64,000 nucleotides of DNA from Deltaproteobacteria bacterium HGW-Deltaproteobacteria-14 (GTDB taxonomy: Bacteria; Myxococcota_A; UBA9042; PHBI01): the NCBI GenBank assembly GCA_002841945.1, contig PHBI01000012.1, forward strand, positions 4,169-68,168. Direction: 5' to 3'. The notes beneath the pieces were generated by a model. The model did not search any database. It saw nothing but the letters and a program-made list of their open reading frames with translations, and had not been told where the DNA came from. Below are positions 1 through 64,000 of the stretch, one piece after another; positions within the stretch are counted from its first letter, which is position 1, and every line of letters begins with the position of its first letter. A program made the position numbers and the translations under genes.

Positions 1-71
1 CCAAGGCCCGCGGCGGCGTCACCGCGTCGCTGGAGTGGAGTTGGAGGGCCTCCGCGGCTAAGGTCGCCGGG

Positions 72-2966
72 ATGCTCCGCGCCGCCACCGTGATCGCCGC
101 GCTGACCGTGGTCTTCACGGCGCCGCCCACGCGCGCCGGCGCCGACCCGGCGCGCCGCTGGTTCTCCATCGAGACCGAGCACTTCGTGGTGCACAGCTAT
201 GACGGGGGCGAGGCGCTCGCCCGCGAGGCCGCCAGCTACTGCGAGGAGGCCTGGTCGGTCGTGGGCGAGGCGCTCGGCTGGACGCCACAGGAGCGCGTCC
301 AGGTCGTGCTGACCGACGAGGGCGACGGCTCCAACGGCTTCGCGGGGGTCATCCCTTTCAACGCGATCACCCTGTACGCGTGGCCCCCCGAGCCCGAGAG
401 TGAGCTGGGCGACTTCGCCAACTGGCTGAAGTTGCTGGTTTTTCATGAATACACGCACATCGCCCACCTCGACAACGCGACCGGGGTGCCCGAGGTCTTC
501 AACACCGCCTTCGGCCGCGTCATCAAACCGAACCAGGCGCTGCCGCGCTGGGTCACCGAGGGCATCGCCGTGTGGATCGAGAGCTCGCGCACGGGCGGAG
601 GGCGCGTCGGCGCGAGCCGCATGGAGATGTTCATACGCACCGCGGCGCTGAGCGGGCGACTGCCGTCCCTCGCCGAGCTGACGGGGTTCCCCCTCGAGCA
701 TCCCCGCGGGACCAGCTGGTACATGTACGGCGGCTACCTCTTCACGAAGATCGCCGCCGAGGCTGGCGAGGAGGCCGTCAAGCGCTTCGCGACGGCCTAC
801 GGGCGGCGCCTCGTGCCGTACTCGCTCAACCAGGTCGCCCGGCGCACCACCGGCAAGCGCCTCGTCGACTGGTACGAGGACCTCGAGGTGGACCTGCGCG
901 GCCGCGCCGAAGCCACCCGAGCCCGGATCGAGGCCGCCGGGCTCGTCGTCGGCGAGCGGTTCACGACCGGCGGCGAGTACCAGGGGAGCCCGCGCTTCTC
1001 CCCGGACGGCGCGGCCCTCGCTTGGGTCCGGAGCGACGGACACACCGCCGCGCACCTCGTGATGGCCTCGGCCGCCGACGCGCGGGCGCCGCGCGACGTG
1101 ATCCGCTGCGAGGGGGGCTGTGGCGACTTCGACTTCTCCCGGGACGGCGCTCGCATCGTCTACGCGACGAGCCGCCCCTATCGCCAGGTCAACTCCTACG
1201 GCGAGCTCGCCGAGATCCCCGCGCTGCCCGGGCTCTCGCGGCGGACCCCCCGGGCGCTCGCCCGCGCCCGCCGCGCGCACGCGCCGACGATCAGCGCCGA
1301 CGGCGCGCGCGCCTGGTACGTCGCCGCGAGCTGGGGGCGCACCTGGCTCGAGGCCGTCGACCTGACCAGCGGCGACATCGTGCAGCGCATCGATCCACCC
1401 GCGGCGGACGGCCGCATCAACGACCCTGTGGCCGACCCGACGGGGCGCTGGCTCTACGTCTCCATGCACACCCACGGCAACCGCGACCTCTACCGCGTGG
1501 ACACCCGGAGCGGGGCGTTCGAGGCGCTGACCGCCGGCCGCGCGGTCGAGCTCGACCCGACGGTGACCGCAGACGGGCGCTGGCTCGTCTACAGCGCCGA
1601 TCCGGACGGTGTGTACAACATCTACGCGCGCGAGCTCGCCACCGGCGCGACCCGGCAGCTGACCAACGTCCTCACCGGGGCGTTCGATCCCGCCGTCTCC
1701 CCCGACGGCGCGACGTTGGTCTACGCGGGCTGGACGTTCGACGGCTTCGAGCTCTATCGGCTGCCCTTCGCGGCGGCGGAGGCCGCGCCGGCGCCGGCGG
1801 AGACCCGCGCCCCGCTCGCCGCGGAGCCACCGCAGCCGGTGGCGATGCGGCGGCTCGCGTATCAGGCCCTGCCGACGATGCTCCCGCGCAGCTGGTTGCC
1901 GAGCTGGACCGCCGACTCGACCGGCCTCGGGCGGCTCGGGCTGACGTTCACCGGGGCCGACGCGGCCAACCTGTGGGCGGCGTCGATCAGCGCCGAGTGG
2001 GCCTTCGACCAGGACGACTTCAGCGCCTCGGCGTCGGGGACGCTGCGGCTCGGCTACCCCGACCTGACGCTCTCCGTCGGGCGCTACGCGTGGGACCGCT
2101 CCGCCTTCGTCGGTGACGCGAGCACCGACTACCGCGAGGAGGTCCTGTTCGCCTCGGCCGACGTGTCGCTGGCCCTGCCGAGCGTGTTTACGGGCCTGTC
2201 GGTGGGGGTGGGCTACACCGTCGACGTCGCCCGCGGCCTCGACGTCGATCCCTACGCCCACACCCCGGAGGAGCGCCGCCCGTTCATCCCCCGCGAGGGA
2301 CCCAACGGGGCGCTGAACCTGTGGTGGAACCTCAGCGACGTCCAGTCCTTCACCTTCAGCGTGTCGCCCCAGCTCGGTGGGTCGCTCTTCATGAACCTGC
2401 GCCTGCGCGACCCGGGCCTCGGCGCGCCGGTGTCGGCGTATACCGTCAGCTGGGTGGCGCGCGGCTACCTGCCGCTGCCCTTCGACGATCACGTCCTCTC
2501 GCTGCGGCTCGGCGGCGGGATCTCCGGCGGCGACACTGACGCGCGCTCGCTCTTCGGCCTCGGCGGCGTCCCGGAGCAGGATCTCCTCACCGACCTCCTC
2601 AACCAGACCAACGCCGGCGCGGTGTGGCTCCGAGGTTTCGACGTGGGCGCGTTCACCGGCACGAGCTACGCGATGCTCACGGCCGAGTACCGCCTCCCGC
2701 TGTGGCGGCCGCGGCGCGGCCTGGCGACGTTCCCCGTCTTCCTCGGCGACGTGTCCCTGGGCGTATTCTGCGACGCCGCGGTGATCGGCGACGAGCCCTT
2801 CACCGGTGCGCTCTTCGACCACCCCAAGGTGGGCCTCGGGGCGGAGCTTCGCTGGACGATGGACCTCTTCTACGGCTTCGCCGTCGGCTTGCGCCTCGGC
2901 TACGCGCGCGGGCTCGGCCCCGACGGCACCGACCAGGTCTACGTCCTGATGGCCCCGCTGCCGTGA
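72..2966 (+). CDS. Secreted multidomain protein. N-terminal HExxH zinc-metallopeptidase-like region, then TolB/PD40-like beta-propeller repeats, then a C-terminal beta-rich (possibly OM barrel-like) region.
   Basis: 964-aa ORF. N-terminal signal peptide (MLRAATVIAALTVVFTAPPTRAGA). HEYTHIAH (HExxH) motif. Recurring SPDG/ISADG/VSPDG PD40-type repeats. Upstream ORF ends at 61. A hairpin follows the stop. Confidence 0.8.
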   Translation: MLRAATVIAALTVVFTAPPTRAGADPARRWFSIETEHFVVHSYDGGEALAREAASYCEEAWSVVGEALGWTPQERVQVVLTDEGDGSNGFAGVIPFNAITLYAWPPEPESELGDFANWLKLLVFHEYTHIAHLDNATGVPEVFNTAFGRVIKPNQALPRWVTEGIAVWIESSRTGGGRVGASRMEMFIRTAALSGRLPSLAELTGFPLEHPRGTSWYMYGGYLFTKIAAEAGEEAVKRFATAYGRRLVPYSLNQVARRTTGKRLVDWYEDLEVDLRGRAEATRARIEAAGLVVGERFTTGGEYQGSPRFSPDGAALAWVRSDGHTAAHLVMASAADARAPRDVIRCEGGCGDFDFSRDGARIVYATSRPYRQVNSYGELAEIPALPGLSRRTPRALARARRAHAPTISADGARAWYVAASWGRTWLEAVDLTSGDIVQRIDPPAADGRINDPVADPTGRWLYVSMHTHGNRDLYRVDTRSGAFEALTAGRAVELDPTVTADGRWLVYSADPDGVYNIYARELATGATRQLTNVLTGAFDPAVSPDGATLVYAGWTFDGFELYRLPFAAAEAAPAPAETRAPLAAEPPQPVAMRRLAYQALPTMLPRSWLPSWTADSTGLGRLGLTFTGADAANLWAASISAEWAFDQDDFSASASGTLRLGYPDLTLSVGRYAWDRSAFVGDASTDYREEVLFASADVSLALPSVFTGLSVGVGYTVDVARGLDVDPYAHTPEERRPFIPREGPNGALNLWWNLSDVQSFTFSVSPQLGGSLFMNLRLRDPGLGAPVSAYTVSWVARGYLPLPFDDHVLSLRLGGGISGGDTDARSLFGLGGVPEQDLLTDLLNQTNAGAVWLRGFDVGAFTGTSYAMLTAEYRLPLWRPRRGLATFPVFLGDVSLGVFCDAAVIGDEPFTGALFDHPKVGLGAELRWTMDLFYGFAVGLRLGYARGLGPDGTDQVYVLMAPLP

Positions 2967-2981
2967 GCCTGGGCGCGCCGC

Positions 2982-3012
2982 CCGGTCGCGGGAGGGGCGA
3001 CCGGCTTGTCTG
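2982..3012 (+). terminator. GC-rich hairpin, a candidate intrinsic terminator after the 72..2966 CDS.
   Basis: Inverted repeat CCGGTCGC-GGGAGGGG-CGACCGG 16 nt after the stop, followed by CTTGTCTGG. Confidence 0.45.
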
Positions 3013-3081
3013 GCCCTGACCCTGCGCATCTGCTACCTTGCGACGCGGTCGCGAGACGGCCCATCGAGCGGTGACGAGGAC

Positions 3082-4014
3082 ATGAAAAGAACGCGCCTGC
3101 ACGCCGCGCTAGCGGCACTCCTCCTGGTTGGGATGCTGTCCCTGCCTGCGCGCTCGGCGCATGCGGCCGAGCGTGTTCTCGGCATGAACGTCGAGGGCGA
3201 TCGCCTGTCCAAGAAGGACCGGGCCGATCTGCTCACGGTCGTCCAGGCCAAGCTCGGACACTACCCCAGCCTCGAGCTGCTTCAGCCGCCGGCCAACGAG
3301 CTGACCGACGAGATGATCGAGCTCGAGTGCGTCGACATCGACCTCGACTGCCTCGCGCGGCTCGGCGGGAAGTACGGCGCCGACACCGTCTTCTACACCC
3401 AGATCGACGCCGACGCCGGCAAGGGCTACGTCGTCGCGGTGAAGGTCGTCCAGACGGCCAAAAAGAAGCTCCTGCGCGACAGCTCGACCAAGGTCGCGGC
3501 CGCCGCTGGGCTCGGCGCGGCGCTCGAGGCCGAGATCGAGGCTACGTTCGGTAAGCCCCCGACCCCACCGGTCGCGACCACGACGGGCTTTCTGGTGATC
3601 GCGCCAAACGTCCCGGGGGCCGCCGTCTACGTCGGGACCGATCTGGCGGGGACCGGGAACGTGCGCCTCGAGAAGCTCCCCGGCGAGTACACGATCCGCG
3701 TCGTCCAGGACGGCTACGTCGAGCAGATCGTGACCGCCACGGTCGTCGCCGGCGAGACCACGACCCGCACGGTCGAGCTCGTGATGGCGGGTGACGGCAA
3801 GAAGCCGGGAGACGACAAGAAGATCGACGACGACGACGGGGGTGGGGACTGGATCCTGTGGGCCGTCATCGGCGCGGTCGTGGTCGGCGGGACCATCGCC
3901 ATCATCGCCGCGACCTCCAGCGGCGGCGACGACACCGTCCGCGCTCCGGTCGTCTTCTCCATCGACGGCAACAACGCCTGGCGCGACGCCAGCGTCAGCG
4001 GAGGTCGCCCATGA
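3082..4014 (+). CDS. Signal-peptide protein with a PEGA-like domain and a C-terminal transmembrane anchor.
   Basis: N-terminal signal MKRTRLHAALAALLLVGMLSLPARSAHAA. Segment LEKLPGEYTIRVVQDGYVEQIVTATVVAGETTTRTVEL is PEGA-like. Hydrophobic helix WILWAVIGAVVVGGTIAIIAATS near the C-terminus. Its stop overlaps the next start (ATGA). Confidence 0.75.
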   Translation: MKRTRLHAALAALLLVGMLSLPARSAHAAERVLGMNVEGDRLSKKDRADLLTVVQAKLGHYPSLELLQPPANELTDEMIELECVDIDLDCLARLGGKYGADTVFYTQIDADAGKGYVVAVKVVQTAKKKLLRDSSTKVAAAAGLGAALEAEIEATFGKPPTPPVATTTGFLVIAPNVPGAAVYVGTDLAGTGNVRLEKLPGEYTIRVVQDGYVEQIVTATVVAGETTTRTVELVMAGDGKKPGDDKKIDDDDGGGDWILWAVIGAVVVGGTIAIIAATSSGGDDTVRAPVVFSIDGNNAWRDASVSGGRP

Positions 4015-5783
4015 CGGCGCTCTCGATCCTGTGGCGCGGCGCGCTCCCCCTCACCCTCGCGGTGGCGCTCCTCGCGCCGCCGCTGAGCGGCTGTGACAAG
4101 GCCTCGGACGGCGGCGTCGGCAGCCTCACCCTGGCCCTCGAGGACGGCCACGGCGGGTGGTTCCGCCTCCGCATCTACGACGCGGCGCCGGGCGCCGACC
4201 TCGCGGGCGACTCGGTCTTCGACACCGGCTGCGTCGAGGCCATCTCCCGGACCTACGAGCTGACCAACATCCCGGTCGGCGGCGGGCGGACGGTCGTGTT
4301 CGAGGGCTTCTCGAGCGCGCAGTGCGAGGCCACGAGCCGCCTCGAACTCGGCTACCGCGGCGGCGTGACCATCGCGCAGAGCACGCGGCCCTACTATCAC
4401 ATCCCGATCTACCAGGACGGCGCGGTGTCGGCGCTGCCTGTCGACCTCAACCTGTCGGCCTCGGTCGCCGAGCCCATCGAGTATTGTGACGCGGCCGACG
4501 ACTGCGGGGTCGGCGGCACGGAGGTCTGCTACGACGGGGCGAAGCCGCAGTACTGGTGCGTGCCGACCTGCGCCCAGGACAGCGACTGCGCCAGCATCCA
4601 CCCCCTCGCGACCTGCGACGTCGCGGCCGGCTGGTGCATGCTTTACTCGCCGTTCCCGCTCAACCTCTCCGAGCCGCGCGCCTTCGGCGCCGCGGCGACC
4701 CTCGCGTCGGGGGACGTCGCCTTCGTCGGCGGCGTGGGCGCGGTCAGCGGCGGGCGCTTCACCCGCACCGAGCACCTCCTCGAGGTCTTCGACCAGGCCA
4801 CCGGGCTCTTCGTCGCCCGCGGTGCGGCCGGGGTGCAGGACTGGCCGGCGGCGCTCTCGGGCTTCGCGGACCTCGGCGGCGACCGCGTCGCGCTGGTCGG
4901 CGGCGTGTCCTCGCTGGCGGTCTCCTGGGACGCCGCCCACGGTGCCCTCTCGACCGCCGGCAACACCTGGAGCGACCTGCTCCGCTCGGACCTGGTGATC
5001 ATCGACGTCGCCAAGGGGACGGCGAAGGCATCGACGCTGCCGCGCCCGATCGCCCAGCCGACGGTCGTGCGGCTCGGGCCGAGCAAGCTCCTCGTCGCGG
5101 GCGGCGGGACCGGCGAGGTCCTGGCCGCGAGCCGTGACGCCTGGATCTGCACCGTCGAGAGCGATCTCGCCGTGGGCTGCGAGGCCATCTCCCCGATGAA
5201 CGTCGCGCGCATGGGCGCCGCCGGCGCGTGCGTCGACGCCGCCTGTGACCAGGTCCTCGTCATCGGCGGAGCGTCCGGCGCGCCGGTCGCCGAGCTGCTC
5301 GACGCCACCGGGGACGTCCCGGTCTTTCGCGCCCTCGCCGTCGAGGGGGTCGCTGGACCGATCTTCGATCCGGTCTTGTGCGGCCTCGACCTGGTCGGAG
5401 GCTCGAGCACCCGCGGCGCGTCGAGCAACCTCGTCGCCGTCGCCCTCGAGCTGACGGAAGATGGCCTGGTCGCCCTGCCGGATACGGGCGGGCTGCGGCT
5501 CCCTTACGCCGGGGCGGTCGCCCGTGGCACGACGCGCTGCTACACCGCCGGCGGCCTGGCCCCCGCGGGCGAGGTCTCGGCGCAGGTGCTCAAGGCGCAG
5601 GGCGGCGGGCTCAGCGGTCCCGGCTGGACCCTGACGCAGCCGCGCTTCGCCGCGGCGGGCGCGGTGGTCGGCGGATCCGGCCCGCTCGCTGGCCGCGCCC
5701 TCTTCGGCGGCGGCCTTACCATCGCGGATCTCGCCAGCGGGGCGATCGCTTTTGTGCGTGGCGTCGAGGTGCTAACTCCATGA
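4011..5783 (+). CDS. Lipoprotein with a Cys-rich module and probable beta-propeller/Kelch-like repeats. Hypothetical.
   Basis: The long track ORF 3858..5783 is trimmed to the ATG at 4011. That start gives a lipoprotein signal MTALSILWRGALPLTLAVALLAPPLSGC. Cys-rich stretch CDAADDCGVGGTEVCYDGAKPQYWCVPTCAQDSDCA. Start overlaps the upstream stop (ATGA at 4011-4014). Confidence 0.75.
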   Translation: MTALSILWRGALPLTLAVALLAPPLSGCDKASDGGVGSLTLALEDGHGGWFRLRIYDAAPGADLAGDSVFDTGCVEAISRTYELTNIPVGGGRTVVFEGFSSAQCEATSRLELGYRGGVTIAQSTRPYYHIPIYQDGAVSALPVDLNLSASVAEPIEYCDAADDCGVGGTEVCYDGAKPQYWCVPTCAQDSDCASIHPLATCDVAAGWCMLYSPFPLNLSEPRAFGAAATLASGDVAFVGGVGAVSGGRFTRTEHLLEVFDQATGLFVARGAAGVQDWPAALSGFADLGGDRVALVGGVSSLAVSWDAAHGALSTAGNTWSDLLRSDLVIIDVAKGTAKASTLPRPIAQPTVVRLGPSKLLVAGGGTGEVLAASRDAWICTVESDLAVGCEAISPMNVARMGAAGACVDAACDQVLVIGGASGAPVAELLDATGDVPVFRALAVEGVAGPIFDPVLCGLDLVGGSSTRGASSNLVAVALELTEDGLVALPDTGGLRLPYAGAVARGTTRCYTAGGLAPAGEVSAQVLKAQGGGLSGPGWTLTQPRFAAAGAVVGGSGPLAGRALFGGGLTIADLASGAIAFVRGVEVLTP

Positions 5784-6373
5784 TAATGAGTGGTTCAATG
5801 CTCGTCCGCGCGATCCCTTTGTGCGTTGCGATATCGCTCGTCGCGTGCGCCGACGATCCGACGACCATCGTCGAGCTGACGGTCACCGAGACGATCCCGG
5901 TGGACTTCGGCGCGATGAGCGGGGGCGTCTCGGAGTCCGCGGCGGTCACCCTCGCGGACCTGCGCGACGAGTCCGCCTACGCCGACAACCTCGCGGCGCT
6001 GCGGTGCAGCGGGCTCGATCTCGACGGCTCCGGCATCACCGTGACCCAGCTGTCGGTCGGCGCTGGCGCGACCGTGCTGACGTACTCGGTCGAGGTCTCG
6101 GCGGCGGGCCCGGCGAGCTGGACCCAGCTCGCGACCTTCAACGGCTCGGTCATCTCGGGCCAGAGCGTCGCGCTCAGCGATCCGCGCTTCACCGTCGATC
6201 CCACCGGCATGGGGGTGCTCCAGGGCATCATCCTCAGCCCGACCCCGACGCTGGCGGTGCAGGTGCGCGCCCAGGTCCCGGGCGACCTCGACGCGATGCA
6301 GGTCGCGCTCAAGCTCGTCCAGGTGTTCTCGAGCGAGACCAACGGGTGCCCGACGCTCGCGACCGGGAGCTGA
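5780..6373 (+). CDS. Small lipoprotein. Hypothetical.
   Basis: In-frame ATG at 5780 gives MIMSGSMLVRAIPLCVAISLVACADDP (lipobox LVAC). ATGA overlap with the upstream stop (5781-5783). Protein-like composition continues to the stop at 6373. Confidence 0.7.
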   Translation: MIMSGSMLVRAIPLCVAISLVACADDPTTIVELTVTETIPVDFGAMSGGVSESAAVTLADLRDESAYADNLAALRCSGLDLDGSGITVTQLSVGAGATVLTYSVEVSAAGPASWTQLATFNGSVISGQSVALSDPRFTVDPTGMGVLQGIILSPTPTLAVQVRAQVPGDLDAMQVALKLVQVFSSETNGCPTLATGS

Positions 6374-6374
6374 G

Positions 6375-7331
6375 ATGCACGCCAGCACGAGCGCTCACCC
6401 GGCGGCCGACCCACGCGACGTCGAGGGTTTCCACGCCAGCACCGTCGTCACCGACGACGGCGTCCGCCTCTGCGTGTACGAGCGGCCGGCGCCCGAGCCC
6501 GACGCTCCGACGCTGTTCCTCGTCAACGGCCTCGGCGGTAACCTCATCACCTGGCGCCACCAGATCGCGCGCCTCGGGCCCCACTACCGCATCGTCACCT
6601 GGGACTACCGCGGACTCTATGCCTCGGCCCTGACCCCCGCGCAGAAGTCCGCCAAGGTCGCCCTCGACGTGCCGCGGCACGCCCGGGACGCCATCGCCAT
6701 CCTCGACCACTTCGAGGTCGAGCGCGCGGTCTTCGTCGGCTGGTCGATGGGGGTGCAGCTCAACTTCGAGCTCGCGCAGCGCGTGCCTGAGCGCATCATC
6801 GGCATGATCCAGATCGCCGGCAGCTTCGGACGCTCGCTGTCGACCACGTGGTTCGGCAAGCCCGGTGAGCGCTTCATCCTGCCGGCGATGGGGATCTTCA
6901 AGCACGTCGTCGCGAACGGCGGCCGGCTCATCGATCGCGCCATCGAGAGCGGTCTCCTCATCGGCGCGGCCCGGCGCCTCGGCGTCGTGGCGCCGAGCAT
7001 CGACGTGGGGCTCACCCGGGAGCTCGTCGCCGCCTACGTGCATCTCGACTTCGACGTGTACAACAAGATCCTCGGGACCCTCGGAGACCACGACGCCGAG
7101 GCGGCGCTGCCGACCCTGCGGGTGCCGGTCCTGATCCTGGCGGGCGACCGCGACCCGATGACCCCGGCCTGGCTGTCCAAGCGCATGGCGGCCGAGATCC
7201 CCGACGCCGAGCTGGTCATCGTCGCCGGCGGCTCGCACTACGTCCCGATCGAGTTCCCCGAGCGCGTCAACGCCGTCCTGACCGACTGGCTCCACCGCAA
7301 GCTCGGCCACGACCTCGGGAGCGGCCAATAG
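6375..7331 (+). CDS. Alpha/beta-fold hydrolase.
   Basis: 318 aa. Nucleophile elbow VGWSMGVQL (G-x-S-x-G). Typical alpha/beta hydrolase N-terminal core LFLVNGLGGN. Starts 1 nt after the upstream stop. Confidence 0.85.
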   Translation: MHASTSAHPAADPRDVEGFHASTVVTDDGVRLCVYERPAPEPDAPTLFLVNGLGGNLITWRHQIARLGPHYRIVTWDYRGLYASALTPAQKSAKVALDVPRHARDAIAILDHFEVERAVFVGWSMGVQLNFELAQRVPERIIGMIQIAGSFGRSLSTTWFGKPGERFILPAMGIFKHVVANGGRLIDRAIESGLLIGAARRLGVVAPSIDVGLTRELVAAYVHLDFDVYNKILGTLGDHDAEAALPTLRVPVLILAGDRDPMTPAWLSKRMAAEIPDAELVIVAGGSHYVPIEFPERVNAVLTDWLHRKLGHDLGSGQ

Positions 7332-7450
7332 CCCTGCGCGCTCGCCAGCTCCTCCGGTGAGCCAAACAACGGCAGGTCCTCGACCGATGCGATGGGAACC
7401 GGGTCCAGCTTCGGCAAAGAATCACGAGCTCTGAGCGCGGGGGTGTGAAC

Positions 7451-7490
7451 CACGGAGGACACGGAGGGGCGCCTCTCCGTGTCCTCCGTG
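7451..7490 (+). terminator. Strong hairpin, a candidate terminator after the alpha/beta hydrolase gene.
   Basis: Perfect 16-bp inverted repeat CACGGAGGACACGGAG-GGGCGCC-CTCCGTGTCCTCCGTG about 120 nt downstream of the stop at 7331. Confidence 0.5.
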
Positions 7491-7678
7491 CCTGTCGCGG
7501 GCCGCGTGGCCGCCTGCGGCGGTTGGCTCGTTCGCGGCGCGGCGCCCGCGCACCCGACCGGGATTGCCCGGTCGGGTCGAGTGTTTAGGATAGTCGGACC
7601 GGACGGTCGCCGGCTCCGAAGACGAGCTCCCCGCAGGTTGTGACCCGGCCGTCCGTCGCTCGAACGAGAGAGAGGCCC

Positions 7679-8413
<735 letters not shown>

Positions 8414-8421
8414 GGGCGCCG

Positions 8422-10509
8422 ATGCGCTGGGTCCTGGTCCGAATCGCCCTGCGAAACCTGCGCCTGCACTGGGTGCGCACGTTCATCGTGGGCATCCTGC
8501 TGATGGTCGGCACCTGGCTCCTCGTGGTGGGGCAGGGCGCCCTCGAGGCGATCCAGGAGGGGATGCGCCACAGCGTCGTCGACACCGTCGCGGGCGACCT
8601 CCAGATCTACTCCGCGAGCGCCAAGGACGACCTCGAGCTCTATCAGTCGGCCGCCCTCGCGGCGCCGGACATCGGGCAGATCGACCACTGGGACGCGCTG
8701 CACGAGGTCCTCGAGGGGCTGCCGGAGGTCGCGTCCGCCATCCCGATGGGCAAGAGCCTGTCCATCGTGACCGGCGGCTCCATGCTCGACACCAAGCTCG
8801 CCGAGCTCCGCCGCGCCATCAACGAGGGTGACGAGGAGCGCGTCGCGCCCCTCGTCGCCCATGTCCGCCAGCTCATCCGCAGCCTCGGGGGCGAGCTCGA
8901 CAAGCTCGCGAAGGTCGCCGCCGACAGCGCGGAGATCGTCGAGCAGCGCGCCGACCTCGCGCGCGCCGAGGAGGACGCCTTCTGGGCCGGCTTCGCGGCC
9001 GATCCGCTCGACGCCCTCGAGTTCCTCGAGAACAAGATCGCGCCGCTCGGCCTCCAGAGCGGCCTCTACTTCCTCAGCTTCTTGGGGACCGACCTGACCG
9101 CTTTTCAGAAGAACTTCAAGAAGTTCGAGATCATCAGCGGGGAGATGGTGCCGCCCGGCGAGCGCGGCTTCATGTTCAACACCACCACCTACGAGCGCTT
9201 CATCAAGCACCGGACCGCGCGCCGCCTCGACGAGGTCAAGGAGGCGCGGGACTTCGAGGGGCGCCGCATCGCAGACGACGACGACCTGCGCCGCAAGGTC
9301 GAGCGCAACGCCAAGCAGGTGACCTCCATCACCGATCAGCTCGACCCGGTGCGGACCGGGGAGGTGACCGAGCTGCTGCGGACCGAGATGGGGCTCCCCG
9401 AGGCCGAGCTGCCGGAGCTCATCACCGCCTTCATGAGCATGACGGACGGCAACTTCGATCAGCGCTACGCCTGGTTCTACGAGCACCTGGCGCCGCGCAT
9501 CCGCCTCTACGCCTTCGAGCCCGGCGACACCCTCACCCTCTACGGGCAGACCAAGTCAGGCTACCCCCGCGCGGTCAACATCAAGGTGTGGGGGGTCTAC
9601 GGCTTCAAGGGGCTCGAGCGCTCGCAGCTCGCCGGCGCCTTCCACCTGATGGATCTGGTGACCTTCCGCGAGCTCTACGGGCTGTCCGACCCGGTCACCG
9701 CGGCCGAGGTGCGGGGCATCGAGGAGCGCTCCGGCATCGCGACGGTCGCTCGCGAGGGGGCCGAGGAGGCGCTCTTCGGCGGGGACGCCGAGGTGGTTCA
9801 GGAGGTCGCCAGCGCCGCCTTCGACGAGGTCGCCGGGCGCGACCTCGCGGGGCTCAGGCGAGCGGCGGAGGCCAAGCGCGCCGCGGGGTTCACCCAGGAC
9901 GAGCTCGACCACGGGCCGGTGCTCAACGTCGCGGTCTTCCTCAAGGACGCCGAGCAGGGCACGCTCCCGTGGGTCGCCGAGCGGGTGCGCCTGGCCGCGC
10001 TGAGCCACGGGATCGCCGTGCAGGTGGTCCCGTGGGACGTCGCGCGCGGCGACACCGTGAGCGGCATCTCGCTCGGCATCTCGCTCTTGTTCTATGTCTC
10101 GGTGACCCTCGTGTTCCTCGTCGCGCTGGTCATCATCGTCAACGCGCTCTTGATGTCGACGACCGACCGCATCTCGGAGATCGGCACCATCCGGGCGGTC
10201 GGCGGGCAGCGCGGCTTCGTCATGCAGATGTTCGCCGTGGAGGCGGGGGCGATGGGGATCATCTTCGGCGTCGTCGGCGTGCTGCTCGGGGCCCTGACCG
10301 TGCTGAGCGCCGGGGCCAACGGCATCCCGGCGACCTCGGAGCTGCAGTACTTCATCTACGGCGGCACGAGCCTGCACCCCGAGCTCGTCCCGCGGCACCT
10401 CTTCGTCGCCTTCGGGGTCATCGTCGTCGTCACGCTGGTGTCGAGCCTCATCCCGGCTTGGGTCGCCTCGCGCATCTCCCCCGTCACCGCCATGCAGACG
10501 AAGGAGTGA
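8422..10509 (+). CDS. ABC transporter permease of the FtsX/MacB-like family, with a large periplasmic domain.
   Basis: 695 aa. N-terminal transmembrane (TM) helix, a roughly 450-aa extracytoplasmic region, and a C-terminal 3-TM FtsX-like bundle (ISEIGTIRAVGGQRGFVMQMF...). Lies 9 nt after the ATPase gene. Confidence 0.85.
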   Translation: MRWVLVRIALRNLRLHWVRTFIVGILLMVGTWLLVVGQGALEAIQEGMRHSVVDTVAGDLQIYSASAKDDLELYQSAALAAPDIGQIDHWDALHEVLEGLPEVASAIPMGKSLSIVTGGSMLDTKLAELRRAINEGDEERVAPLVAHVRQLIRSLGGELDKLAKVAADSAEIVEQRADLARAEEDAFWAGFAADPLDALEFLENKIAPLGLQSGLYFLSFLGTDLTAFQKNFKKFEIISGEMVPPGERGFMFNTTTYERFIKHRTARRLDEVKEARDFEGRRIADDDDLRRKVERNAKQVTSITDQLDPVRTGEVTELLRTEMGLPEAELPELITAFMSMTDGNFDQRYAWFYEHLAPRIRLYAFEPGDTLTLYGQTKSGYPRAVNIKVWGVYGFKGLERSQLAGAFHLMDLVTFRELYGLSDPVTAAEVRGIEERSGIATVAREGAEEALFGGDAEVVQEVASAAFDEVAGRDLAGLRRAAEAKRAAGFTQDELDHGPVLNVAVFLKDAEQGTLPWVAERVRLAALSHGIAVQVVPWDVARGDTVSGISLGISLLFYVSVTLVFLVALVIIVNALLMSTTDRISEIGTIRAVGGQRGFVMQMFAVEAGAMGIIFGVVGVLLGALTVLSAGANGIPATSELQYFIYGGTSLHPELVPRHLFVAFGVIVVVTLVSSLIPAWVASRISPVTAMQTKE

Positions 10510-10512
10510 GCC

Positions 10513-11820
10513 GTGGGTCGGATCCTGCTCATCGCGCTGCGTAACGTCTTCACGCACACCCGGCGGAGCCTGCTCCTCGGCGGGGCCATCGCCTTCGTGA
10601 CCTTCCTGCTCGTCGCGCTCTTCGCGTTCTCGAGCGGCCTGCAGGCCAACATGCTCGAGTCGGCGACGACGCTCGTCTCGGGGCACGTCAACGTCGGCGG
10701 CTTCTACAAGGTCTCGCCAGCCGTCGCGCGCCCGATCGTCATCGACTACGCCAAGGTCGAGGCGGTCGTCCGCGCCACGAGCCCGCACATCCGCGCCATC
10801 TCCCGGCGCGCGCGGGGCGGCTTCGACCGCGTCACCTCGCCGACGACCTCGCTCATGAACGCCATCGCCGGGGTCGACATCGCCTCGGACGGGCAGCTGC
10901 GCGAGCGCCTCGAGATCCTGCACGGCGACATCGACGCCCTGCGCGAGCCCGGGACGGCGCTGATGTTCGCGCGGCAGGCCAAGGACCTCGAGGTAGGCGT
11001 CGGCGACGTGGTGTCGATCACCGGGCTGACCTCGCGCGGGATCCGCAACCGCGCCGACGTGCGCGTCGCCGCCATCGCCAAGGACATGGGCGGGCTCTCG
11101 CAGATCCTGACCTTCATCCCCGAGGCGACCCTCAACACCCTCTACGAGCTGCGCCCGGAGAACACCGGCGTGCTGATGGTCTTTCTCGACGACCGCGACC
11201 TCGCCAACGCGGTCGCCAAGGACATCCGGACCGCGCTCCGCGCCGCCGGCTACGATCTGATGGAGCCCGAGGCGAAGCCCTTCTGGCAGAAGCAGCAGAA
11301 CGTCGAGCGCGAGGACTGGACCGGGCAGCAGCTCGACGTGTCGACCTGGCGCGACGAGATGGGCCAGCTCGCCGATATCGTCGACGCCCTCGACGGCTTC
11401 GCCATCGCCTTCACCTTCATCCTCATGCTGGTCATCATCATCGGCATCTGGAACACGCTGTTCATGGCCGTGCGCGAGCGAACCCCGGAGATCGGCGCGC
11501 TGCGCGCCATCGGAATGTCGCGCATGCGCGTCCGGTTCATGTTCCTCGCGGAGGCGGGCACGCTGGCGCTGCTCGCGGCGGTCTCCGGTGCGCTCCTGGC
11601 CGGGCTGCTGGTGGCGGCCCTGAACAGCGCCGGGATCGCGGTCGACAACCCCCAGCTCCAGTTCGTCCTCATGAGCGACACCCTGTTTCTGCACATCGAT
11701 CCGGCCCGCGTCGCCATCGCCGTCCTGGTCATCGTCCTGTTCACGGCGCTGGCGGCGCTGTGGCCGGCGCACCGCGCGTCGAAGGTGCAGCCTGGGGCCG
11801 CCATGAGCCACGCCGGGTGA
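10513..11820 (+). CDS. Second FtsX-family ABC permease.
   Basis: 435 aa, GTG start. N-terminal TM helix plus a C-terminal FtsX-like TM bundle (PEIGALRAIGMSRMRVRFMFLAEA...). Lies 4 nt after the previous permease. Confidence 0.85.
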   Translation: MGRILLIALRNVFTHTRRSLLLGGAIAFVTFLLVALFAFSSGLQANMLESATTLVSGHVNVGGFYKVSPAVARPIVIDYAKVEAVVRATSPHIRAISRRARGGFDRVTSPTTSLMNAIAGVDIASDGQLRERLEILHGDIDALREPGTALMFARQAKDLEVGVGDVVSITGLTSRGIRNRADVRVAAIAKDMGGLSQILTFIPEATLNTLYELRPENTGVLMVFLDDRDLANAVAKDIRTALRAAGYDLMEPEAKPFWQKQQNVEREDWTGQQLDVSTWRDEMGQLADIVDALDGFAIAFTFILMLVIIIGIWNTLFMAVRERTPEIGALRAIGMSRMRVRFMFLAEAGTLALLAAVSGALLAGLLVAALNSAGIAVDNPQLQFVLMSDTLFLHIDPARVAIAVLVIVLFTALAALWPAHRASKVQPGAAMSHAG

Positions 11821-11825
11821 GGATT

Positions 11826-12611
11826 ATGATGCATTGCAAAAACGCCCTCCGGGTGGCCATCGTTGGCCTCGTTATCCTGACCGCTAGCGGTTCTGCGCTC
11901 GCGCTGACGGACGACGAGATGGTGTCCATGTTGCGGCGCATTGACGAGCGCCAGCACGCCGCCGGTGACTTCAAGGCGCACGCCTTCATCCAGCAGAAGC
12001 AGAAGGGCAAGGACGACGTCGCCTTCGAGTCGGTCTTCTATCGGCGCGGCGCGGACGACAAGTTCATGATCCTGGTGCTCGCTCCCAAGACCGAGGCGGG
12101 ACAGGGGTATCTGCGCATCGACGACAACCTGTGGCTCTACTCGCCCAAGACCGGCAAGTGGGAGCGCCTGACCGAGCGCGACCGGATCCTCGGCACCGAC
12201 GGGCGCCGCCAGGACTTCGACGAGTCGCGGCTCGCCGTCGAGTACACCCCCGAGTTCGTCGGCGAGGGGATGCTCGGGAAGTTCGCGACCTGGAAGCTGC
12301 GGCTGCGCGCGAAGCCGGGCCGGGATGTCCCGTGGCCCATCGTCGTGCTCGAGATCGACAAGGAGTCCGGCAACATCCTCAAGCAGCAGGACTACGCGCT
12401 GTCGGAGAAGCTGATGCGGACGAGCCTGTATCCCCGCTGGAACAAGATCAGCGACGCCGACGGGCAGCAAGTGTGGTACCCCGCGCAGATGTATCTCTAC
12501 GACGAGGTCGAGAAGGGCAACCAGTCGATCGTCAAGGTCGACGCGGTCGACCTCTCGGCCCTGCCGAAGAACATGTTCACCAAGGCGTGGCTCGAGTCGA
12601 AGAGCCGCTAA
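11826..12611 (+). CDS. Periplasmic LolA-like protein of the outer-membrane lipoprotein-sorting family.
   Basis: Start at ATG 11826 after GAGGATT gives the signal peptide MMHCKNALRVAIVGLVILTASGSALA. The motif DNLWLYSPKTGKWERL is typical of the LolA-like / COG2834 family. Genetically linked to the ABC-FtsX genes. Confidence 0.7.
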   Translation: MMHCKNALRVAIVGLVILTASGSALALTDDEMVSMLRRIDERQHAAGDFKAHAFIQQKQKGKDDVAFESVFYRRGADDKFMILVLAPKTEAGQGYLRIDDNLWLYSPKTGKWERLTERDRILGTDGRRQDFDESRLAVEYTPEFVGEGMLGKFATWKLRLRAKPGRDVPWPIVVLEIDKESGNILKQQDYALSEKLMRTSLYPRWNKISDADGQQVWYPAQMYLYDEVEKGNQSIVKVDAVDLSALPKNMFTKAWLESKSR

Positions 12612-12642
12612 GGCGGGGCCCATTGGGGGCCGCGGAGACCGG

Positions 12643-14109
12643 ATGAAGCGCCACCGAATCGCCGCCCTGACCAGCCTGTGCGCGCTCGCGCTGGGCGGTC
12701 CCGCGTGGGCCGGGGAGCCGGCGGTCCCCGCGTCGGACGACCGGCCGGACGAGGACGCGCTCTTCGGGGGCGGGGACGACCCTGCGGACGCCGACGCCGC
12801 CACGCCCTCCGGGGGCCGCGACGACGCAGGCGACGGGCGCGCCAGCGAGGATGATCTCTTCGGTGGCGGGAGCGGCCCGATAGGCACGCCGGTCGCGACC
12901 CAGAACGCGCTCCTCGAGGACCCGCTGAGCGTCGGGGGCCAGCTCTATTTGCGGCTCGCGGCGCAGGTGAACGACCGCGGGAGCGTCGGCGCGCAGACGC
13001 TGTCGATGCCCAACATCCTCGACGTCTACCTCGACGCGCGGCCCGAGGACCGCGTGCGCGGCTTCTTCTCCGGGCGCCTCTACTACGATCCGACCGTGGC
13101 CGACGGCGACACCGACGCCCTCGGAAACGCCAAGGACAAGGCCCGCGTCCTCGTGGACCAGCTGTGGATCAAGACCGACATCGCGCGCACGGTCTTCGTG
13201 ACGGTCGGCCAGGAGCGCATCAAGTGGGGCGCGAGCCGCATCTGGAACCCGACCGACTTCGTGAACGCGACCTTCCGGGACCCGCTCGCGCTCTTCGACG
13301 AGCGGACCGGGGTGCCGATGCTCAAGCTCCAGATCCCCGTGGACACCTGGAACTTCTACCTCATCGGCCTCCTCGGGGGCGCCAGCCACTTCGACGAGCC
13401 GGGCTTCGCCTTCCGCGTCGAGAAGGCCTTCAGCGCCTCGGAGTTCAGCCTCTCGGGGACCGCGGGCACGGGGCGCAAGACCGCCTTCGGCGCCGACCTC
13501 TCGACCGCGCTCGGGCCCTTCGATCTGACCGCCGAGGTCGCCGTGTCCGACGAGCGCGACACAGCGCGCTACAGCGGGACCCTCGACCTCGCGACGTTCA
13601 CGACCCCGACCTCCGAGCCGTACGGGACGTGGGCCGCGCGCTTCTCGGCCGGGCTCCAGTACGCCTTCAAGCCGAACGACGACGACGTCCAGTACCTGGG
13701 CCTCGAGTACTTCTACAACCCGCTCGGGGCCAAGGATCCGGACCTCTACCCGTGGCTCGTCTTCAACGGCGACTTCGTGCCGTTCTACCTCGGGCAGCAC
13801 TACCTCGCGCTCATCTGGTCCATCCCCGCACCCGGGAGCTGGGACGAGGCGACCTTCAACCTGTCGAACCTCGGCAACCTCTCCGACAAGACCTTCGTCA
13901 CGCGGCTCGACTTCTCCGTCCTGCTGCACACCAAGCTCCGCTTCGAGGCCTACGCCCAGGTCCACTACGGCCACCGCGGCGGCGAGCTGCGCTTCGCCCT
14001 CGACGTCCCCGACATCCCGGCTATCCCCGAGCTCCCCGACGGGGTCGAGGCCTTCAGCGTGCCGGCGCCGGCGGTGCTGTTCGGCGTGAACCTGCGCATC
14101 TCCATCTGA
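12643..14109 (+). CDS. Secreted protein, probably an outer-membrane beta-barrel. Hypothetical.
   Basis: Signal peptide MKRHRIAALTSLCALALGGPAWAG. Acidic low-complexity N-terminal region. The C-terminal 330 aa are rich in alternating hydrophobic/aromatic beta-strand patterns. Last gene of the ABC/LolA cluster. Confidence 0.7.
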   Translation: MKRHRIAALTSLCALALGGPAWAGEPAVPASDDRPDEDALFGGGDDPADADAATPSGGRDDAGDGRASEDDLFGGGSGPIGTPVATQNALLEDPLSVGGQLYLRLAAQVNDRGSVGAQTLSMPNILDVYLDARPEDRVRGFFSGRLYYDPTVADGDTDALGNAKDKARVLVDQLWIKTDIARTVFVTVGQERIKWGASRIWNPTDFVNATFRDPLALFDERTGVPMLKLQIPVDTWNFYLIGLLGGASHFDEPGFAFRVEKAFSASEFSLSGTAGTGRKTAFGADLSTALGPFDLTAEVAVSDERDTARYSGTLDLATFTTPTSEPYGTWAARFSAGLQYAFKPNDDDVQYLGLEYFYNPLGAKDPDLYPWLVFNGDFVPFYLGQHYLALIWSIPAPGSWDEATFNLSNLGNLSDKTFVTRLDFSVLLHTKLRFEAYAQVHYGHRGGELRFALDVPDIPAIPELPDGVEAFSVPAPAVLFGVNLRISI

Positions 14110-14121
14110 GGGAAGAGAGAC

Positions 14122-14367
14122 ATGACGACGCCAGACCTGCCCGCCAGCCCGCCGAGCTTCGAGGCCCTCCTCGAGGACCTCGAGGCGGTCGTGACGCGCC
14201 TCGAGCGCGGAGACGCGCCCCTCGACCAGGCGCTCGCCGAGTTCGAGCGCGGCACCGACCTCGCCCGCCGGGCCACGGGCATCCTCGACGCCGCCGAGGC
14301 CCGCGTGACCAAGCTGATCGAGGCCCGGGACGGCCTGCGCGAGGTCCCGTTCGAGCCCGGTGGCTGA
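14122..14367 (+). CDS. xseB: Exodeoxyribonuclease VII small subunit.
   Basis: 81 aa. The helix-rich sequence FEALLEDLEAVVTRLERGDAPLDQALAEFERGTDLARRATGILDAAEARVTKL matches the XseB family. Confidence 0.9.
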   Translation: MTTPDLPASPPSFEALLEDLEAVVTRLERGDAPLDQALAEFERGTDLARRATGILDAAEARVTKLIEARDGLREVPFEPGG

Positions 14368-15127
14368 CAAGGCGCCCGGGCGGGGAGGCGCGCGCCTCGA
14401 CGCGACGCTGGTCGCGCGCGGGCTGGCCGAGACCCGGAGCCGCGCCCAGGCGCTGATCCTGGCGGGTCGCGTCGACGTGGGCGGGCAGCGTTGCGACAAG
14501 GCCGGCACCCGCGTCGCGGACGACGCCGCGATCAACGTGCGCGAGACCCAGGACTGGGCGAGCCGGGGGGCCTACAAGCTCCTCGGTGCGCTCGAGGCGT
14601 TCCCGTGGCTGCTCGAGCGGCTCCACGGCGCGGACGTCCTCGACGTCGGGGCGTCGACCGGCGGGTTCACTGATGTTGCGCTGCAGCGTGGCGCGGCCCG
14701 GGTGATCGCCGTGGACGTCGGCTACGGGCAGCTCCATTGGCGCCTTCAGAGTGACGATCGCGTCGTCGTGATCGACCGGACGAACATTCGCACGCTGCCG
14801 CCGGGCGCGCTGCCGTTCACCCCGACGTTCGCCGTGTGCGACGCATCATTCATCAGCGTGCGGCTGTTCCTCGACGTGGTGCTGCGCGAGCTCGCCCCGG
14901 GCTCGCCCTTCGTCGTGTTGGTGAAGCCGCAGTTCGAGGTCGGGCGCGAGGCGGTCGGCAAGGGCGGGGTCGTGCGTGACGAGGCGGAGCGGCAGCGGGC
15001 GCTCGCCGAGGTCCGGGCGGAGGCCGTGCGGGTGGGCTTTCACGACCTCGGGGCGTGCGACTCGCCGGTGGCCGGCCCCAAAGGAAACCTCGAACACCTG
15101 CTGGTGCTAGAGAAGCCCGCCGATTGA
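14360..15127 (+). CDS. tlyA: TlyA-family rRNA 2'-O-methyltransferase, with an S4 domain and an FtsJ-like methyltransferase domain.
   Basis: S4-like N-terminus RLDATLVARGLAETRSRAQALILAGRV. SAM-binding motif VLDVGASTGGFTDVAL. Overlaps the xseB end by 8 nt. Confidence 0.9.
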   Translation: MADKAPGRGGARLDATLVARGLAETRSRAQALILAGRVDVGGQRCDKAGTRVADDAAINVRETQDWASRGAYKLLGALEAFPWLLERLHGADVLDVGASTGGFTDVALQRGAARVIAVDVGYGQLHWRLQSDDRVVVIDRTNIRTLPPGALPFTPTFAVCDASFISVRLFLDVVLRELAPGSPFVVLVKPQFEVGREAVGKGGVVRDEAERQRALAEVRAEAVRVGFHDLGACDSPVAGPKGNLEHLLVLEKPAD

Positions 15128-15184
15128 TCGTTTCAGCGCGCGGCGACGCGACCACGCAACGCGCCCCGCGGCGCCGGAGTTTTC

Positions 15185-15808
15185 ATGAGTCCGACCACGA
15201 GCCCCAGTGATCCCCGCCGCTTCGCGCCCGCGACCGACCGAAACAAGGAGCCGATCCTCAGCGTCCTCCGCGAGGTGCTCCCGGAGATGGGGCTCGTTCT
15301 CGAGATCGCGGCTGGGACCGGACAGCACGCCGCCTTCTTCGCCCCGCACTTCCCCGGGCTGCGCTGGCAGCCGACCGACCGCGACGCGGACTCGCTCGCG
15401 AGCATCGCCGCGTGGCGGGACACGGCCGCAGCCCCGAACCTGCTGCCGCCGCTGCGCCTCGACGCCGCCGCCGACGCCTGGCCGGTCGGGCGCGCCGACG
15501 CCATCTTCAACGCCAACATGATCCACATCTCGCCCTGGGCGGCTTGCCTCGGCCTCTTGCGCGGCGCCGGGCGGACCCTGGAGGCCGGCGGACCGCTCGT
15601 CCTCTACGGGCCCTACATGCTCGACGGCGAGCACACCGCGCCGTCCAACGCGGCCTTCGACGCGAGCCTGCGCGGGCGCGACCCAGCCTGGGGGGTGCGT
15701 GACCTGGCGGACGTCCGCGCCGCCGCGGAGGGCGCGGGGTTGGCGTTCGTGCGCCGGATCGCGATGCCGGCGAACAACCAGATCGTGGTGTTCGAGCGCC
15801 AGGCCTGA
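15185..15808 (+). CDS. DUF938-family protein with a class-I SAM-methyltransferase-like fold.
   Basis: 207 aa. The N-terminus PATDRNKEPILSVLREVLPEMGLVLEIAAGTGQHAAFFAPHFPGLRWQPTD is characteristic of DUF938. Confidence 0.7.
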   Translation: MSPTTSPSDPRRFAPATDRNKEPILSVLREVLPEMGLVLEIAAGTGQHAAFFAPHFPGLRWQPTDRDADSLASIAAWRDTAAAPNLLPPLRLDAAADAWPVGRADAIFNANMIHISPWAACLGLLRGAGRTLEAGGPLVLYGPYMLDGEHTAPSNAAFDASLRGRDPAWGVRDLADVRAAAEGAGLAFVRRIAMPANNQIVVFERQA

Positions 15809-15911
15809 CGCGCGGCGAACGTCCGGATCATGCCCTACCCGGGGCGGGTGGGCGCTCGCAGCTGTTTCAGGGCTACGAGCAGCAGGCCAAGCCGACGGCG
15901 GCGGCGTCATC

Positions 15912-15980
15912 GACCGGGTTGACGTCGGGTGCGTGTCAACCCGGTTGACGTCGGTCGCGTGTCAATGCGGCTGACACGCC
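15912..15980. repeat. Imperfect tandem direct repeat of about 26 bp carrying embedded palindromes, in a convergent intergenic region. Probable bidirectional terminator structure.
   Basis: ACCGGGTTGACGTCGGGTGCGTGTCAA is followed by CCCGGTTGACGTCGGTCGCGTGTCAA. Contains the near-palindrome GTCAAC-CCG-GTTGAC and the hairpin GTGTCA-ATGCGGC-TGACAC. Lies between the 3' ends of 15185..15808(+) and 15984..18686(-). Confidence 0.5.
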
Positions 15981-15983
15981 TGG

Positions 15984-18686
15984 CTACTCCACAGCTGGGA
16001 TCAAGACCGGGCCGACGTCATCCATGATGAGCGGGTCGGTCGCGTCGCCGCCTCCCATCCCGTAGGGGCCGCCGTCGGGCGAGAGCGGGCGGTAGATGTT
16101 GTCGATGCCGTCGAAGTCCCAGGTGGTCGCGTAGACGCTGACCCCCTCCCAGGTGTCGAGGGCGAAGCGGGCGCCGTCGTACTCGAAGGTGATGGTGTTG
16201 GTCGGCAGATCGACGGTGACCGCGGGGCGCCCGGGGACGCCGCCGCCCCAGGCGGTCTCGGAGGCGCCGGTGATGTTGTAGACCGTGTTCGACCAGCCGA
16301 AGATGAAGTGCGTGAAGTCCCAGGCGAAGCCCTCGGGGGCGGTGCCGTTGATCTTGGGCAGCAGCGTCAGGCCGTCGCGTCCCGGGACATCGAGGTAGAT
16401 CGTGAAGGCGACGTGATCGAAGCCGTTCGATGGGTTCCAGGTGGTGCTCGTCGCGGCCATCGTGAAGCGCAGGCGCAGGGTGGCGCCGCCGGCCTCGATG
16501 ACGAGGCGCGTGACGTCCATGGTGGCGTCGCCCGCGAAGGACGCGTCCTGGGGGTAGGTGTAGGTGCCCGTCGGGCCGTTGTCGTCGTCGAGCGGGTCCT
16601 CGATGGTCAGGATCTGCCCGTCGAAGACGGTCGAGGACGTGAAGGCGTAGCGCGGTGACGCCACGCCGGCGGCCTGGGCGTAGAAGGACACCGTGTGGGG
16701 CGTGTCGCCGTATGGGAAGGAGTCGATCGGGAGGCTCGCGGTGAAGGTGCCGTCCGTGGCGACGACCACGGGGGTCGGCGCGACGAGCTTGTCGTCGATC
16801 ACCATGACGAGCGCAGTGTCGGCGGGGGTCACGCTGCCGGTGACGTCGGTGTTCGCGGTGAACGTCTCGCCGGCGATGGGCGTGTCGACGGTGATGGCGA
16901 CCTCTCCCGGGCCGATCGTGTCCACCTCGTCGGTCGCGAGCAGGACGATGGAGGCGCGCGCCGGCAGCTCGGTCAGCAGGCGCCCGCCGAGGCCGACCCG
17001 CGTCACCGGCTCGTCGACGCCGACCTTCACGATGGCGTCGAGGTGCGTGCCCGCGGCGACGCCGGTCGCCAGGTCGTTGACGAGGATCGGGTGCTCCGAG
17101 GTGTTCATCAGGACGATGGCGGCGTCGGCGTCCGTCGCGCGGCGGAAGGCGAAGACGCCAGGGCCGAAGGGGGCGTCCTGGAGCACGGTGAGGTCGCCGC
17201 GGGTCAGCACTGGGTGGCCCGTGCGGGCGGCGACGAGGGCCTCGAGGAAGGTGTAGGGGGCGCTCGTGGTGTCGAAGTGGTCCACGTCGCCAGCGCCCCA
17301 GCCGTCCGCGAACAGCGACGCTCGGGTCTCGGTGAATGCCTGCTCGGTGCCCTGGTAGATGACCGGGATCCCGGGGATGGTCATCAGCAGCACCAGGGCC
17401 TGGCGGAAGGCCGGCTCGCTGGCGCCGGCGAGGAAGCGCTGGACGTCGTGGTTGTCGATGAAGTTCGGGGTCAGCCCAGGCTCGGGGAAGCGGCTCGGGT
17501 CGTTGGCGAGCCCGAGGCGGTAGCTGAGCTGGGCCGTCGGGTCGCCGCCGCCGATGACGCGCTTGATCTCCTCGTAGAGCGGGAAGGCGAGGACCGCGCC
17601 GAGCTCGGGGGCGGCGGGGGTGCCGAGGTAGCTCGCGCACTTCCGCTCGCCGGCGTCGTCGAAGGGGTCGGAGACCTCGTAGACCTCGCCGAAGGTCAGG
17701 AGGTGGTCACGACCGGTGGCGGCGGCGACCGCGTTCATTCCCGGGGTCGTCGCGTCGGTCCCGTGCAGGAAGTCGTTCCAGAAGGCGTGGTCGACGAACT
17801 TGACGGTGTCGATGCGGAAGCCGTCCACGCCGACCGCCTCGATCCAGTAGCCGTAGCTGTCCCGGAGCGCCTCGCGCACGACGGGGTTGTCGGTGTTCAG
17901 GTCGTCGAGATCGCTGATCTCCCAGGTCTTCTCCTGCACCGGGTCGGTGAAGTCGCCGATGGTCGGGGTCCAGTGGTAGATGGCCGCGGCGAAGTCGGCG
18001 GGGTCGGTCGCGTCGTTCTGGTCGAAGGGCGGCTGGGTCGGGGCGGCGCTCGGCAGCGAGCCGGTGTTCTTGGTGAAGCCGGCGGTCGGATCCTCGGGGT
18101 CGTAGGTGCCGGTCCAGGTGAAGAAGTTCCCGGTGTGATTCGGCACGATGTCTTGGATGAGATACATGCCGCGGCGGTGCAGCGCGTCCGACAGCGCCTG
18201 GTACGTGGCGAGGGTGCCGTAGTGCTCGTCCACGGCCTTGAAGTCGCGGCCCCAGTAGCCGTGGTAGCCGCTGAACTGGGCGAGCGGGTCCCACCACTGG
18301 TTGGCGACGGGGGGCGTGATCCAGACGGCGGTGGCGCCGAGGCCCTGGATGTAGTCGAGGTGATCGATGACGCCTTGCAGATCGCCGCCGCTATAGTGGG
18401 CGTTCGAGGTCGGGTCGTACTCGCCCGCGCCCTGGTCGTCGTTGCTCGGATCGCCGTCGGCGAAGCGGTCGAGCATGACGAAGTAGATGACCTGGTCGCG
18501 CCACTGAGGCGACGGGACGTGGAGCAGCGGCCCGGCGTCGACGGTGTCCTCCGCGGTGTCCGCGGTGTCCGCGGTGTCCGCGGTGTCCGCGGTGTCGGCG
18601 ACGGCCGTGTCGGTGGCGGGCTTGGTGTCCCCGCCGCAGGCCGCGACGAGAGTGAGGGTGGTGAGCCAAGTGGTCACTGCGCGCAT
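15984..18686 (-). CDS. GH13 alpha-amylase-family lipoprotein with a C-terminal glucodextranase-C-like domain.
   Basis: 900 aa. Lipobox LVAACGGD followed by a DTADTADTADTADTAE linker. GH13 regions DQVIYFVMLDRFADGDPSNDD, GYHGYWGRDF and GVDGFRIDTVKF. C-terminal motif IEDPLDDDNGPTGTYTYPQD resembles the Glucodextran_C domain. RBS GGGGGAGG before the ATG. Confidence 0.9.
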   Translation of the reverse strand: MRAVTTWLTTLTLVAACGGDTKPATDTAVADTADTADTADTADTAEDTVDAGPLLHVPSPQWRDQVIYFVMLDRFADGDPSNDDQGAGEYDPTSNAHYSGGDLQGVIDHLDYIQGLGATAVWITPPVANQWWDPLAQFSGYHGYWGRDFKAVDEHYGTLATYQALSDALHRRGMYLIQDIVPNHTGNFFTWTGTYDPEDPTAGFTKNTGSLPSAAPTQPPFDQNDATDPADFAAAIYHWTPTIGDFTDPVQEKTWEISDLDDLNTDNPVVREALRDSYGYWIEAVGVDGFRIDTVKFVDHAFWNDFLHGTDATTPGMNAVAAATGRDHLLTFGEVYEVSDPFDDAGERKCASYLGTPAAPELGAVLAFPLYEEIKRVIGGGDPTAQLSYRLGLANDPSRFPEPGLTPNFIDNHDVQRFLAGASEPAFRQALVLLMTIPGIPVIYQGTEQAFTETRASLFADGWGAGDVDHFDTTSAPYTFLEALVAARTGHPVLTRGDLTVLQDAPFGPGVFAFRRATDADAAIVLMNTSEHPILVNDLATGVAAGTHLDAIVKVGVDEPVTRVGLGGRLLTELPARASIVLLATDEVDTIGPGEVAITVDTPIAGETFTANTDVTGSVTPADTALVMVIDDKLVAPTPVVVATDGTFTASLPIDSFPYGDTPHTVSFYAQAAGVASPRYAFTSSTVFDGQILTIEDPLDDDNGPTGTYTYPQDASFAGDATMDVTRLVIEAGGATLRLRFTMAATSTTWNPSNGFDHVAFTIYLDVPGRDGLTLLPKINGTAPEGFAWDFTHFIFGWSNTVYNITGASETAWGGGVPGRPAVTVDLPTNTITFEYDGARFALDTWEGVSVYATTWDFDGIDNIYRPLSPDGGPYGMGGGDATDPLIMDDVGPVLIPAVE
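18541..18585 (-). repeat. Coding microsatellite of four 9-bp tandem units (GCGGTGTCC) encoding (DTA)n in the linker of the alpha-amylase lipoprotein.
   Basis: gcggtgtcc repeated four times, then a degenerate fifth copy (gcggtgtcg). On the minus strand it translates to DTADTADTADTA. Confidence 0.8.
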
Positions 18687-18739
18687 GAGGCCTCCCCCGT
18701 TCGAGTCGGCGCCATTCTATCGCCGTCGTGGGGGCGTCG

Positions 18740-19957
18740 CTACAGCTCTTGAACGGTCGCCGTCGGCTGCTCGCCTCGCAGGCGGGCGCGGAGGTCCGCG
18801 AGGGCGACCTCGTGGCCGACGTCACGGTGGGCGGCCTCCGACATGTACCATTTGTGCTCGAGGAGCTGGCAGTAGAGCTCGGCGGGCTCGTCGCGGGCGG
18901 CGTCGTCGCGGAGGGCGGCGACGGTGGGGGAGAAGCGGGTCTCGAGCCAGCGGTAGGCGGCGGCGCCGAGGCTGACGCTGCGATCCTTGGCGCCGGCGAT
19001 GGTGGCTCGGATCTGCTGGATCTCGTTGACCATCTGCTGAGCCTGGAGCTCCTGGACCTCGAGGCCGGTGAGCGAGTGGAGCAGGCGCCTGTTGAAGCTG
19101 CGGTCGGTGACCACGACCCGCAGACGGAGCCGTTGGCGATCGCTCGCGGAGCGGGTCAGGGCGACCTCGCCGACGCTGAACCCCAGGGCGTTCAGCGCCC
19201 GGACCCGCTCGGTGATGCGGTAGTGCTCCTCGGGGCCGAGCTCGTCGATGCGGCTGACCTCGTGCCACAGGCCGTCGTAGCGACGGCGGATGTCGGCGGC
19301 TAGCTCGAGGGCTGGGTAGTCCTCGGGCAGCGCCCCCATGGCGACCAGGTCGAGCAGACCGCCGGCGACGTTCTCCTCCATGAGATCGAGGTCCGCGTCG
19401 CGGGTGGTGGCGTCGAGGGTGTCGCGGATGAGCGACGTCTCCGCGTCGACGAGGACCGCCTGCAGCGTCCCGGCGTCGCGGAGAAAGAGCGTGTTGAAGA
19501 GCGAGCAGTCGCCCCAGTAGACCCCGGCGAGGTGGAGCTGCACGAGGAGGCCGGCCATCGCGTCGAGGAGGTGATCGCGGTAGCGGCTGAGCGAGCTCTG
19601 CAGAAAGAGCGAGTGGTAGGGCAGGGAGTAGCTCAGGTAGCGGGTGACGAGCACGCTGCCGTCGCCTTCGTCGGTGGTCACGGTGACGTGGCCGACCGGC
19701 GCCACGACCGGGAGCTGGCGCTCCTCCATCTCGCGCAGGAGCTGGAATTCGTGCTCGGCCTGACCCGGGGGCATGGCCTTGAGCGCGTAGGCGCGGCCGT
19801 CGTAGTCGACGAAGACGACCGGGTGGCGGGCCTCGCCGCGGGGCAGGTCCTCGACGCGTGCGCACTCGCCCGCCCACGCGCCCAGCGGCAGGTGCCAGGG
19901 GAGGTCGAGGAAGTCGGGGTGACCGGGGCGGAGGTGTGAAGACTGGAGGCCGTTCAT
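18740..19957 (-). CDS. Protein-kinase-like-fold protein of the DUF4032/Kdo-RIO-like atypical kinase type.
   Basis: The long track ORF is trimmed to ATG 19957 (MNGLQSS...). Beta-strand with Lys VVFVDYDGRAYALK. Catalytic-loop-like HLAGVYWGDCSLFN (D-x4-N). The motif VLVDAETS is DFG-like. Confidence 0.65.
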   Translation of the reverse strand: MNGLQSSHLRPGHPDFLDLPWHLPLGAWAGECARVEDLPRGEARHPVVFVDYDGRAYALKAMPPGQAEHEFQLLREMEERQLPVVAPVGHVTVTTDEGDGSVLVTRYLSYSLPYHSLFLQSSLSRYRDHLLDAMAGLLVQLHLAGVYWGDCSLFNTLFLRDAGTLQAVLVDAETSLIRDTLDATTRDADLDLMEENVAGGLLDLVAMGALPEDYPALELAADIRRRYDGLWHEVSRIDELGPEEHYRITERVRALNALGFSVGEVALTRSASDRQRLRLRVVVTDRSFNRRLLHSLTGLEVQELQAQQMVNEIQQIRATIAGAKDRSVSLGAAAYRWLETRFSPTVAALRDDAARDEPAELYCQLLEHKWYMSEAAHRDVGHEVALADLRARLRGEQPTATVQEL

Positions 19958-19965
19958 GGCGGCAA

Positions 19966-19989
19966 GAGTAACTCCGAACCGAGTTACTC
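19966..19989. promoter_or_regulatory. Palindromic candidate operator GAGTAACTC-N6-GAGTTACTC immediately upstream of the kinase-like gene.
   Basis: Perfect 9-bp inverted repeat with a 6-bp spacer, 9-32 nt upstream of ATG 19957. It has the same GTAACT-N8-AGTTAC architecture as the site at 56332..56353. Confidence 0.45.
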
Positions 19990-20126
19990 CAAGCGGCGTC
20001 TTCGTGACGCCTCGCGGGCGCCCCAAAGACAAAGGGCCGGCACTGGAGTGTGCCGGCCCTCTGTGAGGCTCCGAGGAGCCGCTGCGGACTCCGGTCCGCG
20101 CCCTGCCGTTTCAGGTCAGCGGCGCG

Positions 20127-20155
20127 GGGACAAGCACGCGCGCGTGCTCGTCCCC
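20127..20155 (-). terminator. Hairpin terminator candidate after the CBM lipoprotein gene.
   Basis: GGGGACAAGCACGCG/CGCGTGCTCGTCCCC, a 14-bp stem with one mismatch and no loop, beginning 9 nt downstream of the stop at 20164. A second hairpin GGGCCGGCAC-TGGAGT-GTGCCGGCCC lies at 20034..20059. Confidence 0.5.
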
Positions 20156-20163
20156 GAAGTCTG

Positions 20164-21939
20164 CTAGGGCGCGGTGATGAACGTGTTCTTGTCACCGTCG
20201 GTCTGGGACTCGACGGTCACGGAGGCCCAATCACCGGCGGCCGGCTTGACGTAGGCGGCGACGCCGGTGGCGTCCGCGGCCCCGTCGGCCTTGTACTCGA
20301 CGGCGTCGAGCACGAACACGAACTGGGGCTGCTGGCCGCTGGACAGCAGGCCGTCGTGCTTGCCGGTGTTCTCCGACAGCACGAAGGTCCAGATGCCGTC
20401 GGCGGCCGTCACGTCGCCCTTGGTGCCGTCATCGGTCATGGTGACCTCGCCCCAGGCCCACGCGCTGCCCTTGACCTTGAAGCTCGTGCTGCCCGCGAAC
20501 AGCGACGAGACGTTCGCCGCGTCGATGGTCAGGCGCATGTCGATCTCGCCAAAGGCCCCGATGGTCAGGCCCTGGGCGTCGATCGCGGTGGTGGCGCCCG
20601 CCGTGACCGTGAAGGCGCCGTTGCCGCCAACCCAGATCCAGTCGCCCGCCGCCGGGGCGACGTAGTTGCGCACGAGGCCGTAGCCGAACTCCTGCTCGGC
20701 CGCGTTCGAGACCCACACCGTGACGCCCCAGATGTGGTCGCCAGCGACGGAGCCGGCCGGCTCGTGGCCGCCCGCGTCCCAGGCGCCGTCATCGTAGAGC
20801 GGGACGTACGGCCCACCCCACGAGTTGTCGAAGGCGAGGACGCGGGTGGTCTCGTCGTAGTTGAACGAGCCCTTCCACGCCATGGCGTCGCTGGCCTCGT
20901 AGGTCTGGTTAGCCGAGTCGTCGACCTTGAAGTTGACGGCGACGGTGTCGGCCGGCGGGACGAACGCCGCGGCGGCGACCTTCACGTAGGTGTTCTTGTC
21001 ACCGTCGGGGTAGTTCTGGATCGCGGCCGGCTGGAAGCCCGCGCCGGTGTTGAGGAAGGCGTTGACGCCGTCGGTCGGAGGCGCGCCGTCGACCTTGTAC
21101 TCGACGCCGTCGAGCACGAAGACGAAGGGCGCCTCGGCGCCGGAGACGAGGAGGCCCGTGTGCTTGGTCAGGTTCTCCGAGAGCACGAAGGTGTAGATCT
21201 CGTCGCCCGCGGTGTCGTCGCCCTTGGTGGCGTCGTCGGTCATCTCGACCTCGACCCAACCCCAGGCGCCGCCCTTGACCTTGACGGTGGTGTACGAGCC
21301 GGTGCCGAGGTCGAAGGCGCCGCCGAGGTTCGCGCCGCTGTCGCTGACGTCGATCGTGAGCTTGAGGTCGGTCGTGCCGAAGGCGGGGATGACGAGGCCG
21401 GTCGCGGTCACGGTGCCGGTCTCGCCGGCGGTGATCGTGACGCTGCCGTTGGTGCCCTGCCAGATCCACTGGCCGTCCGAGCCGTCCACGGAGCCGCTGA
21501 TGGCGCCGTAGCCGAACTCCTGGTCGGCCTCGGGGGTCGCGAAGAGGATGCCGCAGGTCCAGATGTGGTCCCCGGCGGTCGCGTCGCCGTGGGTGCCGTC
21601 ATCGTAGAGCATCGGGAAGGGGCCGCCCCAGCTGTTGTCGAACGCGACGATGTTGGTCGCCGCGTCGTAGGCGAAGGAGCCCTTCCAGGCGAGGCCGTCG
21701 GTCGCGTCGTAGGTGCCGTTGGCGCTGTCGTCGATGGTGAAGACGAGCGTGGCGTAGTCGCTCGTCACGTTCGTGTCGGTCTCGACGTTGGTGTCCGCGG
21801 AGGTGTCGCCACCGGTGTCGCTCGTGACGGTGTCGGTCGTCGACGTGTCAGTCGCGGGCTTCGGGTCGTCGCCACACGCTGCGAAGAGCGTCATGGCTCC
21901 CGCGGCGAGCAGCAGAGTGATGGAGTTGAAAAGACGCAT
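20164..21939 (-). CDS. Non-catalytic lipoprotein with two tandem CBM20-like (starch-binding-like) beta-sandwich modules.
   Basis: Start trimmed to ATG 21939 with RBS GGAGGA. Signal MRLFNSITLLLAAGAMTLFAACGDDPKPATDT (lipobox plus D/T linker). Internal duplication of about 250 aa: DDSANGTYDATDGLAWKGSFAYD...DDGTHGDATAGDHIWT repeats as DDSANQTYEASDAMAWKGSFNYD...AGSVAGDHIWG. No catalytic motifs. Confidence 0.8.
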   Translation of the reverse strand: MRLFNSITLLLAAGAMTLFAACGDDPKPATDTSTTDTVTSDTGGDTSADTNVETDTNVTSDYATLVFTIDDSANGTYDATDGLAWKGSFAYDAATNIVAFDNSWGGPFPMLYDDGTHGDATAGDHIWTCGILFATPEADQEFGYGAISGSVDGSDGQWIWQGTNGSVTITAGETGTVTATGLVIPAFGTTDLKLTIDVSDSGANLGGAFDLGTGSYTTVKVKGGAWGWVEVEMTDDATKGDDTAGDEIYTFVLSENLTKHTGLLVSGAEAPFVFVLDGVEYKVDGAPPTDGVNAFLNTGAGFQPAAIQNYPDGDKNTYVKVAAAAFVPPADTVAVNFKVDDSANQTYEASDAMAWKGSFNYDETTRVLAFDNSWGGPYVPLYDDGAWDAGGHEPAGSVAGDHIWGVTVWVSNAAEQEFGYGLVRNYVAPAAGDWIWVGGNGAFTVTAGATTAIDAQGLTIGAFGEIDMRLTIDAANVSSLFAGSTSFKVKGSAWAWGEVTMTDDGTKGDVTAADGIWTFVLSENTGKHDGLLSSGQQPQFVFVLDAVEYKADGAADATGVAAYVKPAAGDWASVTVESQTDGDKNTFITAP

Positions 21940-22260
21940 GGGTTGAAAATTCCTCCTCTCAGGGGGCGAGGCGGCTCGTCCGTCATACCGGGACGGGGCG
22001 ACGTGCCCCATCGTAACGTGACCTCCGGCTTGGTCGCGGGGACGACCACATCGCTGCCGGGATCGGGGCGCATTATTCGCGACGACAACGCTGGAATCAA
22101 GATTGCCGGGCCGATCCGCCCCCAAAGCGTGACGTAGCGGCGAGTCACGCCCGCGGCCGGGCCGTAACCTGCTGTTTCTAAAGCATAGCGAAAGGTGGTG
22201 CCGCGGGTCGCCGCGCGACCCATCGGGTGCGCTCGGGGGGGTGACGTCGCTCGCCGTGAC

Positions 22261-23248
22261 TCAGTTCTGATCGCCGCCGGGTGAGGTGGGAGCGATCGGG
22301 ATCGTCGCGGTCACCGGGATCACCGCCGACGCGCCCTGGCTCGCTTCGCCAGCGGTCAGGCGCAGAGACGCCGCGTCACCGGCCACGCTCAGCACCGTGG
22401 CGGTCCCGATCGCCACCCCGGCGGCGTCCACGACGGTGACGAGCTGGCCGGCGGCGAGCTCGCCGTCACGGACCGGGGACGCGGTCAGCAGCGCCCCCTG
22501 GGCGAAGGCGACCGGGATCCCGGTCGGCCGCGGCCGATCACCGCTCGGGTAGGCGAGGGGGACCGGTCGGGCGGGGACCACCTCCTCGGTCGCGTCGAGC
22601 ACGGGCGGGCCGGCGCCGACGAGGTGGCAGCGCGCGTCGTCCCAGACGTGACAGTCTCCGCCCGACGGGGCCACCTGGCGCACGCGCCCCTCACCGGTCG
22701 TCGACGTGGCCATCACCGCGACCAACACCCCGGCGATGTGCGGCGGGATGTCGCGGGCGTGAAACGACGCGCGGAGCGTGTGCCCGCTGCTGACGACGTG
22801 GGTGGGGCGGAGGACGTCGCCGCCGTCGTTGTCGCGGAGCGACGAGATCACCAGCACCCAGTCCCAGGCCTCGGCGGCAGGGACGTCGAAGCCGCGGCCC
22901 GGGAGCGCCGCGATATGCCCCGCGCCGGGCACCGAGTCGAGGTAGACGTCGACCGTCTGCGGCCAGAGATCCACCGCCAGGTCCTCGGCGAGTCGGACGT
23001 CGCGGAGCCTGCGCACCGGCGCGGCGAAGGTCACCTCGGCGACCACCTCGTCGCCCTCGCGCCACAGGGTGAAGCGCTCGAGGTCGAATGTGCCGGCGCG
23101 AATATCCGCCGCGTCGGGGTGGACGAGCCGCACGTCCCCCTCGGGGTCCGCGAGGTCCACCAGGACGGTGCGCGGTTGCGTCGCGCAGGCAGAGGTCCAG
23201 AGAGTACCCAGCAGGCACGTAAATATAGCGCGCCATACAATGCTGCAA
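22261..23248 (-). CDS. Putative lipoprotein with a glucodextranase-C-like domain. Start uncertain.
   Basis: Continuous protein-like ORF. Probable TTG/GTG start near 23248 gives (M)RCSIVWRAIFTCLLGTLWTSACA. The region DLADPEGDVRLVHPDAADIRAGTFDLERFTLW resembles the DPxGDDxGPGxYTYP...FDL motif seen in 26741..27571 and at the C-terminus of the 15984 amylase. Confidence 0.55.
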
Positions 23249-23303
23249 CGCAACGCGCGCGGGGCAGTGAGGCCTCGCGCGCGCGGCTGGCGGGGGGCGC
23301 CGA

Positions 23304-24824
23304 TCACTCGGGGCAGGGGATGGTCACCGGCGACGACGTGCCCGGGCTCGGGTAGCCGTCGAGGACGCAGTCCTTGTCGAAGTCGACCATGTTCTCGAGG
23401 GTGTCGTCGACGCAGGTCGTCTTGCGGCCGCCTTCGATCGCCGCCGCGATCTCGCTCGCCCACAGGACCGTGCCGCAGCCGCCCTTGTTGGGTGCCCGCA
23501 GGTTCGAGGCGTCCTTGTTGGTCGTCTCGTCGCCGTAGAAGTCGCGCCGCACGATCATGTGGTCGCCGTTGACGTCACGCAGCTCGAGGATGCGCTGGTT
23601 GCCCGGCCACTCCTCGGTGCCGGTCCAGAGGTGCCCCGGCGTCCCCCAGGTGTACTTGTAGGACACGCGCACCCACTTGTTGTCGGGCGCGCCCGCGTCG
23701 AACCACGGCAGCACGAGCGCGAAGGTCCAGATGTTGTCGCCGGCGACCTCGTCGCCGTTCTTGCCGTCGTCGAACATCGGGATCAGGTTCGGGCTCCAGT
23801 TGCCGAGGAGCTGGCTGGCGGCGTCGAAGACGTCGCTCTCGAGGCACGGCGCCGGGTCGCTGTCGCAGTTCGGCGTGGACTCGTGGAGAGACCCGACGAT
23901 GAACATCTGCTTCTCGGGCAGGTCCTCGGTCCACTTCCAGCGGTTGATGGTCGCGCAGTTGCGGTCGACGCCGCCGTCGTTGAAGTCGACCATGAAGACG
24001 ACGCGGATGGTGTCGGGGCTGTAGCAGACGTTGAACTCGAGGGCGCCGATGGCGGTCATGAGCGCGGCGTCGAAGGCGGCCGAGTCGCCGTCGGGGGTGC
24101 CGTCGTTGTCGTAGTCGACGGTCGCCGACAGCGCCGTGGCGTCGAGGTAGCTGGCGCCCGTGGCCGGGAAGGGGGCGAACGCCTCCTTGGTGGTGGCGCC
24201 GCTCGCCACGAGGCGCTCGACCATGGCGACGAAGGGGCCTACCCGCGCGTCGTCCGAGCCGATGAGGGTCTCGATCTCCTCGAGGGCGCTCACGAGCGCG
24301 CTCGGAGAGATGGCCCCGAGCGTGCTCGCCGGGTTCGCGTAGCGCTGCTTGGCGAGCAGCAGCAGGGTCGCCGCGGTCGAGCGGGCGCCGAGGTCGTCCA
24401 TGAACGGCACGGCGCGCGCGTTGCCGGCGTCGTCGGGGAGGTCGGTCCCGAGGGTCACGCTGATGCTCGCGTCGTAGACCGTCGCCTTCGCGGGGACCTG
24501 CGGGACGAGGCCGAGGACGTTGACCGAGCTGGAGCTCACCGACACGATGAGGTTCGTGTAGGCCTGCGCCGCCGGGAACTCGGTGGCGAAGGCGCCGCCG
24601 TCGCCGGTGGTGGTCGCCTGGTCCTCGAGCCGCGTGCCGGCCGGCCCGTAGAACTTGACCGACGCGTTCGCCGCGAGCGCCGTGGAGACGCCGCTGACCG
24701 TGTTGGTCCCTGCGTCGGGGGGCTGGGTGAAGTCGCTCGTGGTGAGCCCGCCCCACACCTGGGGATCGAGTCCGCACCCTGCAAGGAGCATCAGGCTCAT
24801 GCCGATCGCGTAGCGCTTCACCAC
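23304..24824 (-). CDS. Lipoprotein with a CBM20-like starch-binding domain and no recognisable catalytic motifs.
   Basis: Signal MVKRYAIGMSLMLLAGCG. CBM20-like LGNWSPNLIPMFDDGKNGDEVAGDNIWTFALVLP...VRVSYKYTWGTPGHLWTGTEEWPGNQRILE, which parallels the GH57 C-terminus. Its start overlaps the upstream gene end by 7 nt. Confidence 0.8.
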   Translation of the reverse strand: MVKRYAIGMSLMLLAGCGLDPQVWGGLTTSDFTQPPDAGTNTVSGVSTALAANASVKFYGPAGTRLEDQATTTGDGGAFATEFPAAQAYTNLIVSVSSSSVNVLGLVPQVPAKATVYDASISVTLGTDLPDDAGNARAVPFMDDLGARSTAATLLLLAKQRYANPASTLGAISPSALVSALEEIETLIGSDDARVGPFVAMVERLVASGATTKEAFAPFPATGASYLDATALSATVDYDNDGTPDGDSAAFDAALMTAIGALEFNVCYSPDTIRVVFMVDFNDGGVDRNCATINRWKWTEDLPEKQMFIVGSLHESTPNCDSDPAPCLESDVFDAASQLLGNWSPNLIPMFDDGKNGDEVAGDNIWTFALVLPWFDAGAPDNKWVRVSYKYTWGTPGHLWTGTEEWPGNQRILELRDVNGDHMIVRRDFYGDETTNKDASNLRAPNKGGCGTVLWASEIAAAIEGGRKTTCVDDTLENMVDFDKDCVLDGYPSPGTSSPVTIPCPE

Positions 24825-26734
24825 CCCACCTCCAGGCTCGCCTTCGACCGGATGACGTGGAAGAGCCGGTTGTCATCGCGCTCGCGCTGAGCGTCCTTGT
24901 ACATGTACTCGAGCTGATACTTCAGAGTGAAGCCGTCGAAGGTGTAGCTCATCGCCAACCAAGGCCGCACCTTGGTCGTCGTGTCGTCACCGTAGCCCTG
25001 CTCGATGGTCCCGCGGCGGTTGTCCTCCTGCCAGTAGTCGAACTGACCGCCGACGGTGAGGCTCAGCCCGTCGGCCGCCGGGTACGTCAGCCAGAGCCGG
25101 GTCATCGACATCAGGCCGAGGTAGTCGTCGGCGGCCGTGGTGTCGCTGCGGTCGTCCTTGTCCCAGATGAACTTGGTCTTGAGGCCGACGTCGAGGCCAT
25201 TGCCGAGGCGGGTGTGCCACAGGCCCTTGAGCACGGCGATGGCGCTCATGCGGTCCTGGTTCTTGCGAAAGACGCTGCGCGGGTCGCGTCCGCGGTCGTA
25301 GACGTTGGCGTAGTCGTAGAGGTCGGTGTCGGTGAAGCCGTCGGTGTGCAGGAAGTCGGGGTACTTCGTGTCGACGTCGCGGTTCTGGGCGTTCGTGTTG
25401 TAGGTCAGGAACGTCCCCTCGAGGCTCATCTCGATGTCCGATTGGTAGCCGAGGATGGCCGTCGCGCCGTGCCAGCCGATGATCGTCTCGTACCAGGCCT
25501 CGTCGAAGTCGACGAACTCGTTGGCGCTGTTGAGCGTCGGGATCTGCCCGCCCTCGACGAACCCGTCGGTCAAGAGCACGTCGGCCTCGCGGCGGGCGCC
25601 GAAGATGGTCTGGAAGTGCTGGCCGATGTTGAAGTACTCGAGCTGCAGGTTGACGTTGGGGGCGATGTCGTAGAGCTCGGCCCGGACGCGGGCGAAGGCG
25701 CCGAACATGCTCGGGTCGTACACCAGCGGGAAGACGCCGTTGTTGAGGAGCACGCCGTTGCCAGCCGCAGCGGTGTTGATGTTCTGGTAGCTCGCGCCGA
25801 CGAGCACGTTGAACGAGCCGCCGTCCCAGGTGTCGATCTGGGTCTCGAGGGTCCCGACGATGTTGGTGTAGCGGTCGGTCCAGTCGACCGCGCCGTTGCG
25901 CTCGCAGCCGGGGATGGCGTTGCCGAGCTCGTCGGTGCAGCTCGCGTTGTTGGAGCCCACGGCGTCGGGGTCGTTCAGGTCGATCTCGCTGTCGACCGTC
26001 GCGGTCCCGATCGCCGTGACCTTGATGCCGTCGTAGACGTCGCTCTCGAGCTTGAGGCCGTACGCCCAGTCCTGGGAGTAGAACGGGAGCCGGACGTTGG
26101 CGTCGCCAACGCCCGTCGACCAGTTCGGCCCGACCCACAGCTTGGGCAGCGCGATGATACCGGCGTGAAAGCGCAGGTAGTCCTCGTCGAAGGCGCCCTG
26201 CACGAAGATGCCCTTGCCGTTGTCGCGGTCGATGTAGCGGACCTTGCCGATGGTCCACTCGTTGAACATGCCGAGGTCGCTCGAGCCGACCAGCACGTTG
26301 TCGAGGAACGGGATGGGCAGCTGCGCCTGGATCCAGTACCCGCGCAGCTTCATGTACTGCGCCCGGTTCATGCCGAGGCTCTCGCCCGAGGTGTTCTCGG
26401 CGTCATACGAGATGTCGCCGTTCTCCCACCAGTCCTGCCAGAGCGCGCCGAAGCGGCTCTTGATGCGTACACCGGCCTGGACCTTGTCGCCGACGCGGCC
26501 CTTGATGTTGAGTTCGAACTCCGTGCCCACCCCGTTGTCGCCGGACATGTTGTCCGGCCAGAAGGGGTTGCCCAGCGAGAGCACCCCGGAGGTGTCGTTG
26601 TTGCGGTAGAGCCACTTGGTGTAGATCTTACCGTACAGCTCGAAGTTCTTCGTCTCCGCGTGGGCCAGGGTGGAGAACCCCAGGAGCCCGGCCGCTGGGA
26701 GCGCGAGGGCGAGGAAGAGGCGCGATGTACGCAT
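24818..26734 (-). CDS. Outer-membrane beta-barrel protein, a candidate alpha-glucan/maltodextrin porin.
   Basis: 638 aa. Signal peptide MRTSRLFLALALPAAGLLGFSTLAHA. Abundant amphipathic beta-strand patterns. C-terminal ...FHVIRSKASLEVGW ends in an aromatic residue. Lies 6 bp after 26741..27571 and overlaps 23304..24824. Confidence 0.8.
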   Translation of the reverse strand: MRTSRLFLALALPAAGLLGFSTLAHAETKNFELYGKIYTKWLYRNNDTSGVLSLGNPFWPDNMSGDNGVGTEFELNIKGRVGDKVQAGVRIKSRFGALWQDWWENGDISYDAENTSGESLGMNRAQYMKLRGYWIQAQLPIPFLDNVLVGSSDLGMFNEWTIGKVRYIDRDNGKGIFVQGAFDEDYLRFHAGIIALPKLWVGPNWSTGVGDANVRLPFYSQDWAYGLKLESDVYDGIKVTAIGTATVDSEIDLNDPDAVGSNNASCTDELGNAIPGCERNGAVDWTDRYTNIVGTLETQIDTWDGGSFNVLVGASYQNINTAAAGNGVLLNNGVFPLVYDPSMFGAFARVRAELYDIAPNVNLQLEYFNIGQHFQTIFGARREADVLLTDGFVEGGQIPTLNSANEFVDFDEAWYETIIGWHGATAILGYQSDIEMSLEGTFLTYNTNAQNRDVDTKYPDFLHTDGFTDTDLYDYANVYDRGRDPRSVFRKNQDRMSAIAVLKGLWHTRLGNGLDVGLKTKFIWDKDDRSDTTAADDYLGLMSMTRLWLTYPAADGLSLTVGGQFDYWQEDNRRGTIEQGYGDDTTTKVRPWLAMSYTFDGFTLKYQLEYMYKDAQRERDDNRLFHVIRSKASLEVGW

Positions 26735-26740
26735 GATGTG

Positions 26741-27571
26741 TCAGCCTTCGGGGTAGACCATCTGCAGGACGGCGCGGGTCCCGCTGCCGTCGGGGTTGCA
26801 CTTGAAGGTGCCGAGCATCTTGTGCTGAGCGTCCTTTTCGGACTTGTCGCCCTGGGCCTTGCCGGCGATGAGATCCATGACGTGCGGGTCGCAGTCGTAG
26901 TCGGAGCCGCCGCCGAAGCGGTGCTGGCCGCCGAACTCGTTGACCTTGCGGGTCAGGAGATCGGTCTTGTCGGGGAAGCCCTCGTTCGACTGCATCAGCA
27001 CCTGGAAGCCCCACTGCTTGGAGAGGTCGGCGCCGAGGTCCTTCTTGGCGAAGCGGGCGACGAGCTTGCGGCCGCGCACGCTCACCGTCGTCGGGATGAG
27101 GATGTCCTTCTTCATCGCCGCGGCCTTGGCGGAGACCTCGGCCTGCACCCGGGTGCGCCCCTGGGGGCTGATGACGAGCGCCTTGTCCCAGCGCTGGTCG
27201 TCGGCGAAGGTGACGTTGAAGCCGGGCAGCCCGTCCTTGTAGCCGCTGCCGGCCTTGTGGTCGGTGTCGATGTGGATGACGATCATCTGGAGCGAGAAGC
27301 CGTTGCCGTCCCAGGCCCGGGAGTCCCACGGGTCGTCGATCTTGGCCTTGACGGTGACCGAGACCTCGACGGTGTCGCCCTTGTCGGCGATCTCGACGTC
27401 GGTCAGGTCGAAGGAGCCGGGGGTGTACACGGCGTCGGTCGGGTAGGTGTACTGCCCGGGGCCGTCATCGTCGCCCTTGGGGTCCTCGAAAGAGATCGTC
27501 TCGCCAGCGAGCGCGAGCCCGCCGTACATGACCATGACCAGTGTCAGGGAACCGGTGATGAGCTTCTTCAC
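26741..27571 (-). CDS. Secreted protein with a glucodextranase-C-like (Glucodextran_C-like) domain.
   Basis: Signal MKKLITGSLTLVMVMYGGLALAGE. Motif EDPKGDDDGPGQYTYPTDAVYTPGSFDLTDVEI, which recurs in the 15984 amylase C-terminus and in the 22261 gene. First gene of a minus-strand operon. Confidence 0.75.
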   Translation of the reverse strand: MKKLITGSLTLVMVMYGGLALAGETISFEDPKGDDDGPGQYTYPTDAVYTPGSFDLTDVEIADKGDTVEVSVTVKAKIDDPWDSRAWDGNGFSLQMIVIHIDTDHKAGSGYKDGLPGFNVTFADDQRWDKALVISPQGRTRVQAEVSAKAAAMKKDILIPTTVSVRGRKLVARFAKKDLGADLSKQWGFQVLMQSNEGFPDKTDLLTRKVNEFGGQHRFGGGSDYDCDPHVMDLIAGKAQGDKSEKDAQHKMLGTFKCNPDGSGTRAVLQMVYPEG

Positions 27572-27659
27572 GTCTACCCCCTCAGGAGCGCTGCGCTCTC
27601 GCGATGCTTGGGTCGATCCGGAGGGCCGCCCGCCACAGGGACAAGGGGGACCCGCCTGA

Positions 27660-27745
27660 GGACGCGTTACCGTAACGCGGCCCTCTGCGAAACGCCACAG
27701 GAACGTGAATCATGCCTGCGTTACGCCGGGCTGTAACTCACGTTT
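27660..27745. promoter_or_regulatory. Divergent promoter region with GTTAC/GTAAC palindromes, candidate operator(s).
   Basis: GCGTTAC-C-GTAACGC (7-bp arms) near 27665-27680. A second pair GCGTTAC-gccgggct-GTAACTC at about 27715-27740. TCATGCGC is directly repeated twice. Lies between the divergent starts at 27571(-) and 27828(+). Confidence 0.4.
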
Positions 27746-27827
27746 CATGCGCGCTATCATGCGCCGCGGTGCCTGCGGGGGGACCCCGAGGGCCCGTGGC
27801 GTGAGCCAGAGACGCTGGGAGCGAGCG

Positions 27828-29636
<1,809 letters not shown>

Positions 29637-29694
29637 CGCGCGAGCTTGCGCGTCGCGGCCAGCGCTGCTCGAGAGGGCAGGGGAGGTCGACGAG

Positions 29695-32600
29695 ATGAAG
29701 AGCCCGAGCACCTGGATCCGCCTGGCCCTGGGGGCCACGCTGGCGTTTGCCGCCTGCGGCGACGACGCCAAGCCCGTGAGCGACACGAGCGCCGACACCG
29801 GCGCCGACACCGAGGGCGACGTGGTTGACGACGCGACGGACACGAGCGTCGTGGACACGAGCGAGGCCGACACGACGCCGGTGGCGACGCTCGGGGTCAT
29901 CCGGGCGTGGTCTCAGGACGGGAGCTGGGTGCGGGTGCGCTTCGCGACCGCGCCCGATCCCGAGACGGTCAACGTGAGCGCGTTCATGGTGGCGGCGCCG
30001 AACGACGCCGAGGCGACCATCACCGGCGTGACGCTCGACGGCGCGACCGCGACCGCGACCCTGGCCATCGACCCGCCGCTCGACGCGGCGACGCCGTACG
30101 AGGTGACCATCACCGGCGTGGCGGACGCGCAGGGTAATGGCCTGGCCGGCGGCAGCTGGGTCGGCGAGGTCAAGGCGACGGTCTACCTCAACCTGGTGTG
30201 GCACCAGCACCAGCCGTCCTATCTGGACCCCGGCAAGGACGAGCTGCAGGGGCCGTGGGTGCGCAAGCACGCCACCAAGGACTACTTCGACATGACGGCG
30301 ATGGTCGCCGGCTACCCGAAGGTCCACTTCAACGTGAACCTGACCTCGTCGCTCCTCAACCAGCTCGACCTCTACGTCGAGCGCCTCGCGCCGTATGTCA
30401 ATGTGGTTGACAATGCCGTCGACGAGGCCGGGTTTCTCGGGGCCTGGCGCGGCAACACCGACCCGTGGGTCGACCTCCTGCTCGACGACACGCCGGCCAT
30501 CGAGGCGCTGACCGACGTCGAGCGTGACCGCTTCTACGCCGGCGTGTGGTCGTGCAAGAGCATCGCCGAGCCGCTGCGCGCCTTCTTCCCAGAGTACGCG
30601 GCGCTCCTCGCCAAGGACAGCGCGACCTACACGCAGCAGGACCTGGCGCTGCTCAAGGTGTGGTTCGAGCTGGCGTGGATGGACCCGGGCTTCCTCGACG
30701 GCCCGGTAACGGTCTACGACGACGGCGCCGCCGTCGTCGTAGACCTGTCGGACGTCGTGACCAAGGGCAGCGACGGGACCTACACCCTCGCCGCCGGCCT
30801 CGACGACGTGGCGGCGCTCGAGGCGCTGGCCAACCGGCTCGTGGCCGAGAACTTCAAGATCATGAAGGGGGTCTTCGAGATCCATAGGCAGCTCGGCTGG
30901 ACCGGGACGAGCGGCCAGGTCGAGGTGCTGACGACGCCGTTCTTCCACCCCATCCTGCCGCTGCTCTTCGACACCGATCTGGCCGCCGAGGGTCAGCCCG
31001 CCGACACGCTGCCCGACCCGGCCTTCGCCTACCCGGGGGACGCCACGCTGCAGGTCGCGATGGCGGTCGAGTACTACACCCGCCGCTTCGGGCACGCGCC
31101 GCGCGGGATGTGGCCGTCGGAGGGCTCGGTCGCCGAGGAGGTCGTGCCGGCCTTCCGCGACAACGGCATCGACTGGATCGCGACCGACCGCCAGGTGCTC
31201 GAGAAGGGCAAGCCCGGCGCGAGCCACCTCCAGGCCTGGCACGTCGACTCCGACACCGTCGTCGGCGACGGTGGCGACACCAGCGACGACGTCATGATCG
31301 TCTTCCGCGACACCGACCTGTCCGACAAGGTCGGCTTCTTCTACCAGTCGAACCCGCCCGAGGAGAACGCCGCGGACTTCGTGGTCGAGGTCGAGAGCTC
31401 GGCGGGAGCGTGGGGTTCGCCGCGGCGCCTGCTGAGCGTCATCCTCGACGGCGAGAACGCGTGGGAGTGGTACACCAAAGACCACGACGCCACGCGGTTC
31501 CTCGCCGGGGCGTACGCGGGGCTCGAGGCGGCCTACGACGAGGGGTCGGTCATCACCGTGACCGGCAGCGAGTACATCGACGGCGACGCGGCGCGGGACG
31601 TCGCGGCGCACCCCATCGCGAGCCTGCCCGAGTACGAGGACCTGTGGCCGGGCTCGTGGATCGGCGGGCGCTTCGACACCTGGATCGGTGAGGTCGAGGA
31701 GAACCTCGGCTGGAACTACCTCAAGGTGGCGCGCGACGACATCGAGGCGGCCAAGGCCGTGCTGGTGCCGATCCTCGGGATGCCGGCGAGCTACCTCGAC
31801 GCGCCGGACGCGAGCGAGGCGGCGAAGCTGGCGTGGTGGCGGGCGTGGCGCGCGATGTTGAGCGCCGAGGGGTCGGACTGGTTCTGGTGGTACGGGTCGG
31901 ACCAGACCTCGGCCGGCGGCGACGACTCGCCGTTCGACGACATCTACCGCTCGCAGCTGCGGGCGATGTACCAGTTCCTCAACGAGGCGCTGACGTTGTC
32001 GGGGCAGGCGGAGGTCGATGTTCCGGCCTTCCCGCCGATCCTGCAGCCGGCGCCGGCGATCATGACCGGCCCGTTCAGCACCCTGCCGGTGCTCGACGGG
32101 CTGCTCACCCCCGGCGACAGCGAGTGGACCCCGCCGGGCGGGCTCTTCTACGACAACGACACCGCCGGGGCGATCGACGATCCGGACGACGACATCGGGC
32201 GCGTGTTCTACGGCTACCACCCCTTCCAGAGCGGTCGCTGGTACCTCGCGATCGAGCTCAAGGAGGACCTGTCGGCCAAGCTCGGGACCAACTATCAGCT
32301 GGTCGTCTACGCGAGCGCGCAGACGACCGACACCTCGGGCGGGACGCCGGTGGTGACGACGCTGCCGTTCAACACGACGACCGCCGAGGGCGAGACCATC
32401 GCGTTCCAGTCGGGCGGGCCGGCGCGGCGCGTCGCCATCGACTTCTCCGGGAGCGCGCCAGCGGTGACGCTGCAGAACGCCGACGGGAGCGGCGGCTGGG
32501 ACACGGTGGCGAACACGGTGCTCGTCGGCGGGCCGGCCGACGGCGGCGCGCTCATCGAGCTGAGGGTGCTCTTGACGGACCTCGGGATGAGCCTGGGCGA

Positions 32601-33132
32601 TCCGCTCGAGATGGCCATCGTCGCCATCGACGACGGCGTGGTGGTCGACACGGCGCCGAACCTCGGGACGCAGATCGTCTTCGCCGATCCGAGCAAGCTC
32701 GTGAACGTCATCCTCGAGGTCGACGCGACGGGGACGGACATCCCGCTGAGCACGTACTCGAGCATCCAGGACCCGCCGCCACCGGCCGGCACCGGCGTGG
32801 TGTCGATCGTGGGCAACCAGGAGGCCTTCGGCAACTGGTCGCCGAACATGGTCCCGATGAAGGACGACGGGGTAGCGCCCGATACGACCGCCGGAGACAA
32901 CGTCTGGACCATCGCCTTCGACTTCGTGCCGGGGACGGACCTCCAGTATAAGTACACCTGCGGCCACGAGGGCGAGAGCTGGGGCGGCACCGAGGAGTAC
33001 CCGCTGACCAACCGCGGCTACCCGGTCCCCGCGAGCGGCGTCCACCGCGTGCGCGTCCACGACGTCTTCGCCGACCGGCCCGAGCCGTCGGGCAGCGTGG
33101 CGCCGAGCACGGTCGTGACCATCGAGGAGTAG
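29695..33132 (+). CDS. GH57-family glycoside hydrolase lipoprotein (alpha-amylase / amylopullulanase / 4-alpha-glucanotransferase type) with a C-terminal CBM20-like starch-binding domain.
   Basis: Lipobox LAFAACGDDAKP plus a D/T-rich linker. GH57 N-terminal signature VYLNLVWHQHQPSY. 1145 aa. C-terminus FGNWSPNMVPMKDDG...AGDNVWTIAFDFVPGTDLQYKYTCGHEGESWGGTEEYPLTNRGYPVPASG follows the CBM20 layout. Confidence 0.9.
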   Translation: MKSPSTWIRLALGATLAFAACGDDAKPVSDTSADTGADTEGDVVDDATDTSVVDTSEADTTPVATLGVIRAWSQDGSWVRVRFATAPDPETVNVSAFMVAAPNDAEATITGVTLDGATATATLAIDPPLDAATPYEVTITGVADAQGNGLAGGSWVGEVKATVYLNLVWHQHQPSYLDPGKDELQGPWVRKHATKDYFDMTAMVAGYPKVHFNVNLTSSLLNQLDLYVERLAPYVNVVDNAVDEAGFLGAWRGNTDPWVDLLLDDTPAIEALTDVERDRFYAGVWSCKSIAEPLRAFFPEYAALLAKDSATYTQQDLALLKVWFELAWMDPGFLDGPVTVYDDGAAVVVDLSDVVTKGSDGTYTLAAGLDDVAALEALANRLVAENFKIMKGVFEIHRQLGWTGTSGQVEVLTTPFFHPILPLLFDTDLAAEGQPADTLPDPAFAYPGDATLQVAMAVEYYTRRFGHAPRGMWPSEGSVAEEVVPAFRDNGIDWIATDRQVLEKGKPGASHLQAWHVDSDTVVGDGGDTSDDVMIVFRDTDLSDKVGFFYQSNPPEENAADFVVEVESSAGAWGSPRRLLSVILDGENAWEWYTKDHDATRFLAGAYAGLEAAYDEGSVITVTGSEYIDGDAARDVAAHPIASLPEYEDLWPGSWIGGRFDTWIGEVEENLGWNYLKVARDDIEAAKAVLVPILGMPASYLDAPDASEAAKLAWWRAWRAMLSAEGSDWFWWYGSDQTSAGGDDSPFDDIYRSQLRAMYQFLNEALTLSGQAEVDVPAFPPILQPAPAIMTGPFSTLPVLDGLLTPGDSEWTPPGGLFYDNDTAGAIDDPDDDIGRVFYGYHPFQSGRWYLAIELKEDLSAKLGTNYQLVVYASAQTTDTSGGTPVVTTLPFNTTTAEGETIAFQSGGPARRVAIDFSGSAPAVTLQNADGSGGWDTVANTVLVGGPADGGALIELRVLLTDLGMSLGDPLEMAIVAIDDGVVVDTAPNLGTQIVFADPSKLVNVILEVDATGTDIPLSTYSSIQDPPPPAGTGVVSIVGNQEAFGNWSPNMVPMKDDGVAPDTTAGDNVWTIAFDFVPGTDLQYKYTCGHEGESWGGTEEYPLTNRGYPVPASGVHRVRVHDVFADRPEPSGSVAPSTVVTIEE

Positions 33133-33231
33133 CCCGGCCGCCCACCTCCGGCGCCGGCGGGCGCAGCGTGTCGCGGGCGGCTGGGGGACGCATCCGCCGC
33201 CCCCCGCCGCCCCCCGCCGCGCCCCGCAAAC

Positions 33232-33264
33232 CCACCCCCACCCTCATCTGGGTGGGGGGTGGGC
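33232..33264. terminator. Strong GC hairpin in a convergent intergenic region. Bidirectional terminator candidate.
   Basis: CCCACCCCCACCC-TCATCT-GGGTGGGGGGTGGG, a 13-bp stem with a one-G bulge, lying between the convergent 3' ends at 33132(+) and 33500(-). Preceded by CCGCCGCCCCC direct repeats. Confidence 0.5.
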
Positions 33265-33499
33265 TGATCAAGATGCGTTCCACTGCCGTGATTTCGGGGG
33301 GTTATTCCGGAGTGCGGCACACCGGAACCCGAATGGGACACCGTGGACGCCGGTTTGGGCCGTGAGGTGCGGGGGGCGATGTCCCTTCGCCGGGGTTGGC
33401 GGACCCCACCATCAGGGCCAGCGCCCGGCGCGGCCTCGGGCCCGAGGCGGGGCCCGTCCGTTGTCATCTGTGGTCGTCGTGACCGCTGACCGTGGGGCG

Positions 33500-34534
33500 C
33501 TACCAGGTCGGGGGGAGCAGCACGATGCGCGTCAGGAGGCCCTCGGGCGCGAGCGGCTCGAAGGTGCCGATCGCGTAGGTCAGAGCGATCTCTCCGGCCG
33601 CTCCGTCGAGGGCGGGGACGAAGCTCATCGCGCCGCAGAAGGCGCCCGCGGGGACCTCGCAGCGGGTCACCGGCACCGCGGGTGACCACGGGCCGCTCGG
33701 GCCGAGGCCGGTGCGGACGAAGACCGCGCCCCCGAGCGGGGTCGCGTAGGCGACGAGCACGCGGCCCTCGGGCAGGAGTCGCGCCGTCAGCCCGCGCCCG
33801 CCCTCGAACAGCGGCCAGGCGTCGTCGGGATCGCTCGCGAAGGCGTCCCCGTCCCGGTAGAAGCCCCACGCGGTCGGGTCGTCGAGCGCGGCGAGCGGCG
33901 CGCGCGCGACAAAGCAGCTGTCGGTCAGAAACCCGGACTCCGCGCAGCCGTAGGCGTAGACGTGGCCGTCGACCACGATCGCCGCGTCGCCGTAGCTCGG
34001 TCGCCCCGGGGCGAAGAGGTAGCGCTCTCCCGCGACGAACACGCCGCTCGCGCGGTCCCAGCGGGCGAGCCCCGTCCCGACCGCGTCGAACCCGTGCGCC
34101 GTCCGCACGAAGGCGTAGACGTCGGCGCCGGCCGCGAACACCGCGAGGAAGCCGCCGGTCCCGCTCGGCGTCAGCGCGGACACGTCGAGCCCGGAGACGG
34201 CCGCGCTCGCGTCGGACGCCAGCGGGACGCCGCACGCCGCGCCAGAGTCCTGTGGCACCGCGACATAGACCGCGTTGTCGAGCTTCAGCGGCGTCGTTGA
34301 CGCGCGTTGCAGTGCGTCCGCGACGACCAGCGTCCCGCCCCCTGGGGCGTTCAGGGCCCGGAGCCGCCCGCGGACGCCCATGAGGTCCGGCGGGCGCGCC
34401 AGGACCGGGCAGCTCGGGAGCGTCGTGACGGCGTCGTCCGCAGCCGGCGTGGCGCGCGGGTCGTCGAGGGAGACGGCGCACCCGGCGAGACCGAGCGCGA
34501 GCGCCGCCAAGAGCCGCCGGTCAACGAAAGACAT
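33500..34534 (-). CDS. Lipoprotein that is a paralog of the DUF4185-like protein at 35438..36520.
   Basis: Signal and lipobox MSFVDRRLLAALALGLAGC. Shares the C-terminal pattern VVDGHVYAYGC..GFLTDSCFVARAPL with the paralog's [23 protein letters not shown]. Its start overlaps the upstream gene end by 14 nt. Confidence 0.7.
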   Translation of the reverse strand: MSFVDRRLLAALALGLAGCAVSLDDPRATPAADDAVTTLPSCPVLARPPDLMGVRGRLRALNAPGGGTLVVADALQRASTTPLKLDNAVYVAVPQDSGAACGVPLASDASAAVSGLDVSALTPSGTGGFLAVFAAGADVYAFVRTAHGFDAVGTGLARWDRASGVFVAGERYLFAPGRPSYGDAAIVVDGHVYAYGCAESGFLTDSCFVARAPLAALDDPTAWGFYRDGDAFASDPDDAWPLFEGGRGLTARLLPEGRVLVAYATPLGGAVFVRTGLGPSGPWSPAVPVTRCEVPAGAFCGAMSFVPALDGAAGEIALTYAIGTFEPLAPEGLLTRIVLLPPTW

Positions 34535-35441
34535 GGCGCACCCCGACCGAGAAGCGGAGCTCGCGGCGGTTGATCAGCAGCCCCTTGCCGTTGCCGGCGT
34601 CCAGCGACAGAAACGGCAGGAGCTCGCCGGCGTCACCGGGGAACGCGACGCCGAGGATCCCGCGCAAGAAGTAGCCCTCCGCGGCGCTGTCGTCGCTCGG
34701 GATGAGCCCCTCGAAGAAGAGGCGCGCGACCGGCTGCACCGACGCGCACGCCGCCCAGCGGACCCCGATCGCCAGGCTCGGTTGGTGGGCCAGCCCCTCG
34801 TCGAGGAAGGTCGCGACGTCCTGGGACTCCGCCCGCGCCCCGAACATCAGCGGCCAGCCGTTGGTGAAGATGCGGTCGGCGAGGCGCACGTTCACAACCC
34901 AGGCGTCTGCGAGGCGGAGGCGCCAGGCGACGTCCACGCCGAGCCACAGCCCGCCCCCACCGAACGGGATGTCCTCGGGACCGAAGGGCAGGTCCACGCG
35001 GTCCGACGCGGCGGCGACCAGCTCGCGCGAGCGCTCGACGCCGAGCTCGACCCCGATCTCGAAGGCGCCGCCTGCGCCGAAGACCGGCGTCATGTCGAAC
35101 GTGAAGGCGCCGCCGAGGGTGCCGACCACCCGGGCCAGCTCGTCGGGGAAGGCGCCCTTGGCGTGGGCGTCCTCGAGCGCCACGAGCCCGGACAGCGCCA
35201 GATGCACGCCGACGCCGACGCCGCCGTCGCCGTCCCCGGGCCACGTCACGAGGCCGAGGGTCTGGCCGAGAGACAGCTGCGCCCGCGGACCCCAGGCGTA
35301 CTCCAGCACCGGCGCGTCCCGCGACGCGGTGTCGGCGAGCGGGACGGCGCGCGTTACCCCGGGGAGCCAGGTCGGCGCTGCGTGGGCGGCCGCCGGGACG
35401 GCGCACGAGAGCGCCAGCAACGTCGCGGTCCAGCGCCTCAT
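34521..35441 (-). CDS. Secreted beta-rich protein, probably an outer-membrane beta-barrel. Hypothetical.
   Basis: The 648-aa track ORF 34521..36467 is split. The ATG at 35441 gives the signal peptide [22 protein letters not shown] plus 285 aa with alternating hydrophobic strands. ATGA overlap with the stop of 35438..36520. Confidence 0.65.
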   Translation of the reverse strand: MRRWTATLLALSCAVPAAAHAAPTWLPGVTRAVPLADTASRDAPVLEYAWGPRAQLSLGQTLGLVTWPGDGDGGVGVGVHLALSGLVALEDAHAKGAFPDELARVVGTLGGAFTFDMTPVFGAGGAFEIGVELGVERSRELVAAASDRVDLPFGPEDIPFGGGGLWLGVDVAWRLRLADAWVVNVRLADRIFTNGWPLMFGARAESQDVATFLDEGLAHQPSLAIGVRWAACASVQPVARLFFEGLIPSDDSAAEGYFLRGILGVAFPGDAGELLPFLSLDAGNGKGLLINRRELRFSVGVRHVFR

Positions 35442-36520
35442 TCGGGCCTCACGCGGGCGAAGAACGGGAAGTAGTACACCCCGTCGAGGGAGGCGGGGGC
35501 GTCGTCGAAGGCGCTCGGCACGTAGGTGACGACGAGGTCGCCGCCGCCGTCGAGCTCCGGGTGCGCCTTGGCGGCGTAGACGAACGCGCCGTCCCGGCTC
35601 GCCTCCGGCGGCCGAAACACGACCGTCGGTTCGCTCCACGGGCCCTCGAGGTCCGGCGCGGCCCGCCACACGACAGGCGCCGCGCCGAAGCCGCCGCTCG
35701 CCACCCACAGCCAGCGCTGCAGCGTCGCGTCGAAGTGCACCGAGAACTCCGGCGCCCCGGGCGAGAACAAGGTCGCGGGGGTGCAGTCGGTCGCCCAGCG
35801 CGCGCCCCCGCAGTACGCCTCTGGCGCCGACAGGTCTCCCGCCGCGGCCGCAGCCACCGTGAATCGCGCCAGCGTCACCGCGTGGCGGTCCCCAGAGGTC
35901 CCGTAGGCGTAGAGGTGGTCGCCGACGACGACGCACGCCTCGCCGAGCGCCCCGGAGATGGACGGCCCGCCCGCGGGCAGCGTCGCCGGGGTGATCACCC
36001 AGGCGCTGGGCGGATCGTCGGGGTTCGAGACCAGCGCCGCCGTCCAGCCGTCGCCGGCGAAGCTCCACGGCCCGGGCTCGCCCTCGTCGTGGAGCAGCTC
36101 GAAGAACAGCACGAGCGTGGCGCCGACCCGCGCCCCGTGCGCCGGCCACAGCCAGCTCGCGTCGCTCGGCTCGGGGAAGAACGAGCGCGGCTCGCCGTCG
36201 TCGGTGCGCCAATAGTGACGGACATAGGCGCTGAGCGGGTCGCGCCCGGTCTGCAGCGCCACGCTGTTGCGGAGGAAGGCCGCGCCCTGGTGCGGGCGCT
36301 CGCGGTCCCGCGCGACCAGGGTGTCGCCGAAGAGCCACAGCACGCGCTCGCCGCCGAGGTCGATGGAGTACGCGCCGTCGGCCCCGATGAAGCGCGCGTC
36401 GCGGTGAAAGAGCGCGTTCGCCTCGGGCCAGGCGGCGCCGCGGCCCGCGGGCGCCGGGTCCGTGCACGCCGCGCAGGTCGCGGCGATCAGGATCCCGGTG
36501 AACGCCCGCGCGCGGCGCAT
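35438..36520 (-). CDS. DUF4185-family lipoprotein, predicted beta-propeller glycosidase-like.
   Basis: Lipobox IAATCAAC. The motif [10 protein letters not shown] is characteristic of DUF4185. 360 aa. Lies 4 bp downstream of the pullulanase gene on the same strand. Confidence 0.7.
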
Positions 36521-36524
36521 CAGC

Positions 36525-40094
<3,570 letters not shown>

Positions 40095-40246
40095 GGCGAG
40101 ACTCTACACCGACGCCCACCGTTGACCATCCAAGAGTCACGGTTTTTCCCGCTCGCCCCGCTTGTCTTTGTCTCGAGGGCCGCGCTCTTCTATGCTCGGC
40201 GCCGTGGCGGGGCGTCCGGCCCCGCCCGTGCCCGCGTGGAGCCAAG

Positions 40247-42913
40247 ATGCGCTCGTCTCTCGTCGCCGTGTGCCCGCTCGTCCTCCTCCTCGTCGCGGCC
40301 GGCTGCGGTGACGACACGGTCGCGTCCCCTGACGGGGCCGGCGGCGACACGACCGTCACCTCGGACACCGCCATGGAGGAGGGCGACGGGGCGGTGGCCA
40401 CCGACACCCACGACGTGCTGGTGACGACCTGCCTCGCCCCCGAGGGCGCCGACCCGAGCGGGACCGATGTGCTGACCGACGACCTCGGCGAGGCCACCGT
40501 CAACGTCGCCGATCGCGACGCCTGCCACCGCACCTACACCCTGACCTCGACCGCGACCCGCCGCGACGACCTGCCGGCGTCTCCGCGGTCGGTCGTCGAG
40601 GAGGCGGGCTACCCGACCCTGCGCAGCGGCAACGACCTGCTCGACGCCCTGCACGCCCTCGCGCTCGCCGAGGCGCGCGAGAACATGGTCGACACCATCA
40701 CCGACGGCGCCTTCTCGCAGGGCGGCGCGACCTCCTGCGGCGACGGCGGCTGCTTCGAGACCGGGCGCAAGTGGACTTATGTCTGGACCCGCGACACCGC
40801 CTTCGCGGTCGATCTCGGGCTGGCCGCCGTCGATCCCGCCCGGGCGGCGAACTCGCTCCGCTTCAAGCTCTCCGCGCGGCGCTCGGGCGGCGACGTGCAG
40901 ATCGTGCAGGACACGGGCTCGGGCGGGAGCTACCCGGTCTCGAGCGATCGCGTCGCCTGGGCGCTCGGCGCCTGGACGCTGCTGCAGCAGCTCGACGGCG
41001 CGGCGCGCACGAGCTTCGGCGACGACGCCCGGGCGGCGATCACGAACACCCTCGAGCACGATCGCGCCGTCGTCTTCGACGTGGCGACCGGCCTCTACCG
41101 CGGCGAGACGTCGTTTCTCGACTGGCGCCAGCAGACCTACCCCGGCTGGACCGAGCTCGACGTCACCGACATCGCCACCAGCGCCGCGCTGAGCACCAAC
41201 GTGCTGCACCTGCGCGCCCTCGAGATCGCCGCCGCGCTGCACGCCGAGGCCGGCGACGACACCGCCGCCGCCCGCTACAGCGGCTGGGCGGACGCCCTGC
41301 GGACGGCCATCCACGACCGCCTCTGGGTCGAGTCCGACGGGCTCTTCGCGAGCTTCCTGCCCAGCACCCTCGATCCGGCGCCGGTCCACCGCTACGACCT
41401 GCTCGGCGAGGCCCTCGCGGTGCTCGCCGGCGTCGCCAGCCCCGACGAGGCGCGCCGCGTCCTCGCCGCCTACCCGAGCTACGGCCCCGGGACGCCGGTC
41501 ATCTGGCCGCAGCAGCAGAACATCTCCATCTATCACAACCGCGCCGAGTGGCCCTTCGTCGACGCCTACTGGCTGCGCGCCGCCGCGGTCGCCAAGAGCG
41601 ACGGCGTCGCCGACAAGATGGTGGCCGCGCTCGTGCGCGGCGCGGCGCTCAACCTGTCGAACATGGAGAACCTCGAGGCCTGGACCGGCGCCCCCTACGT
41701 CGAGGACGGGCTCTACTCGGGGCCGGTCGTGAACTCCCAGCGCCAGCTGTGGTCGGTCGGCGCCTTCCTCTCCATGGTGCACCGCACGCTGTTTGGCCTC
41801 GAGCCGACCCCGGAGGGCCTGAAGATCGCGCCCTACGTCACCCACGGCATGCGGCGGACGTGGTTCGCGGGCAGCGACGAGCTAGTGCTCAACGACTTCG
41901 CCTACCGCGGGCGCCGGGTGACCGTGGTGGTGAGCCTGCCGCCGCCGTCTGGGGCGTCGGCCGGCGGCTCGTACCGCGTTGCACAGGTGCGCCTCGACGG
42001 GCAGCTCGTCACCGAGCCGGTGATCGCGCCCGCGCGCCTCGCCGTGTCGAACCGGGTCGACGTCGCCCTCGAGGAGGACCCCGAGGCGGTCCCCACGACC
42101 GCGCGGGAGGTCGACGGGGCCGCCTGGCAGCAGGTCTTCGGGCCGCGGACCCCGCAGCTCAAGAGCGTCAGCGCCGTCGGCGACCGGCTCTCCCTCGAGC
42201 TCGGCCTCGGCGGCGAGGACCCGGCCGGGCTCCTGCTCCACGTCTATCGGGACGGCGTGCCGGTCGCGAGCGGGCTCCCCGCGACGACCAGCAGCTGGAC
42301 CGATCCCGACTCCGATCCAGCGGCGCCGACCTCGCCGTGCTACGCGGTCGAGGCGTCGTTCACCGCCAGCGGCAACCGCTCGCAGCACTCCCGCCCCGTC
42401 TGCTGGTGGGGGAGCTCCAACGCCGCGATCCAGACCGTCGACGCCGGGGCCTTCGAGGCGGTCGGGGGCGAGGCCGTCACGCAGTACGGGCGCTTCCACT
42501 ACCAGGAGTGGGGTGACGAGGGGGACACGCTGACGGCGCGCGGCTTGCACCCCGCGCGCACCGGGCCGGCGTGGCTCCAGGTGCGCTTCGGCAACGGCGC
42601 TGGGCCGATCAACACCGGCATCACCTGCGCGGTGAAGCGGGTGACGGTGTTCGACGAGGCGAGCGGCGACGAGGTGGGGGGCGGCGTGCTGGTGATGCCG
42701 CAGCTCGGCACCTGGGAGCGGTGGTCCTTGTCGACCTTCGTGCCGGTGACCCTGGACGCGGCGAAGAGCTACCGCGTCGTCATCTCCGGCGACGCGCGGA
42801 CGGTGAACATGTCGTTCTTCTCGCACTTCGCGCACTACAACGGCGGGACCGGCGGCAGCGACGGCCCGTTCGACCGCGTGAACATCGCCGAGCTGCGGAT
42901 CCTGGCCCGCTGA
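40247..42913 (+). CDS. (alpha/alpha)6-barrel glycoside hydrolase lipoprotein, GH15/GH63-like (glucoamylase / glucodextranase / debranching type), with a C-terminal beta-sandwich carbohydrate-binding-like domain.
   Basis: Lipobox LLLVAAGCGDD. KWTYVWTRDTAFAVDL resembles the GH15 YTWTRDS region. 888 aa. The C-terminal approximately 200 aa (...VTVFDEASGDEVGGGVLVMPQLGTWERWS...) look like a CBM-like beta-sandwich. Confidence 0.7.
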   Translation: MRSSLVAVCPLVLLLVAAGCGDDTVASPDGAGGDTTVTSDTAMEEGDGAVATDTHDVLVTTCLAPEGADPSGTDVLTDDLGEATVNVADRDACHRTYTLTSTATRRDDLPASPRSVVEEAGYPTLRSGNDLLDALHALALAEARENMVDTITDGAFSQGGATSCGDGGCFETGRKWTYVWTRDTAFAVDLGLAAVDPARAANSLRFKLSARRSGGDVQIVQDTGSGGSYPVSSDRVAWALGAWTLLQQLDGAARTSFGDDARAAITNTLEHDRAVVFDVATGLYRGETSFLDWRQQTYPGWTELDVTDIATSAALSTNVLHLRALEIAAALHAEAGDDTAAARYSGWADALRTAIHDRLWVESDGLFASFLPSTLDPAPVHRYDLLGEALAVLAGVASPDEARRVLAAYPSYGPGTPVIWPQQQNISIYHNRAEWPFVDAYWLRAAAVAKSDGVADKMVAALVRGAALNLSNMENLEAWTGAPYVEDGLYSGPVVNSQRQLWSVGAFLSMVHRTLFGLEPTPEGLKIAPYVTHGMRRTWFAGSDELVLNDFAYRGRRVTVVVSLPPPSGASAGGSYRVAQVRLDGQLVTEPVIAPARLAVSNRVDVALEEDPEAVPTTAREVDGAAWQQVFGPRTPQLKSVSAVGDRLSLELGLGGEDPAGLLLHVYRDGVPVASGLPATTSSWTDPDSDPAAPTSPCYAVEASFTASGNRSQHSRPVCWWGSSNAAIQTVDAGAFEAVGGEAVTQYGRFHYQEWGDEGDTLTARGLHPARTGPAWLQVRFGNGAGPINTGITCAVKRVTVFDEASGDEVGGGVLVMPQLGTWERWSLSTFVPVTLDAAKSYRVVISGDARTVNMSFFSHFAHYNGGTGGSDGPFDRVNIAELRILAR

Positions 42914-42988
42914 AGTCCCGCGAGCGCGGTCTCGGCGTTGCGTCGAACGGCCTCGCCGTGGACCATGGTGACGGACCCCAGCACGAGG

Positions 42989-45900
42989 ATGGCCATGCTC
43001 CGTCACGCGTCTATCGCGAGCCTCGCCGGTTTCGCGGCTATCGCGCTCCTTCTCAGCTGGGCGCCGCTCGCGCACGCCGAGGGGGTGTCGTGGACCGTGG
43101 ACTTCACCGGGGACGCCGTGGCGCCCGGCTGGACGACCACCCTCACCGGCGGCGCCCGGATCGCCCACGAGCGCGCCGAGGCGCGCGAGGTCGACCAAGG
43201 AGTCCGGCTCTCGCGCACCCTGCCGTCACCGATGGAGCGCATCGAGGTCCGCTTCGTCGGTGAGCTCCGCGACGCCGCACGCGGCTCGTCGCTCGCCCTC
43301 GTCTTGGCCGGCGCCGCTGGCGCGATTCGCCTCGATCATCAGCACGGGGGCGACGTCGCCCCGGGCCAGAGCGTCGTGCGGGTGACGCTCCCCGAGGCGG
43401 CCGGGCCCGTCGACACACCGTCGGACACCCACGCCGAGCGCTTCCCGAGCTACCTCCACGAGGTCGTGTTGAGCGGCCGCGCGCTGACGGTGACCGTCAC
43501 GGACCTGCGGACCGGGGCGGTCGTGGCGTCGCTCGCGCGCGCCGACGTCGGCCTGCCGGCGAACGCCGTGAGCCTGATCGCGCTCGCGGTCGCGCACGTC
43601 GATGGCCCAGGCGCCACCTGGCTCGACGACGTCCACGTCGATCTCGCGCCGTCGCCCCTCGTCGCCGCCGTGTGTGGCCCGGACGACCCACCCACGAGCG
43701 CGGACTGCGACGGCGCGTGCGACGCCGTCGACCTCCCTGGGAGCCCCGACTGCGACGGGCTGTGCGGGGCCAACGACGACTTCGTCAGCCCGGACTGCGA
43801 TCCGCAGTGGTACTGCAACCACTTCCCGGGCGGGCCGTGCGACGACGGCGACCCGTGCACGACCGACGACAGCTGCCGGGCCGGGTCGCAGTGCAAGGGG
43901 GACCCGCGGGACTGCTCGGCGCTGACCGACCCGTGCAACGGCGCCGTGTGCGACGAGGACGCCGGCTACTGCAAGCGGGTGCCGATCAACATCGGCGCCG
44001 CCTGCGACGACCAGAACCCGTGCACCGTCGACGACCACTGCGACGCGACCGGGGCGTGCGCCAGCGACCCGAAGGACTGCTCGACCTTCGATGACATCTG
44101 CAACTCCGGCAGCTGCAACCACCTCGGGGTGTGCGAGACCGAGCCGATCAACGAGGGTGGCCCGTGCGACGACCACGATCCGTGCACCGTCGGCGACCTC
44201 TGCAACGCCGCCGGGGGCTGCGCCGGCGCCGCCGTGGACTGCTCGGGGCTCGATGACGCCTGCGTCGAGGGCTACTGCGACGCGGCGGGGAGCTGCCGGA
44301 CGACGCCGGTCAACGGCGGCGGCCCGTGCGACGACGGCGACCCGTGCACCCTGCTCGACGCCTGCGGCGCGGACGGCGTCTGCGCGGGCGGCGAGAAGGA
44401 TTGCTCGTCCCTCGACGACGCGTGCCACCTCGGCGCGTGCGACGACGGCGGGGCCTGCGGGGCGACGCCGGCCAACGCCGGCGGCGCGTGCGACGACGGC
44501 GATCCCTGTACGATCGGCGATCTGTGCGACGCCGCCGGCGGCTGCGCCGGGACGCCGGTCGACTGCTCGGGCCTCGATGGCGCGTGCAAGGTCGGGCAGT
44601 GCAACGCGAGCGGGGCGTGCGTCGCCGCGGCGGCCAACGTCGGCGGCGCGTGCGACGACGGTGACCCCTGCACCCTCGGCGACGCGTGCGGCAACGGCGG
44701 CGTGTGCGTCGGGGCCGGGATCGACTGCTCGGAGCTCGACGACCCGTGCCACGCCGGGACCTGCGACGGCGCGGGGGGCTGCGTCGCGCTGACCGCCAAC
44801 GCGGGGGGCGCGTGCGACGACCTCGACCCCTGCACCCGCGACGACGTGTGCGCAGCGGACGGCAGCTGCGCCGGCGTGGCCGATGACTGCGCCGAGCTCA
44901 CGACCGCGTGCAGCGTCGGCATGTGCGACGCGCAGGGCGGGTGCGTCGGGGTGCCCGCCAACCTCGGCGGCGGCTGCGACGACGGTGATCCGTGCACGGT
45001 CCTCGATGCCTGCGGCGCGGACGGCGGCTGCGCTGGGGTGGCCAAGGACTGTAGCGGCCTCGACGACGCGTGCCACGTCGGGACGTGTGACGCGAGCGGG
45101 GCCTGCGTGGCGGCGCCGGCGAACCTCGGCGCGACGTGCGACGACGGGGACGGGTGCACCGTGAACGACCGCTGCGGGGCAGGCGGCGGGTGCGCCGGGT
45201 CGCCGCGCGACTGCTCGGGGCTCGACGACACCTGCCACGAGGGGACCTGCGAGGCGGCCTCCGGGACCTGCGTCGCGACCCCGGCGCGGGTCGGCGGGGC
45301 GTGCTCGGACGCGGACCCGTGCACCGTCACCGACGTCTGCGGCGCGGACGGGGTGTGCGCGGGGAGCGCCATCGACTGCGCCGTCTCCGAGAGCCCGATC
45401 TGCAACCTCGCCGCGTGCAACCCCCTGCGCGACCTCGACGGCGACGGGGTCATCGACACCGCCGACGGCGATCCGCAGGATCCCACCGCGTGCGCCGACG
45501 CCGACGCGGACGGCTGCGACGACTGCGCGCTGACCGGGCCGGACGGCTCGGGTGGGGACGTCGCCCGGGACGGGCCGGACGCGGACGCCGACGGGGCCTG
45601 CGACGTCGGCGACGATGACGATGACGGCGACGGGATCGACGACGACGACGAGGCGGCTGCCGGCTCCGATCCGTACGACGCCGACACCGACGGGGACGGG
45701 CTCGCCGACGGGGACGAGGTCGCTGCGGGGACGAGCCCGGTCGATGTGGACAGCGACGACGACGGCCTGTCGGACTCCGACGAGCTCAGCGGCGGCGGGC
45801 GGCTCGCGCCCTGGGGCGCGACCGATCCGACCGATCCGGACAGCGACGGCGACGGGCTGCTCGACGGCCTCGAGGTGGGGGTGACGGCGCCGATCCCGGG

Positions 45901-46258
45901 GGGGCACCTGAGCGTCGGCCCGGCGCCGGTCGAGGCGCGCGGCACCGATCTCGACCGCGGCGTCTTCCGGGCCGACGCCGACCCGTCGTCGATCACCGAC
46001 CCGACCTCGGTCGACACCGACGGCGGCACCGTCCCCGACGGGATCGAGGACGTGAACCGCGACGGGGCCGTCGACCACGGCGAGCGCAACCCGGTGGACC
46101 CGACCGACGACGTCCCGGTGGTCACGACGCCGAAGGACGGCGGCGGGTGTGCAGGCGCAGGCGGGCAGGGCGCCGCGGGCGCGCTGGCGCTGGCGCTGCT
46201 GGCGCTCGCGGCGACGCGGAGGCGCCTGGCTCGCGTCCGCCGCTCGCGCTCCCGCTAG
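42989..46258 (+). CDS. Large cell-surface protein with about 11 myxococcal cysteine-rich repeats, thrombospondin-type-3-like Asp-rich calcium-binding repeats, and a MYXO-CTERM-like sorting tail.
   Basis: Signal MAMLRHASIASLAGFAAIALLLSWAPLAHA. The start is uncertain; 42938 and 42965 are alternatives. Repeats of the form DCSxLDDxCxxGxCDxxGxCxxxPxNxGGxCDDGDPCTxxDxCGxDGxCAG. Asp-rich segment DxDGDGxxDxxD. C-terminus GGGCAGAGGQGAAGALALALLALAATRRRLARVRRSRSR. Confidence 0.85.
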   Translation: MAMLRHASIASLAGFAAIALLLSWAPLAHAEGVSWTVDFTGDAVAPGWTTTLTGGARIAHERAEAREVDQGVRLSRTLPSPMERIEVRFVGELRDAARGSSLALVLAGAAGAIRLDHQHGGDVAPGQSVVRVTLPEAAGPVDTPSDTHAERFPSYLHEVVLSGRALTVTVTDLRTGAVVASLARADVGLPANAVSLIALAVAHVDGPGATWLDDVHVDLAPSPLVAAVCGPDDPPTSADCDGACDAVDLPGSPDCDGLCGANDDFVSPDCDPQWYCNHFPGGPCDDGDPCTTDDSCRAGSQCKGDPRDCSALTDPCNGAVCDEDAGYCKRVPINIGAACDDQNPCTVDDHCDATGACASDPKDCSTFDDICNSGSCNHLGVCETEPINEGGPCDDHDPCTVGDLCNAAGGCAGAAVDCSGLDDACVEGYCDAAGSCRTTPVNGGGPCDDGDPCTLLDACGADGVCAGGEKDCSSLDDACHLGACDDGGACGATPANAGGACDDGDPCTIGDLCDAAGGCAGTPVDCSGLDGACKVGQCNASGACVAAAANVGGACDDGDPCTLGDACGNGGVCVGAGIDCSELDDPCHAGTCDGAGGCVALTANAGGACDDLDPCTRDDVCAADGSCAGVADDCAELTTACSVGMCDAQGGCVGVPANLGGGCDDGDPCTVLDACGADGGCAGVAKDCSGLDDACHVGTCDASGACVAAPANLGATCDDGDGCTVNDRCGAGGGCAGSPRDCSGLDDTCHEGTCEAASGTCVATPARVGGACSDADPCTVTDVCGADGVCAGSAIDCAVSESPICNLAACNPLRDLDGDGVIDTADGDPQDPTACADADADGCDDCALTGPDGSGGDVARDGPDADADGACDVGDDDDDGDGIDDDDEAAAGSDPYDADTDGDGLADGDEVAAGTSPVDVDSDDDGLSDSDELSGGGRLAPWGATDPTDPDSDGDGLLDGLEVGVTAPIPGGHLSVGPAPVEARGTDLDRGVFRADADPSSITDPTSVDTDGGTVPDGIEDVNRDGAVDHGERNPVDPTDDVPVVTTPKDGGGCAGAGGQGAAGALALALLALAATRRRLARVRRSRSR
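43890..45420 (+). repeat. Tandem coding repeats of about 135 bp each, roughly 11 copies, encoding the cysteine-rich repeat units.
   Basis: Period of about 45 aa visible in the translation. Recurring DNA blocks such as gcgtgcgacgacggcgacccgtgcacc. Confidence 0.8.
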
Positions 46259-46260
46259 AC

Positions 46261-48060
46261 CTATCGCAGGGCGACGAAGGCGAAGCCCCGCGCCCCGAGG
46301 GGGGGCACGGTGATGGCGCCCGCGCGCGTGGCGAAGGGGCCGGTGACGCCCTCCGAGAACAAGAGCCTCGGGACGCCGGTCACCGGCGCGTCGAAGGCCT
46401 CGCTGGGCTCGCGGTCGAGGTTCACGACGACCAACACCCGCTCCCCGGCCGCCTCGCGGACGAAGGCCACGCTGCCCTTGCCGCCGGTGACCTCGAGCCG
46501 CCGCTGGGTCCCCCAGCGCAGCGCCGGGTGGGCGTGTCGCAGCGCAATAAGACGGCGGTAGAGGCTCAGCAGTGAGCCCTCGTCCTTGAGTTGCGATGCA
46601 ACATCGACGACGCCGGCCTCGTCCGGGACGGCGAACCACGGGGTGCCGGTCGTGAAGCCCACCCCCGGGGTCTCCTTGGTCCAGCGCATCGGCGTGCGCT
46701 TGTTCTCGTCCGCGCCGCTCTCGCCGCCCTGCATCCCGATCTCCTCGCCGTAGTACATGAAGGGCGTCCCCTCCCAGGCCATCAGCAGCGCCGCGGCGAG
46801 GCGCATCCCGGCGGCGTCCCCGTCGAGCTGCCGCATCACCCGGGGCATGTCGTGGTTGGTCAAAAACGGCGCCTCGAAGCCCGGATCCGCGGCGAAGACG
46901 GTGGCCGCCTTGTCGAGCATCTGGTTGAGGTCGGAGCGCACGCCGTCCTTCACCGCCGCGCGGATCTTGTCCGCGGTGTTGAAGGAGAAGCCGAGGTGAA
47001 ACTCGTCACCGTCGCCGTAGTAGAGCACCTGGTCCTCGGCGCCGCTCCACGCCTCGGCGACGATCACGGCGTCCGGGTGCTCGGCGTCGAGCACCTTGCG
47101 AAAGCGCTTCAAGAACGGGTGGTTACCCTCGAAGTCCGCGACCTTGCCCTCGGGCCCCTCGAAGAGGTGGCGCACGGCGTCGACCCGGAACCCGTCCTGC
47201 CCGCGGTCGAGCCAGAAGCGCGCCGCGTGCATCATCGCGTCCTCGACCTCGGAGTCGCCGAGGTTCAGGTCGGGCATCTCGCTCCAGAAGATCGCGTAGT
47301 AGTACCAGTCGCCGAGCTGGTGCCAGACGGGCGACCCGTCCCACGGTCGCTTCCACCCCTTGGGCGGCGTCTTGACCCAGCTGTAGAACGCGCGCTTGGC
47401 CGCGTCCGGGCCCGCCTTGGCGTCGAGGAACCACGGGTGCTGGCTCGAGCTGTGGTTGAGCACGAAGTCGGTGATGATCCGGATCCCGCGCTGATGCGCG
47501 GCGGCGATGAGCTTGTCGTAGGTGGCGAGGGTCCCGTAGTCGGGGTTGATCCCCTCGTAGTCCGTCACGTCGTAGCCGTGGTAGCTCGGCGACGGGTTGA
47601 TGGGCATCAGCCACAGCGCGTCCACGCCGAGGTCGTTGCCGCCGCTCGGGTCGCCGTCGTTGAGGTAGTCGAGCTTGTCGATGAGCCCCTGGAGGTCGCC
47701 CTTTCCGTCGCCGTCGGAGTCCGCGAAGCTGCGCACGAAGATCTCGTAGAACACCGCCCCGCGCCACCACGGTTGGGCCGGCGGCGCGGCGGTCGCGGTC
47801 GTGTCGGCCGGCTCGAGGGCGAGCGCCGCGTCCGCGACGGCCACGGCCGGCGTCGCCGCGTCGGCCTCCGGGGCGGGCGCGACGGTCTCGAGGGCGGGGG
47901 CCGCGGTCGCCTCGGGCGGCGGCGTCCGGACCGGCGGCTTGTCGCCTTCGCTCTTGCATGAAGAAGTGGCGAATAGGGTGGCGATGGCGAGTGCAGAAGC
48001 CGTTATTGCGCGATTCGCAACTGCGACATGGTCGCGCGTCGTGCCACGAGCAGCGTTCAT
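46261..48060 (-). CDS. GH13 alpha-amylase-family lipoprotein of the alpha-glucosidase / cyclomaltodextrinase / oligo-1,6-glucosidase type.
   Basis: Start trimmed to ATG 48060 with RBS GGAGGA. Signal ...AITASALAIATLFATSSC. GH13 regions WRGAVFYEIFVRSFADSDGDGKGDLQG, YHGYDVTDY, IRIITDFVLNHSS and GFRVDAVRHL. Its stop lies 2 bp from the stop of the convergent surface-protein gene. Confidence 0.85.
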   Translation of the reverse strand: MNAARGTTRDHVAVANRAITASALAIATLFATSSCKSEGDKPPVRTPPPEATAAPALETVAPAPEADAATPAVAVADAALALEPADTTATAAPPAQPWWRGAVFYEIFVRSFADSDGDGKGDLQGLIDKLDYLNDGDPSGGNDLGVDALWLMPINPSPSYHGYDVTDYEGINPDYGTLATYDKLIAAAHQRGIRIITDFVLNHSSSQHPWFLDAKAGPDAAKRAFYSWVKTPPKGWKRPWDGSPVWHQLGDWYYYAIFWSEMPDLNLGDSEVEDAMMHAARFWLDRGQDGFRVDAVRHLFEGPEGKVADFEGNHPFLKRFRKVLDAEHPDAVIVAEAWSGAEDQVLYYGDGDEFHLGFSFNTADKIRAAVKDGVRSDLNQMLDKAATVFAADPGFEAPFLTNHDMPRVMRQLDGDAAGMRLAAALLMAWEGTPFMYYGEEIGMQGGESGADENKRTPMRWTKETPGVGFTTGTPWFAVPDEAGVVDVASQLKDEGSLLSLYRRLIALRHAHPALRWGTQRRLEVTGGKGSVAFVREAAGERVLVVVNLDREPSEAFDAPVTGVPRLLFSEGVTGPFATRAGAITVPPLGARGFAFVALR

Positions 48061-48209
48061 GGGTCCTCCGGTGCGCGGGGCTCCCGTCCAACGCCAGCTA
48101 CTCGTTGCGGCGGCGGCCCGACGACGGCATGGTGTCGCGAGGTTGGGCGGGACGCAACCGATCTCCACGCGGCGGGTCGCGTCGAGGGAACCCTGGTCGG
48201 AGGCTGACG

Positions 48210-49799
48210 ATGCGCGGGCAGTTCACACTCTTCTTCACGGCGCCCGGGCGCCGCTTGGCCCTCGCGGCGCTGCTGGCGCTAGCGGGCTGTGGCTCGGACC
48301 CTGCGGTGCCGGCAGACACCGGCGTCGACAGCGTCGGCAGCGACACGGCCGACGGGACGAGCGCCGACACCGCGACGCCCATCGGCGACGAGACCTACTT
48401 CCCGGTCCCCCCGCCGGCCGGGCCGGTCCCGGAGTCGCTCACCGGCGCCCGCTGGGCCGTCCACTACACCGACGACGTCGCCCCCTTCTGGACCGCGGCC
48501 GAGGCGCTCGGGACGCCGGTCGGGAACTTCCCGACCTATCGCGGGATGGACGGCCGGGTGCTGCCGAGGAGCGAGCGCCGCCCGCGCATGATCTCGCGCC
48601 AGATCCTCGGTTACGCGCTCGGCTACCTGCTGACGGGGGACGTGCAGCTGCTCGAGCACGCGCAGGCGGGGTCCGACTGGCTGCGCGCCCACGCCATCGA
48701 CCGCACCAAGGGCGGCTGCCGCGAGCTGCTCAACGTCGACGGCGGCGACGTCGGCTCGGTGCGGACCGCGCAGGACCTGTCCTATTGCATGACCGGGCTG
48801 GCGGCGCTCTTCTTCGTGACCCGCGACCCGGCGCTCGAGGCTGACCTCGAGTCCGCTCGCGGCTGGCTCTTCGATCCCGCGAAGTACTGGGACGCCGACA
48901 ACGACCGGATCCGCGACGGGCTGGCGGCGGACATGTCCACCGAGGTGGACGTGGACAACGACGGTGGCTGGGAGCTCGTCGCGCAGCTCGACCCGGTCAA
49001 CGCCTTCATGCTGCTCGCGCAGCCGGTGATGTCGACGCCTCAGGCGCGCGAGCGCTTCCTGACCGGCCTCCGCACCCTCGTGCAGACGATGGTCGACGAC
49101 TTCCGCCAGGACGGCCTCTTCTGGGGTGTGTCGACGAACAAGGGCAAGTACGGCACCAAGCACGTCGACTGGGGGCACATCCTCAAGAGCTACTGGATGG
49201 TCCTGCAGGTGGACAAGCGCCTCGCCGACCACCCGTTCCACGACGTCGTCTTCGACCAGGTCTACACCCTCGTCGACCGCGCCTACGACGCCGACAACGG
49301 GCGCTGGTCCAAGCGCCCGACCAGCGCGACCAACGTCGAGTACGGCAGCGACTGGTGGATCTACGCCGAGGAGGACCAGCTCGCGGCGACCCTCGACCTC
49401 ATCGACCACCGCTACACCGAGACCCTGGCCGCGACCGCCGGTCACTGGCTGAGCGACTACGTAGACGGGGCCTACGAGATCGGCGAGATCATCCCCGGGA
49501 TCAAGCGCGACGGCTCGCCGGTCTGGACCTGGCCGGCGACCGACAGCGCCAAGTGCAACGAGTGGAAGAACGCCTTCCACTCGAGCGAGCATGCGCTCGT
49601 GATGGGGCTCCTCGGGCAGTACCGCGACGACGGCGAGGTGGAGCTGCACTTCGCCGTGCCCGCGGCCGACGTCGAGACCTTCATCGCGAAGCCCTACACC
49701 TTCGAGGGCCGCGTCGTCGCGCGCCAGGCCGGCGAGACCTTCACCCTCGGCGGCCGCGAGCTGACCAAGGTCACGGTGACCTTCACCGACATCTACTGA
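48210..49799 (+). CDS. Lipoprotein with a D/T-rich linker. Hypothetical; possibly an (alpha/alpha)6-like carbohydrate-active fold.
   Basis: Start trimmed to ATG 48210. Signal MRGQFTLFFTAPGRRLALAALLALAGCGSDP followed by DTGVDSVGSDTADGTSADT. 529 aa, rich in aromatic residues. No motif confidently recognised. Confidence 0.65.
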   Translation: MRGQFTLFFTAPGRRLALAALLALAGCGSDPAVPADTGVDSVGSDTADGTSADTATPIGDETYFPVPPPAGPVPESLTGARWAVHYTDDVAPFWTAAEALGTPVGNFPTYRGMDGRVLPRSERRPRMISRQILGYALGYLLTGDVQLLEHAQAGSDWLRAHAIDRTKGGCRELLNVDGGDVGSVRTAQDLSYCMTGLAALFFVTRDPALEADLESARGWLFDPAKYWDADNDRIRDGLAADMSTEVDVDNDGGWELVAQLDPVNAFMLLAQPVMSTPQARERFLTGLRTLVQTMVDDFRQDGLFWGVSTNKGKYGTKHVDWGHILKSYWMVLQVDKRLADHPFHDVVFDQVYTLVDRAYDADNGRWSKRPTSATNVEYGSDWWIYAEEDQLAATLDLIDHRYTETLAATAGHWLSDYVDGAYEIGEIIPGIKRDGSPVWTWPATDSAKCNEWKNAFHSSEHALVMGLLGQYRDDGEVELHFAVPAADVETFIAKPYTFEGRVVARQAGETFTLGGRELTKVTVTFTDIY

Positions 49800-49850
49800 G
49801 GATGACCGCACGCCGGGAGCGCGCGGTCGGGATGACCGCGCGCTGGGAGG

Positions 49851-50480
49851 TCAGTCGAGGTACAGGCCGCCGGTCGACTCGAGCCAGTCGGCGATCTCGT
49901 CGGCGGCCTGGGCGGGGTCGAGGTCGGAGACGTCGAGCTCGAGGTGGTCGAGCAGCGAGGCGCGGACGACATCGCGCAGGCGCTCCTGCTCGGCGATGAA
50001 GTAGCCGATGTCGTCGTACTGAGCCGGGTTGCCGCTGACCTTCAGGCGCTGCGTCCGGGCGGCCTCGAAGGTCTCGGGTCGGCGGGTCAGGAGCACGACG
50101 CGGAAGTTCAGGGCGCGCAGGCGCCGCTCGAGGTCGGTGAAGTCGTACTCGACGCCGTGGGTGTGGTGCTGGAACGCCTTCGCCGAGAGGTGGAAGCGGT
50201 CGATGATCCACGAGTAGTAGCGCTGCAGCTCGAAGAGCCGCGCCCAGGTGGCGTAGGCCTCCATCGCGCGGAACGCCTCGTCGGGCGCGAAGTTGATGAG
50301 CCCGCGCCCCCAGGGGTGGTTCGTGAAGCCACACCACTCGCCGCTGATGATCGGCGAGTGATAGCGGTACTTGCGCGGGCCCACGATCCGCGGGTGCTCG
50401 TTGAGCGCGAAGGCCGTGTCCGTCTTGAAGGTCAGGCGTGTGCCTTCGAGGATCACCTTCGGGACGAGCTTCCGACCCAT
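49851..50480 (-). CDS. Hypothetical cytoplasmic protein at the tail of the mal-like operon.
   Basis: 209-aa ORF with protein-like composition. Lies 4 bp downstream of the membrane-protein gene. Weak resemblance to sulfotransferase-like proteins, not supported by motifs. Confidence 0.55.
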   Translation of the reverse strand: MGRKLVPKVILEGTRLTFKTDTAFALNEHPRIVGPRKYRYHSPIISGEWCGFTNHPWGRGLINFAPDEAFRAMEAYATWARLFELQRYYSWIIDRFHLSAKAFQHHTHGVEYDFTDLERRLRALNFRVVLLTRRPETFEAARTQRLKVSGNPAQYDDIGYFIAEQERLRDVVRASLLDHLELDVSDLDPAQAADEIADWLESTGGLYLD

Positions 50481-50484
50481 GGCG

Positions 50485-51066
50485 TCAGCTCGCCGCCGCC
50501 GGTCGGGCCGGGGTCCAGCCCGACTCGCGGCGCAAGGTGTCGAAGGTCATGAGCTGCGCGACGTAGCCGACCGCGTAGGCGGCGACCACGAGGACGTCGA
50601 CGTGGCCCGCGATCATCGTCAGCAGCGCCAGCAGCGCGGCGCCACCCCACACGGCGGCGGTGACGACGTGGTGCCGCTCGCGCTCCTCGGTGCGGAGCAG
50701 GCCCCAGGCGCCGAACACGCCGGCGAGCAGGACCATGAACAGCAGGACGTCGACGGCGGTCGTCGCGGCGCTCGCGTCCCCGAAGTTGGGGCGGACCGAG
50801 GCGTAGATCCAGGTCGCCATGAGCGGCCCGAGGAGGACCGACCAGGCGCCGATGAGCGCGCGGAGCGAGCCGTCGGGGGCGGCGTGGTTGAGCACCACCC
50901 CGGCCGCGATGGGCAGCCCACACACCAAGATGATCGGCAGCGGGGCGGAGGGGCCGCTCCCGAGCGCGACCACGCCGAGGAAGAGGCCGTAGGCCGCGAG
51001 CGCGCCGAGCTGCCCCACGAGCAGCATGACGACCTCGGGGACGTTGCCCTGGAGTCGCGCCTTCAT
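50485..51066 (-). CDS. Integral membrane protein with 4-5 transmembrane helices. Hypothetical.
   Basis: 193 aa with multiple hydrophobic helices (LLVGQLGALAAYGLFLGVVALG, LPIILVCGLPIAAGVVL, VDVLLFMVLLAGVFGAWGLL, ...). Lies 21 bp after malG. Confidence 0.6.
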   Translation of the reverse strand: MKARLQGNVPEVVMLLVGQLGALAAYGLFLGVVALGSGPSAPLPIILVCGLPIAAGVVLNHAAPDGSLRALIGAWSVLLGPLMATWIYASVRPNFGDASAATTAVDVLLFMVLLAGVFGAWGLLRTEERERHHVVTAAVWGGAALLALLTMIAGHVDVLVVAAYAVGYVAQLMTFDTLRRESGWTPARPAAAS

Positions 51067-51087
51067 CGCGTCACCTTGTGCATTGCG

Positions 51088-51951
51088 TCACCCCTTTACG
51101 CCGCCGGAGGTGAGGCCGCCGACGAGGTTCTTTTGCAGTGCGAAGAAGAGCGCCATGATCGGGATCGAGACGATGATGGACGCCGCGGCGAACTTGCCCC
51201 ACTCGACCGACTGCTCGCCGACGTAGCTGTAGACGGTCACCGGGAGGGTGAACGCCGTGGGCTCTTCCATGAACGTGAAGGCGAGGACGAACTCGTTCCA
51301 CGCGGTCATGAACGAGAACAGCGCCGTGACGGCGACGGCCGGCATCGAGAGCGGCAGGATGATACGCCAGAAGATGGTGAACTGGCTGGCGCCGTCCATG
51401 ATGGCGCTCTCCTCGAGGTCCTTCGGGATGGTGTCGAAGTAGCCCTTGAGCATCCAGACGCAGAACGGGATGGCGATCGTGGCGTAGACGACGACGAGGC
51501 CGAAGGAGGCGTTGAGGAGGCCGAGGGCCTCGAGGATGAGGTAGAGCGGCACCATCATCAGCACGCCGGGGAACATCTGGCTGACGAGGAAGGCCATGAG
51601 GCCCGCCTTGCGCCCCGGGAAGCGGAAGCGGCTGAAGGCGTAGGCGGCGGTGGTCGCCAAGAAGATGCCGAGCACCGTCGTGGCGATGGCGATGACCGCG
51701 GAGTTCAGCAGCTGGCGGCCGAAGAGCCAGTCGCCCTGGGCGCTGGTGTTGGTGACGACGGCCACGAAGTTGTCGAGGCTGAGCTCGCGCGGGATCGGGT
51801 TGAGCGACGGGCTCATGCCGGAGTCGCCCGGCGAGAACGCGATGCGCATCACGATGAGGAGCGGATACATCGTGACCAGGGTCACGGCTCCGAGGACGCC
51901 GTGGGTCGCGATGCTGCCCCAGGGGCTCCTGCGAGTGGTCGCGGTGCTCAT
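51088..51951 (-). CDS. malG: Maltose/maltodextrin-type sugar ABC transporter permease, MalG-like.
   Basis: The 603-aa track ORF is trimmed to the ATG at 51951, which gives MSTATTRRSPW.... EAA loop DLEESAIMDGAS. Six TM segments. ATGA overlap with the malF-like stop. Confidence 0.9.
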   Translation of the reverse strand: MSTATTRRSPWGSIATHGVLGAVTLVTMYPLLIVMRIAFSPGDSGMSPSLNPIPRELSLDNFVAVVTNTSAQGDWLFGRQLLNSAVIAIATTVLGIFLATTAAYAFSRFRFPGRKAGLMAFLVSQMFPGVLMMVPLYLILEALGLLNASFGLVVVYATIAIPFCVWMLKGYFDTIPKDLEESAIMDGASQFTIFWRIILPLSMPAVAVTALFSFMTAWNEFVLAFTFMEEPTAFTLPVTVYSYVGEQSVEWGKFAAASIIVSIPIMALFFALQKNLVGGLTSGGVKG

Positions 51952-53630
51952 TCGAAGGCCCCCTCGGTCGCCCTGGTGATTCGATTCTGCATCCAGCCGT
52001 ATATCAGCAGCATCACGAAGATGAGCAGCGAGTAGGCGGCTGCCAGACCGAAGCGGTTGAGGACCTTGAAGGCGTAGTAGGCCTCGGTGATCAGGATGTT
52101 GGTCTCGTTCTCGGGGGCGCCGCCGCTCACGAGGTAGATGACGTTGAACATGTTGAACGTCCAGACGACGCCCAGGATGACCGCGGGGATGAGGGCCGGC
52201 TTCAGCAGCGGCAGGGTGACCGTGCGGAAGCGCTGCCAGCGGCCGGCGCCGTCGATGTCGGCGGCCTCGTAGAGCTCCTTCGGGATGGACTGGAGCGCGC
52301 CGAGGGTGACCACCATCATGAACGGGAAGCCGAGCCAGGCGTTGGTCGTCAGGTTCGCCATGAAGTTCGAGGCGAAGCTCGAGCCGGGGCCGATCCAGTT
52401 GACCTGGTCGACGCCGATCACGTCGAGGAGCGAGTTCACCGCGCCGTACTGCTGGTTGAACATCGACTTCCAGATGAGCGCCGTGATGTAGTTCGGGACC
52501 GCCCACGGGATGATGAGCAGCACCCGGTAGAGCGTCTTGAGCCGGAGCTTCGGGCGGTTCAACACCAGCGCCAGGGCGACGCCGATGGAGACGTGGAGGA
52601 GGACGTTGAGGACCGTCCACAGGATGGTGACCGACGTCGTCCAGTAGAAGTTCGGGTGGGTCGTGGCGCTCGGGTTCAGGATCTCCTGGAAGTTCCCGAG
52701 CCCGGTGAAGTCGCCGTCCTTCGAGAAGAAGGCGATGGCGACGCCCATGGCGAAGGGGATGAAGACGAGCACGATCATCCCGAGCATCGCCGGGACGACG
52801 TAGACGTAGGTGCGCGGCTGCTCGCGGACCCCGCGGAAGACGCTCGCCATGCCCGAGATGGACGCCGCCCCGAGGGCGAAGCCGACCAGACCCGGCCACG
52901 CGACGAGCGCGCTCTCCTGGCCGAGGAAGGTCAGCGCGATCGGGATCGCCGCCGCCGCGCCGTGGGCCAGGCGGCGCCGGCCGCCGGTGAGGTAGGAGGC
53001 CGCGACGCCGAGCAGCGCCGCGAGCGCGAGCATGAGCAGGAGCTGCGACGTCGGGGTGCTGGGGGCGGGGTTGGGCACGCGCACGATCACGTGCGCTATG
53101 CCCTCGAAATTGCCGTCCTTGGCGACCTGGGCGGTCGCGGAGAAGGCGTTGTCGGTGTCGCTCAGCTTGACGACGCTGAAGCGACGGTCCTTCGGGATGG
53201 GCTGGTGCTTGGAGAAGTAGTCCTGAAGCTCCGCCGACCGGTTGAGCAGCCCCTGGGCGACGACCTCGGGATCGGCGTTGACGACGCCGGCGTCGATCAC
53301 GCGCTTGCCGGCGACCTCGGAGCCGACGGCGATGCCGAAGTCATCGGTCCCGCCGCTGGTCACGACGTAAGCAGCCGCGACGCCGTCGGGGAGCTGCTCG
53401 ACGGCGCTCGGACCGGCGGCGGCGACGCGAGCGGCGAGGTCGTCGGCGAGCGCGCCGACCCTCGTCTCGACGGCGCGTCGGTGGTCCCGTGCGTCGTTGT
53501 AGCGGGTCAGCCCGAGGACCGATCCGGCGACGACCACGACGATCAGGGCGGTCGCCAGCCCGTCGGAGACGCGCGCGTAGGGCCTCGCCTTCGGTCCACA
53601 GTAGGGTGCTTGGCCCGCGTCGAAAGCCAT
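51948..53630 (-). CDS. malF: Maltose/maltodextrin-type sugar ABC transporter permease, MalF-like, with an N-terminal extension.
   Basis: 560 aa. BPD-transporter permease domain with an EAA-like loop (KELYEAADIDGAGRWQRFRTVTLPLL). The N-terminal approximately 260 aa carry a TM helix plus a periplasmic region. Confidence 0.9.
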   Translation of the reverse strand: MAFDAGQAPYCGPKARPYARVSDGLATALIVVVVAGSVLGLTRYNDARDHRRAVETRVGALADDLAARVAAAGPSAVEQLPDGVAAAYVVTSGGTDDFGIAVGSEVAGKRVIDAGVVNADPEVVAQGLLNRSAELQDYFSKHQPIPKDRRFSVVKLSDTDNAFSATAQVAKDGNFEGIAHVIVRVPNPAPSTPTSQLLLMLALAALLGVAASYLTGGRRRLAHGAAAAIPIALTFLGQESALVAWPGLVGFALGAASISGMASVFRGVREQPRTYVYVVPAMLGMIVLVFIPFAMGVAIAFFSKDGDFTGLGNFQEILNPSATTHPNFYWTTSVTILWTVLNVLLHVSIGVALALVLNRPKLRLKTLYRVLLIIPWAVPNYITALIWKSMFNQQYGAVNSLLDVIGVDQVNWIGPGSSFASNFMANLTTNAWLGFPFMMVVTLGALQSIPKELYEAADIDGAGRWQRFRTVTLPLLKPALIPAVILGVVWTFNMFNVIYLVSGGAPENETNILITEAYYAFKVLNRFGLAAAYSLLIFVMLLIYGWMQNRITRATEGAFE

Positions 53631-53641
53631 CGTGGTCGCCC

Positions 53642-55021
53642 CTACTTGCCGCGCTTGGCGATGTCGTCGACCATCTTGGCCTGGGCCTTCTTCAGCTCGG
53701 CGGCGGGGTCGCGGTCGGCGACGAAGATGCCCGCCGAGATCGCGATGTCAGCCGGGGTCCACAGGAGCTGCATCTCGGGGGTCGCGTCCATCAGGACGGC
53801 GTTGCTGGCCTGCTCGAGGAAGACCTTCATGGTCGGGTCCTCGGCGGCGCCGGCCTCGAGGGTCGCCTGGTGGCAGACGGGCTGCTTGCCCTCGCGCATC
53901 CGGACGCCCGCGGAGTCAGCGCCGGCGAGGTACTTGGCGGCCTCGAGGGCGGCCTCCTTCTTCTTGGAGGTCTTGGTCACGAAGATCGCCTCGATGCCGA
54001 GCATCGGCTTCGGCACGCGGCCGTCGGCGAAGGGCGGGATGGTCGCGATGCCGTAGTCCATGCCCTCGGCGATCTCGGGGCGGAACCAGGGGCCGTTGAA
54101 GACGAAGGGCGCCTTGTGCTCGTTGAAGAGGCTCGTGACCATGAAGCCCGAGATGCCCTTCGCCACGATCTTGTCGTCCATGTGGAGCTTGCGGACGAAC
54201 TTCAGGGCGGCCAGCTGCTCGGGGGTGTCGAAGGCGGGGACGTGCGCGTCGTCGAAGATGCGCCCGCCGAAGGCGTAGATCCACATGGCGTGGAAGTAGA
54301 GCCCGCCGGCCTGGTACACGATGCCCTGGCGGTCGCCGGTGAGCAGCTCCTTGGCCTTGGCGATGAGCTCCTCCATCGTCTTCGGGGGCTCGGGGACGAG
54401 GGTCTTGTCGTAGAAGAGCACCAGCGACTTCATGGCCAGCGGGAGCCCGTAGAGGTTCTTGCGGTAGACGAGCGCCCGGACCGACTCGGGCAGGAACTGC
54501 TTGAGGGTGTCGCCCTCGATCTTGCCCGACAGGGGCTCGAGCACGCCCTGCTCGACCCAGTTGCCGATCATGTTGTGGGCGAAGATGAACAGGTCGGGAC
54601 CCTGGCCGCGCGGGACGGTGATGGTGACCTTGTCCACGAAGGGGTCGTAGGGGACCGCCTGGGAGCGGACGTGGATCTTGTTCTGCGAGGCGTTGTACTG
54701 GTCGACGACCTTGTCGAACGCGGCGGCCTCGCCGGCGCGGTAGGCGTGCCACAGGACGATCTCGACCGGCTCGCCGGCGGCGGGCGCGGGGGCGGCGGTC
54801 GCCGTGTCAGCCTCGGCCGGGGCCGGGGTGGCGGCGTCGGCCTCGGCGGCCGTCGGGGTGACGGCGTCGGCTTCGGCCTCGGCCGGGGCGGGGGTGGTGG
54901 CCGGCGGCGCGGCCGTCGCGGGAGCCGGCGGGCTGTCCTTCTCGCCGCAGCCTGCGGTCAGCAGCAGCGCGGCGCCGAGAGCGGCGAGGTGGAAGAGGTG
55001 GCTCTGGTGGCGCTCAAGCAT
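53642..55021 (-). CDS. malE: Maltose/maltodextrin-binding protein, MalE-family solute-binding lipoprotein.
   Basis: Lipobox [10 protein letters not shown] plus a Pro/Ala-rich linker. [33 protein letters not shown] and [19 protein letters not shown] match the MalE family. Overlaps the malK end by 8 nt. Confidence 0.9.
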
Positions 55022-56135
55022 TGGACTCCCCCTGAATGGCGCGGGTGAGGTTGACGCCGCTGGCGTCGAAGACGTGGACGCGGTGGGGCTCGACGCCGAC
55101 CCGCAGGGTGTCGCCGACGCTGGCCAGCAGGTCGCCCGGGAGGCGGACGACCAGGATGGTGTCAGCGTCGACGCGGGTGTGCGCGAAGGTCTCCGACCCC
55201 ATGTGCTCGGTGTGGGTGATCTCGCCGGTGGCGACGACCGGCTCGCCGTCGGCGGCGGCGTGGACCTGCTGCGGGCGCAGACCGAGGGTGACCTCGGCGC
55301 CGCTCGCGTCGGCGCAGGCCGCCGCGTGGGCGGCCGGGAGGACCAGGTTGCAGCCGTGCCCTTCGAATGCGAGGCCGTCGCGGTGGGGGACCAGCCGGCC
55401 GGGGACGAAGTTCATCGCCGGGCTGCCGATGAAGCCCGCGACGAAGCGGTTCTTCGGCTGGCGGTAGACCTCCATCGGGGCGCCGTACTGCTGCAGGTAG
55501 CCCATCGACATGACCGCGATGCGGTCGGCCAGCGTCATCGCCTCGACCTGGTCGTGGGTGACGTAGACCATCGTCGTCCGCAGGCTGCGGTGGAGCGCGG
55601 CGATCTGGACACGCATCTGCACGCGCAGCTTGGCGTCGAGGTTCGACAGCGGCTCGTCGAAGAGGAAGACCGACGGCTGGCGCACGATGGCGCGACCCAT
55701 CGCGACGCGCTGCCGCTGCCCGCCCGAGAGCGCCTTCGGCTTGCGGGCGAGGTACTCGGTCAGCCCGAGCATCTCCGCCGCCGCGTCGACGCGCTTGGCG
55801 ATCTCGACCTTCGGCATCTTCCGCAGCTTCAGCCCGAACGCCATGTTCTCGGCGACGGTCATGTGCGGATAGAGCGCATAGCTCTGGAAGACCATGGCGA
55901 TGTCGCGGTCGCGCGGAGGCACGTCGTTGACGACGCGACCTCCGATGCTCAGCGAACCCGCCGTGATCTCCTCGAGGCCGGCGATCATGCGCAGCGTGGT
56001 GGACTTTCCGCACCCGGAGGGCCCGACCAGGACGACGAACTCGCCGTCGTCGATGGTCAGATCGACCTCGTTCACGGCCGCTTCCTTGGCGCCCGGGTAC
56101 GTCTTCGTGACTCTGTTTAGGACTACTTCGGCCAT
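55014..56135 (-). CDS. malK: Sugar ABC transporter ATP-binding protein, MalK/UgpC-like.
   Basis: Walker [13 protein letters not shown] signature [15 protein letters not shown]. Walker [13 protein letters not shown]-loop VYVTHDQ. C-terminal regulatory/TOBE-like domain. Confidence 0.9.
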
Positions 56136-56331
56136 GACCGCGCCATCCTGACACAGTCCCCAGGGGCGGGGAAGGGGACCGGGGCGGAGATCACGGAGAT
56201 CTCGGCGGTTCAGCCAGCCCTACGGCGCAAAGTGTGCGCTGGTGCGGCTCACCGGCCGAACGCGCTGCGTCGCAATTCCACGACAATCAGGACCCACGGG
56301 GTCCGCTTTCCGCGCGGCCCGGGATCAGATT

Positions 56332-56353
56332 CGTAACTTCAATCTGAGTTACG
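56332..56353. promoter_or_regulatory. Palindromic candidate operator CGTAACT-TCAATCTG-AGTTACG about 200 bp upstream of malK.
   Basis: 7-bp inverted arms (GTAAC...GTTAC with 10-nt spacing), flanked by the interleaved CAGATT/AATCTG inverted repeat. Lies in a lower-GC stretch of the cotH-like/malK intergenic region. Confidence 0.45.
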
Positions 56354-56424
56354 GAGGCGAGGATCCGCACCACGACTGCGTTGTCGGCGATGGGGCGCGG
56401 TCGCCCACCGGCCCGGGGGCCGGT

Positions 56425-57957
56425 TCACGGCGGCGGCGCCCACTCGAGGTCGAGCTGCTCGGCGACCGAGGCGCGCTTGGTCGCGAAGTACCAGGCGGCC
56501 TGGCCGTCGTCCTCCATGAGGTCCCCCTCGCCGGTGTCGTTGGCGAGGAAGGGGGCGTAGAGCGTCGCCTGGGCGGCGTAGGTGGCGGCGTAGTCGGCGT
56601 AGTCGAAGAGGCCGTCGTCGGGGGCCACGAGCGCGGCGAGGATGGCGTCGTAGCGGGCGCGGAGGGCCGGGACCGCGAGCACGCGGTCGGCGAGGGGGTG
56701 GGTCGTGTGCGGGTCCCCCCAGGCGGCGTTCAGGTTCTTCCAGCGATGGACGTCGGCGGTAGCGATGCCCTCGTAGGTCCACTCGGGGGTGGGCTCCCAG
56801 CCGCCGCCAAAGCCGTGGTCGTAGTCGTAGGGGACGAGCTCGGCGAGGCCGCCGGCGCGGTCGAAGTAGAGGTAGTAGTTGTTGCCCATGGCCCAGTAGT
56901 CGTCCGGCATCCCGATGAGGACGTTCATGGCGAGCCAGCGCAAGAAGCGCTCGACGTCGAAGGTGGCGGCGAGGTCGGCGGCCAGCGGCGGCCCCTCTTC
57001 GTCGTGGAGCAGCGCGATGAAGGCGCGGAGCGCAGCGTGGTCGGAGGTCTCTTCGTTGGTCTGCAGGTCGTACGCGGGGCGGTAGTTGCGGGTCCAGTCC
57101 TTGACGCCGATCGCCCGCGGGTCCGTGACCGGCTCGAGGGTGGCGGGGCCGTAGCCCTGCCAGAGGCATTTGTAGAGGTCGCCGTCGTTGCCGGCCGAGC
57201 CCCGGCGCTTGGCGAGGAAGCCCTTGTCGACCTCCTCGATGGCCGTGTAGAGGCCGAAGTAGACCGGGGTCCCGCCGATCTCGAGGGTCAGGGCGACCGG
57301 GGCCGTGAGCGGCGCGGCGACGCCGGCGCGCCGGAACAGCTCGTACGCGTAGAGCTCGCGGATCAGCGACGGATCGTCGTCGTTGTTCCACTTCAGGTTG
57401 AGCGCGCGCACGGTGCGAAAGCGCCGGTCGGAGCGCTCCGCGGCCGCCGGCGAGGCGGGTTCGAGGTCGAAGGTCGTGTTGAAGCGGAGCTTGAAGTGGG
57501 CCTTGTGGTACGCGCCGGCGGGATCCTGAGGGACGACGCGGGTCGTGTTGCCGCGGGTGCGGAAGCCGACGTCGCTGATGACCTCCTCGGTGCCGTCGGC
57601 GGCCGTGAAGACGAAGTCCGCGTGGTGGTAGCGGCCGCTGCGCATGAGTCCGTCGATGGCGGCGTAGTCCAGCATGTCGGCGACCAGGCCGTCCCACGCC
57701 TGCTGGGTCATGCGCACGGTGATCGGCTGCACGCGGTCGTGGCGGAAGAAGTCGAAGAAGTGCGCGTCCGCGGTGATGGGCACGGGGGTGAAGGTGACCG
57801 GGGAGGGCCCGACGTCCGCGACGTCTGGGGCCGCCACGTCGGCGGTGTCGAGGACGCGCGTGTCGCTGGCGCTCGTCGCGTCGCCCGCCGGCCGCGGGTC
57901 GTCGCCGCAGCTGCTCGTCGCGCCCAGCAGCGCGAAGGCGAGGGCGAGGCCGCGCAT
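56425..57957 (-). CDS. CotH-family (atypical kinase-fold) lipoprotein.
   Basis: Start trimmed to ATG 57957. Signal MRGLALAFALLGATSSCGDDPRP plus a D/T/A linker. CotH-like motifs LYTAIEEVDKGFLAKRRG and DDYWAMGNNYYLYFD. Confidence 0.65.
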   Translation of the reverse strand: MRGLALAFALLGATSSCGDDPRPAGDATSASDTRVLDTADVAAPDVADVGPSPVTFTPVPITADAHFFDFFRHDRVQPITVRMTQQAWDGLVADMLDYAAIDGLMRSGRYHHADFVFTAADGTEEVISDVGFRTRGNTTRVVPQDPAGAYHKAHFKLRFNTTFDLEPASPAAAERSDRRFRTVRALNLKWNNDDDPSLIRELYAYELFRRAGVAAPLTAPVALTLEIGGTPVYFGLYTAIEEVDKGFLAKRRGSAGNDGDLYKCLWQGYGPATLEPVTDPRAIGVKDWTRNYRPAYDLQTNEETSDHAALRAFIALLHDEEGPPLAADLAATFDVERFLRWLAMNVLIGMPDDYWAMGNNYYLYFDRAGGLAELVPYDYDHGFGGGWEPTPEWTYEGIATADVHRWKNLNAAWGDPHTTHPLADRVLAVPALRARYDAILAALVAPDDGLFDYADYAATYAAQATLYAPFLANDTGEGDLMEDDGQAAWYFATKRASVAEQLDLEWAPPP

Positions 57958-58115
57958 GCGCGGTCCGCCACGGTTACGGCTCTCCCGACGGCGTGCGCGC
58001 ATCTCGAACCTCCAGCGCGCGAGTGTACCAAAGCTAGCTCGGCGCCGTCCGGGACTCTTCCTGCGCCGGGCGGTCGTGTCTAATGTCCGCCGGTGCGCCA
58101 GCGACGGAGGCCAGC

Positions 58116-58562
58116 ATGGGGGTGGTGGATGCGGTGAAGCGGGGTCTCAAGGGGGCGCTCGACGCGGTCACGGGGCACGCCGCGGTGGTGGACGTGACGT
58201 GGCTCGGGGTCGCGGCGCCAGGGGCGCGGGTGGCGGTGCGCGCGACGGTCACCTCGACCGGCGGCGCGGTGGCGGCCGCGGGGCTGATGGTCGATCTCCA
58301 CGGCGAGGACGACCTCGACGAGGGCCTGCTCGACAAGGCGGCGGAGCTGCTCCCGGGGCGCGCGGACCCCGAGTACAGCTTCGAGATCGTCGGCCCGTTC
58401 GAGCTCACGCCGCACCAGTGCAAGACCTTCGAGGGGGAGTTCGCCTTCCCCGCCGACATGGACGCGAGCCGCACCTGGCTGCTCCGCGCGCGGGTGGCGA
58501 TGCCCGGGCACGATCCGCACAGCGCCTTCGCGATCGTCGCGCCCGCCGGGATGGTCGGTTAG
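58116..58562 (+). CDS. Small hypothetical protein.
   Basis: ATG at 58116 preceded by GGAGG. 148 aa. No recognised motif. Protein-like composition. Confidence 0.5.
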   Translation: MGVVDAVKRGLKGALDAVTGHAAVVDVTWLGVAAPGARVAVRATVTSTGGAVAAAGLMVDLHGEDDLDEGLLDKAAELLPGRADPEYSFEIVGPFELTPHQCKTFEGEFAFPADMDASRTWLLRARVAMPGHDPHSAFAIVAPAGMVG

Positions 58563-58641
58563 GGGGCGGGGACCGCGTGGAGCACGCCCGGTGGGTCCGC
58601 GCGCTTCCCCTCGCCGGCGGCCTTTGGCATGGTGCGCGACC

Positions 58642-60888
58642 ATGTCCAGCCGAACCCACCTCGTCGCCCTGATCCCGCTGCTGCTCGTCGTCACCGTCGC
58701 AGAGATGCGGCCGGCCGGCGCCGCGGAGCTGACCCTCGAGCGGATCTTCGCCGACCCGCCGCTGTCGGGGCGCGCCCCGATGCAGCTCGCGCTGAGCGAG
58801 GACGGAACGGTGCTGGCGTACCTGCGGCCCAACGAGCAGGACTCCGAGATCCTGGACCTGTGGGGGCGGCGGCTGCCCGGCGGGGCGCCGGAGCGGCTCG
58901 TCGCGACGGCGGACCTGCTCGGGGCGGGGGCCGCGCAGAAGCTCACCGAGGCCGAGCGGATGGCGCTCGAGCGCAAGCGCATCTACAAGCGCGGCATCAC
59001 GTCGTTCATGTGGTGCGGCGACGGGGCGGACGCGCTGCTGTTTCCGTTCTCCGGTGACCTCTATTGGGCGCGCCTCGGCGCCGCGGGGGAGGCCCCGCAG
59101 GTGGTGCGGCTGACCCGCGACGACGACCGGCCGGAGCTGTCACCGCGGTGCTCACCGCATGGCAACAAGATCTCGTTTACGAAGGCCGGTGATGTCTACG
59201 TGCTGGATGTTGCGTCGCACAAGACGCGCCGCCTGACGCGGGGCGCGAGCGCGACGCGGAGCTTCGGCCTGGCGGAGTTCATCGCCGAAGAGGAGATGGG
59301 GCGCCACGAGGGGCTGTGGTGGTCGCCGGACGAGACCCGGGTGTTGGTGTTCGGGGTCGACGAGTCGCCGGTGAGCGTGAAGATCCGGGCGAAGATCTTC
59401 GCGGACCGGACGGAGCTGGTCGAGCAGCGCTACCCGGCCGCCGGGGAGGCGAACGCGCGGGTGACGGCGCAGGTGATCGACGTGCGCACCGGGCGGCGCA
59501 CGGCGCTGAAGACGCCGACCGAGGACGGCTATCTGCCGCGGGCCGGGTTCTTCCGCGACGGGACGCCGTGGCTGCAGTGGCAGAGCCGGGACCAGAAGCG
59601 GCTCGTGCTGTACGAGGCCGACCGTCGCGGCGCGCTGCGTCAGGTGCTCGAGGAGCGCGACGAGGCGTGGGTCGAGCTGCACGACGATCTGGTGGGGCTG
59701 CCGGACGGGCGCCTGCTGTGGTCGAGCGAGGCGAGCGGGCGGCGGCAGCTGGAGCTCGTCGAGCGCGCGAGCGGAGCGCGGGTCCAGCTCACGGCCGAGC
59801 CCGAGGCGGTCGAGGGGGTGGTCGGGGTCGATCGCGCCGCCGGGGTCGTCTACTACACGGTCGCGGCGGATCGCGGACGGCAGCGGCAGGTCCACGCGGT
59901 GCCGCTGGCGGGGGGCGCGGCGCGCGCGGTGACGAGCGAGTCGGGGTGGCATCAGCCGACCTTCGCGCGGTCCGGGACGCGCTTCATCGACGTCGCGTCG
60001 GCTTGGGGGCGGCCCGCGAAGACGACGCTGCGGTCGGCGGACGGGCGCGAGACGATCGCGCTCGACGACAACCCGACCCCCGAGCTGGCGAGCTTCCCGG
60101 CGCCCGCGCCCGAGTGGCGAGACTTCCGCGCCGACGATGGCACGGTGTTGAACGGGCTGCTGCTGGCGCCGCTGGGGCGGGAGCCGGGGCGGCGCTACCC
60201 GGTGATCACCTGGATCTACGGCGGGCCGACCTACCAGATGGTCGCGAACCGTTGGACCCGGGCGTACCCGCTGTTTCTGTGGCTCACGGCGCACGGATAC
60301 GGGGTGCTGCTCGTCGACAACCGGGGGACGGGGGGGCGCGATCGGGCCATCGACCGGGCGCACTATCGGCGCTTCGGCGACGTCGAGGTGCGGGATCTGT
60401 TCGGCGCGGTGCGCGAGGTGGCCGGGGTCGACTGGGTGGACCCGGCGCGGATCGGCGTGTGGGGGTGGAGCTACGGCGGGTACCTGTCGGCGCGGGCGGT
60501 GCTCGACGCGCACACGCCGTTCGCGGCGGCGTTCGCGGCGGCGCCGGTGACCGACTGGACGCTGTACGACACCCACTACACCGAGCGCTATCTGGGGATG
60601 CCAGACGGCGGCAAGGCCGAGGCGTACACGCGGGCGAACCTGGTGAGCCGCGCCGGGCTGCTGGCGCGGCCGCTGCTGATCATCCACGGCACCGCCGACG
60701 ACAACGTGCTGTTCGACAACACCTTGCAGCTGGTGCAGGCCCTCGAGGACGCGAGCCTGCCCTTCGAGCTGATGATCTATCCGGGCAAGGCGCACGGCGT
60801 TTCGGGACGGGCGGCGCAGCTGCACGTGTACAAGATGGCGTTCGGCTTCTTCGACCGGACGCTGCGGGCCGCGCCGCCGGGCCCTTGA
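58642..60888 (+). CDS. S9-family serine peptidase of the dipeptidyl-peptidase IV / prolyl oligopeptidase type: N-terminal beta-propeller plus C-terminal alpha/beta hydrolase.
   Basis: Start trimmed to ATG 58642. Signal MSSRTHLVALIPLLLVVTVAEMRPAGA. DPP-IV-like N-terminal region. Catalytic-Ser motif GVWGWSYGGYLS. Catalytic region LLIIHGTADDNV...GKAHG. Confidence 0.85.
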   Translation: MSSRTHLVALIPLLLVVTVAEMRPAGAAELTLERIFADPPLSGRAPMQLALSEDGTVLAYLRPNEQDSEILDLWGRRLPGGAPERLVATADLLGAGAAQKLTEAERMALERKRIYKRGITSFMWCGDGADALLFPFSGDLYWARLGAAGEAPQVVRLTRDDDRPELSPRCSPHGNKISFTKAGDVYVLDVASHKTRRLTRGASATRSFGLAEFIAEEEMGRHEGLWWSPDETRVLVFGVDESPVSVKIRAKIFADRTELVEQRYPAAGEANARVTAQVIDVRTGRRTALKTPTEDGYLPRAGFFRDGTPWLQWQSRDQKRLVLYEADRRGALRQVLEERDEAWVELHDDLVGLPDGRLLWSSEASGRRQLELVERASGARVQLTAEPEAVEGVVGVDRAAGVVYYTVAADRGRQRQVHAVPLAGGAARAVTSESGWHQPTFARSGTRFIDVASAWGRPAKTTLRSADGRETIALDDNPTPELASFPAPAPEWRDFRADDGTVLNGLLLAPLGREPGRRYPVITWIYGGPTYQMVANRWTRAYPLFLWLTAHGYGVLLVDNRGTGGRDRAIDRAHYRRFGDVEVRDLFGAVREVAGVDWVDPARIGVWGWSYGGYLSARAVLDAHTPFAAAFAAAPVTDWTLYDTHYTERYLGMPDGGKAEAYTRANLVSRAGLLARPLLIIHGTADDNVLFDNTLQLVQALEDASLPFELMIYPGKAHGVSGRAAQLHVYKMAFGFFDRTLRAAPPGP

Positions 60889-61155
60889 GGGGGTCTTTGA
60901 GTATTCGGATCGAGCCTGGCGTCGCGTCGTGGTTTCAAGTGGTTACGCAAGGCAGGCGACGGGCGAATCGCTAACTGGCCTCCCAGCGGGCCGCCTCCTT
61001 GGCCATCCCGCTGAGCTATTTCTGCGCGGACCCCCTAGAAATACTGATTGTTCGGTCGGTTCTTCGAGTGCGCTTTTTTGGGTCTCGTCCGGTGGCGGAG
61101 ATGCCGAACGGTGGTATCTGTGTCTGGTGGGGTCGCGTTCCGACGGAGAGCCGTC

Positions 61156-63072
61156 ATGCCCGATAGCGTCCCACAGCACGAGCAGAAGCCCACTAACACC
61201 GCGACGCCCGGCGCCCAGAGCAACGCCGGCGGCGGGGCCGGGGGGACCGGCGGTCAGACGGCGGCCCTCAAAGGGATGAGCTTCGCGGAGGGCGAAGCCG
61301 CCATGGCGCCAGCCGAGAGCGGCGGCGGTCAGGTCGGCGGGCTCGACACCTCGTCTTTCGAGCGCTGGGTGCAGAGCGCGCTCAACGGGGTGGCAGGGAC
61401 GTTCTCGGTGCCGTGCGGCGGCGTCGAGGTCAACGGCTCGCTGCGGGGACCCACGCGGACCGCGGTGAAGGGCTTCCAGAAGCACGCGAAGAAGCTCCCG
61501 GGCGGCAAGGCGCTTGGGGTGGACGGGATCGTGGGCACGCAGACCACCGCCGCGCTCGAGGGGGTGACCGCGACGACCGCGCCGACGGTGAGCGAGAAGC
61601 AGCGGCAGCTCGCGGAGAAGCCAGCGCCGAGCGGCGGCGGCGGCGGCGGCGGCGGCGCCGACGCGGGTGGCGGCGGCGCTGGAGCTGATGGCGCGGGGGC
61701 GCAGCTGGAGCCGAACGCCGTCGAGGGCGGCGACAAGCAGGCCACCGAGGGCAAGGGCGGCAAGCCCGTGGAGGACGCGCAGAAGACCGACGTCAAGCAG
61801 TCCGAGGGCGACAAGACCCCGGTGAAGCCGGGCGAGAAGCGGAGCGGCCCGGCCGGTCAGGCCGACGAGCTGCGCCAGCGCTTCCCCAAGGGGTTTCTCG
61901 TGAGCCTGTCGATCCCGGCCGCCTTCGACTCGGTCGATGACGCCTTCAACGAGGCCAAGGAGAACGGCTACAAGCACGTCGACGGCTACGCCTACAGGGC
62001 CCACTTCCCCAAGTGGGCGCCCGCCAACTCCGGCGCCGTGCAGAACGTCTGGAAGACCCTGCGCGGGGAGATGGGCAAGAAGGGCGAGAAGCTGCCCGAG
62101 AGCTACAGCGCCGCGGACTCCAAGGCGAAGGGCAAGATCCACAGCGCGATCATGGGCAGCTCGTACTGGGACGCGGTGCGCCGCACGATGTACGGCGACG
62201 ACGGGACCCTCAAGGCGCTGGCGAAGATCGCCTACGGCAACAACAAGCACATCCCGAACAGCGCCGCGAGCTACGCCAAGGAGCAGCGCGCGGTGGCCGC
62301 CGACGGCGGCGCGGTCGCGTTCGGTAAGTCCATGATCTACAACAAGAAGGGTGAGATTGCCTCGCTGGTGACCGGGACCGCGGCGGCGGTCGGTCAGGTG
62401 CTCGATCAGAACGCGCCGGCCGACGGCGCCAAGGAGGGGCAGGCGACCCAGGACGCGGCCGCGACGAAGGCCCGCTTCGTGACGATCTCCGCCCACGGCT
62501 CCTCGAAGTGGATGGGCGGCCACGGCAAGGCGTCCGCGGCGAACCTGACCAGCAAGGACGTGCCGGCCATCGTCGGCGGTATGGCGAGCGCGCTCGCGCC
62601 GGACGTGCGGGTGCGGCTCTTCGCGTGCCACACGTCCAAGGGCAAGGACGACAGCACCAAGGGCGAGGGCACTATCGCCGACGTGTTCCGCGAGGAGCTC
62701 AACAAGGCCGGCAAGACCGAAGGCGCCGTGATCGGGCACCGCGAGAGCGGCGAGACCCAGACCAACAGCACCACCCGCTTCTTCTCCGCCGGCGCGGCCG
62801 ACGGGGCCACCGACTGGGGCGCCAACGACGTGTTCACCAAGGAGTACCTGCAGGGGTTCCTCGCGGCGCGCGGCCTGACCGGCTCGGCCAACTACGAGGC
62901 CGTCAAGAAGGCCGCCAGCGCCTACTTCGGGCGCGAGGGCTGGATGGAGGACCTGAAGTCCCTCGAGGCGCTCCAGAAGAGCGTCCGTGCGCGCTGGGAG
63001 GCCGAGTACCCGGACGCGGCGGCGGTGGCCGCGGACATCAAGGGCGTGAAGGTGCCCAAGGCCAAGAAGTAA
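61156..63072 (+). CDS. Leaderless Lys-rich protein with a peptidoglycan-binding-like (PG_binding_1-type) domain, a poly-Gly linker and a C-terminal domain carrying a clan-CD caspase-like His/Cys signature.
   Basis: ATG at 61156 after GGAGAG. No hydrophobic signal peptide. WVQSALNGVAGTFSVPCGGVEVNGSLRGPTRTAVKGFQKHAKKLPGGKALGVDGIVGTQTTAALE is PG-binding-like. GGGGGGGGADAGGGG linker. ISAHGSS...RLFACHTSKG is a beta-strand + HG ... beta-strand + AC pattern. Visibly more Lys (AAG) than neighbouring genes. Confidence 0.75.
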   Translation: MPDSVPQHEQKPTNTATPGAQSNAGGGAGGTGGQTAALKGMSFAEGEAAMAPAESGGGQVGGLDTSSFERWVQSALNGVAGTFSVPCGGVEVNGSLRGPTRTAVKGFQKHAKKLPGGKALGVDGIVGTQTTAALEGVTATTAPTVSEKQRQLAEKPAPSGGGGGGGGADAGGGGAGADGAGAQLEPNAVEGGDKQATEGKGGKPVEDAQKTDVKQSEGDKTPVKPGEKRSGPAGQADELRQRFPKGFLVSLSIPAAFDSVDDAFNEAKENGYKHVDGYAYRAHFPKWAPANSGAVQNVWKTLRGEMGKKGEKLPESYSAADSKAKGKIHSAIMGSSYWDAVRRTMYGDDGTLKALAKIAYGNNKHIPNSAASYAKEQRAVAADGGAVAFGKSMIYNKKGEIASLVTGTAAAVGQVLDQNAPADGAKEGQATQDAAATKARFVTISAHGSSKWMGGHGKASAANLTSKDVPAIVGGMASALAPDVRVRLFACHTSKGKDDSTKGEGTIADVFREELNKAGKTEGAVIGHRESGETQTNSTTRFFSAGAADGATDWGANDVFTKEYLQGFLAARGLTGSANYEAVKKAASAYFGREGWMEDLKSLEALQKSVRARWEAEYPDAAAVAADIKGVKVPKAKK

Positions 63073-63208
63073 TCAGCGTCGTCGCCGGGTTGTTCAGCGC
63101 GACGCGACGCTCGGGTCGAGCCCCATCCCCCCGCGGCTGCGCCTCGTGGCGGGAGGCGTCGCGCCAAGGCCGCCCCGAGCGAGCGCCGCTCGTCGAGAGG
63201 AGAGAGCC

Positions 63209-64000
63209 ATGGGGCTGCGGATAGCGTTGACGGTGTGGATGGTGGCGGTGACGTCGGGCGGTGCGCTCGCCGCTCCGGACGTCACGTTCTGTCGCGAGGG
63301 CTGGGACCAGGCGACGACGAGCGTGACCTGCGACGTCGACGAGGCGGTCGACGAGCTCGGCGCGCTCGCCGAGCTGCCGAAGCTGCGGCGGCTGGACCTC
63401 AACCTGGGCGGGCTGAAGTCCGCCCAGGCGCTCGCCGCTCTGGGAGGGCTCGAGGAGCTCGCGCTCATCGACACCCGCGTCGCCGATCTGGCGCCGCTCA
63501 CCAAGCTCAAGCGCCTGCGCAAGCTCCACGTCGCCGGCGGCCCGCTCACCGACCTCGCCCCCCTCGCAGAGCTCGAGGGGCTCGAGGTCCTGGTCCTCGA
63601 GCGGGTCGCGGTCACCGACCTGGGGCCGCTGCGCGGGCTGAAGAAGCTGCGGCTGGTGTCGCTCACGGACACGGCCGTGGCCGATCTGGGGCCGGTCGCC
63701 GCCGCGTCTAGCGTCGAGCAGCTCGACCTCGCCGGGGGCCCGGCCGTCGACCCGGCGCCGCTCGCCGGGCTGGCGCGGCTCAGGCGCCTGTCTCTCGGGG
63801 GCGGCTGCCGGCACGCGCTCGACGCGACCGCGCGGCCCCAGCAGATCGAGGTCCTCGAGCTCGGGGCGGGCTGCGTTGGGGGCGCGAGCGATCTCGTGGG
63901 CTGGCCGAAGCTGCGCCGCGTCAAGGTCGCCGACCCCGCGCTGACGGGGCTGGGCGCGCTCGGGGCGACGGCCGGCAAGCCCGCGCGCTGGCAGTCCCTG
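63209..64000 (+). CDS. Secreted leucine-rich-repeat protein, partial; continues beyond the window end.
   Basis: ATG at 63209 after GAGAGGAGAGAG. Signal MGLRIALTVWMVAVTSGGALAAP. Tandem LxxLxxLxLxxTxVxDLxPL repeats (LEELALIDTRVADLAPLTKLKRLRKLHVAGGPLTDLAPLAELEGLEVLVLERVAVTDLGPL...). No stop before 64000. Confidence 0.7.
   Translation, partial: MGLRIALTVWMVAVTSGGALAAPDVTFCREGWDQATTSVTCDVDEAVDELGALAELPKLRRLDLNLGGLKSAQALAALGGLEELALIDTRVADLAPLTKLKRLRKLHVAGGPLTDLAPLAELEGLEVLVLERVAVTDLGPLRGLKKLRLVSLTDTAVADLGPVAAASSVEQLDLAGGPAVDPAPLAGLARLRRLSLGGGCRHALDATARPQQIEVLELGAGCVGGASDLVGWPKLRRVKVADPALTGLGALGATAGKPARWQSL

Follow-up and report, generated by a model that had tools for sequence, protein, structure and literature searches.

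We analyzed a window of 64,000 nucleotides from an uncultured myxobacterium, which carries a conserved gene cluster for starch-like sugars with enzymes that are lipid-anchored to the cell envelope. Since the GC content is ~71% across the window, third-position GC was used to call genes, and the enzyme families were assigned by sequence searches of Pfam, NCBIfam and the PDB. The region 15984-48060 contains three catalytically intact GH13 enzymes (GH13a, GH13b and GH13c), one GH57 of amylopullulanase type, one PulA-type pullulanase and one (alpha/alpha)6 protein (Table 1). All five enzymes that could be assigned belong to alpha-glucan-active families. Genes with no evident role in alpha-glucan metabolism interrupt the locus: two DUF4185 genes, a TSP3/CglD-like gene, a gene for an OMP-like protein of 306 aa and the DUF4032/kinase gene, the last of which keeps its position solely in L017, the closest relative. 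A CotH gene is likewise among the unrelated interrupting genes.

Table 1. Genes of the locus, with positions in the window
Feature	Position	Strand	Description
GH13a	15984..18686	(-)	Lipoprotein alpha-amylase, 900 aa, C-terminal Glucodextran_C domain
DUF4032/kinase	18740..19960	(-)	DUF4032 + Kdo/WaaP-like kinase domain protein; no signal peptide; between LP592 and GH13a
LP592	20164..21939	(-)	Lipoprotein, 591 aa, LFAAC-GDDPKPATDT...
GdxC2	22261..23253	(-)	Lipoprotein paralog of GdxC1; start codon uncertain
LP505	23304..24821	(-)	Lipoprotein, LLAGC-GLD...; CBM20-like starch-binding domain at residues ~270-430
Barrel	24818..26734	(-)	Outer-membrane beta-barrel, 638 aa, SPase I signal AHA-ETK
GdxC1	26741..27571	(-)	Secreted stand-alone Glucodextran_C protein, SPase I, not lipidated; first gene of the trio
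GH13b	27828..29636	(+)	MalS-like alpha-amylase, divergently oriented to the GdxC1 operon
GH57	29695..33132	(+)	Lipoprotein, 1145 aa; Big_5, GH57 catalytic domain and C-terminal CBM20 (Pfam)
Pullulanase	36525..40094	(-)	PulA-type lipoprotein, 1189 aa, LVGC-GDDPKP...
(alpha/alpha)6 protein	40247..42913	(+)	Lipoprotein, 888 aa, (alpha/alpha)6-type
GH13c	46261..48060	(-)	Lipoprotein, alpha-amylase/alpha-glucosidase-like
LP529	48210..49799	(+)	Lipoprotein, lipobox LALAGC, Asp/Thr linker
MalG	51088-51951	(-)	BPD_transp_1
MalF	51948-53630	(-)	BPD_transp_1
MalE	53642-55021	(-)	Lipoprotein, SBP_bac_1; lipobox LTAGC, Pro/Ala linker
MalK	55014-56135	(-)	Pfam ABC_tran + OB_MalK + TOBE_2

The original prediction placed three GH13 genes, a GH57 and a pullulanase here, and these assignments were borne out by family matches and intact catalytic motifs. 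GH13a, GH13b and GH13c all carry the conserved regions of hydrolytic GH13 enzymes (I, II with the nucleophile Asp, and IV with NHD). GH13a matches Pfam Alpha-amylase (7.6e-54) and Glucodextran_C (1.7e-19); its nearest solved chain is the alpha-amylase 43wj/9x8f (598 bits), with 9x81 covering the C-terminal part. GH13b, a GH13 by Pfam, matches the PRK09505 models of NCBIfam at 609 bits, under the equivalog cut-off of 790. GH13c matches Alpha-amylase (1.9e-94) and DUF3459, and has 1wza AmyA as its nearest PDB chain (346 bits), with SusG among the matches. The pullulanase scored 1202 bits against TIGR02103 (cut-off 697.6) and has the CBM41 - N2 - CBM48 - catalytic - C architecture, with Pfam matches to PUD (twice), Pullulanase_N2, CBM48, Pullulanase_Ins and Pullul_strch_C. 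GH57, in addition to its Pfam match, retains the HQP motif, WPSEGS with the nucleophile Glu (conserved region 3) and DGEN/DGENAW with the acid/base Asp (conserved region 4). Its nearest solved chains in the PDB search are the 8ZYI set, a GH57 amylopullulanase (PMC12106739). By its sequence, GH57 is thus of the amylopullulanase type, not a branching enzyme, with a predicted substrate specificity. Assignment to biosynthetic GH13 or GH57 branching enzymes would have spoken against a degradative locus, and no such assignment was found: all scores of GH13a, GH13b and GH13c against the GlgB, GlgX and Tre models were far under the cut-offs. Since every enzyme has a signal peptide and none reaches a GlgB, GlgX, TreY or TreZ biosynthetic equivalog cut-off, the system is catabolic and exported.

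The sixth enzyme was predicted to be a GH15/GH63-like (alpha/alpha)6 hydrolase, of which the fold is likely right while the family could not be upheld. The protein has only sub-threshold Pfam matches (MGH1-like and Bac_rhamnosid6H), a single-sequence PDB search gave no match, and its family profile matched GH94, GH37 and GH78 structures weakly (E 1e-5 to 1e-2), with no significant match to GH15 or GH63. Its homologs carry PF22422, PF06202 (GDE_C) and PF17389, and it is co-located in one related locus only (L002). None of these matches ties the protein to alpha-glucans.

Coupling of the enzymes to a MalEFGK importer had also been proposed. The importer is real and is linked to the enzymes in this locus as well as in many related ones, and it lies outside the region 15984-48060: the four genes at 51088-56135, all on the (-) strand, have the features of a MalEFGK2 ABC maltodextrin importer. 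The best NCBIfam match of its solute-binding protein is the MalE model, at 137.6 bits under the equivalog cut-off of 291; therefore, we call the protein MalE-like and regard its substrate range as predicted. LP529, which has no Pfam or NCBIfam match, has orthologs that adjoin MalG or GH13c in two related loci (L050 and L053).

Lipid anchors and placement in the envelope

To call lipoproteins, we used a regex version of a PROSITE PS51257-style rule (a charged (+) n-region, an uncharged h-region, and [LVI..][ASTVI..][GAS]-Cys at positions 15-35). Five of the six enzymes pass this rule: GH13a (VAAC), GH57 (FAAC), the pullulanase (LVGC), the (alpha/alpha)6 protein (AAGC) and GH13c (TSSC). LP592, LP505, GdxC2, LP529, MalE, CotH and one DUF4185 protein (DUF4185a) pass as well, while GH13b (APAC) and DUF4185b fail its strict form. 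The claim of an LxxC lipobox in all six enzymes therefore holds loosely and not literally. In GH13b, the non-canonical lipobox stands in the context GAPAC-GDGG and is followed by an Asp/Thr/Gly linker; its two closest orthologs have APGC (L017) and LAAC (L002), one of which is canonical. The lipoboxes are kept in orthologs of every enzyme down to ~40% identity. Of the 16 pullulanase orthologs, 14 have one, and the remaining two matches lack the N-terminus. This conservation across distant Myxococcota lineages indicates that the lipoprotein nature of the enzymes is not due to chance.

The linkers that follow the lipidated Cys fall into two classes, which suggests two compartments. The first class is acidic and Asp/Thr-rich and occurs in seven locus proteins, among them GH13a, where an Asp/Thr repeat follows LVAAC; the lipobox of GH57 reads AFAAC in context. 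The second class is Pro/Ala-rich and occurs in GH13c and MalE. In GH13c (FATSSC-K), the linker is ~65 aa long and position +2 is Lys, an inner-membrane lipoprotein retention signal in M. xanthus (PMC3222651). From the Pro/Ala linkers, together with the Lys at +2 of GH13c, we infer that at least GH13c and MalE face the periplasm; GH13c is probably anchored in the inner membrane. Disordered N-terminal linkers are reported to be typical of OM-targeted E. coli lipoproteins (10.1101/2021.01.05.425367).

A lipobox means membrane anchoring and not surface exposure, so the surface-tethering interpretation of the original prediction is supported only in part: the enzymes are lipoproteins with conserved lipoboxes in their orthologs, and the placement of every one of them on the surface is probably wrong, given the linker and Lys +2 of GH13c. 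The membrane and face that each lipoprotein would occupy bear on an alternative, in which the enzymes face the periplasm or reside in outer-membrane vesicles. Vesicles or lysate would then attack the polymer, or only oligosaccharides and periplasmic glucans would be processed, with the anchor merely preventing enzyme loss. Default Lol sorting leads to the inner leaflet of the outer membrane, the window contains no T2SS or other surface-display genes, and OM lipoproteins of M. xanthus have no recognizable sorting motif (PMC3222651). Furthermore, the C-G-D-D/Asp-Thr motif probably does not act as a conserved export signal because it is clade-specific, with C-S-S-S in its place in the Anaeromyxobacteraceae-type orthologs. 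However, starch, pullulan and glycogen cannot pass the outer membrane, so that one or more endo-enzymes have to work outside it. A PulA-type pullulanase is surface-exposed in Klebsiella (PMC12802150), and the CBM20 and CBM41-type polymer-binding modules on the locus lipoproteins make most sense at the surface. We regard the periplasmic or vesicular alternative as rather unlikely.

The outer-membrane barrel and its partner proteins

The original prediction mentioned accessory binding proteins. They are present, and the label undersells them, since they include GdxC1, the barrel and LP505, one of which is an outer-membrane barrel. The three genes form a translationally coupled trio: GdxC1 and the barrel are separated by 6 nt, and the LP505 start overlaps the barrel stop by 4 nt. 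In the AF2 model, the barrel has ~22 strands, a terminal Trp and no plug domain; strand 1 begins 5 residues past the signal cleavage site, and the long, highly conserved loops are all on one face, several of them modeled at low confidence. No Pfam family matched the barrel. A SusC-like or other TonB-dependent transporter was considered and rejected, as no Plug or TonB_dep_Rec Pfam match was found and the TBDT alignment covers only the barrel parts. The maltoporin LamB, an 18-strand family, was likewise rejected.

LP505 consists mainly of a beta-sandwich and includes a short helical stretch; its confident model matches CBM20 domains best in structural comparison. Members of its family have sub-threshold Pfam CBM_20 matches, and the LP505 of the window itself has none. 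In an hhalign comparison with a single CBM20 sequence, an approximate version of the A. niger glucoamylase starch-binding domain, only 24 columns were aligned. SusD-like identity was rejected for LP505, given its fold and structural matches, and no protein of the locus has a SusD Pfam match. Comparison to a polysaccharide utilization locus (PUL), made in the original prediction, is better supported than was claimed there, through the conserved barrel and its CBM20-like lipoprotein partner.

The remaining partners are as follows: First, GdxC1 matches Pfam Glucodextran_C (2.8e-54) and, in the PDB, residues 779-879 of glucodextranase 1ug9. Second, GdxC2 matches the same family (2.6e-09) with 26% identity to GdxC1, and its orthologs have clear lipoboxes (...GAC-AS). 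Third, GH13a has a C-terminal domain that shares 27% identity with GdxC1, and this paralogy makes a docking or common-ligand tie between the enzyme and the OM module plausible. At last, LP592, a candidate glycan-binding surface protein, has a conserved Trp-rich C-terminal module of ~265 aa and a 'Choice-of-anchor X' motif, and gave no Pfam or PDB match, profile search included. Its orthologs (300-350 aa) come after LP505 in the Anaeromyxobacteraceae-type loci.

The barrel would conduct maltooligosaccharides and may be complexed with LP505 and GdxC1. We tentatively propose, as a possibility somewhat short of even, that the trio together with LP592 and GdxC2 constitutes an undescribed, Myxococcota-specific, TonB-independent OM machine for glycan capture and translocation. 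This would be a SusCD analogue from unrelated parts, with the barrel loops capped by LP505 and the Glucodextran_C proteins and with GH13a-type enzymes docking through their own Glucodextran_C domain.

Related loci and a three-layer reading

The synteny check suggested by the original prediction showed that the gene set recurs across related Myxococcota loci. Of the 80 loci recovered, nearly every one contains the trio, and alpha-glucan enzymes and MalEFGK adjoin it in two of three clades. Among loci of at least 15 kb, the enzymes flank the trio in seven of nine in the clade of the window, and in 20 of 21 in the most distant clade, where MalEFG is also found in 16 of 21. In the middle clade (barrel identity 48-59%), enzymes are near the trio in three of 15 loci, MalEFG in none of 15, and the trio is usually among housekeeping genes, so that it may have a more general role. 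The gene set was called exceptionally dense, which is true only in relative terms, as Anaeromyxobacteraceae-type MAGs hold the same set within at most 22 kb.

The middle clade bears on an alternative in which the trio is a general Myxococcota OM structural, porin or exporter complex, for example one that serves as an envelope tether, or that exports or anchors an alpha-glucan-containing exopolymer. It would not be an uptake route, and its mal linkage would be incidental in some lineages. The very high sequence conservation (50-95% identity across the family) is more usual for core envelope machinery than for nutrient porins, and Pfam terms Glucodextran_C an 'SLH-like' binding module, which could mean cell-envelope anchoring. 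On the other hand, the trio is repeatedly and tightly linked to GH13, GH57, pullulanase and MalEFGK genes at both ends of the family diversity, its LP505 partner has a modeled CBM20-like starch-binding fold, and no glycosyltransferase or polymerase genes lie alongside it in any inspected locus. We consider this general role unlikely.

The same loci bear on a further alternative, in which unrelated secreted hydrolases have come to lie side by side by chance or as a mosaic, and their lipoboxes would simply mirror the lipoprotein-rich secretomes of myxobacteria. Unrelated genes do interrupt the locus (DUF4032/kinase, both DUF4185, TSP3/CglD-like and CotH), and the clades differ in gene order. However, the same genes are found together in dozens of loci, in lineages with a barrel identity of just 41-47%; moreover, lipoboxes are conserved in the orthologs of every enzyme and five of five assignable enzymes are alpha-glucan-active. 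Chance clustering is largely refuted by the synteny and is highly improbable.

Our preferred reading, which we hold to be probable, is a conserved Myxococcota locus for the utilization of alpha-glucans (starch, glycogen and pullulan) in three layers: lipoprotein depolymerases, an OM module, and a periplasmic and inner-membrane layer. In the first layer, GH13a, GH13b, GH57 and the pullulanase, on their long acidic Asp/Thr linkers, would cut the polymer at the outer membrane or close to it. In the second, the barrel, LP505, LP592 and the Glucodextran_C domains of GdxC1, GdxC2 and GH13a would capture alpha-glucan chains, and the OM module would pass oligosaccharides to the periplasm without TonB energy. 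In the third, GH13c would trim the oligosaccharides in the periplasm and the lipoprotein MalE would hand them to MalFGK2.

PULs with surface lipoproteins and a dedicated OM transporter are regarded as a hallmark of Bacteroidota, and proteobacterial systems as relying on TBDTs or on simple porins. In a review from 2026 on bacterial glycoside transporters, TBDT/SusCD and porins are the only OM routes listed, and Myxococcota do not appear (PMC13543919). The undescribed barrel with its putative starch-binding lipoprotein may be a new route of polymer uptake. If so, 'selfish' cell-attached polymer capture would have evolved independently with different hardware, a barrel family with several hundred members annotated only as hypothetical would gain a function, and uncultured soil and sediment Myxococcota would have a route to starch or to the glycogen of their prey. 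As natural amylolytic enzymes with lipid anchors and linkers, those of the locus could also be of biotechnological use.

Comparison with known systems

The locus resembles SusCDEFG of Bacteroides thetaiotaomicron and the Bacteroidota PULs in having lipoprotein alpha-amylases and putative starch-binding lipoproteins beside an OM barrel of ~22 strands, with further glycosidases after uptake (bind, cut, import, finish). Unlike in Sus, the barrel here has neither a plug nor a TonB box, and the mature protein opens with strand 1. Its partners are a CBM20-like lipoprotein and Glucodextran_C proteins instead of a SusD-like TPR protein, import across the inner membrane is by the ABC transporter MalEFGK instead of an MFS transporter, and there is no SusR-type regulator. 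We judge it probable that this is a conserved, Sus-like yet TonB-independent alpha-glucan utilization system, in which we infer the function of the OM module.

The enterobacterial maltose/maltodextrin system (LamB, MalS and MalE-MalFGK2) and Klebsiella PulA share with the locus homologs of MalK, MalE, MalF and MalG, a MalS-like GH13 and a lipoprotein PulA-type pullulanase. In contrast, no LamB homolog is present here, and the barrel is much larger, belongs to an isolated family and has dedicated partner proteins. The MalS-like enzyme and MalE are lipidated here and soluble in E. coli, additional GH13 and GH57 lipoproteins are present, and the window has no pul-type T2SS genes, unlike Klebsiella.

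Caulobacter MalA and the Xanthomonas CUT loci carry out TonB-dependent uptake of maltodextrins and glycans by canonical TBDTs, which have a plug and a TonB box. They are likewise clusters that join an OM transporter to glycosidases and to an inner-membrane transporter in Gram-negative bacteria outside Bacteroidota, whereas the plug and TonB box were tested for and are absent here. Meanwhile, Gram-positive PULs have in common with the locus an ABC importer whose binding protein is a lipoprotein, and multi-modular, cell-attached GH13 enzymes and pullulanases with CBM20, CBM41 and CBM48. They differ in that the diderm host here needs an OM step and attaches its enzymes by N-terminal lipidation, in place of sortase or SLH.

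Genes and enzymes of the alpha-glucan locus

Because the GC content of the window is ~71%, mechanical ORF calling yields many false frames, and we therefore called genes by third-position GC and picked their starts from the signal-peptide context. All six enzyme genes of the original prediction were found where it had placed them, and Pfam, NCBIfam and PDB sequence searches bore out its families for three GH13 enzymes (GH13a, GH13b and GH13c), the GH57 enzyme and the pullulanase; the sixth, proposed as a GH15/GH63-like hydrolase, gave sub-threshold (alpha/alpha)6 matches only. The GH13 enzymes contain conserved regions I, II and IV, the GH57 enzyme contains the nucleophile and acid/base motifs (WPSEGS, DGEN), and the PulA architecture is complete in the pullulanase (TIGR02103 score 1202 bits, cut-off 697.6). 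The pullulanase and the ABC importer are ordinary members of their own families. The closest solved relatives of the GH57 enzyme in the PDB sequence search were the 8ZYI set, reported as a GH57 amylopullulanase (PMC12106739). For PDB entries 9x8f and 9x81, no description was found in the literature. All six enzymes carry signal peptides, and none approaches the cut-offs of the models for the biosynthetic or cytoplasmic enzymes GlgB, GlgX, TreY, TreZ and TreS, which argues against biosynthetic GH13 or GH57 enzymes and leaves the predicted catabolic role standing.

Features of the locus and its surroundings (window positions)
Feature	Position	Strand
MacB/Lol-type ABC system	7640-11820	+
GH13a	15984-18686	-
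DUF4032/kinase	18740-19960	-
GTAAC/GTTAC motif site	19968-19987	
LP592	20164-21939	-
GdxC2	22261-23253	-
LP505	23304-24821	-
Barrel	24818-26734	-
GdxC1	26741-27571	-
GTAAC/GTTAC motif site	27662-27678	
GTAAC/GTTAC motif site	27720-27737	
GH13b	27828-29636	+
GH57	29695-33132	+
DUF4185a	33500-34534	-
306-aa OMP-like gene	34521-35441	-
DUF4185b	35438-36520	-
Pullulanase	36525-40094	-
(alpha/alpha)6 protein	40247-42913	+
TSP3/CglD-like protein	42938-46258	+
GH13c	46261-48060	-
LP529	48210-49799	+
Two small genes without assignment	49851-51066	-
209-aa protein	49851-50480	-
MalG, MalF, MalE, MalK	51088-56135	-
GTAAC/GTTAC motif site	56333-56352	
CotH lipoprotein	56425-57957	-

For comparison, window proteins were mapped with tblastn onto 80 related loci, all from MAGs, returned by a scan with one genome per species. 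The (alpha/alpha)6 protein was found in one of these loci only and has no sequence relative in the PDB; its family profile touched GH94, GH37 and GH78 chains at E values of 1e-5 to 1e-2, and the product is probably an (alpha/alpha)6 glycosidase whose CAZy family is unassigned. The gene between this one and GH13c encodes a secreted protein of 1106 aa that contains bacterial TSP3 repeats and weakly resembles CglD, a lipoprotein of gliding motility. The pullulanase gene is followed by DUF4185b, a 306-aa gene and DUF4185a (33500-40094 in all), with gaps or overlaps of at most 14 nt. DUF4185 has recently been established as a family of endo-D-arabinanases (GH183), and the 306-aa gene, whose third-position GC is high and whose product has an SPase I signal, may encode a small OMP. 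Since these three genes had no ortholog in the 80 related loci, their presence in the pullulanase operon looks like an insertion specific to this lineage. A cytoplasmic protein with DUF4032 and a Kdo/WaaP-like kinase domain, encoded between LP592 and GH13a in a position shared with the closest relative (L017), is an odd passenger in an operon of otherwise exported proteins.

GTAAC/GTTAC pentamers are rare in the window (19 in 64 kb), and 13 of the 19 are intergenic. Two of the places with the arrangement GTAAC-N10-GTTAC are the upstream regions of malK and of the DUF4032/GH13a genes; the divergent region between GdxC1 and GH13b has a perfect palindrome, CGCGTTAC-C-GTAACGCG. The exact GTAAC-N10-GTTAC pattern was absent from 1.29 Mb of related loci, and only fragments of the motif recur in the closest relatives (L017 and L004); the sites are a possible operator of a regulator. 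The 209-aa protein lacks a signal peptide and matched nothing in Pfam, NCBIfam or the PDB. It is 68-70% identical in two distant loci (L053 and L074), where the neighbouring enzymes reach ~45-50%, and could be a regulator of the system or one of its conserved components in the cytoplasm. In another related locus (L001), a 209-aa gene adjoins a MalT-like regulator (AAA_16 and TPR_MalT); homology between its product and the 209-aa protein of the window was not detected. An Rfam scan of the window gave no match.

Lipid anchors and their predicted destinations

The claim that all six enzymes carry a lipobox held for five under a PROSITE PS51257-style rule, which was failed in its strict form by GH13b (A-P-A-C). 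The rule was also passed by LP592, LP505, LP529, MalE, CotH, DUF4185a and GdxC2. The GH13b ortholog of 80% identity has A-P-G-C and that of 70% identity has L-A-A-C, and a lipobox was found in 14 of 16 pullulanase orthologs, the other two matches lacking the N-terminus. Because lipoboxes recur in the orthologs of every enzyme, in lineages whose barrel protein is only 41-47% identical to that of the window, lipidation is a conserved design feature and not chance.

Eight lipoproteins (GH13a, GH13b, GH57, the pullulanase, the (alpha/alpha)6 protein, LP592, LP529 and the neighbouring CotH) start with C-G-(D/G/S)-(D/G), followed by 30-45 residues of acidic Asp/Thr repeats with a net charge of -6 to -12. 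The CotH-family lipoprotein, encoded directly upstream of malK, starts with C-G-D-D and has the same type of linker as the amylolytic lipoproteins. GH13c and MalE, the latter of which must work at the inner membrane, have Pro/Ala-rich linkers instead. The residue at +2 of GH13c is Lys, which in M. xanthus is the mark of inner-membrane lipoproteins (PMC3222651); E. coli lipoproteins targeted to the outer membrane commonly have disordered N-terminal linkers, as outlined in 10.1101/2021.01.05.425367. From the linker classes, Lys at +2, these published rules and the role of MalE, we infer that the lipoproteins part ways: depolymerases and binding proteins would go to the outer membrane or surface, and GH13c and MalE would be held at the inner membrane in the periplasm.

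We also considered the C-G-D-D/Asp-Thr motif as a conserved surface-export signal like the LES of Bacteroidota. Because distant orthologs carry C-S-S-S or C-G-S-S, this was rejected, and the motif is an acidic disordered linker specific to one clade and no universal export signal. No T2SS or comparable export machinery was found within the window, and surface exposure of the enzymes with Asp/Thr linkers is put forward only tentatively. About 4 kb upstream of the locus rich in lipoproteins is a MacB/Lol-type ABC system, made up of one LolD-like ATPase and two permeases of the FtsX family (695 and 435 aa). It is not callable as a lipoprotein-release system, because its scores against all LolCDE models were below the cut-offs.

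The barrel protein, its partners and related loci

The best-conserved unit of the locus is a trio that the original prediction had passed over as accessory binding proteins: GdxC1, a secreted, non-lipidated, stand-alone Glucodextran_C domain; a 638-aa outer-membrane protein (the barrel); and the lipoprotein LP505. GdxC1 and the barrel gene are separated by 6 nt, and the barrel and LP505 genes overlap by 4 nt. No family of Pfam or NCBIfam covers the barrel protein. We detected 681 homologs, with 49-95% identity among the 120 listed; those with a name are all called "hypothetical" and come from MAGs of Myxococcota or "Deltaproteobacteria"; exact copies occur on metagenome contigs (ENA ERZ27239242, JGI 3300038334). 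When 1.84 billion cluster representatives were searched exhaustively with a profile, no more than 222 clusters were returned, of which many are fragments, and distant relatives were absent. The barrel forms an isolated family.

An AlphaFold2 model of the barrel has ~22 strands (pLDDT 78.6, pTM 0.80). Its strand 1 begins five residues past the AHA|ETK cleavage site, leaving neither a plug nor a TonB box, and the absence of a plug ruled out a TonB-dependent transporter. By the usual OMP topology rule, the long connections all lie on the extracellular side. Conservation within the family is highest in these segments (the conserved long loops are residues 45-66, 96-127, 152-173, 197-221, 371-420 and 446-494), which is unusual for an exposed porin and suggests that the loops are folded into the lumen or covered by partners.

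Of the 62 LP505 orthologs recovered, most are lipoproteins, with the first mature residues conserved as C-G-L/I-E/D, and sub-threshold Pfam CBM_20 matches were obtained in 6 of 51 family members. Its motifs LLGNW, IWTFALVLP, YKYT and EEWPGNQR presumably correspond to CBM20 site-1/site-2 residues, as judged by eye against what we take to be the sequence of the starch-binding domain of A. niger glucoamylase; an hhalign run with that sequence gave an alignment of no more than 24 columns. GdxC2 is a lipoprotein paralog of GdxC1, and a third paralogous copy forms the C-terminal end of GH13a. The Trp-rich C-terminal module of LP592 (~265 aa) had no family in profile and Pfam searches.

The comparative genomics called for by the original prediction recovered the trio in nearly all of the 80 related loci, with alpha-glucan enzymes beside it in two clades (flanking genes counted there in loci of at least 15 kb). 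Alpha-glucan enzymes flank the trio in 7 of 9 loci of the window's clade (barrel at least 60% identical) and in 20 of 21 loci of the most distant clade (barrel below 48%; Anaeromyxobacteraceae and "Myxococcaceae" MAGs), where MalEFG also flanks it in 16 of 21. The usual order in the latter is pullulanase, GH13c, GdxC1, barrel, LP505, LP592core, GdxC-like and MalGFEK, spanning ~22 kb. The locus type is thus conserved, but the "exceptionally dense" packing claimed for this locus is not unique to it; the window is an expanded, rearranged example. In the intermediate clade (barrel 48-59%) the trio lies mostly amid housekeeping genes: 3 of 15 loci have enzymes close by, and 0 of the 15 have MalEFG. 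This is the chief reservation about a role of the trio dedicated to alpha-glucans, although these loci keep the CBM20-like partner. Three loci of this clade (L082, L083 and L084) have the trio alone in such a setting; it adjoins EutN/CcmL microcompartment genes in L082 and PilZ genes in L082 and L083, and the Glucodextran_C gene upstream of the barrel is missing from L084.

Proposed uptake route and comparison with known systems

The locus very probably encodes a catabolic system for alpha-glucans that is exported, lipid-anchored and linked to MalEFGK. In the proposed route, alpha-glucan would be bound at the cell surface by the CBM-bearing lipoproteins (LP505, GH57 through its CBM20, and the pullulanase through CBM41 and CBM48), perhaps also by LP592, and then cut by the tethered endo-enzymes and debranching enzymes. 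The oligosaccharides would diffuse through the plug-less barrel and be trimmed by GH13c, and the lipoprotein MalE would bind the products for import by MalFGK2. For the barrel module as the uptake route, we consider the chances evenly balanced.

No prior description of this locus type was found in the literature. An origin of the window in Sandaracinus amylolyticus, an isolate that degrades starch, was considered and rejected, since the exact copies of the barrel protein are on metagenome contigs and the related loci recovered are all from MAGs; neither lipoproteins nor clustering are taken up in the genome paper of that isolate. A review from 2026 on the glycoside transporters of bacteria gives TBDT/SusCD and porins as the only outer-membrane routes and never mentions Myxococcota (PMC13543919). 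The predicted counterpart of a polysaccharide utilisation locus holds as an analogy, as the locus works in like manner to the Bacteroides Sus system and the enterobacterial LamB/MalS/PulA/MalEFGK system, but it belongs to neither of their outer-membrane classes: the barrel lacks the plug of SusC/TBDT and fails as a LamB, and the TPR protein SusD is absent. We class the locus as a polysaccharide utilisation locus of a new form, and its barrel, CBM20 lipoprotein and Glucodextran_C family could prove to be categorically new machinery.

What the first reader, a model, noticed from the sequence alone, without database searches (positions are those of the whole stretch)
18520..18686. Shared lipoprotein N-terminus: lipobox Cys + GDD(P/A)KP + D/T-rich low-complexity linker on nearly all glucan-active proteins. 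Candidate surface-export/tether signal.
The mature N-termini are strikingly similar across unrelated enzymes:

- ACGGDTKPATDTAVADTADTADTADTADTAED (15984 amylase)
- [30 protein letters not shown] (20164 CBM protein)
- ACGDGGSSVSDTTVGDTASGDGTIGDTAAGDT (27828 amylase)
- ACGDDAKPVSDTSADTGADTEGD (GH57)
- [35 protein letters not shown] (pullulanase)
- GCGDDTVASPDGAGGDTTVTSDT (40247)
- GCGSDPAVPADTGVDSVGSDTADGTSADT (48210)
- SCGDDPRPAGDATSASDTRVLDTADVAAPD (CotH-like)

The periplasmic binding protein MalE has a different, Pro/Ala-rich linker, and the 46261 enzyme begins SSCKSEGDKPP.

A conserved acidic stretch immediately after the lipidated Cys is the hallmark of the Bacteroidetes lipoprotein export signal that flips lipoproteins to the cell surface. 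A comparable, sequence-distinct signal here would be new for Myxococcota. Alternatively it may be a flexible acidic tether.
Basis: seen in the sequence. Interest (0 to 1): 0.65.

Follow-up and report, generated by a model that had tools for sequence, protein, structure and literature searches.

The report
Shared acidic lipoprotein tag, starch enzymes
Eight lipid-anchored starch-degrading or starch-binding proteins of an uncultured myxobacterium all begin with Cys-Gly-Asp-Asp and a floppy, acidic Asp/Thr-rich stalk. The core matches the tag that gut Bacteroides need to put their amylase on the cell surface, so it is a credible but untested sorting signal in a second phylum.

Summary
Eight lipoproteins in a myxobacterial starch locus share lipobox-Cys, Gly+2, Asp at +3 and/or +4, and a 27-39-residue Asp/Thr-rich stalk; six of the eight also have one Lys/Arg at +5..+9 of the precursor-numbered stalk start. 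The strict GDDxKP heptapeptide occurs in only 3 of 8.

In 20 GH57 orthologues (57-93% identity) C-G-D-D is 96% conserved. The catalytic core is 79% conserved, the signal peptide 28% and the linker about 37%. AlphaFold predicts the stalk to be disordered.

In four syntenic relatives the same split recurs. Outward-acting enzymes carry CGD(D/G) plus an acidic D/T stalk. The MalE binding protein and one GH13 carry Lys/Arg at +2..+4 plus a neutral Pro/Ala/Thr stalk. None of 79 orthologues of that GH13 start CGDD.

The core equals the Bacteroides SusG export signal C-S-D-D apart from residue +2.

Caveats:
- CGDDxKP also starts lipoproteins of single-membrane bacteria and a Myxococcus cytochrome c.
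- More distant GH57 orthologues lack it.
- No localisation data exist.

Best reading: a surface-sorting tag plus tether (about 0.4). Rivals are a PulA-like type II secretion route and a generic tether.

The parts
18507..18686 (-). N-terminal module of GH13+Glucodextran_C amylase (gene 15984-18686). Signal peptide 18639-18686; Cys17 + CGGDTKP 18618-18638; D/T-rich linker 18507-18617, containing the 9-bp x5.7 repeat 18550-18600 that encodes (DTA)n.
21763..21939 (-). N-terminal module of the CBM-like 'choice_anch_X' lipoprotein (gene 20164-21939). Signal peptide 21877-21939; CGDDPKP 21856-21876; D/T linker 21763-21855.
27828..28028 (+). N-terminal module of GH13 amylase (gene 27828-29636). Signal peptide with atypical lipobox GAPAC 27828-27890; CGDGGSS 27891-27911; D/T/G linker 27912-28028 (15-bp repeat 27908-28006).
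   Evidence: the L128 orthologue starts CGDDGGG
29695..29877 (+). N-terminal module of GH57+CBM20 enzyme (gene 29695-33132). Signal peptide 29695-29754; CGDDAKP 29755-29775; D/T linker 29776-29877. AlphaFold pLDDT is below 50 for residues 21-61.
39921..40094 (-). N-terminal module of the PulA-type pullulanase (gene 36525-40094). Signal peptide 40023-40094; CGDDPKP 40002-40022; D/T linker 39921-40001.
40247..40411 (+). N-terminal module of the 888-aa GH-like lipoprotein (gene 40247-42913). Signal peptide 40247-40303; CGDDTVA 40304-40324; D/T/G linker 40325-40411.
48210..48390 (+). N-terminal module of the 529-aa lipoprotein without Pfam hit (gene 48210-49799). Signal peptide 48210-48287; CGSDPAV 48288-48308; D/T/G/S linker from 48309 to about 48390.
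57799..58002 (-). N-terminal module of the CotH-family lipoprotein (gene 56425-58002; alternative start 57957). Lipobox ATSSC; CGDDPRP 57889-57909; acidic linker 57799-57888.
54776..55021 (-). Contrast class: MalE-type binding lipoprotein (gene 53642-55021). CGEKDSP 54929-54949, followed by a neutral Pro/Ala/Thr linker 54776-54928.
   Evidence: orthologues CGGKTEP, CGKGDKP, CGKKGPS
47773..48060 (-). Contrast class: GH13 + DUF3459 enzyme (gene 46261-48060). It has Lys at +2 (CKSEGDK 47938-47958) and a Pro/Ala linker 47773-47937.

Best explanation
The shared N-terminus is a two-part sorting-and-display module on lipoproteins.

Part 1 is a short code read next to the lipidated cysteine: Cys+1, Gly+2, Asp+3, Asp+4, usually with one Lys/Arg at +5..+9. 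It has the same layout as the Bacteroidota lipoprotein export signal (SusG: C-S-D-D).

Part 2 is a 27-60-residue intrinsically disordered, strongly acidic stalk built from D-T-x units. It grows and shrinks through short tandem DNA repeats.

Proposed mechanism:
1. After Sec export and Lgt/Lsp/Lnt lipidation, proteins with Lys/Arg at +2 stay in the inner membrane. This is the Myxococcus xanthus rule. They hang into the periplasm on neutral Pro/Ala/Thr stalks. The GH13 maltodextrin-trimming enzyme follows this pattern. MalE, which has Lys at +3/+4, probably does too.
2. Proteins starting C-G-D-D leave the inner membrane for the outer membrane and are moved to its outer face, and probably into vesicles.
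3. There the acidic stalk holds amylases, pullulanase, GH57 and binding proteins away from the anionic cell surface so that they can reach starch.
4. The products then enter through the conserved neighbouring outer-membrane protein and the MalEFGK importer.

Shown here: the motif, its extreme positional conservation, the class split across genomes, and the predicted disorder of the stalk.

Inferred: surface location (from substrate size, PulA homology and the match to the Bacteroidota signal), the route, and the role of the charge.
For: - Position-specific selection. In 20 close GH57 orthologues the majority-residue frequency is 0.96 for +1..+4. It is 0.28 for the signal peptide, 0.35-0.39 for the linker and 0.79 for the GH57 core. 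In the 18 scored, Gly+2 is 16/18, Asp+3 18/18 and Asp+4 17/18, while linker Asp content is only 25.6%.
- Shared by unrelated folds with unrelated signal peptides and different synonymous codons, so it is not a copied module.
- The class split is reproduced in four syntenic relatives (L127-L130). CBM-like, GH57, GH13 amylase and pullulanase proteins have CGD(D/G) plus an acidic D/T stalk. MalE has CG.K plus a P/A/T stalk. The GH13 46261 orthologues have C(K/R) plus a P/A stalk.
- Control family. 0 of 79 orthologues of GH13 46261 start CGDD. 33 of 79 (15 of the 18 closest) have K/R at +2. Their net linker charge is -0.08 to -0.11 per residue, against -0.31 for GH57.
- +2 Lys marks inner-membrane lipoproteins in M. 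xanthus (PMC3222651).
- Asp+3/Asp+4 of C-S-D-D are required for surface exposure of the Bacteroides amylase SusG (PMC6222051). The general export signal is described in PMC5080379.
- Every glycoside hydrolase of the locus is a lipoprotein, and starch cannot cross an outer membrane. The pullulanase is a full-length PulA homologue (2yoc, E=6e-232). The binding protein carries a 'choice-of-anchor' domain.
- AlphaFold (82-sequence alignment, mean pLDDT 89) gives pLDDT below 50 and no secondary structure for residues 21-61.
- 15 of 21 class-A proteins have K/R at +5..+9, although linker K/R content is about 2%.
Against: - There are no localisation data for any of these proteins.
- [AG]CGDDxKP also begins genuine lipoproteins in single-membrane Actinomycetota and Bacillota, where nothing needs flipping. 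It also begins a Myxococcus di-haem cytochrome c, a penicillin amidase and a 5'-nucleotidase, which are probably periplasmic.
- GH57 orthologues below about 55% identity carry other N-termini. Only 2 of 70 start CGDD. They presumably still face starch, so the code is at best clade-specific.
- Three of the eight window proteins have only one Asp at +3/+4.
- The 506-aa lipoprotein next to the outer-membrane protein, a likely surface partner, lacks the motif.
- The Bacteroidota flippase is unknown (PMC12578637), so no machinery homologue could be sought.
- All exported proteins here are acidic, so pI does not discriminate.
Confidence: 0.4

Rival explanations
1. PulA-like route. The acidic residues next to the Cys keep these lipoproteins out of the Lol pathway, so they stay transiently in the inner membrane. 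[quoted passage not shown] This is how Klebsiella pullulanase and the lipid-anchored MYXO-CTERM proteins of myxobacteria travel. On this reading the tag is a Lol-avoidance signal rather than a flipping signal.
For: The window pullulanase is a full-length PulA homologue. In M. xanthus the type II system moves lipid-anchored MYXO-CTERM proteins from the inner membrane to the surface, 'similar to pullulanase from K. oxytoca' (PMC11980579). The same locus encodes a MYXO-CTERM protein. FibA export in M. xanthus is independent of the +2 Lys rule (PMC3222651).
Against: In enterobacteria the avoidance residue is Asp at +2, whereas here +2 is Gly. The known myxobacterial inner-membrane retention residue is Lys+2, which is used by a different class in this same locus. 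No type II secretion genes lie in the window. Type II substrates are recognised as folded proteins, which would not explain a conserved basic residue at +5..+9.
Confidence: 0.2
2. Generic lipoprotein tether with no address information. Small and acidic residues after the Cys favour processing or Lol release. The D/T-rich stretch is simply this lineage's version of the disordered linker that many outer-membrane lipoproteins need. Where the proteins end up is decided elsewhere.
For: About half of E. coli outer-membrane lipoproteins have a disordered N-terminal linker needed for sorting (bioRxiv 10.1101/2021.01.05.425367). A profile of the eight N-termini retrieves only generic lipoproteins with S/T/D-rich linkers from many phyla, including low-GC Bacillota ('SCGDDTDTNTDTNTES...'). 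CGDDxKP occurs on binding lipoproteins of single-membrane bacteria.
Against: It does not explain why C-G-D-D is more conserved than the catalytic core. It does not explain why other lipoproteins of the same loci manage with CGLD, CASA, CTDP or CAVS and no linker. It also does not explain why stalk chemistry splits cleanly by protein class in five genomes.
Confidence: 0.25
3. The D-T-x repeats are mainly O-glycosylation sites that make a protease-resistant, mucin-like stalk. The conserved start is incidental to this role.
For: In 21 class-A linkers the ordered dipeptide DT occurs 96 times, against 48.6 expected from composition; TD occurs 33 times. The residue after D-[ST] is A/I/L/V/M/T in 69 of 106 cases (65%, against 45% expected). 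That matches the Bacteroidota general O-glycosylation sequon D-(S/T)-(A/I/L/V/M/T), which I recall from my own knowledge.
Against: No protein O-glycosylation system is known in Myxococcota and none was found in the literature search. The counts are inflated by tandem repeats and by orthology. The idea does not explain the C-G-D-D conservation and is compatible with the main explanation rather than opposed to it.
Confidence: 0.07
4. The similarity is historical. A 5' gene segment was recently copied among neighbouring genes, or it arose from compositional drift in a 71% GC genome.
For: The linkers are built from short tandem repeats. The codons for G, D, P and K(AAG) are favoured at high GC.
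Against: The signal peptides are unrelated. The Cys and Pro codons differ between copies. Each gene's orthologues keep CGDD while their linkers diverge beyond alignment. Neighbouring lipoproteins in the same genome have quite different stalks.
Confidence: 0.03

Closest known systems
Bacteroidota lipoprotein export signal: C-X-K-(D/E)2 in Capnocytophaga; S-D-D-D-D / C-S-(D/E)2 in Bacteroides, e.g. SusG C-S-D-D (PMC5080379, PMC6222051)
   Same: It lies immediately after the lipidated Cys, with a small residue at +2 and two Asp at +3/+4. It is position-dependent. It sits on the surface alpha-amylase and binding lipoproteins of a starch utilisation locus and is absent from the periplasmic partners. 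One basic residue plus an acidic pair is also a feature of the Capnocytophaga version.
   Different: The phylum is Myxococcota. Residue +2 is Gly rather than Ser or Gln. The Lys follows the acidic pair instead of preceding it. A long D/T-rich stalk is attached. The partner outer-membrane protein is not a TonB-dependent SusC type. Function is untested, and the export machinery is unknown in both phyla.
[quoted passage not shown]
   Same: One carrier is a full-length PulA homologue. Both are lipidated starch-debranching enzymes with an acidic residue close to the Cys and a low-complexity linker.
   Different: Asp is at +3/+4 rather than +2. Seven unrelated proteins share the tag. No type II secretion genes are in the window.
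Myxococcus xanthus lipoprotein sorting rules: +2 Lys for inner membrane, +7 Ala for FibA export to the matrix (PMC3222651)
   Same: The phylum is the same. The +2 Lys/Arg rule fits the GH13 46261 class here. There is precedent that myxobacteria sort some lipoproteins beyond the outer membrane through N-terminal residues.
   Different: That study found no consensus for outer-membrane lipoproteins. Its matrix signal is Ala at +7, not Asp at +3/+4.
Intrinsically disordered N-terminal linkers of outer-membrane lipoproteins (bioRxiv 10.1101/2021.01.05.425367), and the tethers of Borrelia surface lipoproteins (the latter from my own knowledge)
   Same: A disordered, low-complexity segment lies between the lipid anchor and the fold. 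It is predicted disordered here.
   Different: Here the chemistry of the linker (acidic D/T versus neutral P/A/T) tracks protein class, and it is preceded by a fixed four-residue motif.
MYXO-CTERM / myxosortase sorting (PMC11980579)
   Same: It is a myxobacterial lipid anchor on a Cys flanked by Gly and a disordered region, and it delivers proteins to the cell surface. One such protein is encoded in this locus.
   Different: It is a C-terminal tag with a transmembrane helix and an Arg tail. It uses a different protease and depends on type II secretion.

Membership tests
Bacteroidota-type lipoprotein export signal | Type II (lipoprotein) signal peptide with a lipobox Cys | tested here: met
   All eight have an n-region, an h-region and a lipobox. 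Two lipoboxes are atypical but conserved: GAPAC and ATSSC.
Bacteroidota-type lipoprotein export signal | Small or polar residue at +2 followed by at least two acidic residues at +3..+5 | tested here: met
   CGDD is present in 5 of 8 window proteins and 15 of 18 close GH57 orthologues. Three window proteins have only one Asp at +3/+4: CGGD, CGDG and CGSD.
Bacteroidota-type lipoprotein export signal | Fixed position relative to Cys+1 | tested here: met
   Conservation is 0.96 at +1..+4. It is 0.35-0.39 in the following residues and 0.28 in the signal peptide.
Bacteroidota-type lipoprotein export signal | Present on surface-exposed lipoproteins and absent from periplasm-facing ones | tested here: inconclusive
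   It is absent from MalE and from 79 of 79 GH13 46261 orthologues. It is present on enzymes whose substrate is extracellular. However, localisation is only inferred, and the heptapeptide also occurs on a Myxococcus cytochrome c and on lipoproteins of single-membrane bacteria.
Bacteroidota-type lipoprotein export signal | Necessary and sufficient for surface exposure of a reporter | not testable with these tools
   This needs mutagenesis plus proteinase-K or antibody accessibility assays.
Bacteroidota-type lipoprotein export signal | Occurs in Bacteroidota and uses that phylum's (still unidentified) flippase | tested here: not met
   The organism is a member of Myxococcota. The flippase is unknown (PMC12578637). 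The module may therefore work like this signal but cannot be filed as a member of the family.
PulA-type type II-secreted lipoprotein | Lol-avoidance Asp at +2 | tested here: not met
   Residue +2 is Gly in 16 of 18 orthologues, and Asp is at +3/+4.
PulA-type type II-secreted lipoprotein | Homology to PulA | tested here: met
   This holds for the pullulanase only: 2yoc_A with E=6e-232 over residues 173-1184.
PulA-type type II-secreted lipoprotein | Dedicated type II secretion genes | tested here: inconclusive
   None are in the 64-kb window. The rest of the genome was not available.
Disordered lipoprotein tether | Low-complexity segment between the Cys and the first folded domain, predicted disordered | tested here: met
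   AlphaFold pLDDT is below 50 with no secondary structure for GH57 residues 21-61, while the rest of the model has mean pLDDT 89. D+T+A+G+V+S+P+E make up about 89% of the class-A linkers.
M. xanthus inner-membrane retention class | Lys (or Arg) at +2 | tested here: not met
   0 of 18 close GH57 orthologues and none of the eight window proteins have it. It is met by the contrast class GH13 46261 (15 of the 18 closest orthologues).
Bacteroidota O-glycosylation sequon | D-(S/T)-(A/I/L/V/M/T) motifs | tested here: inconclusive
   The motif is enriched: 69 of 106 against 45% expected. The counts are not independent, and no glycosylation machinery was examined.

The most novel reading that the evidence does not exclude
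Myxococcota possess a lipoprotein surface-export pathway that reads essentially the same code as Bacteroidota: Cys, a small residue, then Asp-Asp. They use it to display a whole starch-harvesting apparatus (amylases, a PulA-type pullulanase, GH57, binding proteins) around a TonB-independent outer-membrane channel. If the code is shared by two distant phyla, the unidentified flippase is likely to be a conserved envelope machine. It could then be found by comparing the two phyla.
Probability: 0.25. Interest if true: 0.8.

Novelty: new variant of a known kind. Interest (0 to 1): 0.5.

Why it matters
How Gram-negative bacteria move lipoproteins to the outer face of the outer membrane is unsolved outside a few systems (Slam, Borrelia LptD, PulA with type II secretion). 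In Bacteroidota the signal is known but the machine is not.

A second phylum using the same Asp+3/Asp+4 code on the same kind of enzymes would have three consequences:
- It would show that the code is general or convergent.
- It would give a comparative-genomics handle on the flippase.
- It would provide a simple rule to predict which myxobacterial hydrolases are displayed or loaded into vesicles, which is relevant to predation and to the sharing of breakdown products.

It also outlines a Sus-like but TonB-independent starch utilisation system in Myxococcota. If the tag turns out to be only a tether, the result is still a clear example of linker chemistry tracking cell compartment.

Tried and rejected
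- A word-indexed protein search with a profile of five N-termini returned one irrelevant hit (E=4.5) and cost one search.
- The exhaustive profile search with all eight N-termini gave only 27 weak hits (35-41 bits). These were generic lipoproteins from many phyla, mostly fragments. They show that the module is too short for family detection, and that S/T/D-rich lipoprotein linkers are widespread.
Only presence can be reported, plus a rough over-representation of Myxococcota: 19 of 55 genuine hits.
- The metagenome scan for the extended CGDDxKPxxDT gave only 8 stretches, 7 of them genuine. Their Pfam content was uninformative.
- I tested whether the other post-Cys motifs of distant GH57 clades (C.GKP.PY.PEYD and C..GEWGVTG.D) are also shared tags. 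Neighbouring lipoproteins in L131 and L132 do not share them, so they look gene-specific.
- Isoelectric point does not separate the classes, because everything exported here is acidic.
- The neighbouring 638-aa outer-membrane candidate has no Pfam, NCBIfam or PDB-profile hit. Single-sequence AlphaFold failed on it (pLDDT 30), so no fold search was run.
- The Lol/MacB-like ABC transporter at 7640-11820 scores far below the LolCDE cut-offs and is not used as evidence.
- Recent copying of a 5' module was rejected on the basis of codon and signal-peptide differences.


Full report
**What is there.** The window has 71% GC. It matches a 65.6-kb metagenome contig, ENA ERZ27239242 k141_34098. The organism belongs to Myxococcota. 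The protein encoded at 42938-46258 ends in a MYXO-CTERM tail, GGGCAGAGG...LALALLALAATRRRLARVRRSRSR. The nearest homologues of its GH57 enzyme are named Myxococcota or 'Deltaproteobacteria' MAGs by their sources.

The coordinates of the finding (18520-18686) are the 5' end of the minus-strand gene 15984-18686. This is a GH13 alpha-amylase with a C-terminal Glucodextran_C module. It begins MRAVTTWLTTLTLVAA|CGGDTKPATDTAVADTADTADTADTADTAEDTVDAG. The (DTA)n run is encoded by a 9-bp x 5.7 tandem repeat at 18550-18600.

**Check of the observation.** The eight proteins have unrelated folds:
- two GH13 amylases
- GH57 + CBM20
- a PulA-type pullulanase
- a duplicated 'choice_anch_X' binding-type protein
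- a weak MGH1-like hydrolase
- a protein with no Pfam hit
- a CotH protein

The DNA pattern for [AG]-C-G-D-D-x-K-P occurs three times in the window, against 0.00 expected in 100 shuffles. Five of the eight start CGDD. The other three start CGGD, CGDG and CGSD.

The signal peptides are unrelated, and the Cys and Pro codons differ between copies (TGT/TGC; CCG/GCC/CCC). The similarity is therefore not a recently copied 5' segment.

The window has about eight further lipoproteins without the feature:
- MalE ([11 protein letters not shown]..., Pro/Ala/Thr linker)
- GH13 46261-48060 (CKSEGDKPP..., Pro/Ala linker)
- two DUF4185 proteins (CAVSLDD, CTDPAPA)
- a 506-aa protein (CGLDPQVWGG)
- a Glucodextran_C lipoprotein (CATQP)
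- two of unknown function (CDKASDGG, CADDPTT)

**Conservation across genomes.** A search with the GH57 enzyme returned 120 full-length orthologues at 41-93% identity. Nearly all are lipoproteins with long low-complexity acidic linkers.

In the close clade (at least 57% identity; 18 sequences scored), Gly+2 is 16/18, Asp+3 is 18/18 and Asp+4 is 17/18. Asp makes up only 25.6% of the linker. Lys is concentrated at +6..+9, whereas K/R is 2.5% of the linker overall.

On the alignment of 20 close sequences, the majority-residue frequencies are:

| Region | Majority-residue frequency |
|---|---|
| Signal peptide | 0.28 |
| Cys+1..+4 | 0.96 |
| +5..+8 | 0.35 |
| Rest of the linker | 0.39 |
| GH57 core | 0.79 |

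The four residues C-G-D-D are thus the best-conserved part of the first 75 residues. They are better conserved than the catalytic core. The 'x-K-P' part drifts (CGDDNKPK, CGDDDKPR, CGDDKPAP, CGDDDPKS). It is best described as one basic residue at +5..+9. That residue is present in 15 of 21 class-A proteins of five genomes (sequences listed).

An AlphaFold model built with 82 sequences has mean pLDDT 89. It gives pLDDT below 50 and no secondary structure for residues 21-61, which is Cys+1 to +41. The stalk is therefore predicted to be disordered.

**A class split that recurs.** I fetched the syntenic loci of four relatives: L127 (GCA_942493285.1, 9.29 Mb), L128, L129 and L130. The same division appears in each.

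- Class A comprises the CBM-like protein, GH57, the GH13 amylases, the pullulanase and the 40247 orthologue. These start C-G-D-(D/G/S) and continue with an acidic D/T-rich stalk. There are 21 such proteins in the five loci.
- MalE orthologues start CGGKTEP, CGKGDKP or CGKKGPS, followed by Pro/Thr/Ala stalks.
- Orthologues of GH13 46261 start CRSE, CRSA or CRTS, followed by Pro/Ala stalks.
- Other lipoproteins have no stalk.

As a control I searched with GH13 46261. Among 79 orthologues that have a lipobox, none starts CGDD. 33 have K/R at +2, including 15 of the 18 closest. Their linkers are 19-24% Pro and 19-22% Ala, with net charge -0.08 to -0.11 per residue. GH57 linkers have net charge -0.31 per residue.

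In M. xanthus, Lys+2 marks inner-membrane lipoproteins (8 of 12). A Lys+2 signal sequence retains mCherry in the inner membrane (PMC3222651). GH13 46261 is therefore predicted to be anchored in the inner membrane and to face the periplasm. This is the place where imported maltodextrins would be trimmed before MalEFGK uptake.

**Comparison with the known signal.**
- In Capnocytophaga the export signal is C-X-K-(D/E)2-X.
- In Bacteroides fragilis it is S-D-D-D-D, and in Flavobacterium S-D-D-F-E (PMC5080379).
- For the Bacteroides thetaiotaomicron alpha-amylase SusG it is C-S-D-D. Asp+3 and Asp+4 are required for surface exposure and vesicle packing. Lipoproteins without it face the periplasm (PMC6222051).

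The myxobacterial core C-G-D-D differs from the SusG signal only at +2. It sits on the same kind of enzymes in the same kind of locus. The Bacteroidota flippase is still unidentified (PMC12578637), so I could not test for shared machinery.

**Why surface location is plausible.**
- Every glycoside hydrolase in the locus is a lipoprotein, and none is a plain secreted protein. Starch cannot cross an outer membrane.
- The pullulanase aligns end to end with Klebsiella oxytoca PulA (2yoc, E=6e-232), the classical surface lipoprotein.
- The binding-type protein and the 506-aa lipoprotein carry a 'choice-of-anchor' domain. From my own knowledge, that name is given to domains found on proteins with alternative surface anchors.
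- A conserved five-gene block lies next to the amylases in all loci, including the more distant L132. It comprises the CBM-like protein, a Glucodextran_C lipoprotein, the 506-aa lipoprotein, a 624-656-aa signal-peptide protein with no family or PDB hit, and a Glucodextran_C protein. This gives the system a Sus-like logic without a TonB-dependent transporter.

**Evidence that limits the claim.** 55 of them are genuine lipoprotein N-termini:

| Group | Genuine hits |
|---|---|
| Myxococcota and 'delta' MAGs | 19 |
| Actinomycetota | 12 |
| PVC group | 7 |
| Bacteroidota | 4 |
| Bacillota / Mycoplasmatota | 3 |
| Others | 10 |

Actinomycetota and Bacillota are single-membrane bacteria, and there the motif sits on binding proteins.

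Among the Myxococcota hits outside the clade are a Myxococcus di-haem cytochrome c, a penicillin amidase and a 5'-nucleotidase. There are also fasciclin, Ig-like, LamG and Dicty_CTDC proteins. The bare heptapeptide is thus neither lineage-specific nor diagnostic of surface location.

A profile of the eight N-termini finds only generic lipoproteins with S/T/D-rich linkers. GH57 orthologues below about 55% identity have other starts, and only 2 of 70 start CGDD. Those other motifs are not shared by neighbouring lipoproteins. No experiment exists for any of these proteins, and I found no paper describing the motif in myxobacteria.

**Mechanism and rivals.**

My preferred reading (0.4) is a sorting tag that works like the Bacteroidota export signal, followed by a disordered acidic stalk. 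C-G-D-D proteins leave the inner membrane and are placed on the outer face of the outer membrane, probably also in vesicles. The stalk keeps them extended from the anionic surface.

The main mechanistic rival (0.2) is the PulA route, in which retention in the inner membrane is followed by type II secretion. This route is experimentally established for lipid-anchored MYXO-CTERM proteins in M. xanthus (PMC11980579). It is weakened because +2 is Gly, and because the known myxobacterial retention residue (Lys+2) is used by a different class in this very locus.

The generic-tether reading (0.25) fits the wide distribution of such linkers and the role of disordered linkers in Lol sorting (bioRxiv 10.1101/2021.01.05.425367). 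It does not explain the near-invariance of Gly+2, Asp+3 and Asp+4, or the class split.

A side observation concerns the order of residues in the stalk. The dipeptide D-T occurs twice as often as composition predicts (96 against 48.6; T-D occurs 33 times). The residue after D-[ST] is A/I/L/V/M/T in 65% of cases, against 45% expected. That is the Bacteroidota O-glycosylation sequon. A glycosylated stalk is possible (0.07) but has no other support.

**Verdict.** The finding is a real, conserved and class-specific lipoprotein N-terminal module. Its core coincides with a known surface-export code from another phylum. It works like that export signal on present evidence, but it cannot be filed as a member of that family, because the phylum and the machinery criteria are not met or not testable. 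I rate it a new variant of a known kind, with moderate interest (0.5). The decisive tests are a whole-genome lipoprotein census and simple accessibility and mutagenesis experiments.

Noticed in passing
window 20164-27571 (- strand); also L127-L130 and L132: A conserved five-gene block lies next to the amylases. It comprises a duplicated 'choice_anch_X' binding-type lipoprotein (~590 aa), a Glucodextran_C lipoprotein (~310-330 aa) and a 506-515-aa lipoprotein starting CG[LIV]DP..WGNLT. It also has a 624-656-aa signal-peptide protein with no Pfam, NCBIfam or PDB hit (starts ..NFE.SGK.YTKWLYRNND, ends ..VGW; a candidate outer-membrane maltodextrin channel) and a 265-276-aa Glucodextran_C protein. 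The logic is Sus-like, but there is no TonB-dependent transporter.
   Followed up: partly
window 42938-46258 (+): An 1106-aa secreted protein with 162-bp cysteine-rich tandem repeats (43981-45379), a TSP3 repeat and a weak CglD-like region. It ends in a MYXO-CTERM sorting tail. So a second, C-terminal lipid-anchor system for surface proteins is encoded in the same locus.
   Followed up: partly
window 7640-11820 (+): An ABC ATPase plus two FtsX-type permeases (695 and 435 aa). The best NCBIfam hits are LolD and LolC/E, but they score far below the curated cut-offs. This is a Lol/MacB-like exporter of unknown substrate.
   Followed up: partly
P0026-P0121 (GH57 orthologues); L131, L132: Other Myxococcota and Bradymonadales clades of the same GH57 lipoprotein carry different conserved motifs right after the Cys: C-[AG]-[GT]-K-P-x-P-Y-x-P-E-Y-D, C-x-x-[GE]-[EHN]-W-G-V-T-G-x-D, C-x-K-K-P-E-P and C-A-x-T-P...AAAYN..LDG. 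Neighbouring lipoproteins do not share them, and their role is unknown.
   Followed up: partly
window 27879-27890; 47959-47970; 57910-57921; L128 8142-10004: Atypical lipoboxes are conserved. Pro is at -2 (GAPAC / GAPGC) in the GH13 amylase and its orthologue. A-T-S-S-C occurs in GH13 46261 and in the CotH protein.
   Followed up: no
window 15904-15975: A 26-bp repeat (about 2.3 copies) lies in the intergenic region just downstream of the amylase gene's stop codon. It was not examined.
   Followed up: no
window 54806-54914 (- strand gene 53642-55021): The neutral Pro/Ala linker of MalE is also built from tandem repeats (30 and 36 bp). Both stalk types therefore evolve by repeat expansion while keeping their class-specific chemistry.
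   Followed up: partly
window 46159-46200 compared with the class-A N-termini: Read outward from its lipidated Cys, the MYXO-CTERM region of 42938-46258 (..VVTTPKDGGGC) gives C-G-G-G-D-K-P-T-T. This mirrors the N-terminal C-G-(G/D)-D-x-K-P-x-T of the lipoproteins. It may be coincidence or a shared membrane-interface constraint.
   Followed up: no

Follow-up and report, generated by a model that had tools for sequence, protein, structure and literature searches.

In Escherichia coli the boxes recognised by MalT are asymmetric decamers, GGGGAKGAGG, which occur as arrays of either direct or inverted copies, and in LacI/GalR regulons some operators are located far upstream or inside genes, with looping as in gal and lac. 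A TrmB-family factor represses where its site overlaps a promoter and activates from upstream, and it may use half-sites alone; in Halobacterium the TrmB motif is TACT-N7-8-GAGTA (PMC4158304). The locus described here resembles the MalT regulon in that a malK-type transporter and amylase-type genes are found under several promoter-upstream sites, but these sites bear no likeness to MalT boxes in sequence or symmetry. We found no description of their motif in the literature searched. A dyad operator that answers to a sugar-responsive regulator belongs to a textbook class of mechanism; the novelty is in the motif, in its lineage (uncultured Myxococcota) and in the set of genes that it links.

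The window (the whole 64,000-nucleotide stretch of DNA that was analysed) contains a cluster of about 40 kb, from ~16 to 56 kb (15984–56135), that Pfam assignments identify as one for alpha-glucan (starch/maltodextrin) utilisation. It encodes three GH13 amylases, a GH57 enzyme with CBM20, a pullulanase, malK-malE-malF-malG with a small membrane protein, and several lipoproteins that have either a glucodextranase C-terminal (SLH-like) module or no family assignment, the repeat lipoproteins at 20164–21939 and 23304–26740 being of the second kind. The cluster is reminiscent of a surface capture system of the PUL-like type, here in a myxobacterium.

Dyad sites and their conservation

A preliminary description of this DNA had reported two look-alike palindromes with the same half-sites and spacing, one before a kinase-like gene and one before malK. 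Both are present, at 19968–19987 (GTAACTCCGAACCGAGTTAC) and 56333–56352 (GTAACTTCAATCTGAGTTAC), and they are the sole matches to GTAAC-N10-GTTAC in the window when up to one mismatch is allowed. The broader pattern GTRAC-N10-GTYAC has three exact matches, all intergenic, namely S1 (19968), S2 (56333) and S3 (22129), and a fourth site of the same geometry, S4 (27705–27724), departs from it by one mismatch. The two sites on which a regulon had been proposed thus stand, but their number does not, as there are four. All four are intergenic and lie in promoter regions of alpha-glucan utilisation units, as follows.

S1, 19966..19989, minus strand: perfect 9-6-9 palindrome, GAGTAACTC-GGTTCG-GAGTTACTC on the gene strand, with a 20-bp core at 19968–19987; orthologues at L102 9971, L103 9971, L001 5962 and L104 112, at the same distance to the ATG
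S2, 56333..56352, minus strand: GTAACTCAGATTGAAGTTAC on the gene strand, 73 nt past the stop codon of a cotH-like gene; orthologues at L084 4939, L086 9784 and L088 1920, which are 198, 198 and 184 nt from the ATG
S3, 22129..22148, minus strand: GTGACTCGCCGCTACGTCAC on the gene strand, 28 nt upstream of a predicted TTGATT-17-AATAAT promoter, with its centre at about -73; orthologues at L102 7888 and L103 7619, and a degenerate copy at L001 3878
S4, 27705..27724, no strand assigned: GTGAATCATGCCTGCGTTAC, with one mismatch, ~53 bp from both of the divergent starts that are predicted here (near 27661 and 27767); the 20-mer recurs with a single change, at a spacer position, at L102 2312 and at L103 2092 / L093 3877

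The distance of S1 from the kinase-like gene had been given as 9 nt, and the 24-bp palindrome in fact ends 8 nt from the ATG (19957); S2, placed earlier at about 200 bp upstream of malK, is 197 nt from the malK ATG (56135).

A base composition of 70% GC had first suggested an actinobacterial origin, with known Streptomyces or Mycobacterium motifs, but MalK is 100% identical to a protein of Deltaproteobacteria bacterium HGW-Deltaproteobacteria-14 and the close relatives are all uncultured Myxococcota MAGs, so that this idea was dropped. The relatives in which the sites could be compared represent lineages B (L102, 93% DUF4032 identity), C (L103, L084, L085 and L093, 82–88%), D (L001 and L086, MAG SBGO01, 81–86%) and E (L104 and L088, 76–81%). 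With the window included, orthologous positions retain S1 in five lineages, S2 and S3 in four each, and S4 in three. Alignments of distinct lineages show that the half-sites are largely invariant (11 of 12 columns for S1, and 9 of 12 for both S2 and S3), against 14/104 (13%), 7/72 (10%) and 15/118 (13%) of the respective upstream-flank columns (Fisher p = 6e-8, 5e-6 and 9e-6). The spacers have four invariant columns of eight at S1, none of eight at S2 and four of eight at S3; variation is confined to the central four positions at S1 and extends throughout at S2. The preliminary description had held recurrence by chance to be unlikely, which shuffled sequences bear out moderately; the main ground for excluding chance is that the half-sites are conserved at fixed positions while spacers and flanks drift. 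Near-identical metagenome copies (L081–L083) are 100% identical in the intergenic region and uninformative. More distant DUF4032 loci (L002–L080) have no site upstream; the one exact GTRAC-N10-GTYAC match among them (L043 3695) is inside a kinase coding region and was set aside.

The consensus first proposed, GTAACTyC-N4-yGAGTTAC, proved over-strict, since 14–15 orthologous sites give G-T-R-A-C-(T/G)-C-N7-(R)-(G/T)-T-Y-A-C. Positions G1, A4, C5, C7, A19 and C20 are invariant in 17/17 aligned site sequences, and the half-site spacing is constant, with the GTRAC-N10-GTYAC geometry at all four window sites and all orthologues. Central positions 9–13 carry 0.0–0.8 bits, with no conserved CG. The most conserved 5-mers are 15 bp (about 1.4 helical turns) apart centre to centre, a spacing not usually seen in the targets of simple helix-turn-helix dimers.

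A position weight matrix built from the sites scores the real sites at 20–31 bits and one degenerate copy at 15.5 bits. Unrelated DUF4032 loci, 869 kb in all, score no higher than 15.9 bits, and although this test of specificity is partly circular, the matrix having been trained on the same sites, the gap is nonetheless wide. Matches in the window at 35859 (15.6 bits, inside a DUF4185 gene), 56107 (12.2 bits, malK codons 4–10), 40121 and 22256 are at background level and were rejected. No further match was seen in 17 kb of additional flank from the source contig, and no site is present at two other promoters of the cluster, those of the pullulanase (40.1 kb) and an amylase (48.2 kb).

Promoter context of the sites

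The surroundings of S1 include the following features.

19965..19970, minus strand: -10-like hexamer TACTCT, overlapping the proximal S1 half-site and exactly 7 nt before the ATG (19957)
19987..19992, minus strand: -35-like hexamer TTGGAG (TTGGCG in relatives), adjoining the distal S1 half-site and separated by 16 nt from the -10-like hexamer downstream
18740..19957, minus strand: kinase-like gene (Kdo/WaaP-like domain and DUF4032 by Pfam), the first gene of the unit under S1
15984–18686: GH13 amylase/Glucodextran_C gene, downstream of the kinase-like gene
20022..20058, minus strand: intrinsic terminator for the lipoprotein gene upstream, with a GC stem of 10 bp and a TTTGTCTTT tail (-34.3 kcal/mol, z = -5.9)

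The arrangement GCTTGG(A/C)G, 16 nt, TACT(C/G)T, 7 nt, ATG is fixed in five lineages, GCTTGG being invariant in all of them while the 7 nt vary in sequence, and there is no Shine-Dalgarno sequence. The fixed 7-nt distance from the -10-like hexamer to the ATG, together with the lack of a Shine-Dalgarno sequence, points to a leaderless transcript that would start at the A of the ATG. The order of the kinase-like and amylase genes is kept in L001, L102 and L104. The terminator separates the upstream lipoprotein gene from the S1 promoter; it was seen by folding and was overlooked by a scan for consensus promoters and terminators, which returned nothing at S1 or S2. Lineage C carries a tandem repeat (GGCGAAGGCGGAGGTGCT, ~4 copies, L103 9665–9760) and ~250 extra bases between terminator and promoter, with the promoter-operator block intact.

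More distant DUF4032 genes also have TANNNT 6–7 nt before the ATG. A TANNNT-like hexamer 6–9 nt before the ATG, with no Shine-Dalgarno sequence, is seen at DUF4032 genes of many Myxococcota (L002, L004, L018, L021 and L024) and at malK in the window, a pattern which suggests that leaderless mRNAs may be common for the DUF4032 genes of this phylum and for malK.

The predicted promoter downstream of S3 (-35 at 22100–22095, -10 at 22077–22072, start expected near 22065) belongs to the repeat lipoprotein gene at 20164–21939, and its TTGATT-17-AATAAT sequence is conserved in relatives. In lineage D the distance from S3 to this promoter is 11 bp shorter, corresponding to one helical turn, and the canonical right half of the site is degenerate (GCAAC). 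The same lineage has a second, overlapping dyad of reversed polarity (AGTCAC-N9-GTGACT, L001 3862–3882) that shares the GTGAC half.

S4 is flanked by a Glucodextran_C lipoprotein operon (26741–27571 onward, minus strand) and an amylase-GH57 operon (27828–33132, plus strand), with -10-like hexamers TATCAT at 27755–27760 and TACGGT at 27673–27668. As judged from the alignments this is the weakest case of the four, with conservation in three lineages only and a whole intergenic region that is well conserved. Four GTWAC pentamers at 27663–27737, including those of the perfect palindrome GCGTTACCGTAACGC, were considered as extra half-sites and rejected, as lineage C fails to keep three of them while conserving the DNA around them. 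The palindrome itself (GCGTTAC-C-GTAACGC, 27663–27677) is not kept in lineage C, where the sequence is GCGTCAAACCTAACGC, and it probably does no more than contain the -10-like TACGGT of the minus-strand operon.

S2 lies before the transporter operon, whose genes are assigned by Pfam and whose gene order is kept in L084–L088.

55014–56135, minus strand: malK
53642–55021, minus strand: malE-like binding protein gene
51948–53630, minus strand: malF
51088 to ~51951, minus strand: malG
50485–51066: first of two small conserved genes after malG, encoding a membrane protein
49851–50480: second small conserved gene (209 aa, no family assignment)
56145..56150, minus strand: -10-like CAGGAT after TGT, 9 nt before the ATG; it probably marks the malK core promoter, with a leaderless start predicted near 56135

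The small membrane protein after malG is polytopic and kept in all relatives, and is reminiscent of MusI, the extra component of the Corynebacterium maltose importer. The block before malK, CTGTG(T/A)CA..., is conserved in five lineages at an unvarying 9 nt from the ATG, and a Shine-Dalgarno sequence is lacking. S2 is about 200 bp upstream of this likely core promoter and so would not work simply by occluding it; looping, activation or action on another promoter that was not recognised here may be involved.

Two further elements were noticed in this region. An inverted repeat between S2 and malK, GGACC-N5-GGTCC (56290–56304), is preceded by a conserved TCTGATC (56323–56329) and has an invariant stem and a variable loop in five lineages. 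It folds at -10.5 kcal/mol, its only other copy in the window (5107) is in coding sequence, and it may serve as another protein site or form a short hairpin. Within malK, codons 5–11 (56105–56123) retain the rare A/T-ending codons CTA (Leu6) and AGA (Arg8) in five lineages of a genome with ~95% GC3, and read CTAnAnAGAGTYACGAAG, which resembles a lone right half-site at about +20. This block may be a proximal looping partner for S2, or may reflect selection for low structure at a leaderless 5' end.

The positions of the four sites relative to their predicted promoters differ widely (-20 for S1, -53 for S4, -73 for S3 and -207 for S2), and no single mode is evident.

Alternative explanations for the sites

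An alternative explanation is that the palindromes work as RNA or single-strand DNA hairpins, i.e. as 5'-leader stem-loops, attenuators or the 3' ends of upstream transcripts. Taken alone, S1 would also fit a hairpin, as it folds into a 10-bp stem (-14.7 kcal/mol, z = -5.7) that is maintained in five lineages with one G·U pair, and S2 is within the 3' region of the cotH-like gene. Compensatory changes are absent from the site family as a whole, however, and positions 3 and 18 occur in the combinations A/T (4), A/C (4), G/C (3), G/T (2) and G/A (1). The purine and pyrimidine positions of the two halves thus switch independently, which argues for a protein-DNA site and not a hairpin. Moreover, the 5-bp core has mismatches that are themselves conserved, at S2 in lineage C, at S3 in lineages C and D and at S4, the last of which shows no folding (z = +0.5). 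Rfam gives no match, whether by gathering or by E-value threshold, the 200-nt S2-malK leader yields no structure supported by RNAalifold, and upstream of S1 there is already a separate strong terminator. We regard an RNA or single-strand role as very unlikely.

The motif could also be read as a promoter for an ECF-type sigma factor, with GTRACTC as the -35 and GTYAC(G) as the -10 element. Such a reading would explain why the GTRACTC half is on the gene-distal side at S1, S2 and S3, and it would fit both the AAC that ECF -35 elements typically contain and the location of an ECF sigma/anti-sigma pair, itself preceded by GGTAACC, ~1 kb left of the window. An orientation shared by three sites of three, though, is reached by chance as often as 1 in 4 to 1 in 8. 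The geometry is also not that of the sigma-70 family, in whose promoters the -35 and -10 elements are ~21–23 bp apart centre to centre (16–18-nt spacer), against 15 bp for the conserved pentamers here. The symmetric R/Y degeneracy of the halves indicates a dyad, and separate -35/-10 pairs are available at S1 (conserved, 16-nt spacing) and at S3 (TTGATT-17-AATAAT), such that we consider a sigma-factor target very unlikely.

Coincidence would require that two similar AT-containing palindromes are each conserved through overlap with unrelated promoter elements. Part of S1 does coincide with the -10 hexamer, and the S4 intergenic region is conserved throughout. The counts for the chosen patterns exceed expectation: GTAAC-N10-GTTAC with up to one mismatch occurs twice in the window against a shuffle mean of 0.15, with 2 of 100 shuffles reaching two, and GTRAC-N10-GTYAC occurs three times against 0.14 expected, with 0 of 100 shuffles reaching three. 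These patterns were nevertheless picked after the sequence had been seen, and we corrected for this by counting any 6+6 inverted repeat that recurs at the same spacing. Such repeats are common, with 67 in the window compared to 36.6 per shuffle; all the others are GC-rich, and a recurrent repeat with at least three A/T per arm arises in only one of 100 shuffles, which is the family-wise figure. The four blocks are conserved independently with the same 20-bp geometry and the same invariant positions, the S4 20-mer is conserved while the neighbouring GTWAC pentamers at 27.6 kb are not, and unrelated loci contain no comparable matrix match. Coincidence is thus highly improbable.

A dispersed repeat family of the REP/BIME or MITE type, which the sites recall in being palindromic, intergenic and present in several copies, has a negligible probability, as flanks differ between copies and between lineages, as does much or all of the spacer at S1, S2 and S3, leaving ~12 shared positions, and as the copies are positionally orthologous in genomes at 76–88% protein identity and absent from the other intergenic regions of the window and from the extra flanks (64 + 17 kb). 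The objection anticipated in the preliminary description, that the motif might be a dispersed repeat or be randomly placed with respect to genes, is therefore not borne out.

A putative alpha-glucan regulon and its relation to known systems

With hairpins, sigma-factor promoters, coincidence and repeats weighed in this way, the sites are almost certainly operators of one dimeric transcription factor, as far as comparison of sequences can tell. The proposal that a single dimeric regulator controls both the kinase-like gene and the malK operon is supported by this comparison, through the orthologous sites, the independent variation of the half-sites and the rarity of the motif. More specifically, we think it likely that the dyads, at least four in number and of the form GTRAC(T/G)C-N7-(R)(G/T)TYAC, are the operators through which one dimeric (or higher-order) factor governs an alpha-glucan regulon, with repression by occlusion at S1, with activation, co-operativity or looping at S2, S3 and S4, and with the regulator gene elsewhere in the genome.

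The regulon would consist of the kinase-like/amylase unit (S1), the repeat lipoprotein gene (S3), the divergent Glucodextran_C lipoprotein and amylase-GH57 operons (S4), and malKEFG with two small genes (S2). S1, at about -30 to -11, would fill the spacer between the -35-like and -10-like hexamers and overlap the -10 element of the predicted leaderless promoter; because of this overlap with the core promoter a bound dimer would exclude RNA polymerase, and the factor would be a repressor there. Release would be brought about by a breakdown product of alpha-glucan, for example a maltodextrin, the inducer being suggested by gene content. At S3 (about -73), S4 (about -53 to both promoters) and S2 (about -207) the sites are upstream of the predicted core promoters, where activation, co-operative binding or looping would be expected.

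By comparative inference the motif would unite at least five transcription units and ~15 genes as one regulon, and membership would tie the DUF4032 kinase-like gene and the lipoproteins without family assignment to alpha-glucan use. The motif provides a testable handle on the control of starch harvesting in an uncultured groundwater/sediment myxobacterial lineage, and it can be used as a probe for the regulator in the MAGs.

The regulator had been said to be encoded outside the window, and Pfam scans of 38 window ORFs agree in showing no DNA-binding regulator. Gene tables list no regulator gene for the sites in the ~17 kb of extra flank (7 kb on the right in L105, 10 kb on the left in L108), and relaxed Pfam searches, applied to small ORFs of no assigned family from window, flanks and relatives alike, gave no helix-turn-helix sugar regulator. 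The sole regulator-type find in the flanks is the ECF sigma/anti-sigma (zf-HC2) pair at L108 8270–9725. This pair is immediately upstream of a Tricorn/PD40-like gene (window 72–2966), and a group II intron maturase domain (GIIM) is present in a fragment at L108 4611–5593.

The preliminary description had named LacI among the candidate families. LacI/GalR operators (MalR, MalI, CcpA cre) share with the present sites a dyad of 14–20 bp before mal or amylase genes, a dimeric repressor and the use of several operators per regulon. They have a conserved central CG and contiguous half-sites of 7–8 bp (~14–18 bp in all), however, whereas here the central 6–7 positions are nearly information-free; the lack of a conserved central CG makes a LacI-type regulator unlikely, and no LacI-family gene is present near the sites in the window and flanks.

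CRP/FNR sites (TGTGA-N6-TCACA, 22 bp) are likewise dyads, and a GTGA...TCAC core is present in the G-variant of the motif (S3, GTGAC-N10-GTCAC); the variable upstream positions are also compatible with activation. The GTGA and TCAC elements are 12 nt apart here, in contrast to 6 nt in CRP/FNR sites, and the A-variant GTAAC/GTTAC is preferred.

For the TrmB family there are differences and likenesses. The present sites are in a bacterium with sigma-70-type promoters, the outer GTRAC/GTYAC and not TACT/AGTA are most conserved, and no TrmB-family gene was located in the window or flanks. S1 and S2 contain ACT(C)-N6-8-(G)AGT with a different outer base, while S3 and S4 are without the GAGT half. 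The core of S1, AACT-N7-GAGTT, resembles the Halobacterium motif, a likeness that we take as a lead only. It is possible, if on balance unlikely, that the dyad is recognised by a kind of regulator that has yet to be connected with starch/maltodextrin control in bacteria, either a TrmB-like sugar sensor or a member of an uncharacterised family. Such a protein would be a dual repressor/activator acting from helically phased positions at -20, -53 and -73 and a distal one at -207, and in Myxococcota it would control a PUL-like system for alpha-glucan capture that is rich in lipoproteins and has leaderless promoters. At the malE promoter of the trehalose/maltose operon, archaeal TrmB likewise has a palindrome over the core promoter of a maltose/maltodextrin ABC transporter or glucan unit, and represses by blocking polymerase recruitment, as is predicted here for S1.

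Follow-up and report, generated by a model that had tools for sequence, protein, structure and literature searches.

The gene on the forward strand at 42995..46258 of the window (the whole 64,000-nucleotide stretch of DNA that was analysed) encodes a surface protein that is tentatively read as a stalked, MYXO-CTERM-anchored glycan-binding protein, which might capture alpha-glucan for the lipoprotein enzymes of the locus in which it lies. The protein would be exported by a Sec signal peptide, and its MYXO-CTERM tail (GGGC, membrane helix, Arg cluster) would mark it for myxosortase cleavage, after which it would be attached to the outer cell face via the invariant Cys, as for TraA in Myxococcus xanthus. 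Nearest the anchor would lie a probably calcium-binding TSP3 segment, above it ten 54-residue units as a likely disulfide-locked stalk, and at the tip of this stalk a domain of ~195 residues with the ConA-like/L-type lectin fold. The likeliest ligand would be alpha-glucan (starch, glycogen or pullulan) or a particle bearing it, because the gene lies 3' of a glycosidase lipoprotein gene within an amylase/pullulanase/GH57/MalEFGK-type locus. Polymer or granules would then be kept near the surface, within reach of the enzymes, in a role analogous to that of the surface glycan-binding proteins of Bacteroidota starch-utilisation systems.

The coding sequence (1087 residues plus stop) lies within a single long forward-strand reading frame spanning 42938..46258 in the ORF list. 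GC3 of this frame is 0.95, which is coding-like for a window of 72% GC, and a database protein (P0001, 1087 residues) is 100% identical to the product. Comparison with two orthologs gave dN/dS values of 0.2–0.35 for the coding sequence, with purifying selection on every domain; the reverse-strand reading frames overlapping the gene are high-GC artefacts. The ATG at 42989, previously taken as the start, is in frame, but ATG 42995 is more likely, given the spacing of a candidate Shine–Dalgarno GAGG (42985–42988, 6 nt 5' of this ATG, by inspection only), the database gene call and an ortholog from the MAG M1802 that begins at the aligned Met. The product contains 91 Cys and 172 Asp. Its Sec-type signal peptide (42995..43075; MLRHASIASLAGFAAIALLLSWAPLAHA|EG) was located by translation and inspection; it ends AHA|EG, contains no lipobox Cys and is poorly kept between orthologs (27–43% identity).

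The C-terminal end of the protein (46130..46255) has the GGGC motif, hydrophobic helix and Arg-rich end of a MYXO-CTERM sorting tail, the tripartite sequence reading GGGCAGAGGQGAAGALALALLALAATRRRLARVRRSRSR. When the last 50 residues were scanned alone, the cut-offs of both TIGR03901 (23.1 bits against 20, E 7e-5) and TIGR03382 (16.9 against 15.85) were passed; the full-length scan reported neither model, probably because HMMER filters drop them in a biased protein. These scores uphold the preliminary description of a GGGCAGAGG...ALALALLALAATRRR tail of the MYXO-CTERM type on a protein that is large, Cys-rich and secreted. Both orthologs end in tails of an equivalent kind. No CPBP protease (myxosortase family) was found among the genes scanned in the 64-kb window. 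In M. xanthus the tail of TraA, the prototypic MYXO-CTERM protein with experimentally shown surface sorting, is cleaved by the myxosortase MrtX for surface display (PMC11980579).

The tail is preceded by an Asp-rich TSP3-type region (45431..46129) with 27% Asp, 4 Cys and about seven DxDxDG motifs. Pfam PF18884 (TSP3_bac, gathering score 25) matched at 27.2 bits in the full protein and at 34.4 bits in the segment alone, in agreement with the Asp-rich, calcium-binding-type repeats described earlier, and the segment probably binds calcium. The whole-protein NCBIfam scan returned CglD (NF033765), an M. xanthus adventurous-gliding lipoprotein, as its sole family; CglD scored 65.5–70.2 bits over the scans, against a cut-off of 400. 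The likeness lies in the bacterial TSP3 region (profile positions 205–430 of 1124). Orthology to CglD was ruled out: only the TSP3 part aligns, there is no lipobox and the score is far below the cut-off.

The signal peptide is followed by the head (43076..43660, residues 28–222), a ConA-like/L-type-lectin-fold domain of a rare family absent from Pfam. It matched no Pfam or NCBIfam model, the Pfam lectin models included, and no PDB entry by sequence or profile. The AlphaFold2 model of the head (pLDDT 93.3) matches the fold of solved lectins and CBMs; its best structural matches are non-catalytic members of these classes, and lectin domains from two Gram-positive adhesins, SraP and Aap, are found among its neighbours. 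The modelled likeness to L-type lectins (SraP, Aap, YwfG, ERGIC-53/VIP36 and legume lectins) is one of fold, with only 7–14% identity. Sequence relatives are few and all extracellular. Five stand alone with PEP-CTERM-type tails (three of the five passing Pfam's gathering score), and the remainder are fused to PKD, Big_2, RTX or TSP3 modules. The PEP-CTERM class is generally linked to exopolysaccharide-producing bacteria. We infer that the head binds a glycan, but a lectin fold is no proof of sugar binding: GH16 enzymes, alginate lyases and the alpha-amylase inhibitor of bean also have it. An alpha-glucan ligand would moreover be unusual, because to our knowledge the known starch-binding modules are Ig-like sandwiches, not ConA-like. 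The preliminary description had overlooked this N-terminal domain, the part of the protein most informative on function.

The genomic setting is an alpha-glucan locus of ~40 kb, which encodes lipoprotein amylases, a pullulanase, a GH57 enzyme with CBM20 and a MalEFGK-type transporter, and whose enzymes carry lipoboxes and similar Asp/Thr-rich linkers. The upstream neighbour on the same strand (40247..42913) encodes an 888-residue lipoprotein with the lipobox LLLVAAGCGDD. This protein, earlier called GH15-like, gave weak six-hairpin glycosidase matches (MGH1-like_GH at 24.5 bits and Bac_rhamnosid6H at 22.5 bits, both below the Pfam threshold). The two genes are separated by 81 bp, no terminator-like site was predicted in 40000–50000, and they are probably co-transcribed. 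On the other side lies a convergent gene of the GH13 alpha-amylase family on the reverse strand (46261..48168; Pfam Alpha-amylase, 317.6 bits), for which the database gene call gives 599 residues and ends at window position 48060. The stop of the surface-protein gene ends at 46258 and the GH13 reading frame at 46261, so that the placement reported before, inside the starch locus and 2 bp from the convergent stop, is correct.

Among the only two independent comparison genomes in the collections searched, M1802 keeps a block of DUF4185, pullulanase, GH, surface-protein gene, GH13, a 529-residue gene and MalG. This block is colinear at dS ~0.6, which is more conservation than random linkage usually leaves. 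The surface protein is 70% identical to its M1802 ortholog and the other genes of the shared block are 58–91% identical, which puts it with the less conserved part of the block. The third ortholog (L004) is as distant as that of M1802 and has the same architecture. It adjoins genes for a TetR regulator and a short-chain dehydrogenase (SDR), and its 6.4-kb contig carries no glucan genes. The suggestion that the gene co-evolved with the locus is therefore favoured by M1802, which shares the whole block, and disfavoured by L004; the lack of synteny with glucan genes that had been named in advance as contrary evidence was found for the latter and not for the former.

The L004 ortholog, lying outside any glucan context, suits a general adhesin or a TraA-type cell–cell or cell–matrix receptor, which would recognize glycans on the organism's own cells, on prey or in exopolysaccharide and whose position in a starch locus in two genomes would be incidental. 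The layout of head, stalk and MYXO-CTERM tail is as in TraA, the relatives of the head are mostly PEP-CTERM proteins with none of the distant ones in a carbohydrate locus, and SraP and Aap among the structural neighbours point the same way. Such a general role is nevertheless rendered somewhat unlikely by the placement of the gene, which follows the glycosidase gene on the same strand across a short gap free of terminator-like sites, is wedged against the GH13 stop and belongs to a block that has stayed colinear as a whole.

It was also proposed earlier that the protein is a surface scaffold for the enzymes of the locus; it would then dock these lipoproteins in cohesin–dockerin style and not bind substrate itself. 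A long modular protein with ten similar units could in principle bind a partner at each of them, the neighbouring enzymes are lipoproteins with similar Asp/Thr-rich linkers, and the TSP3 calcium-binding motifs recall dockerin-type calcium loops. This proposal is improbable: the neighbouring enzymes have no recognisable docking module or sequence related to the surface protein, and a phmmer search with the head against all window proteins gave no related sequence (best E 0.12). The same repeat array furthermore recurs across several phyla, in over 100 unrelated proteins with varied end domains and without starch enzymes; it thus behaves as a spacer module, and a generic spacer fits better than a docking surface. 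The L004 ortholog, too, has no enzymes nearby.

Slightly more improbable still is a catalytic or inhibitory head, that is, a surface-tethered glycanase or lyase of GH16/PL type or an amylase-modulating protein resembling the lectin-like alpha-amylase inhibitor. The bean alpha-amylase inhibitor is among the top Foldseek matches (1viw_B and 1dhk_B), and the head family has invariant acidic residues at E35 and D184 and nearly invariant ones at E121 and D185. The best matches are however the non-catalytic lectins and CBMs, the family alignment, on inspection, lacks the ExDxxE strand motif of GH16, and the head shares no more than 8–13% identity with any enzyme or inhibitor, so that the inhibitor match merely reflects membership of the legume-lectin fold.

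The stalk is preceded by a short Cys/Asp-rich linker (43661..43819, residues 223–275) of three ~15-residue '(S)PDCDG.C' mini-repeats, in which 7 Cys precede the first core. It is the best-conserved segment among the orthologs (79–91% identity, dN/dS 0.11–0.25). The array itself (43820..45430) was delimited by TRF, a unit table and the Cys spacing as 10 units of 54–55 residues (162 bp). The extent given before (43890–45420) is close to the measured ~43820–45430, but the units are not about 11 near-identical repeats of 135 bp: TRF returned a period of 162 bp and a weaker super-period of 324 bp with 71–72% matches, and DNA identity between units averages 66% (minimum 55%, maximum 78%) and protein identity 54%. 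Each unit consists of two half-units of ~27 residues with 4 Cys apiece (20 half-units in all), which alternate between module type A (DPCT core) and type B (LDDAC.G.C core). The DDGDPCT-type core described earlier is thus present, a C[DS]D..[PG]CT core being found in 10 of the 20 half-units, whereas the four Cys assigned to each repeat are those of half a unit; a full unit has 8 in units 1–9 and 7 in the degenerate tenth. The Cys residues recur at strictly periodic intervals (6,6,6,7,7,5,6,11, ten times over). Apart from the one Cys of the anchor motif there are 90, all extracellular, and the ten units hold 79 of them; since 90 is even, every one could have a partner. All 91 are kept across three orthologs that share only ~70% identity. 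The array is most likely a disulfide-bonded stalk.

Although TRF detects a tandem array, a contingency locus in which recombination between near-identical 135-bp units alters copy number, and with it stalk length between strains, is very improbable and already largely refuted, since the units are only 55–78% identical in DNA, the longest exact match between them is 26 bp and occurs once, 10 positionally matching units are present in each of three orthologs at ~70% identity, and orthologous units are more alike than paralogous ones (69% against 50%), which indicates no concerted evolution. The array is an old and stable structural module and not a recombination-prone contingency repeat, contrary to the copy-number instability previously attributed to it. 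Because its repeats are old and diverged, the gene is neither an assembly risk nor a phase-variable locus.

The repeats had been assigned to a Myxococcus cysteine-rich repeat, but neither TIGR02232 nor the TraA-type TIGR04201 matched them, and no NCBIfam/TIGRFAM repeat model did so when the repeat segment was scanned alone at E<=10. The sole repeat-family match was Pfam PF00526 (Dicty_CTDC, gathering score 27), which stayed below threshold at 16.5 bits in the full protein and at 17.6 bits (E 0.003, 8 stretches) in the repeat segment alone. The kinship is probably real, because homologs sharing 35–50% identity over the array pass the threshold, P0014 (37.6 bits) among them. Many homologs have precomputed PF00526 matches. 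By its sequence, the repeat is probably a sub-threshold relative of Dicty_CTDC, the 'slime mold' Cys repeat of Dictyostelium, with which it shares modules of ~24–27 residues, four Cys and a C-D-D-x-x-x-C-T-x-D-x-C core; it differs in its low scores and in the alternation of two module types. A PDB sequence search with the repeat found nothing, and we know of no function or solved structure for the Dicty_CTDC repeat. Modules of this kind are widespread in Myxococcota and Planctomycetota, and it is there that the repeat belongs, not with the Myxococcus-specific repeat.

In Bacteroidota, SusD, SusE and SusF are lipid-anchored, non-catalytic outer-surface proteins of the starch locus which hold polymer near the surface amylases. 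The same job is proposed here by analogy; the protein is related to them neither in sequence nor in fold. Its anchor would be C-terminal (MYXO-CTERM) instead of an N-terminal lipobox, and the head ConA-like instead of Ig-like starch-binding modules or the TPR-like SusD fold. The Gram-positive adhesins SraP, Aap and YwfG likewise carry an N-terminal lectin head on a long repetitive stalk and are cell-anchored. The nearest likeness in layout is to the kin-recognition and outer-membrane-exchange receptor TraA (MXAN_6895) of M. xanthus, which has a lectin-like beta-sandwich head, Cys-rich tandem repeats proposed as a rigid stalk and a MYXO-CTERM tail (PMC3325183). A signal peptide, N-terminal lectin-like head, Cys-rich repeat stalk and MYXO-CTERM tail follow in the same order in both proteins. 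The head here, however, has a ConA-like/L-type lectin fold of an unrelated rare family and is not PA14, the repeats are Dicty_CTDC-like and not TIGR04201 (neither PA14 nor TIGR04201 matched the surface protein), an extra TSP3 calcium-binding-type segment lies between stalk and anchor, and the setting is a starch locus and not traAB. As judged from these domains, the protein resembles TraA in layout and is not a member of the TraA family.

MYXO-CTERM proteins number dozens in each myxobacterial genome. In the present one a TraA-type layout is paired with a different, uncharacterised lectin-fold head, and the genomic setting points to an alpha-glucan ligand. Should starch prove to be its ligand, the head would represent a novel binding-module family and a new way in which Gram-negative bacteria keep polysaccharide at their surface; otherwise the protein would simply add to the modular adhesins without a known ligand. 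A bolder version, which we consider unlikely, is that the head is the founding member of a new alpha-glucan CBM family and the protein a myxobacterial Sus counterpart, a stalked lectin with a C-terminal lipid anchor and sorted by myxosortase, that captures starch for outer-membrane lipoprotein amylases. If true, a Gram-negative phylum would have solved surface starch capture independently, and a MYXO-CTERM receptor of the TraA layout would for the first time have a physiological role beyond social behaviour.

The gene at 42995–46258 (+ strand) very probably encodes a stalked, surface-anchored protein with a head of lectin fold. The protein has a signal peptide for Sec export; its MYXO-CTERM tail contains an invariant Cys and hence would probably be cleaved by a myxosortase and anchored at the cell surface (experiments on the same sorting signal are published in PMC11980579). 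The 90 non-anchor Cys residues are expected to form disulfide pairs, through which the ten repeat units may act as a stiff stalk, a role proposed in PMC3325183 for the repeats of the Myxococcus xanthus receptor TraA. The TSP3 segment would bind calcium near the membrane and the lectin-fold head would bind a glycan, which, judged from genomic context alone, would be an alpha-glucan; starch-like polymers would in this way be kept close to the lipoprotein enzymes. The whole chain, from export through the anchored stalk and glycan-binding head to alpha-glucan retention for the enzymes, is put forward tentatively as having a little less than an even chance of being correct, and the starch-specific role taken by itself is doubtful.

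The GC content of the window is ∼72% and long ORFs therefore occur on both strands. The frame 42914..46258 (+) was picked out by codon-position GC (GC3 = 0.95), and the overlapping − strand ORFs (43226..46639 and others) were rejected as genes owing to a GC3 pattern unlike that of coding sequence. The ATG at 42989 chosen in the preliminary description is in frame, but the start was taken as ATG 42995 because a GAGG motif (42985–42988) lies 6 nt 5′ of it and because the ortholog in the metagenome-assembled genome (MAG) M1802 starts at the aligned Met. The window product differs by one residue from its database copy P0001 (1087 aa, ATG 42995; metagenome contig ENA ERZ27239242 k141_34098). Between the window and this contig, two of the 21 910 compared bases differ: 46227 (T in the window, C in the contig), where the encoded residue, at the Arg-rich end of the MYXO-CTERM tail, is Leu in the window (RRRLARV) and Pro in the contig (RRRPARV), and 54895 (T in the window, G in the contig). 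A promoter and terminator scan of 40000–50000, with a promoter model for sigma-70 only, returned no sites.

The gene lies, as first described, inside a starch locus, surrounded by glycosidase, GH13 and transporter genes, and the 2 bp gap to the convergent GH13 gene was confirmed (the stop codon ends at 46258 and the GH13 ORF at 46261). This alpha-glucan utilisation locus of ∼40 kb (15984–56219) comprises a GH13 with Glucodextran_C (15984–18716), a stand-alone Glucodextran_C protein (26741–27709), a second GH13 (27660–29636), a GH57 with CBM20 (29620–33132), a pullulanase (36525–40094), a six-hairpin glycosidase-like lipoprotein (40247–42913), the convergent GH13 (46261–48168), a 529-aa lipoprotein with no assigned family (48210–49799) and genes for a MalG, MalF, MalE and MalK-type transporter (51088–56219). 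Two DUF4185 genes (33500–34573 and 35438–36520, − strand) are situated between the GH57 and pullulanase genes and enclose, within 33500–36520, a gene for a 306-aa product with no Pfam match. Most of the locus enzymes are lipoproteins in which Asp/Thr-rich linkers (e.g. DTADTADTADTA) come after a C-G-[GDS]-D lipobox, namely the GH13 at 15984, the pullulanase, the GH57 with CBM20, the six-hairpin glycosidase and the 529-aa product; the MYXO-CTERM tail is found in the locus only in the gene under study. Three large genes without a Pfam match (20164–26740, − strand) are flanked by glucan genes and could be an uptake component of the locus; one product (640 aa, 24818–26740) has a signal peptide and the C-terminus ...SLEVGW and resembles an outer-membrane beta-barrel, and another (522 aa) has a lipobox. 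Just past the MalK-like gene lies a − strand gene (56425–58146) for a protein of the CotH kinase family (143.9 bits).

Orthologs were found in the MAG 'Deltaproteobacteria bacterium M1802' (P0002; SBGO01000509.1; 70% identical) and on L004, a metagenome contig from JGI (72% identity). The L002 and L003 loci that contain P0002 were rejected as independent, since their DNA is one and the same (100% identity). The three genomes are about equidistant from one another (dS 0.6–0.7), and dN/dS is ∼0.2–0.35 across the protein domains, which is probably an overestimate because codon bias depresses dS. In M1802 the genes from DUF4185 to MalG run colinear with those of the window, at 58–91% protein identity. 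A DUF4185 gene adjoins the pullulanase gene there too, and an additional gene for a 411-aa product with no Pfam match (L003 ∼15200–16450) sits between those for a 530-aa lipoprotein and a 209-aa product. On L004 the ortholog follows a divergently oriented TetR gene and a gene for a short-chain dehydrogenase, and the 6.4 kb contig carries no other gene like any window gene. Of the two genomes available for comparison, one therefore keeps the linkage to glucan genes, so that the proposed co-evolution with the locus agrees with M1802 but not with L004. The main rival to alpha-glucan retention is that the protein serves as a general adhesin or recognition receptor and is only incidentally linked to the locus; L004 favours this reading and the M1802 synteny opposes it, and it is considered rather unlikely. 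No positive evidence was obtained for the earlier suggestion of a scaffold for the locus enzymes, which is judged very improbable.

The head (aa 28–222) gave no Pfam, NCBIfam or PDB sequence match, and searches of PDB sequences with the whole protein or a head-domain profile returned nothing significant. Only ten head-domain matches came from HMMER searched exhaustively against 1.84 billion representatives, comprising one ortholog, five stand-alone proteins of ∼235–263 aa with PEP-CTERM-type tails (three of them above the Pfam PEP-CTERM gathering score) and four fusions to PKD, RTX, CARDB, Big_2 or TSP_3 modules. From so few matches, with such tails and fusion partners, the head domain is therefore taken to be rare and always extracellular. 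A word-indexed protein search with the head alone gave no matches, missing even the source protein, and two proteins with the head profile; compared with the ten exhaustive matches, this makes indexed negatives unreliable for such a sequence. None of the distant relatives is in a carbohydrate locus and their genomic contexts were uninformative. Residues W19, R33, E35, S71, F123, T181, W182 and D184 are invariant in the 11-sequence alignment, from which AlphaFold2 produced a head model with pLDDT 93.3 and pTM 0.89 (the single-sequence model, pLDDT 40, was unusable). By match to solved structures the modelled head is a ConA-like/L-type lectin fold; identity to the closest of these is only 4–16%, so this is a fold assignment and not one of family membership. 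A phmmer comparison of the head with every protein of the window gave a best E of 0.12, and the head was rejected as a paralog of a neighbouring-enzyme domain. A catalytic or amylase-inhibitory head, possible in principle going by the fold neighbours, is given very little credence beside a glycan-binding one.

The MYXO-CTERM tail was recognized by TIGR03901 (23.1 bits, cut-off 20) and TIGR03382 (16.9 bits, cut-off 15.85) when the last 50 aa were scanned alone; both models were absent from the full-length scan. The Asp-rich calcium-binding repeats were upheld by Pfam TSP3_bac (27.2 bits for the full protein and 34.4 for the Asp-rich segment, gathering score 25). CglD (NF033765) scored 65.5 and 70.2 bits, respectively, against a cut-off of 400, and orthology to CglD was rejected as the alignment was limited to the TSP3 region. 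The name 'myxococcal cysteine-rich repeat' had to be dropped, since no NCBIfam/TIGRFAM Cys-repeat model matched the repeat segment at E ≤ 10. Pfam Dicty_CTDC remained below its cut-off of 27 bits (16.5 for the full protein; 17.6 for the repeat segment, E 0.003, eight stretches). Over the array, 1619 matches of 35–50% identity were found (Myxococcota, Planctomycetota, Binatia and others), many with PF00526, which P0014, one of these relatives, passes at 37.6 bits; a likeness of the TIGR04201 repeats of TraA to PF00526 was noted in PMC3325183. End domains and tails vary among these relatives, with MYXO-CTERM-like tails in only some of the best 120 of the 1619, and such numerous relatives with varied end domains suggest the behaviour of a generic spacer module.

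The array had been described as about 11 near-identical units of ∼135 bp. TRF found periods of 162 (7.5 copies, 71% matches) and 324 (72% matches) and none at 135, and the array, when translated, divides into ten units of 54–55 aa, each opened by a C[DS]D..[PG]CT core and consisting of two half-units (∼27 aa and four Cys each), with the Cys spacing 6,6,6,7,7,5,6,11 repeated ten times. Unit-to-unit identity averages 66% for DNA (range 55–78%) and 54% for protein (maximum 74%), and no exact DNA match from one unit to another is longer than 26 bp, a length reached once. All three orthologous proteins have ten units, orthologous units are 69% alike versus 50% for paralogous units, and 91 of 91 Cys columns are conserved. 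Its diverged units, constant number and conserved Cys residues mark the array, judged from the sequence, as an old, constrained structural element; a contingency repeat with recombination-driven copy number, as the supposed proneness to copy-number change would imply, is essentially refuted. At 44159–45364 the TRF score is higher for the two-unit (324 bp) period than for 162 bp, and by pairwise identity the units most alike are 4, 6 and 8 and, as a second group, 3, 5 and 9; ancient duplication of two-unit blocks is suggested as the route of mid-array growth. Between head and stalk, the linker (43661–43819) holds three mini-repeats of ∼15 aa, '(S)PDCDG.C', which match no known family and are the best conserved part of the protein (79–91% identity, dN/dS 0.11–0.25).

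No description of the protein or of its head-domain family was found in the searchable literature, and database labels of the relatives read 'hypothetical' or 'PEP-CTERM sorting domain-containing'. In layout the protein corresponds to the TraA-type MYXO-CTERM receptors, from which it differs in its head, its stalk repeat, the extra TSP3 segment and the starch-locus setting. With the proposed glycan-binding head, an uncharacterised class of surface proteins gains a concrete and testable ligand hypothesis.
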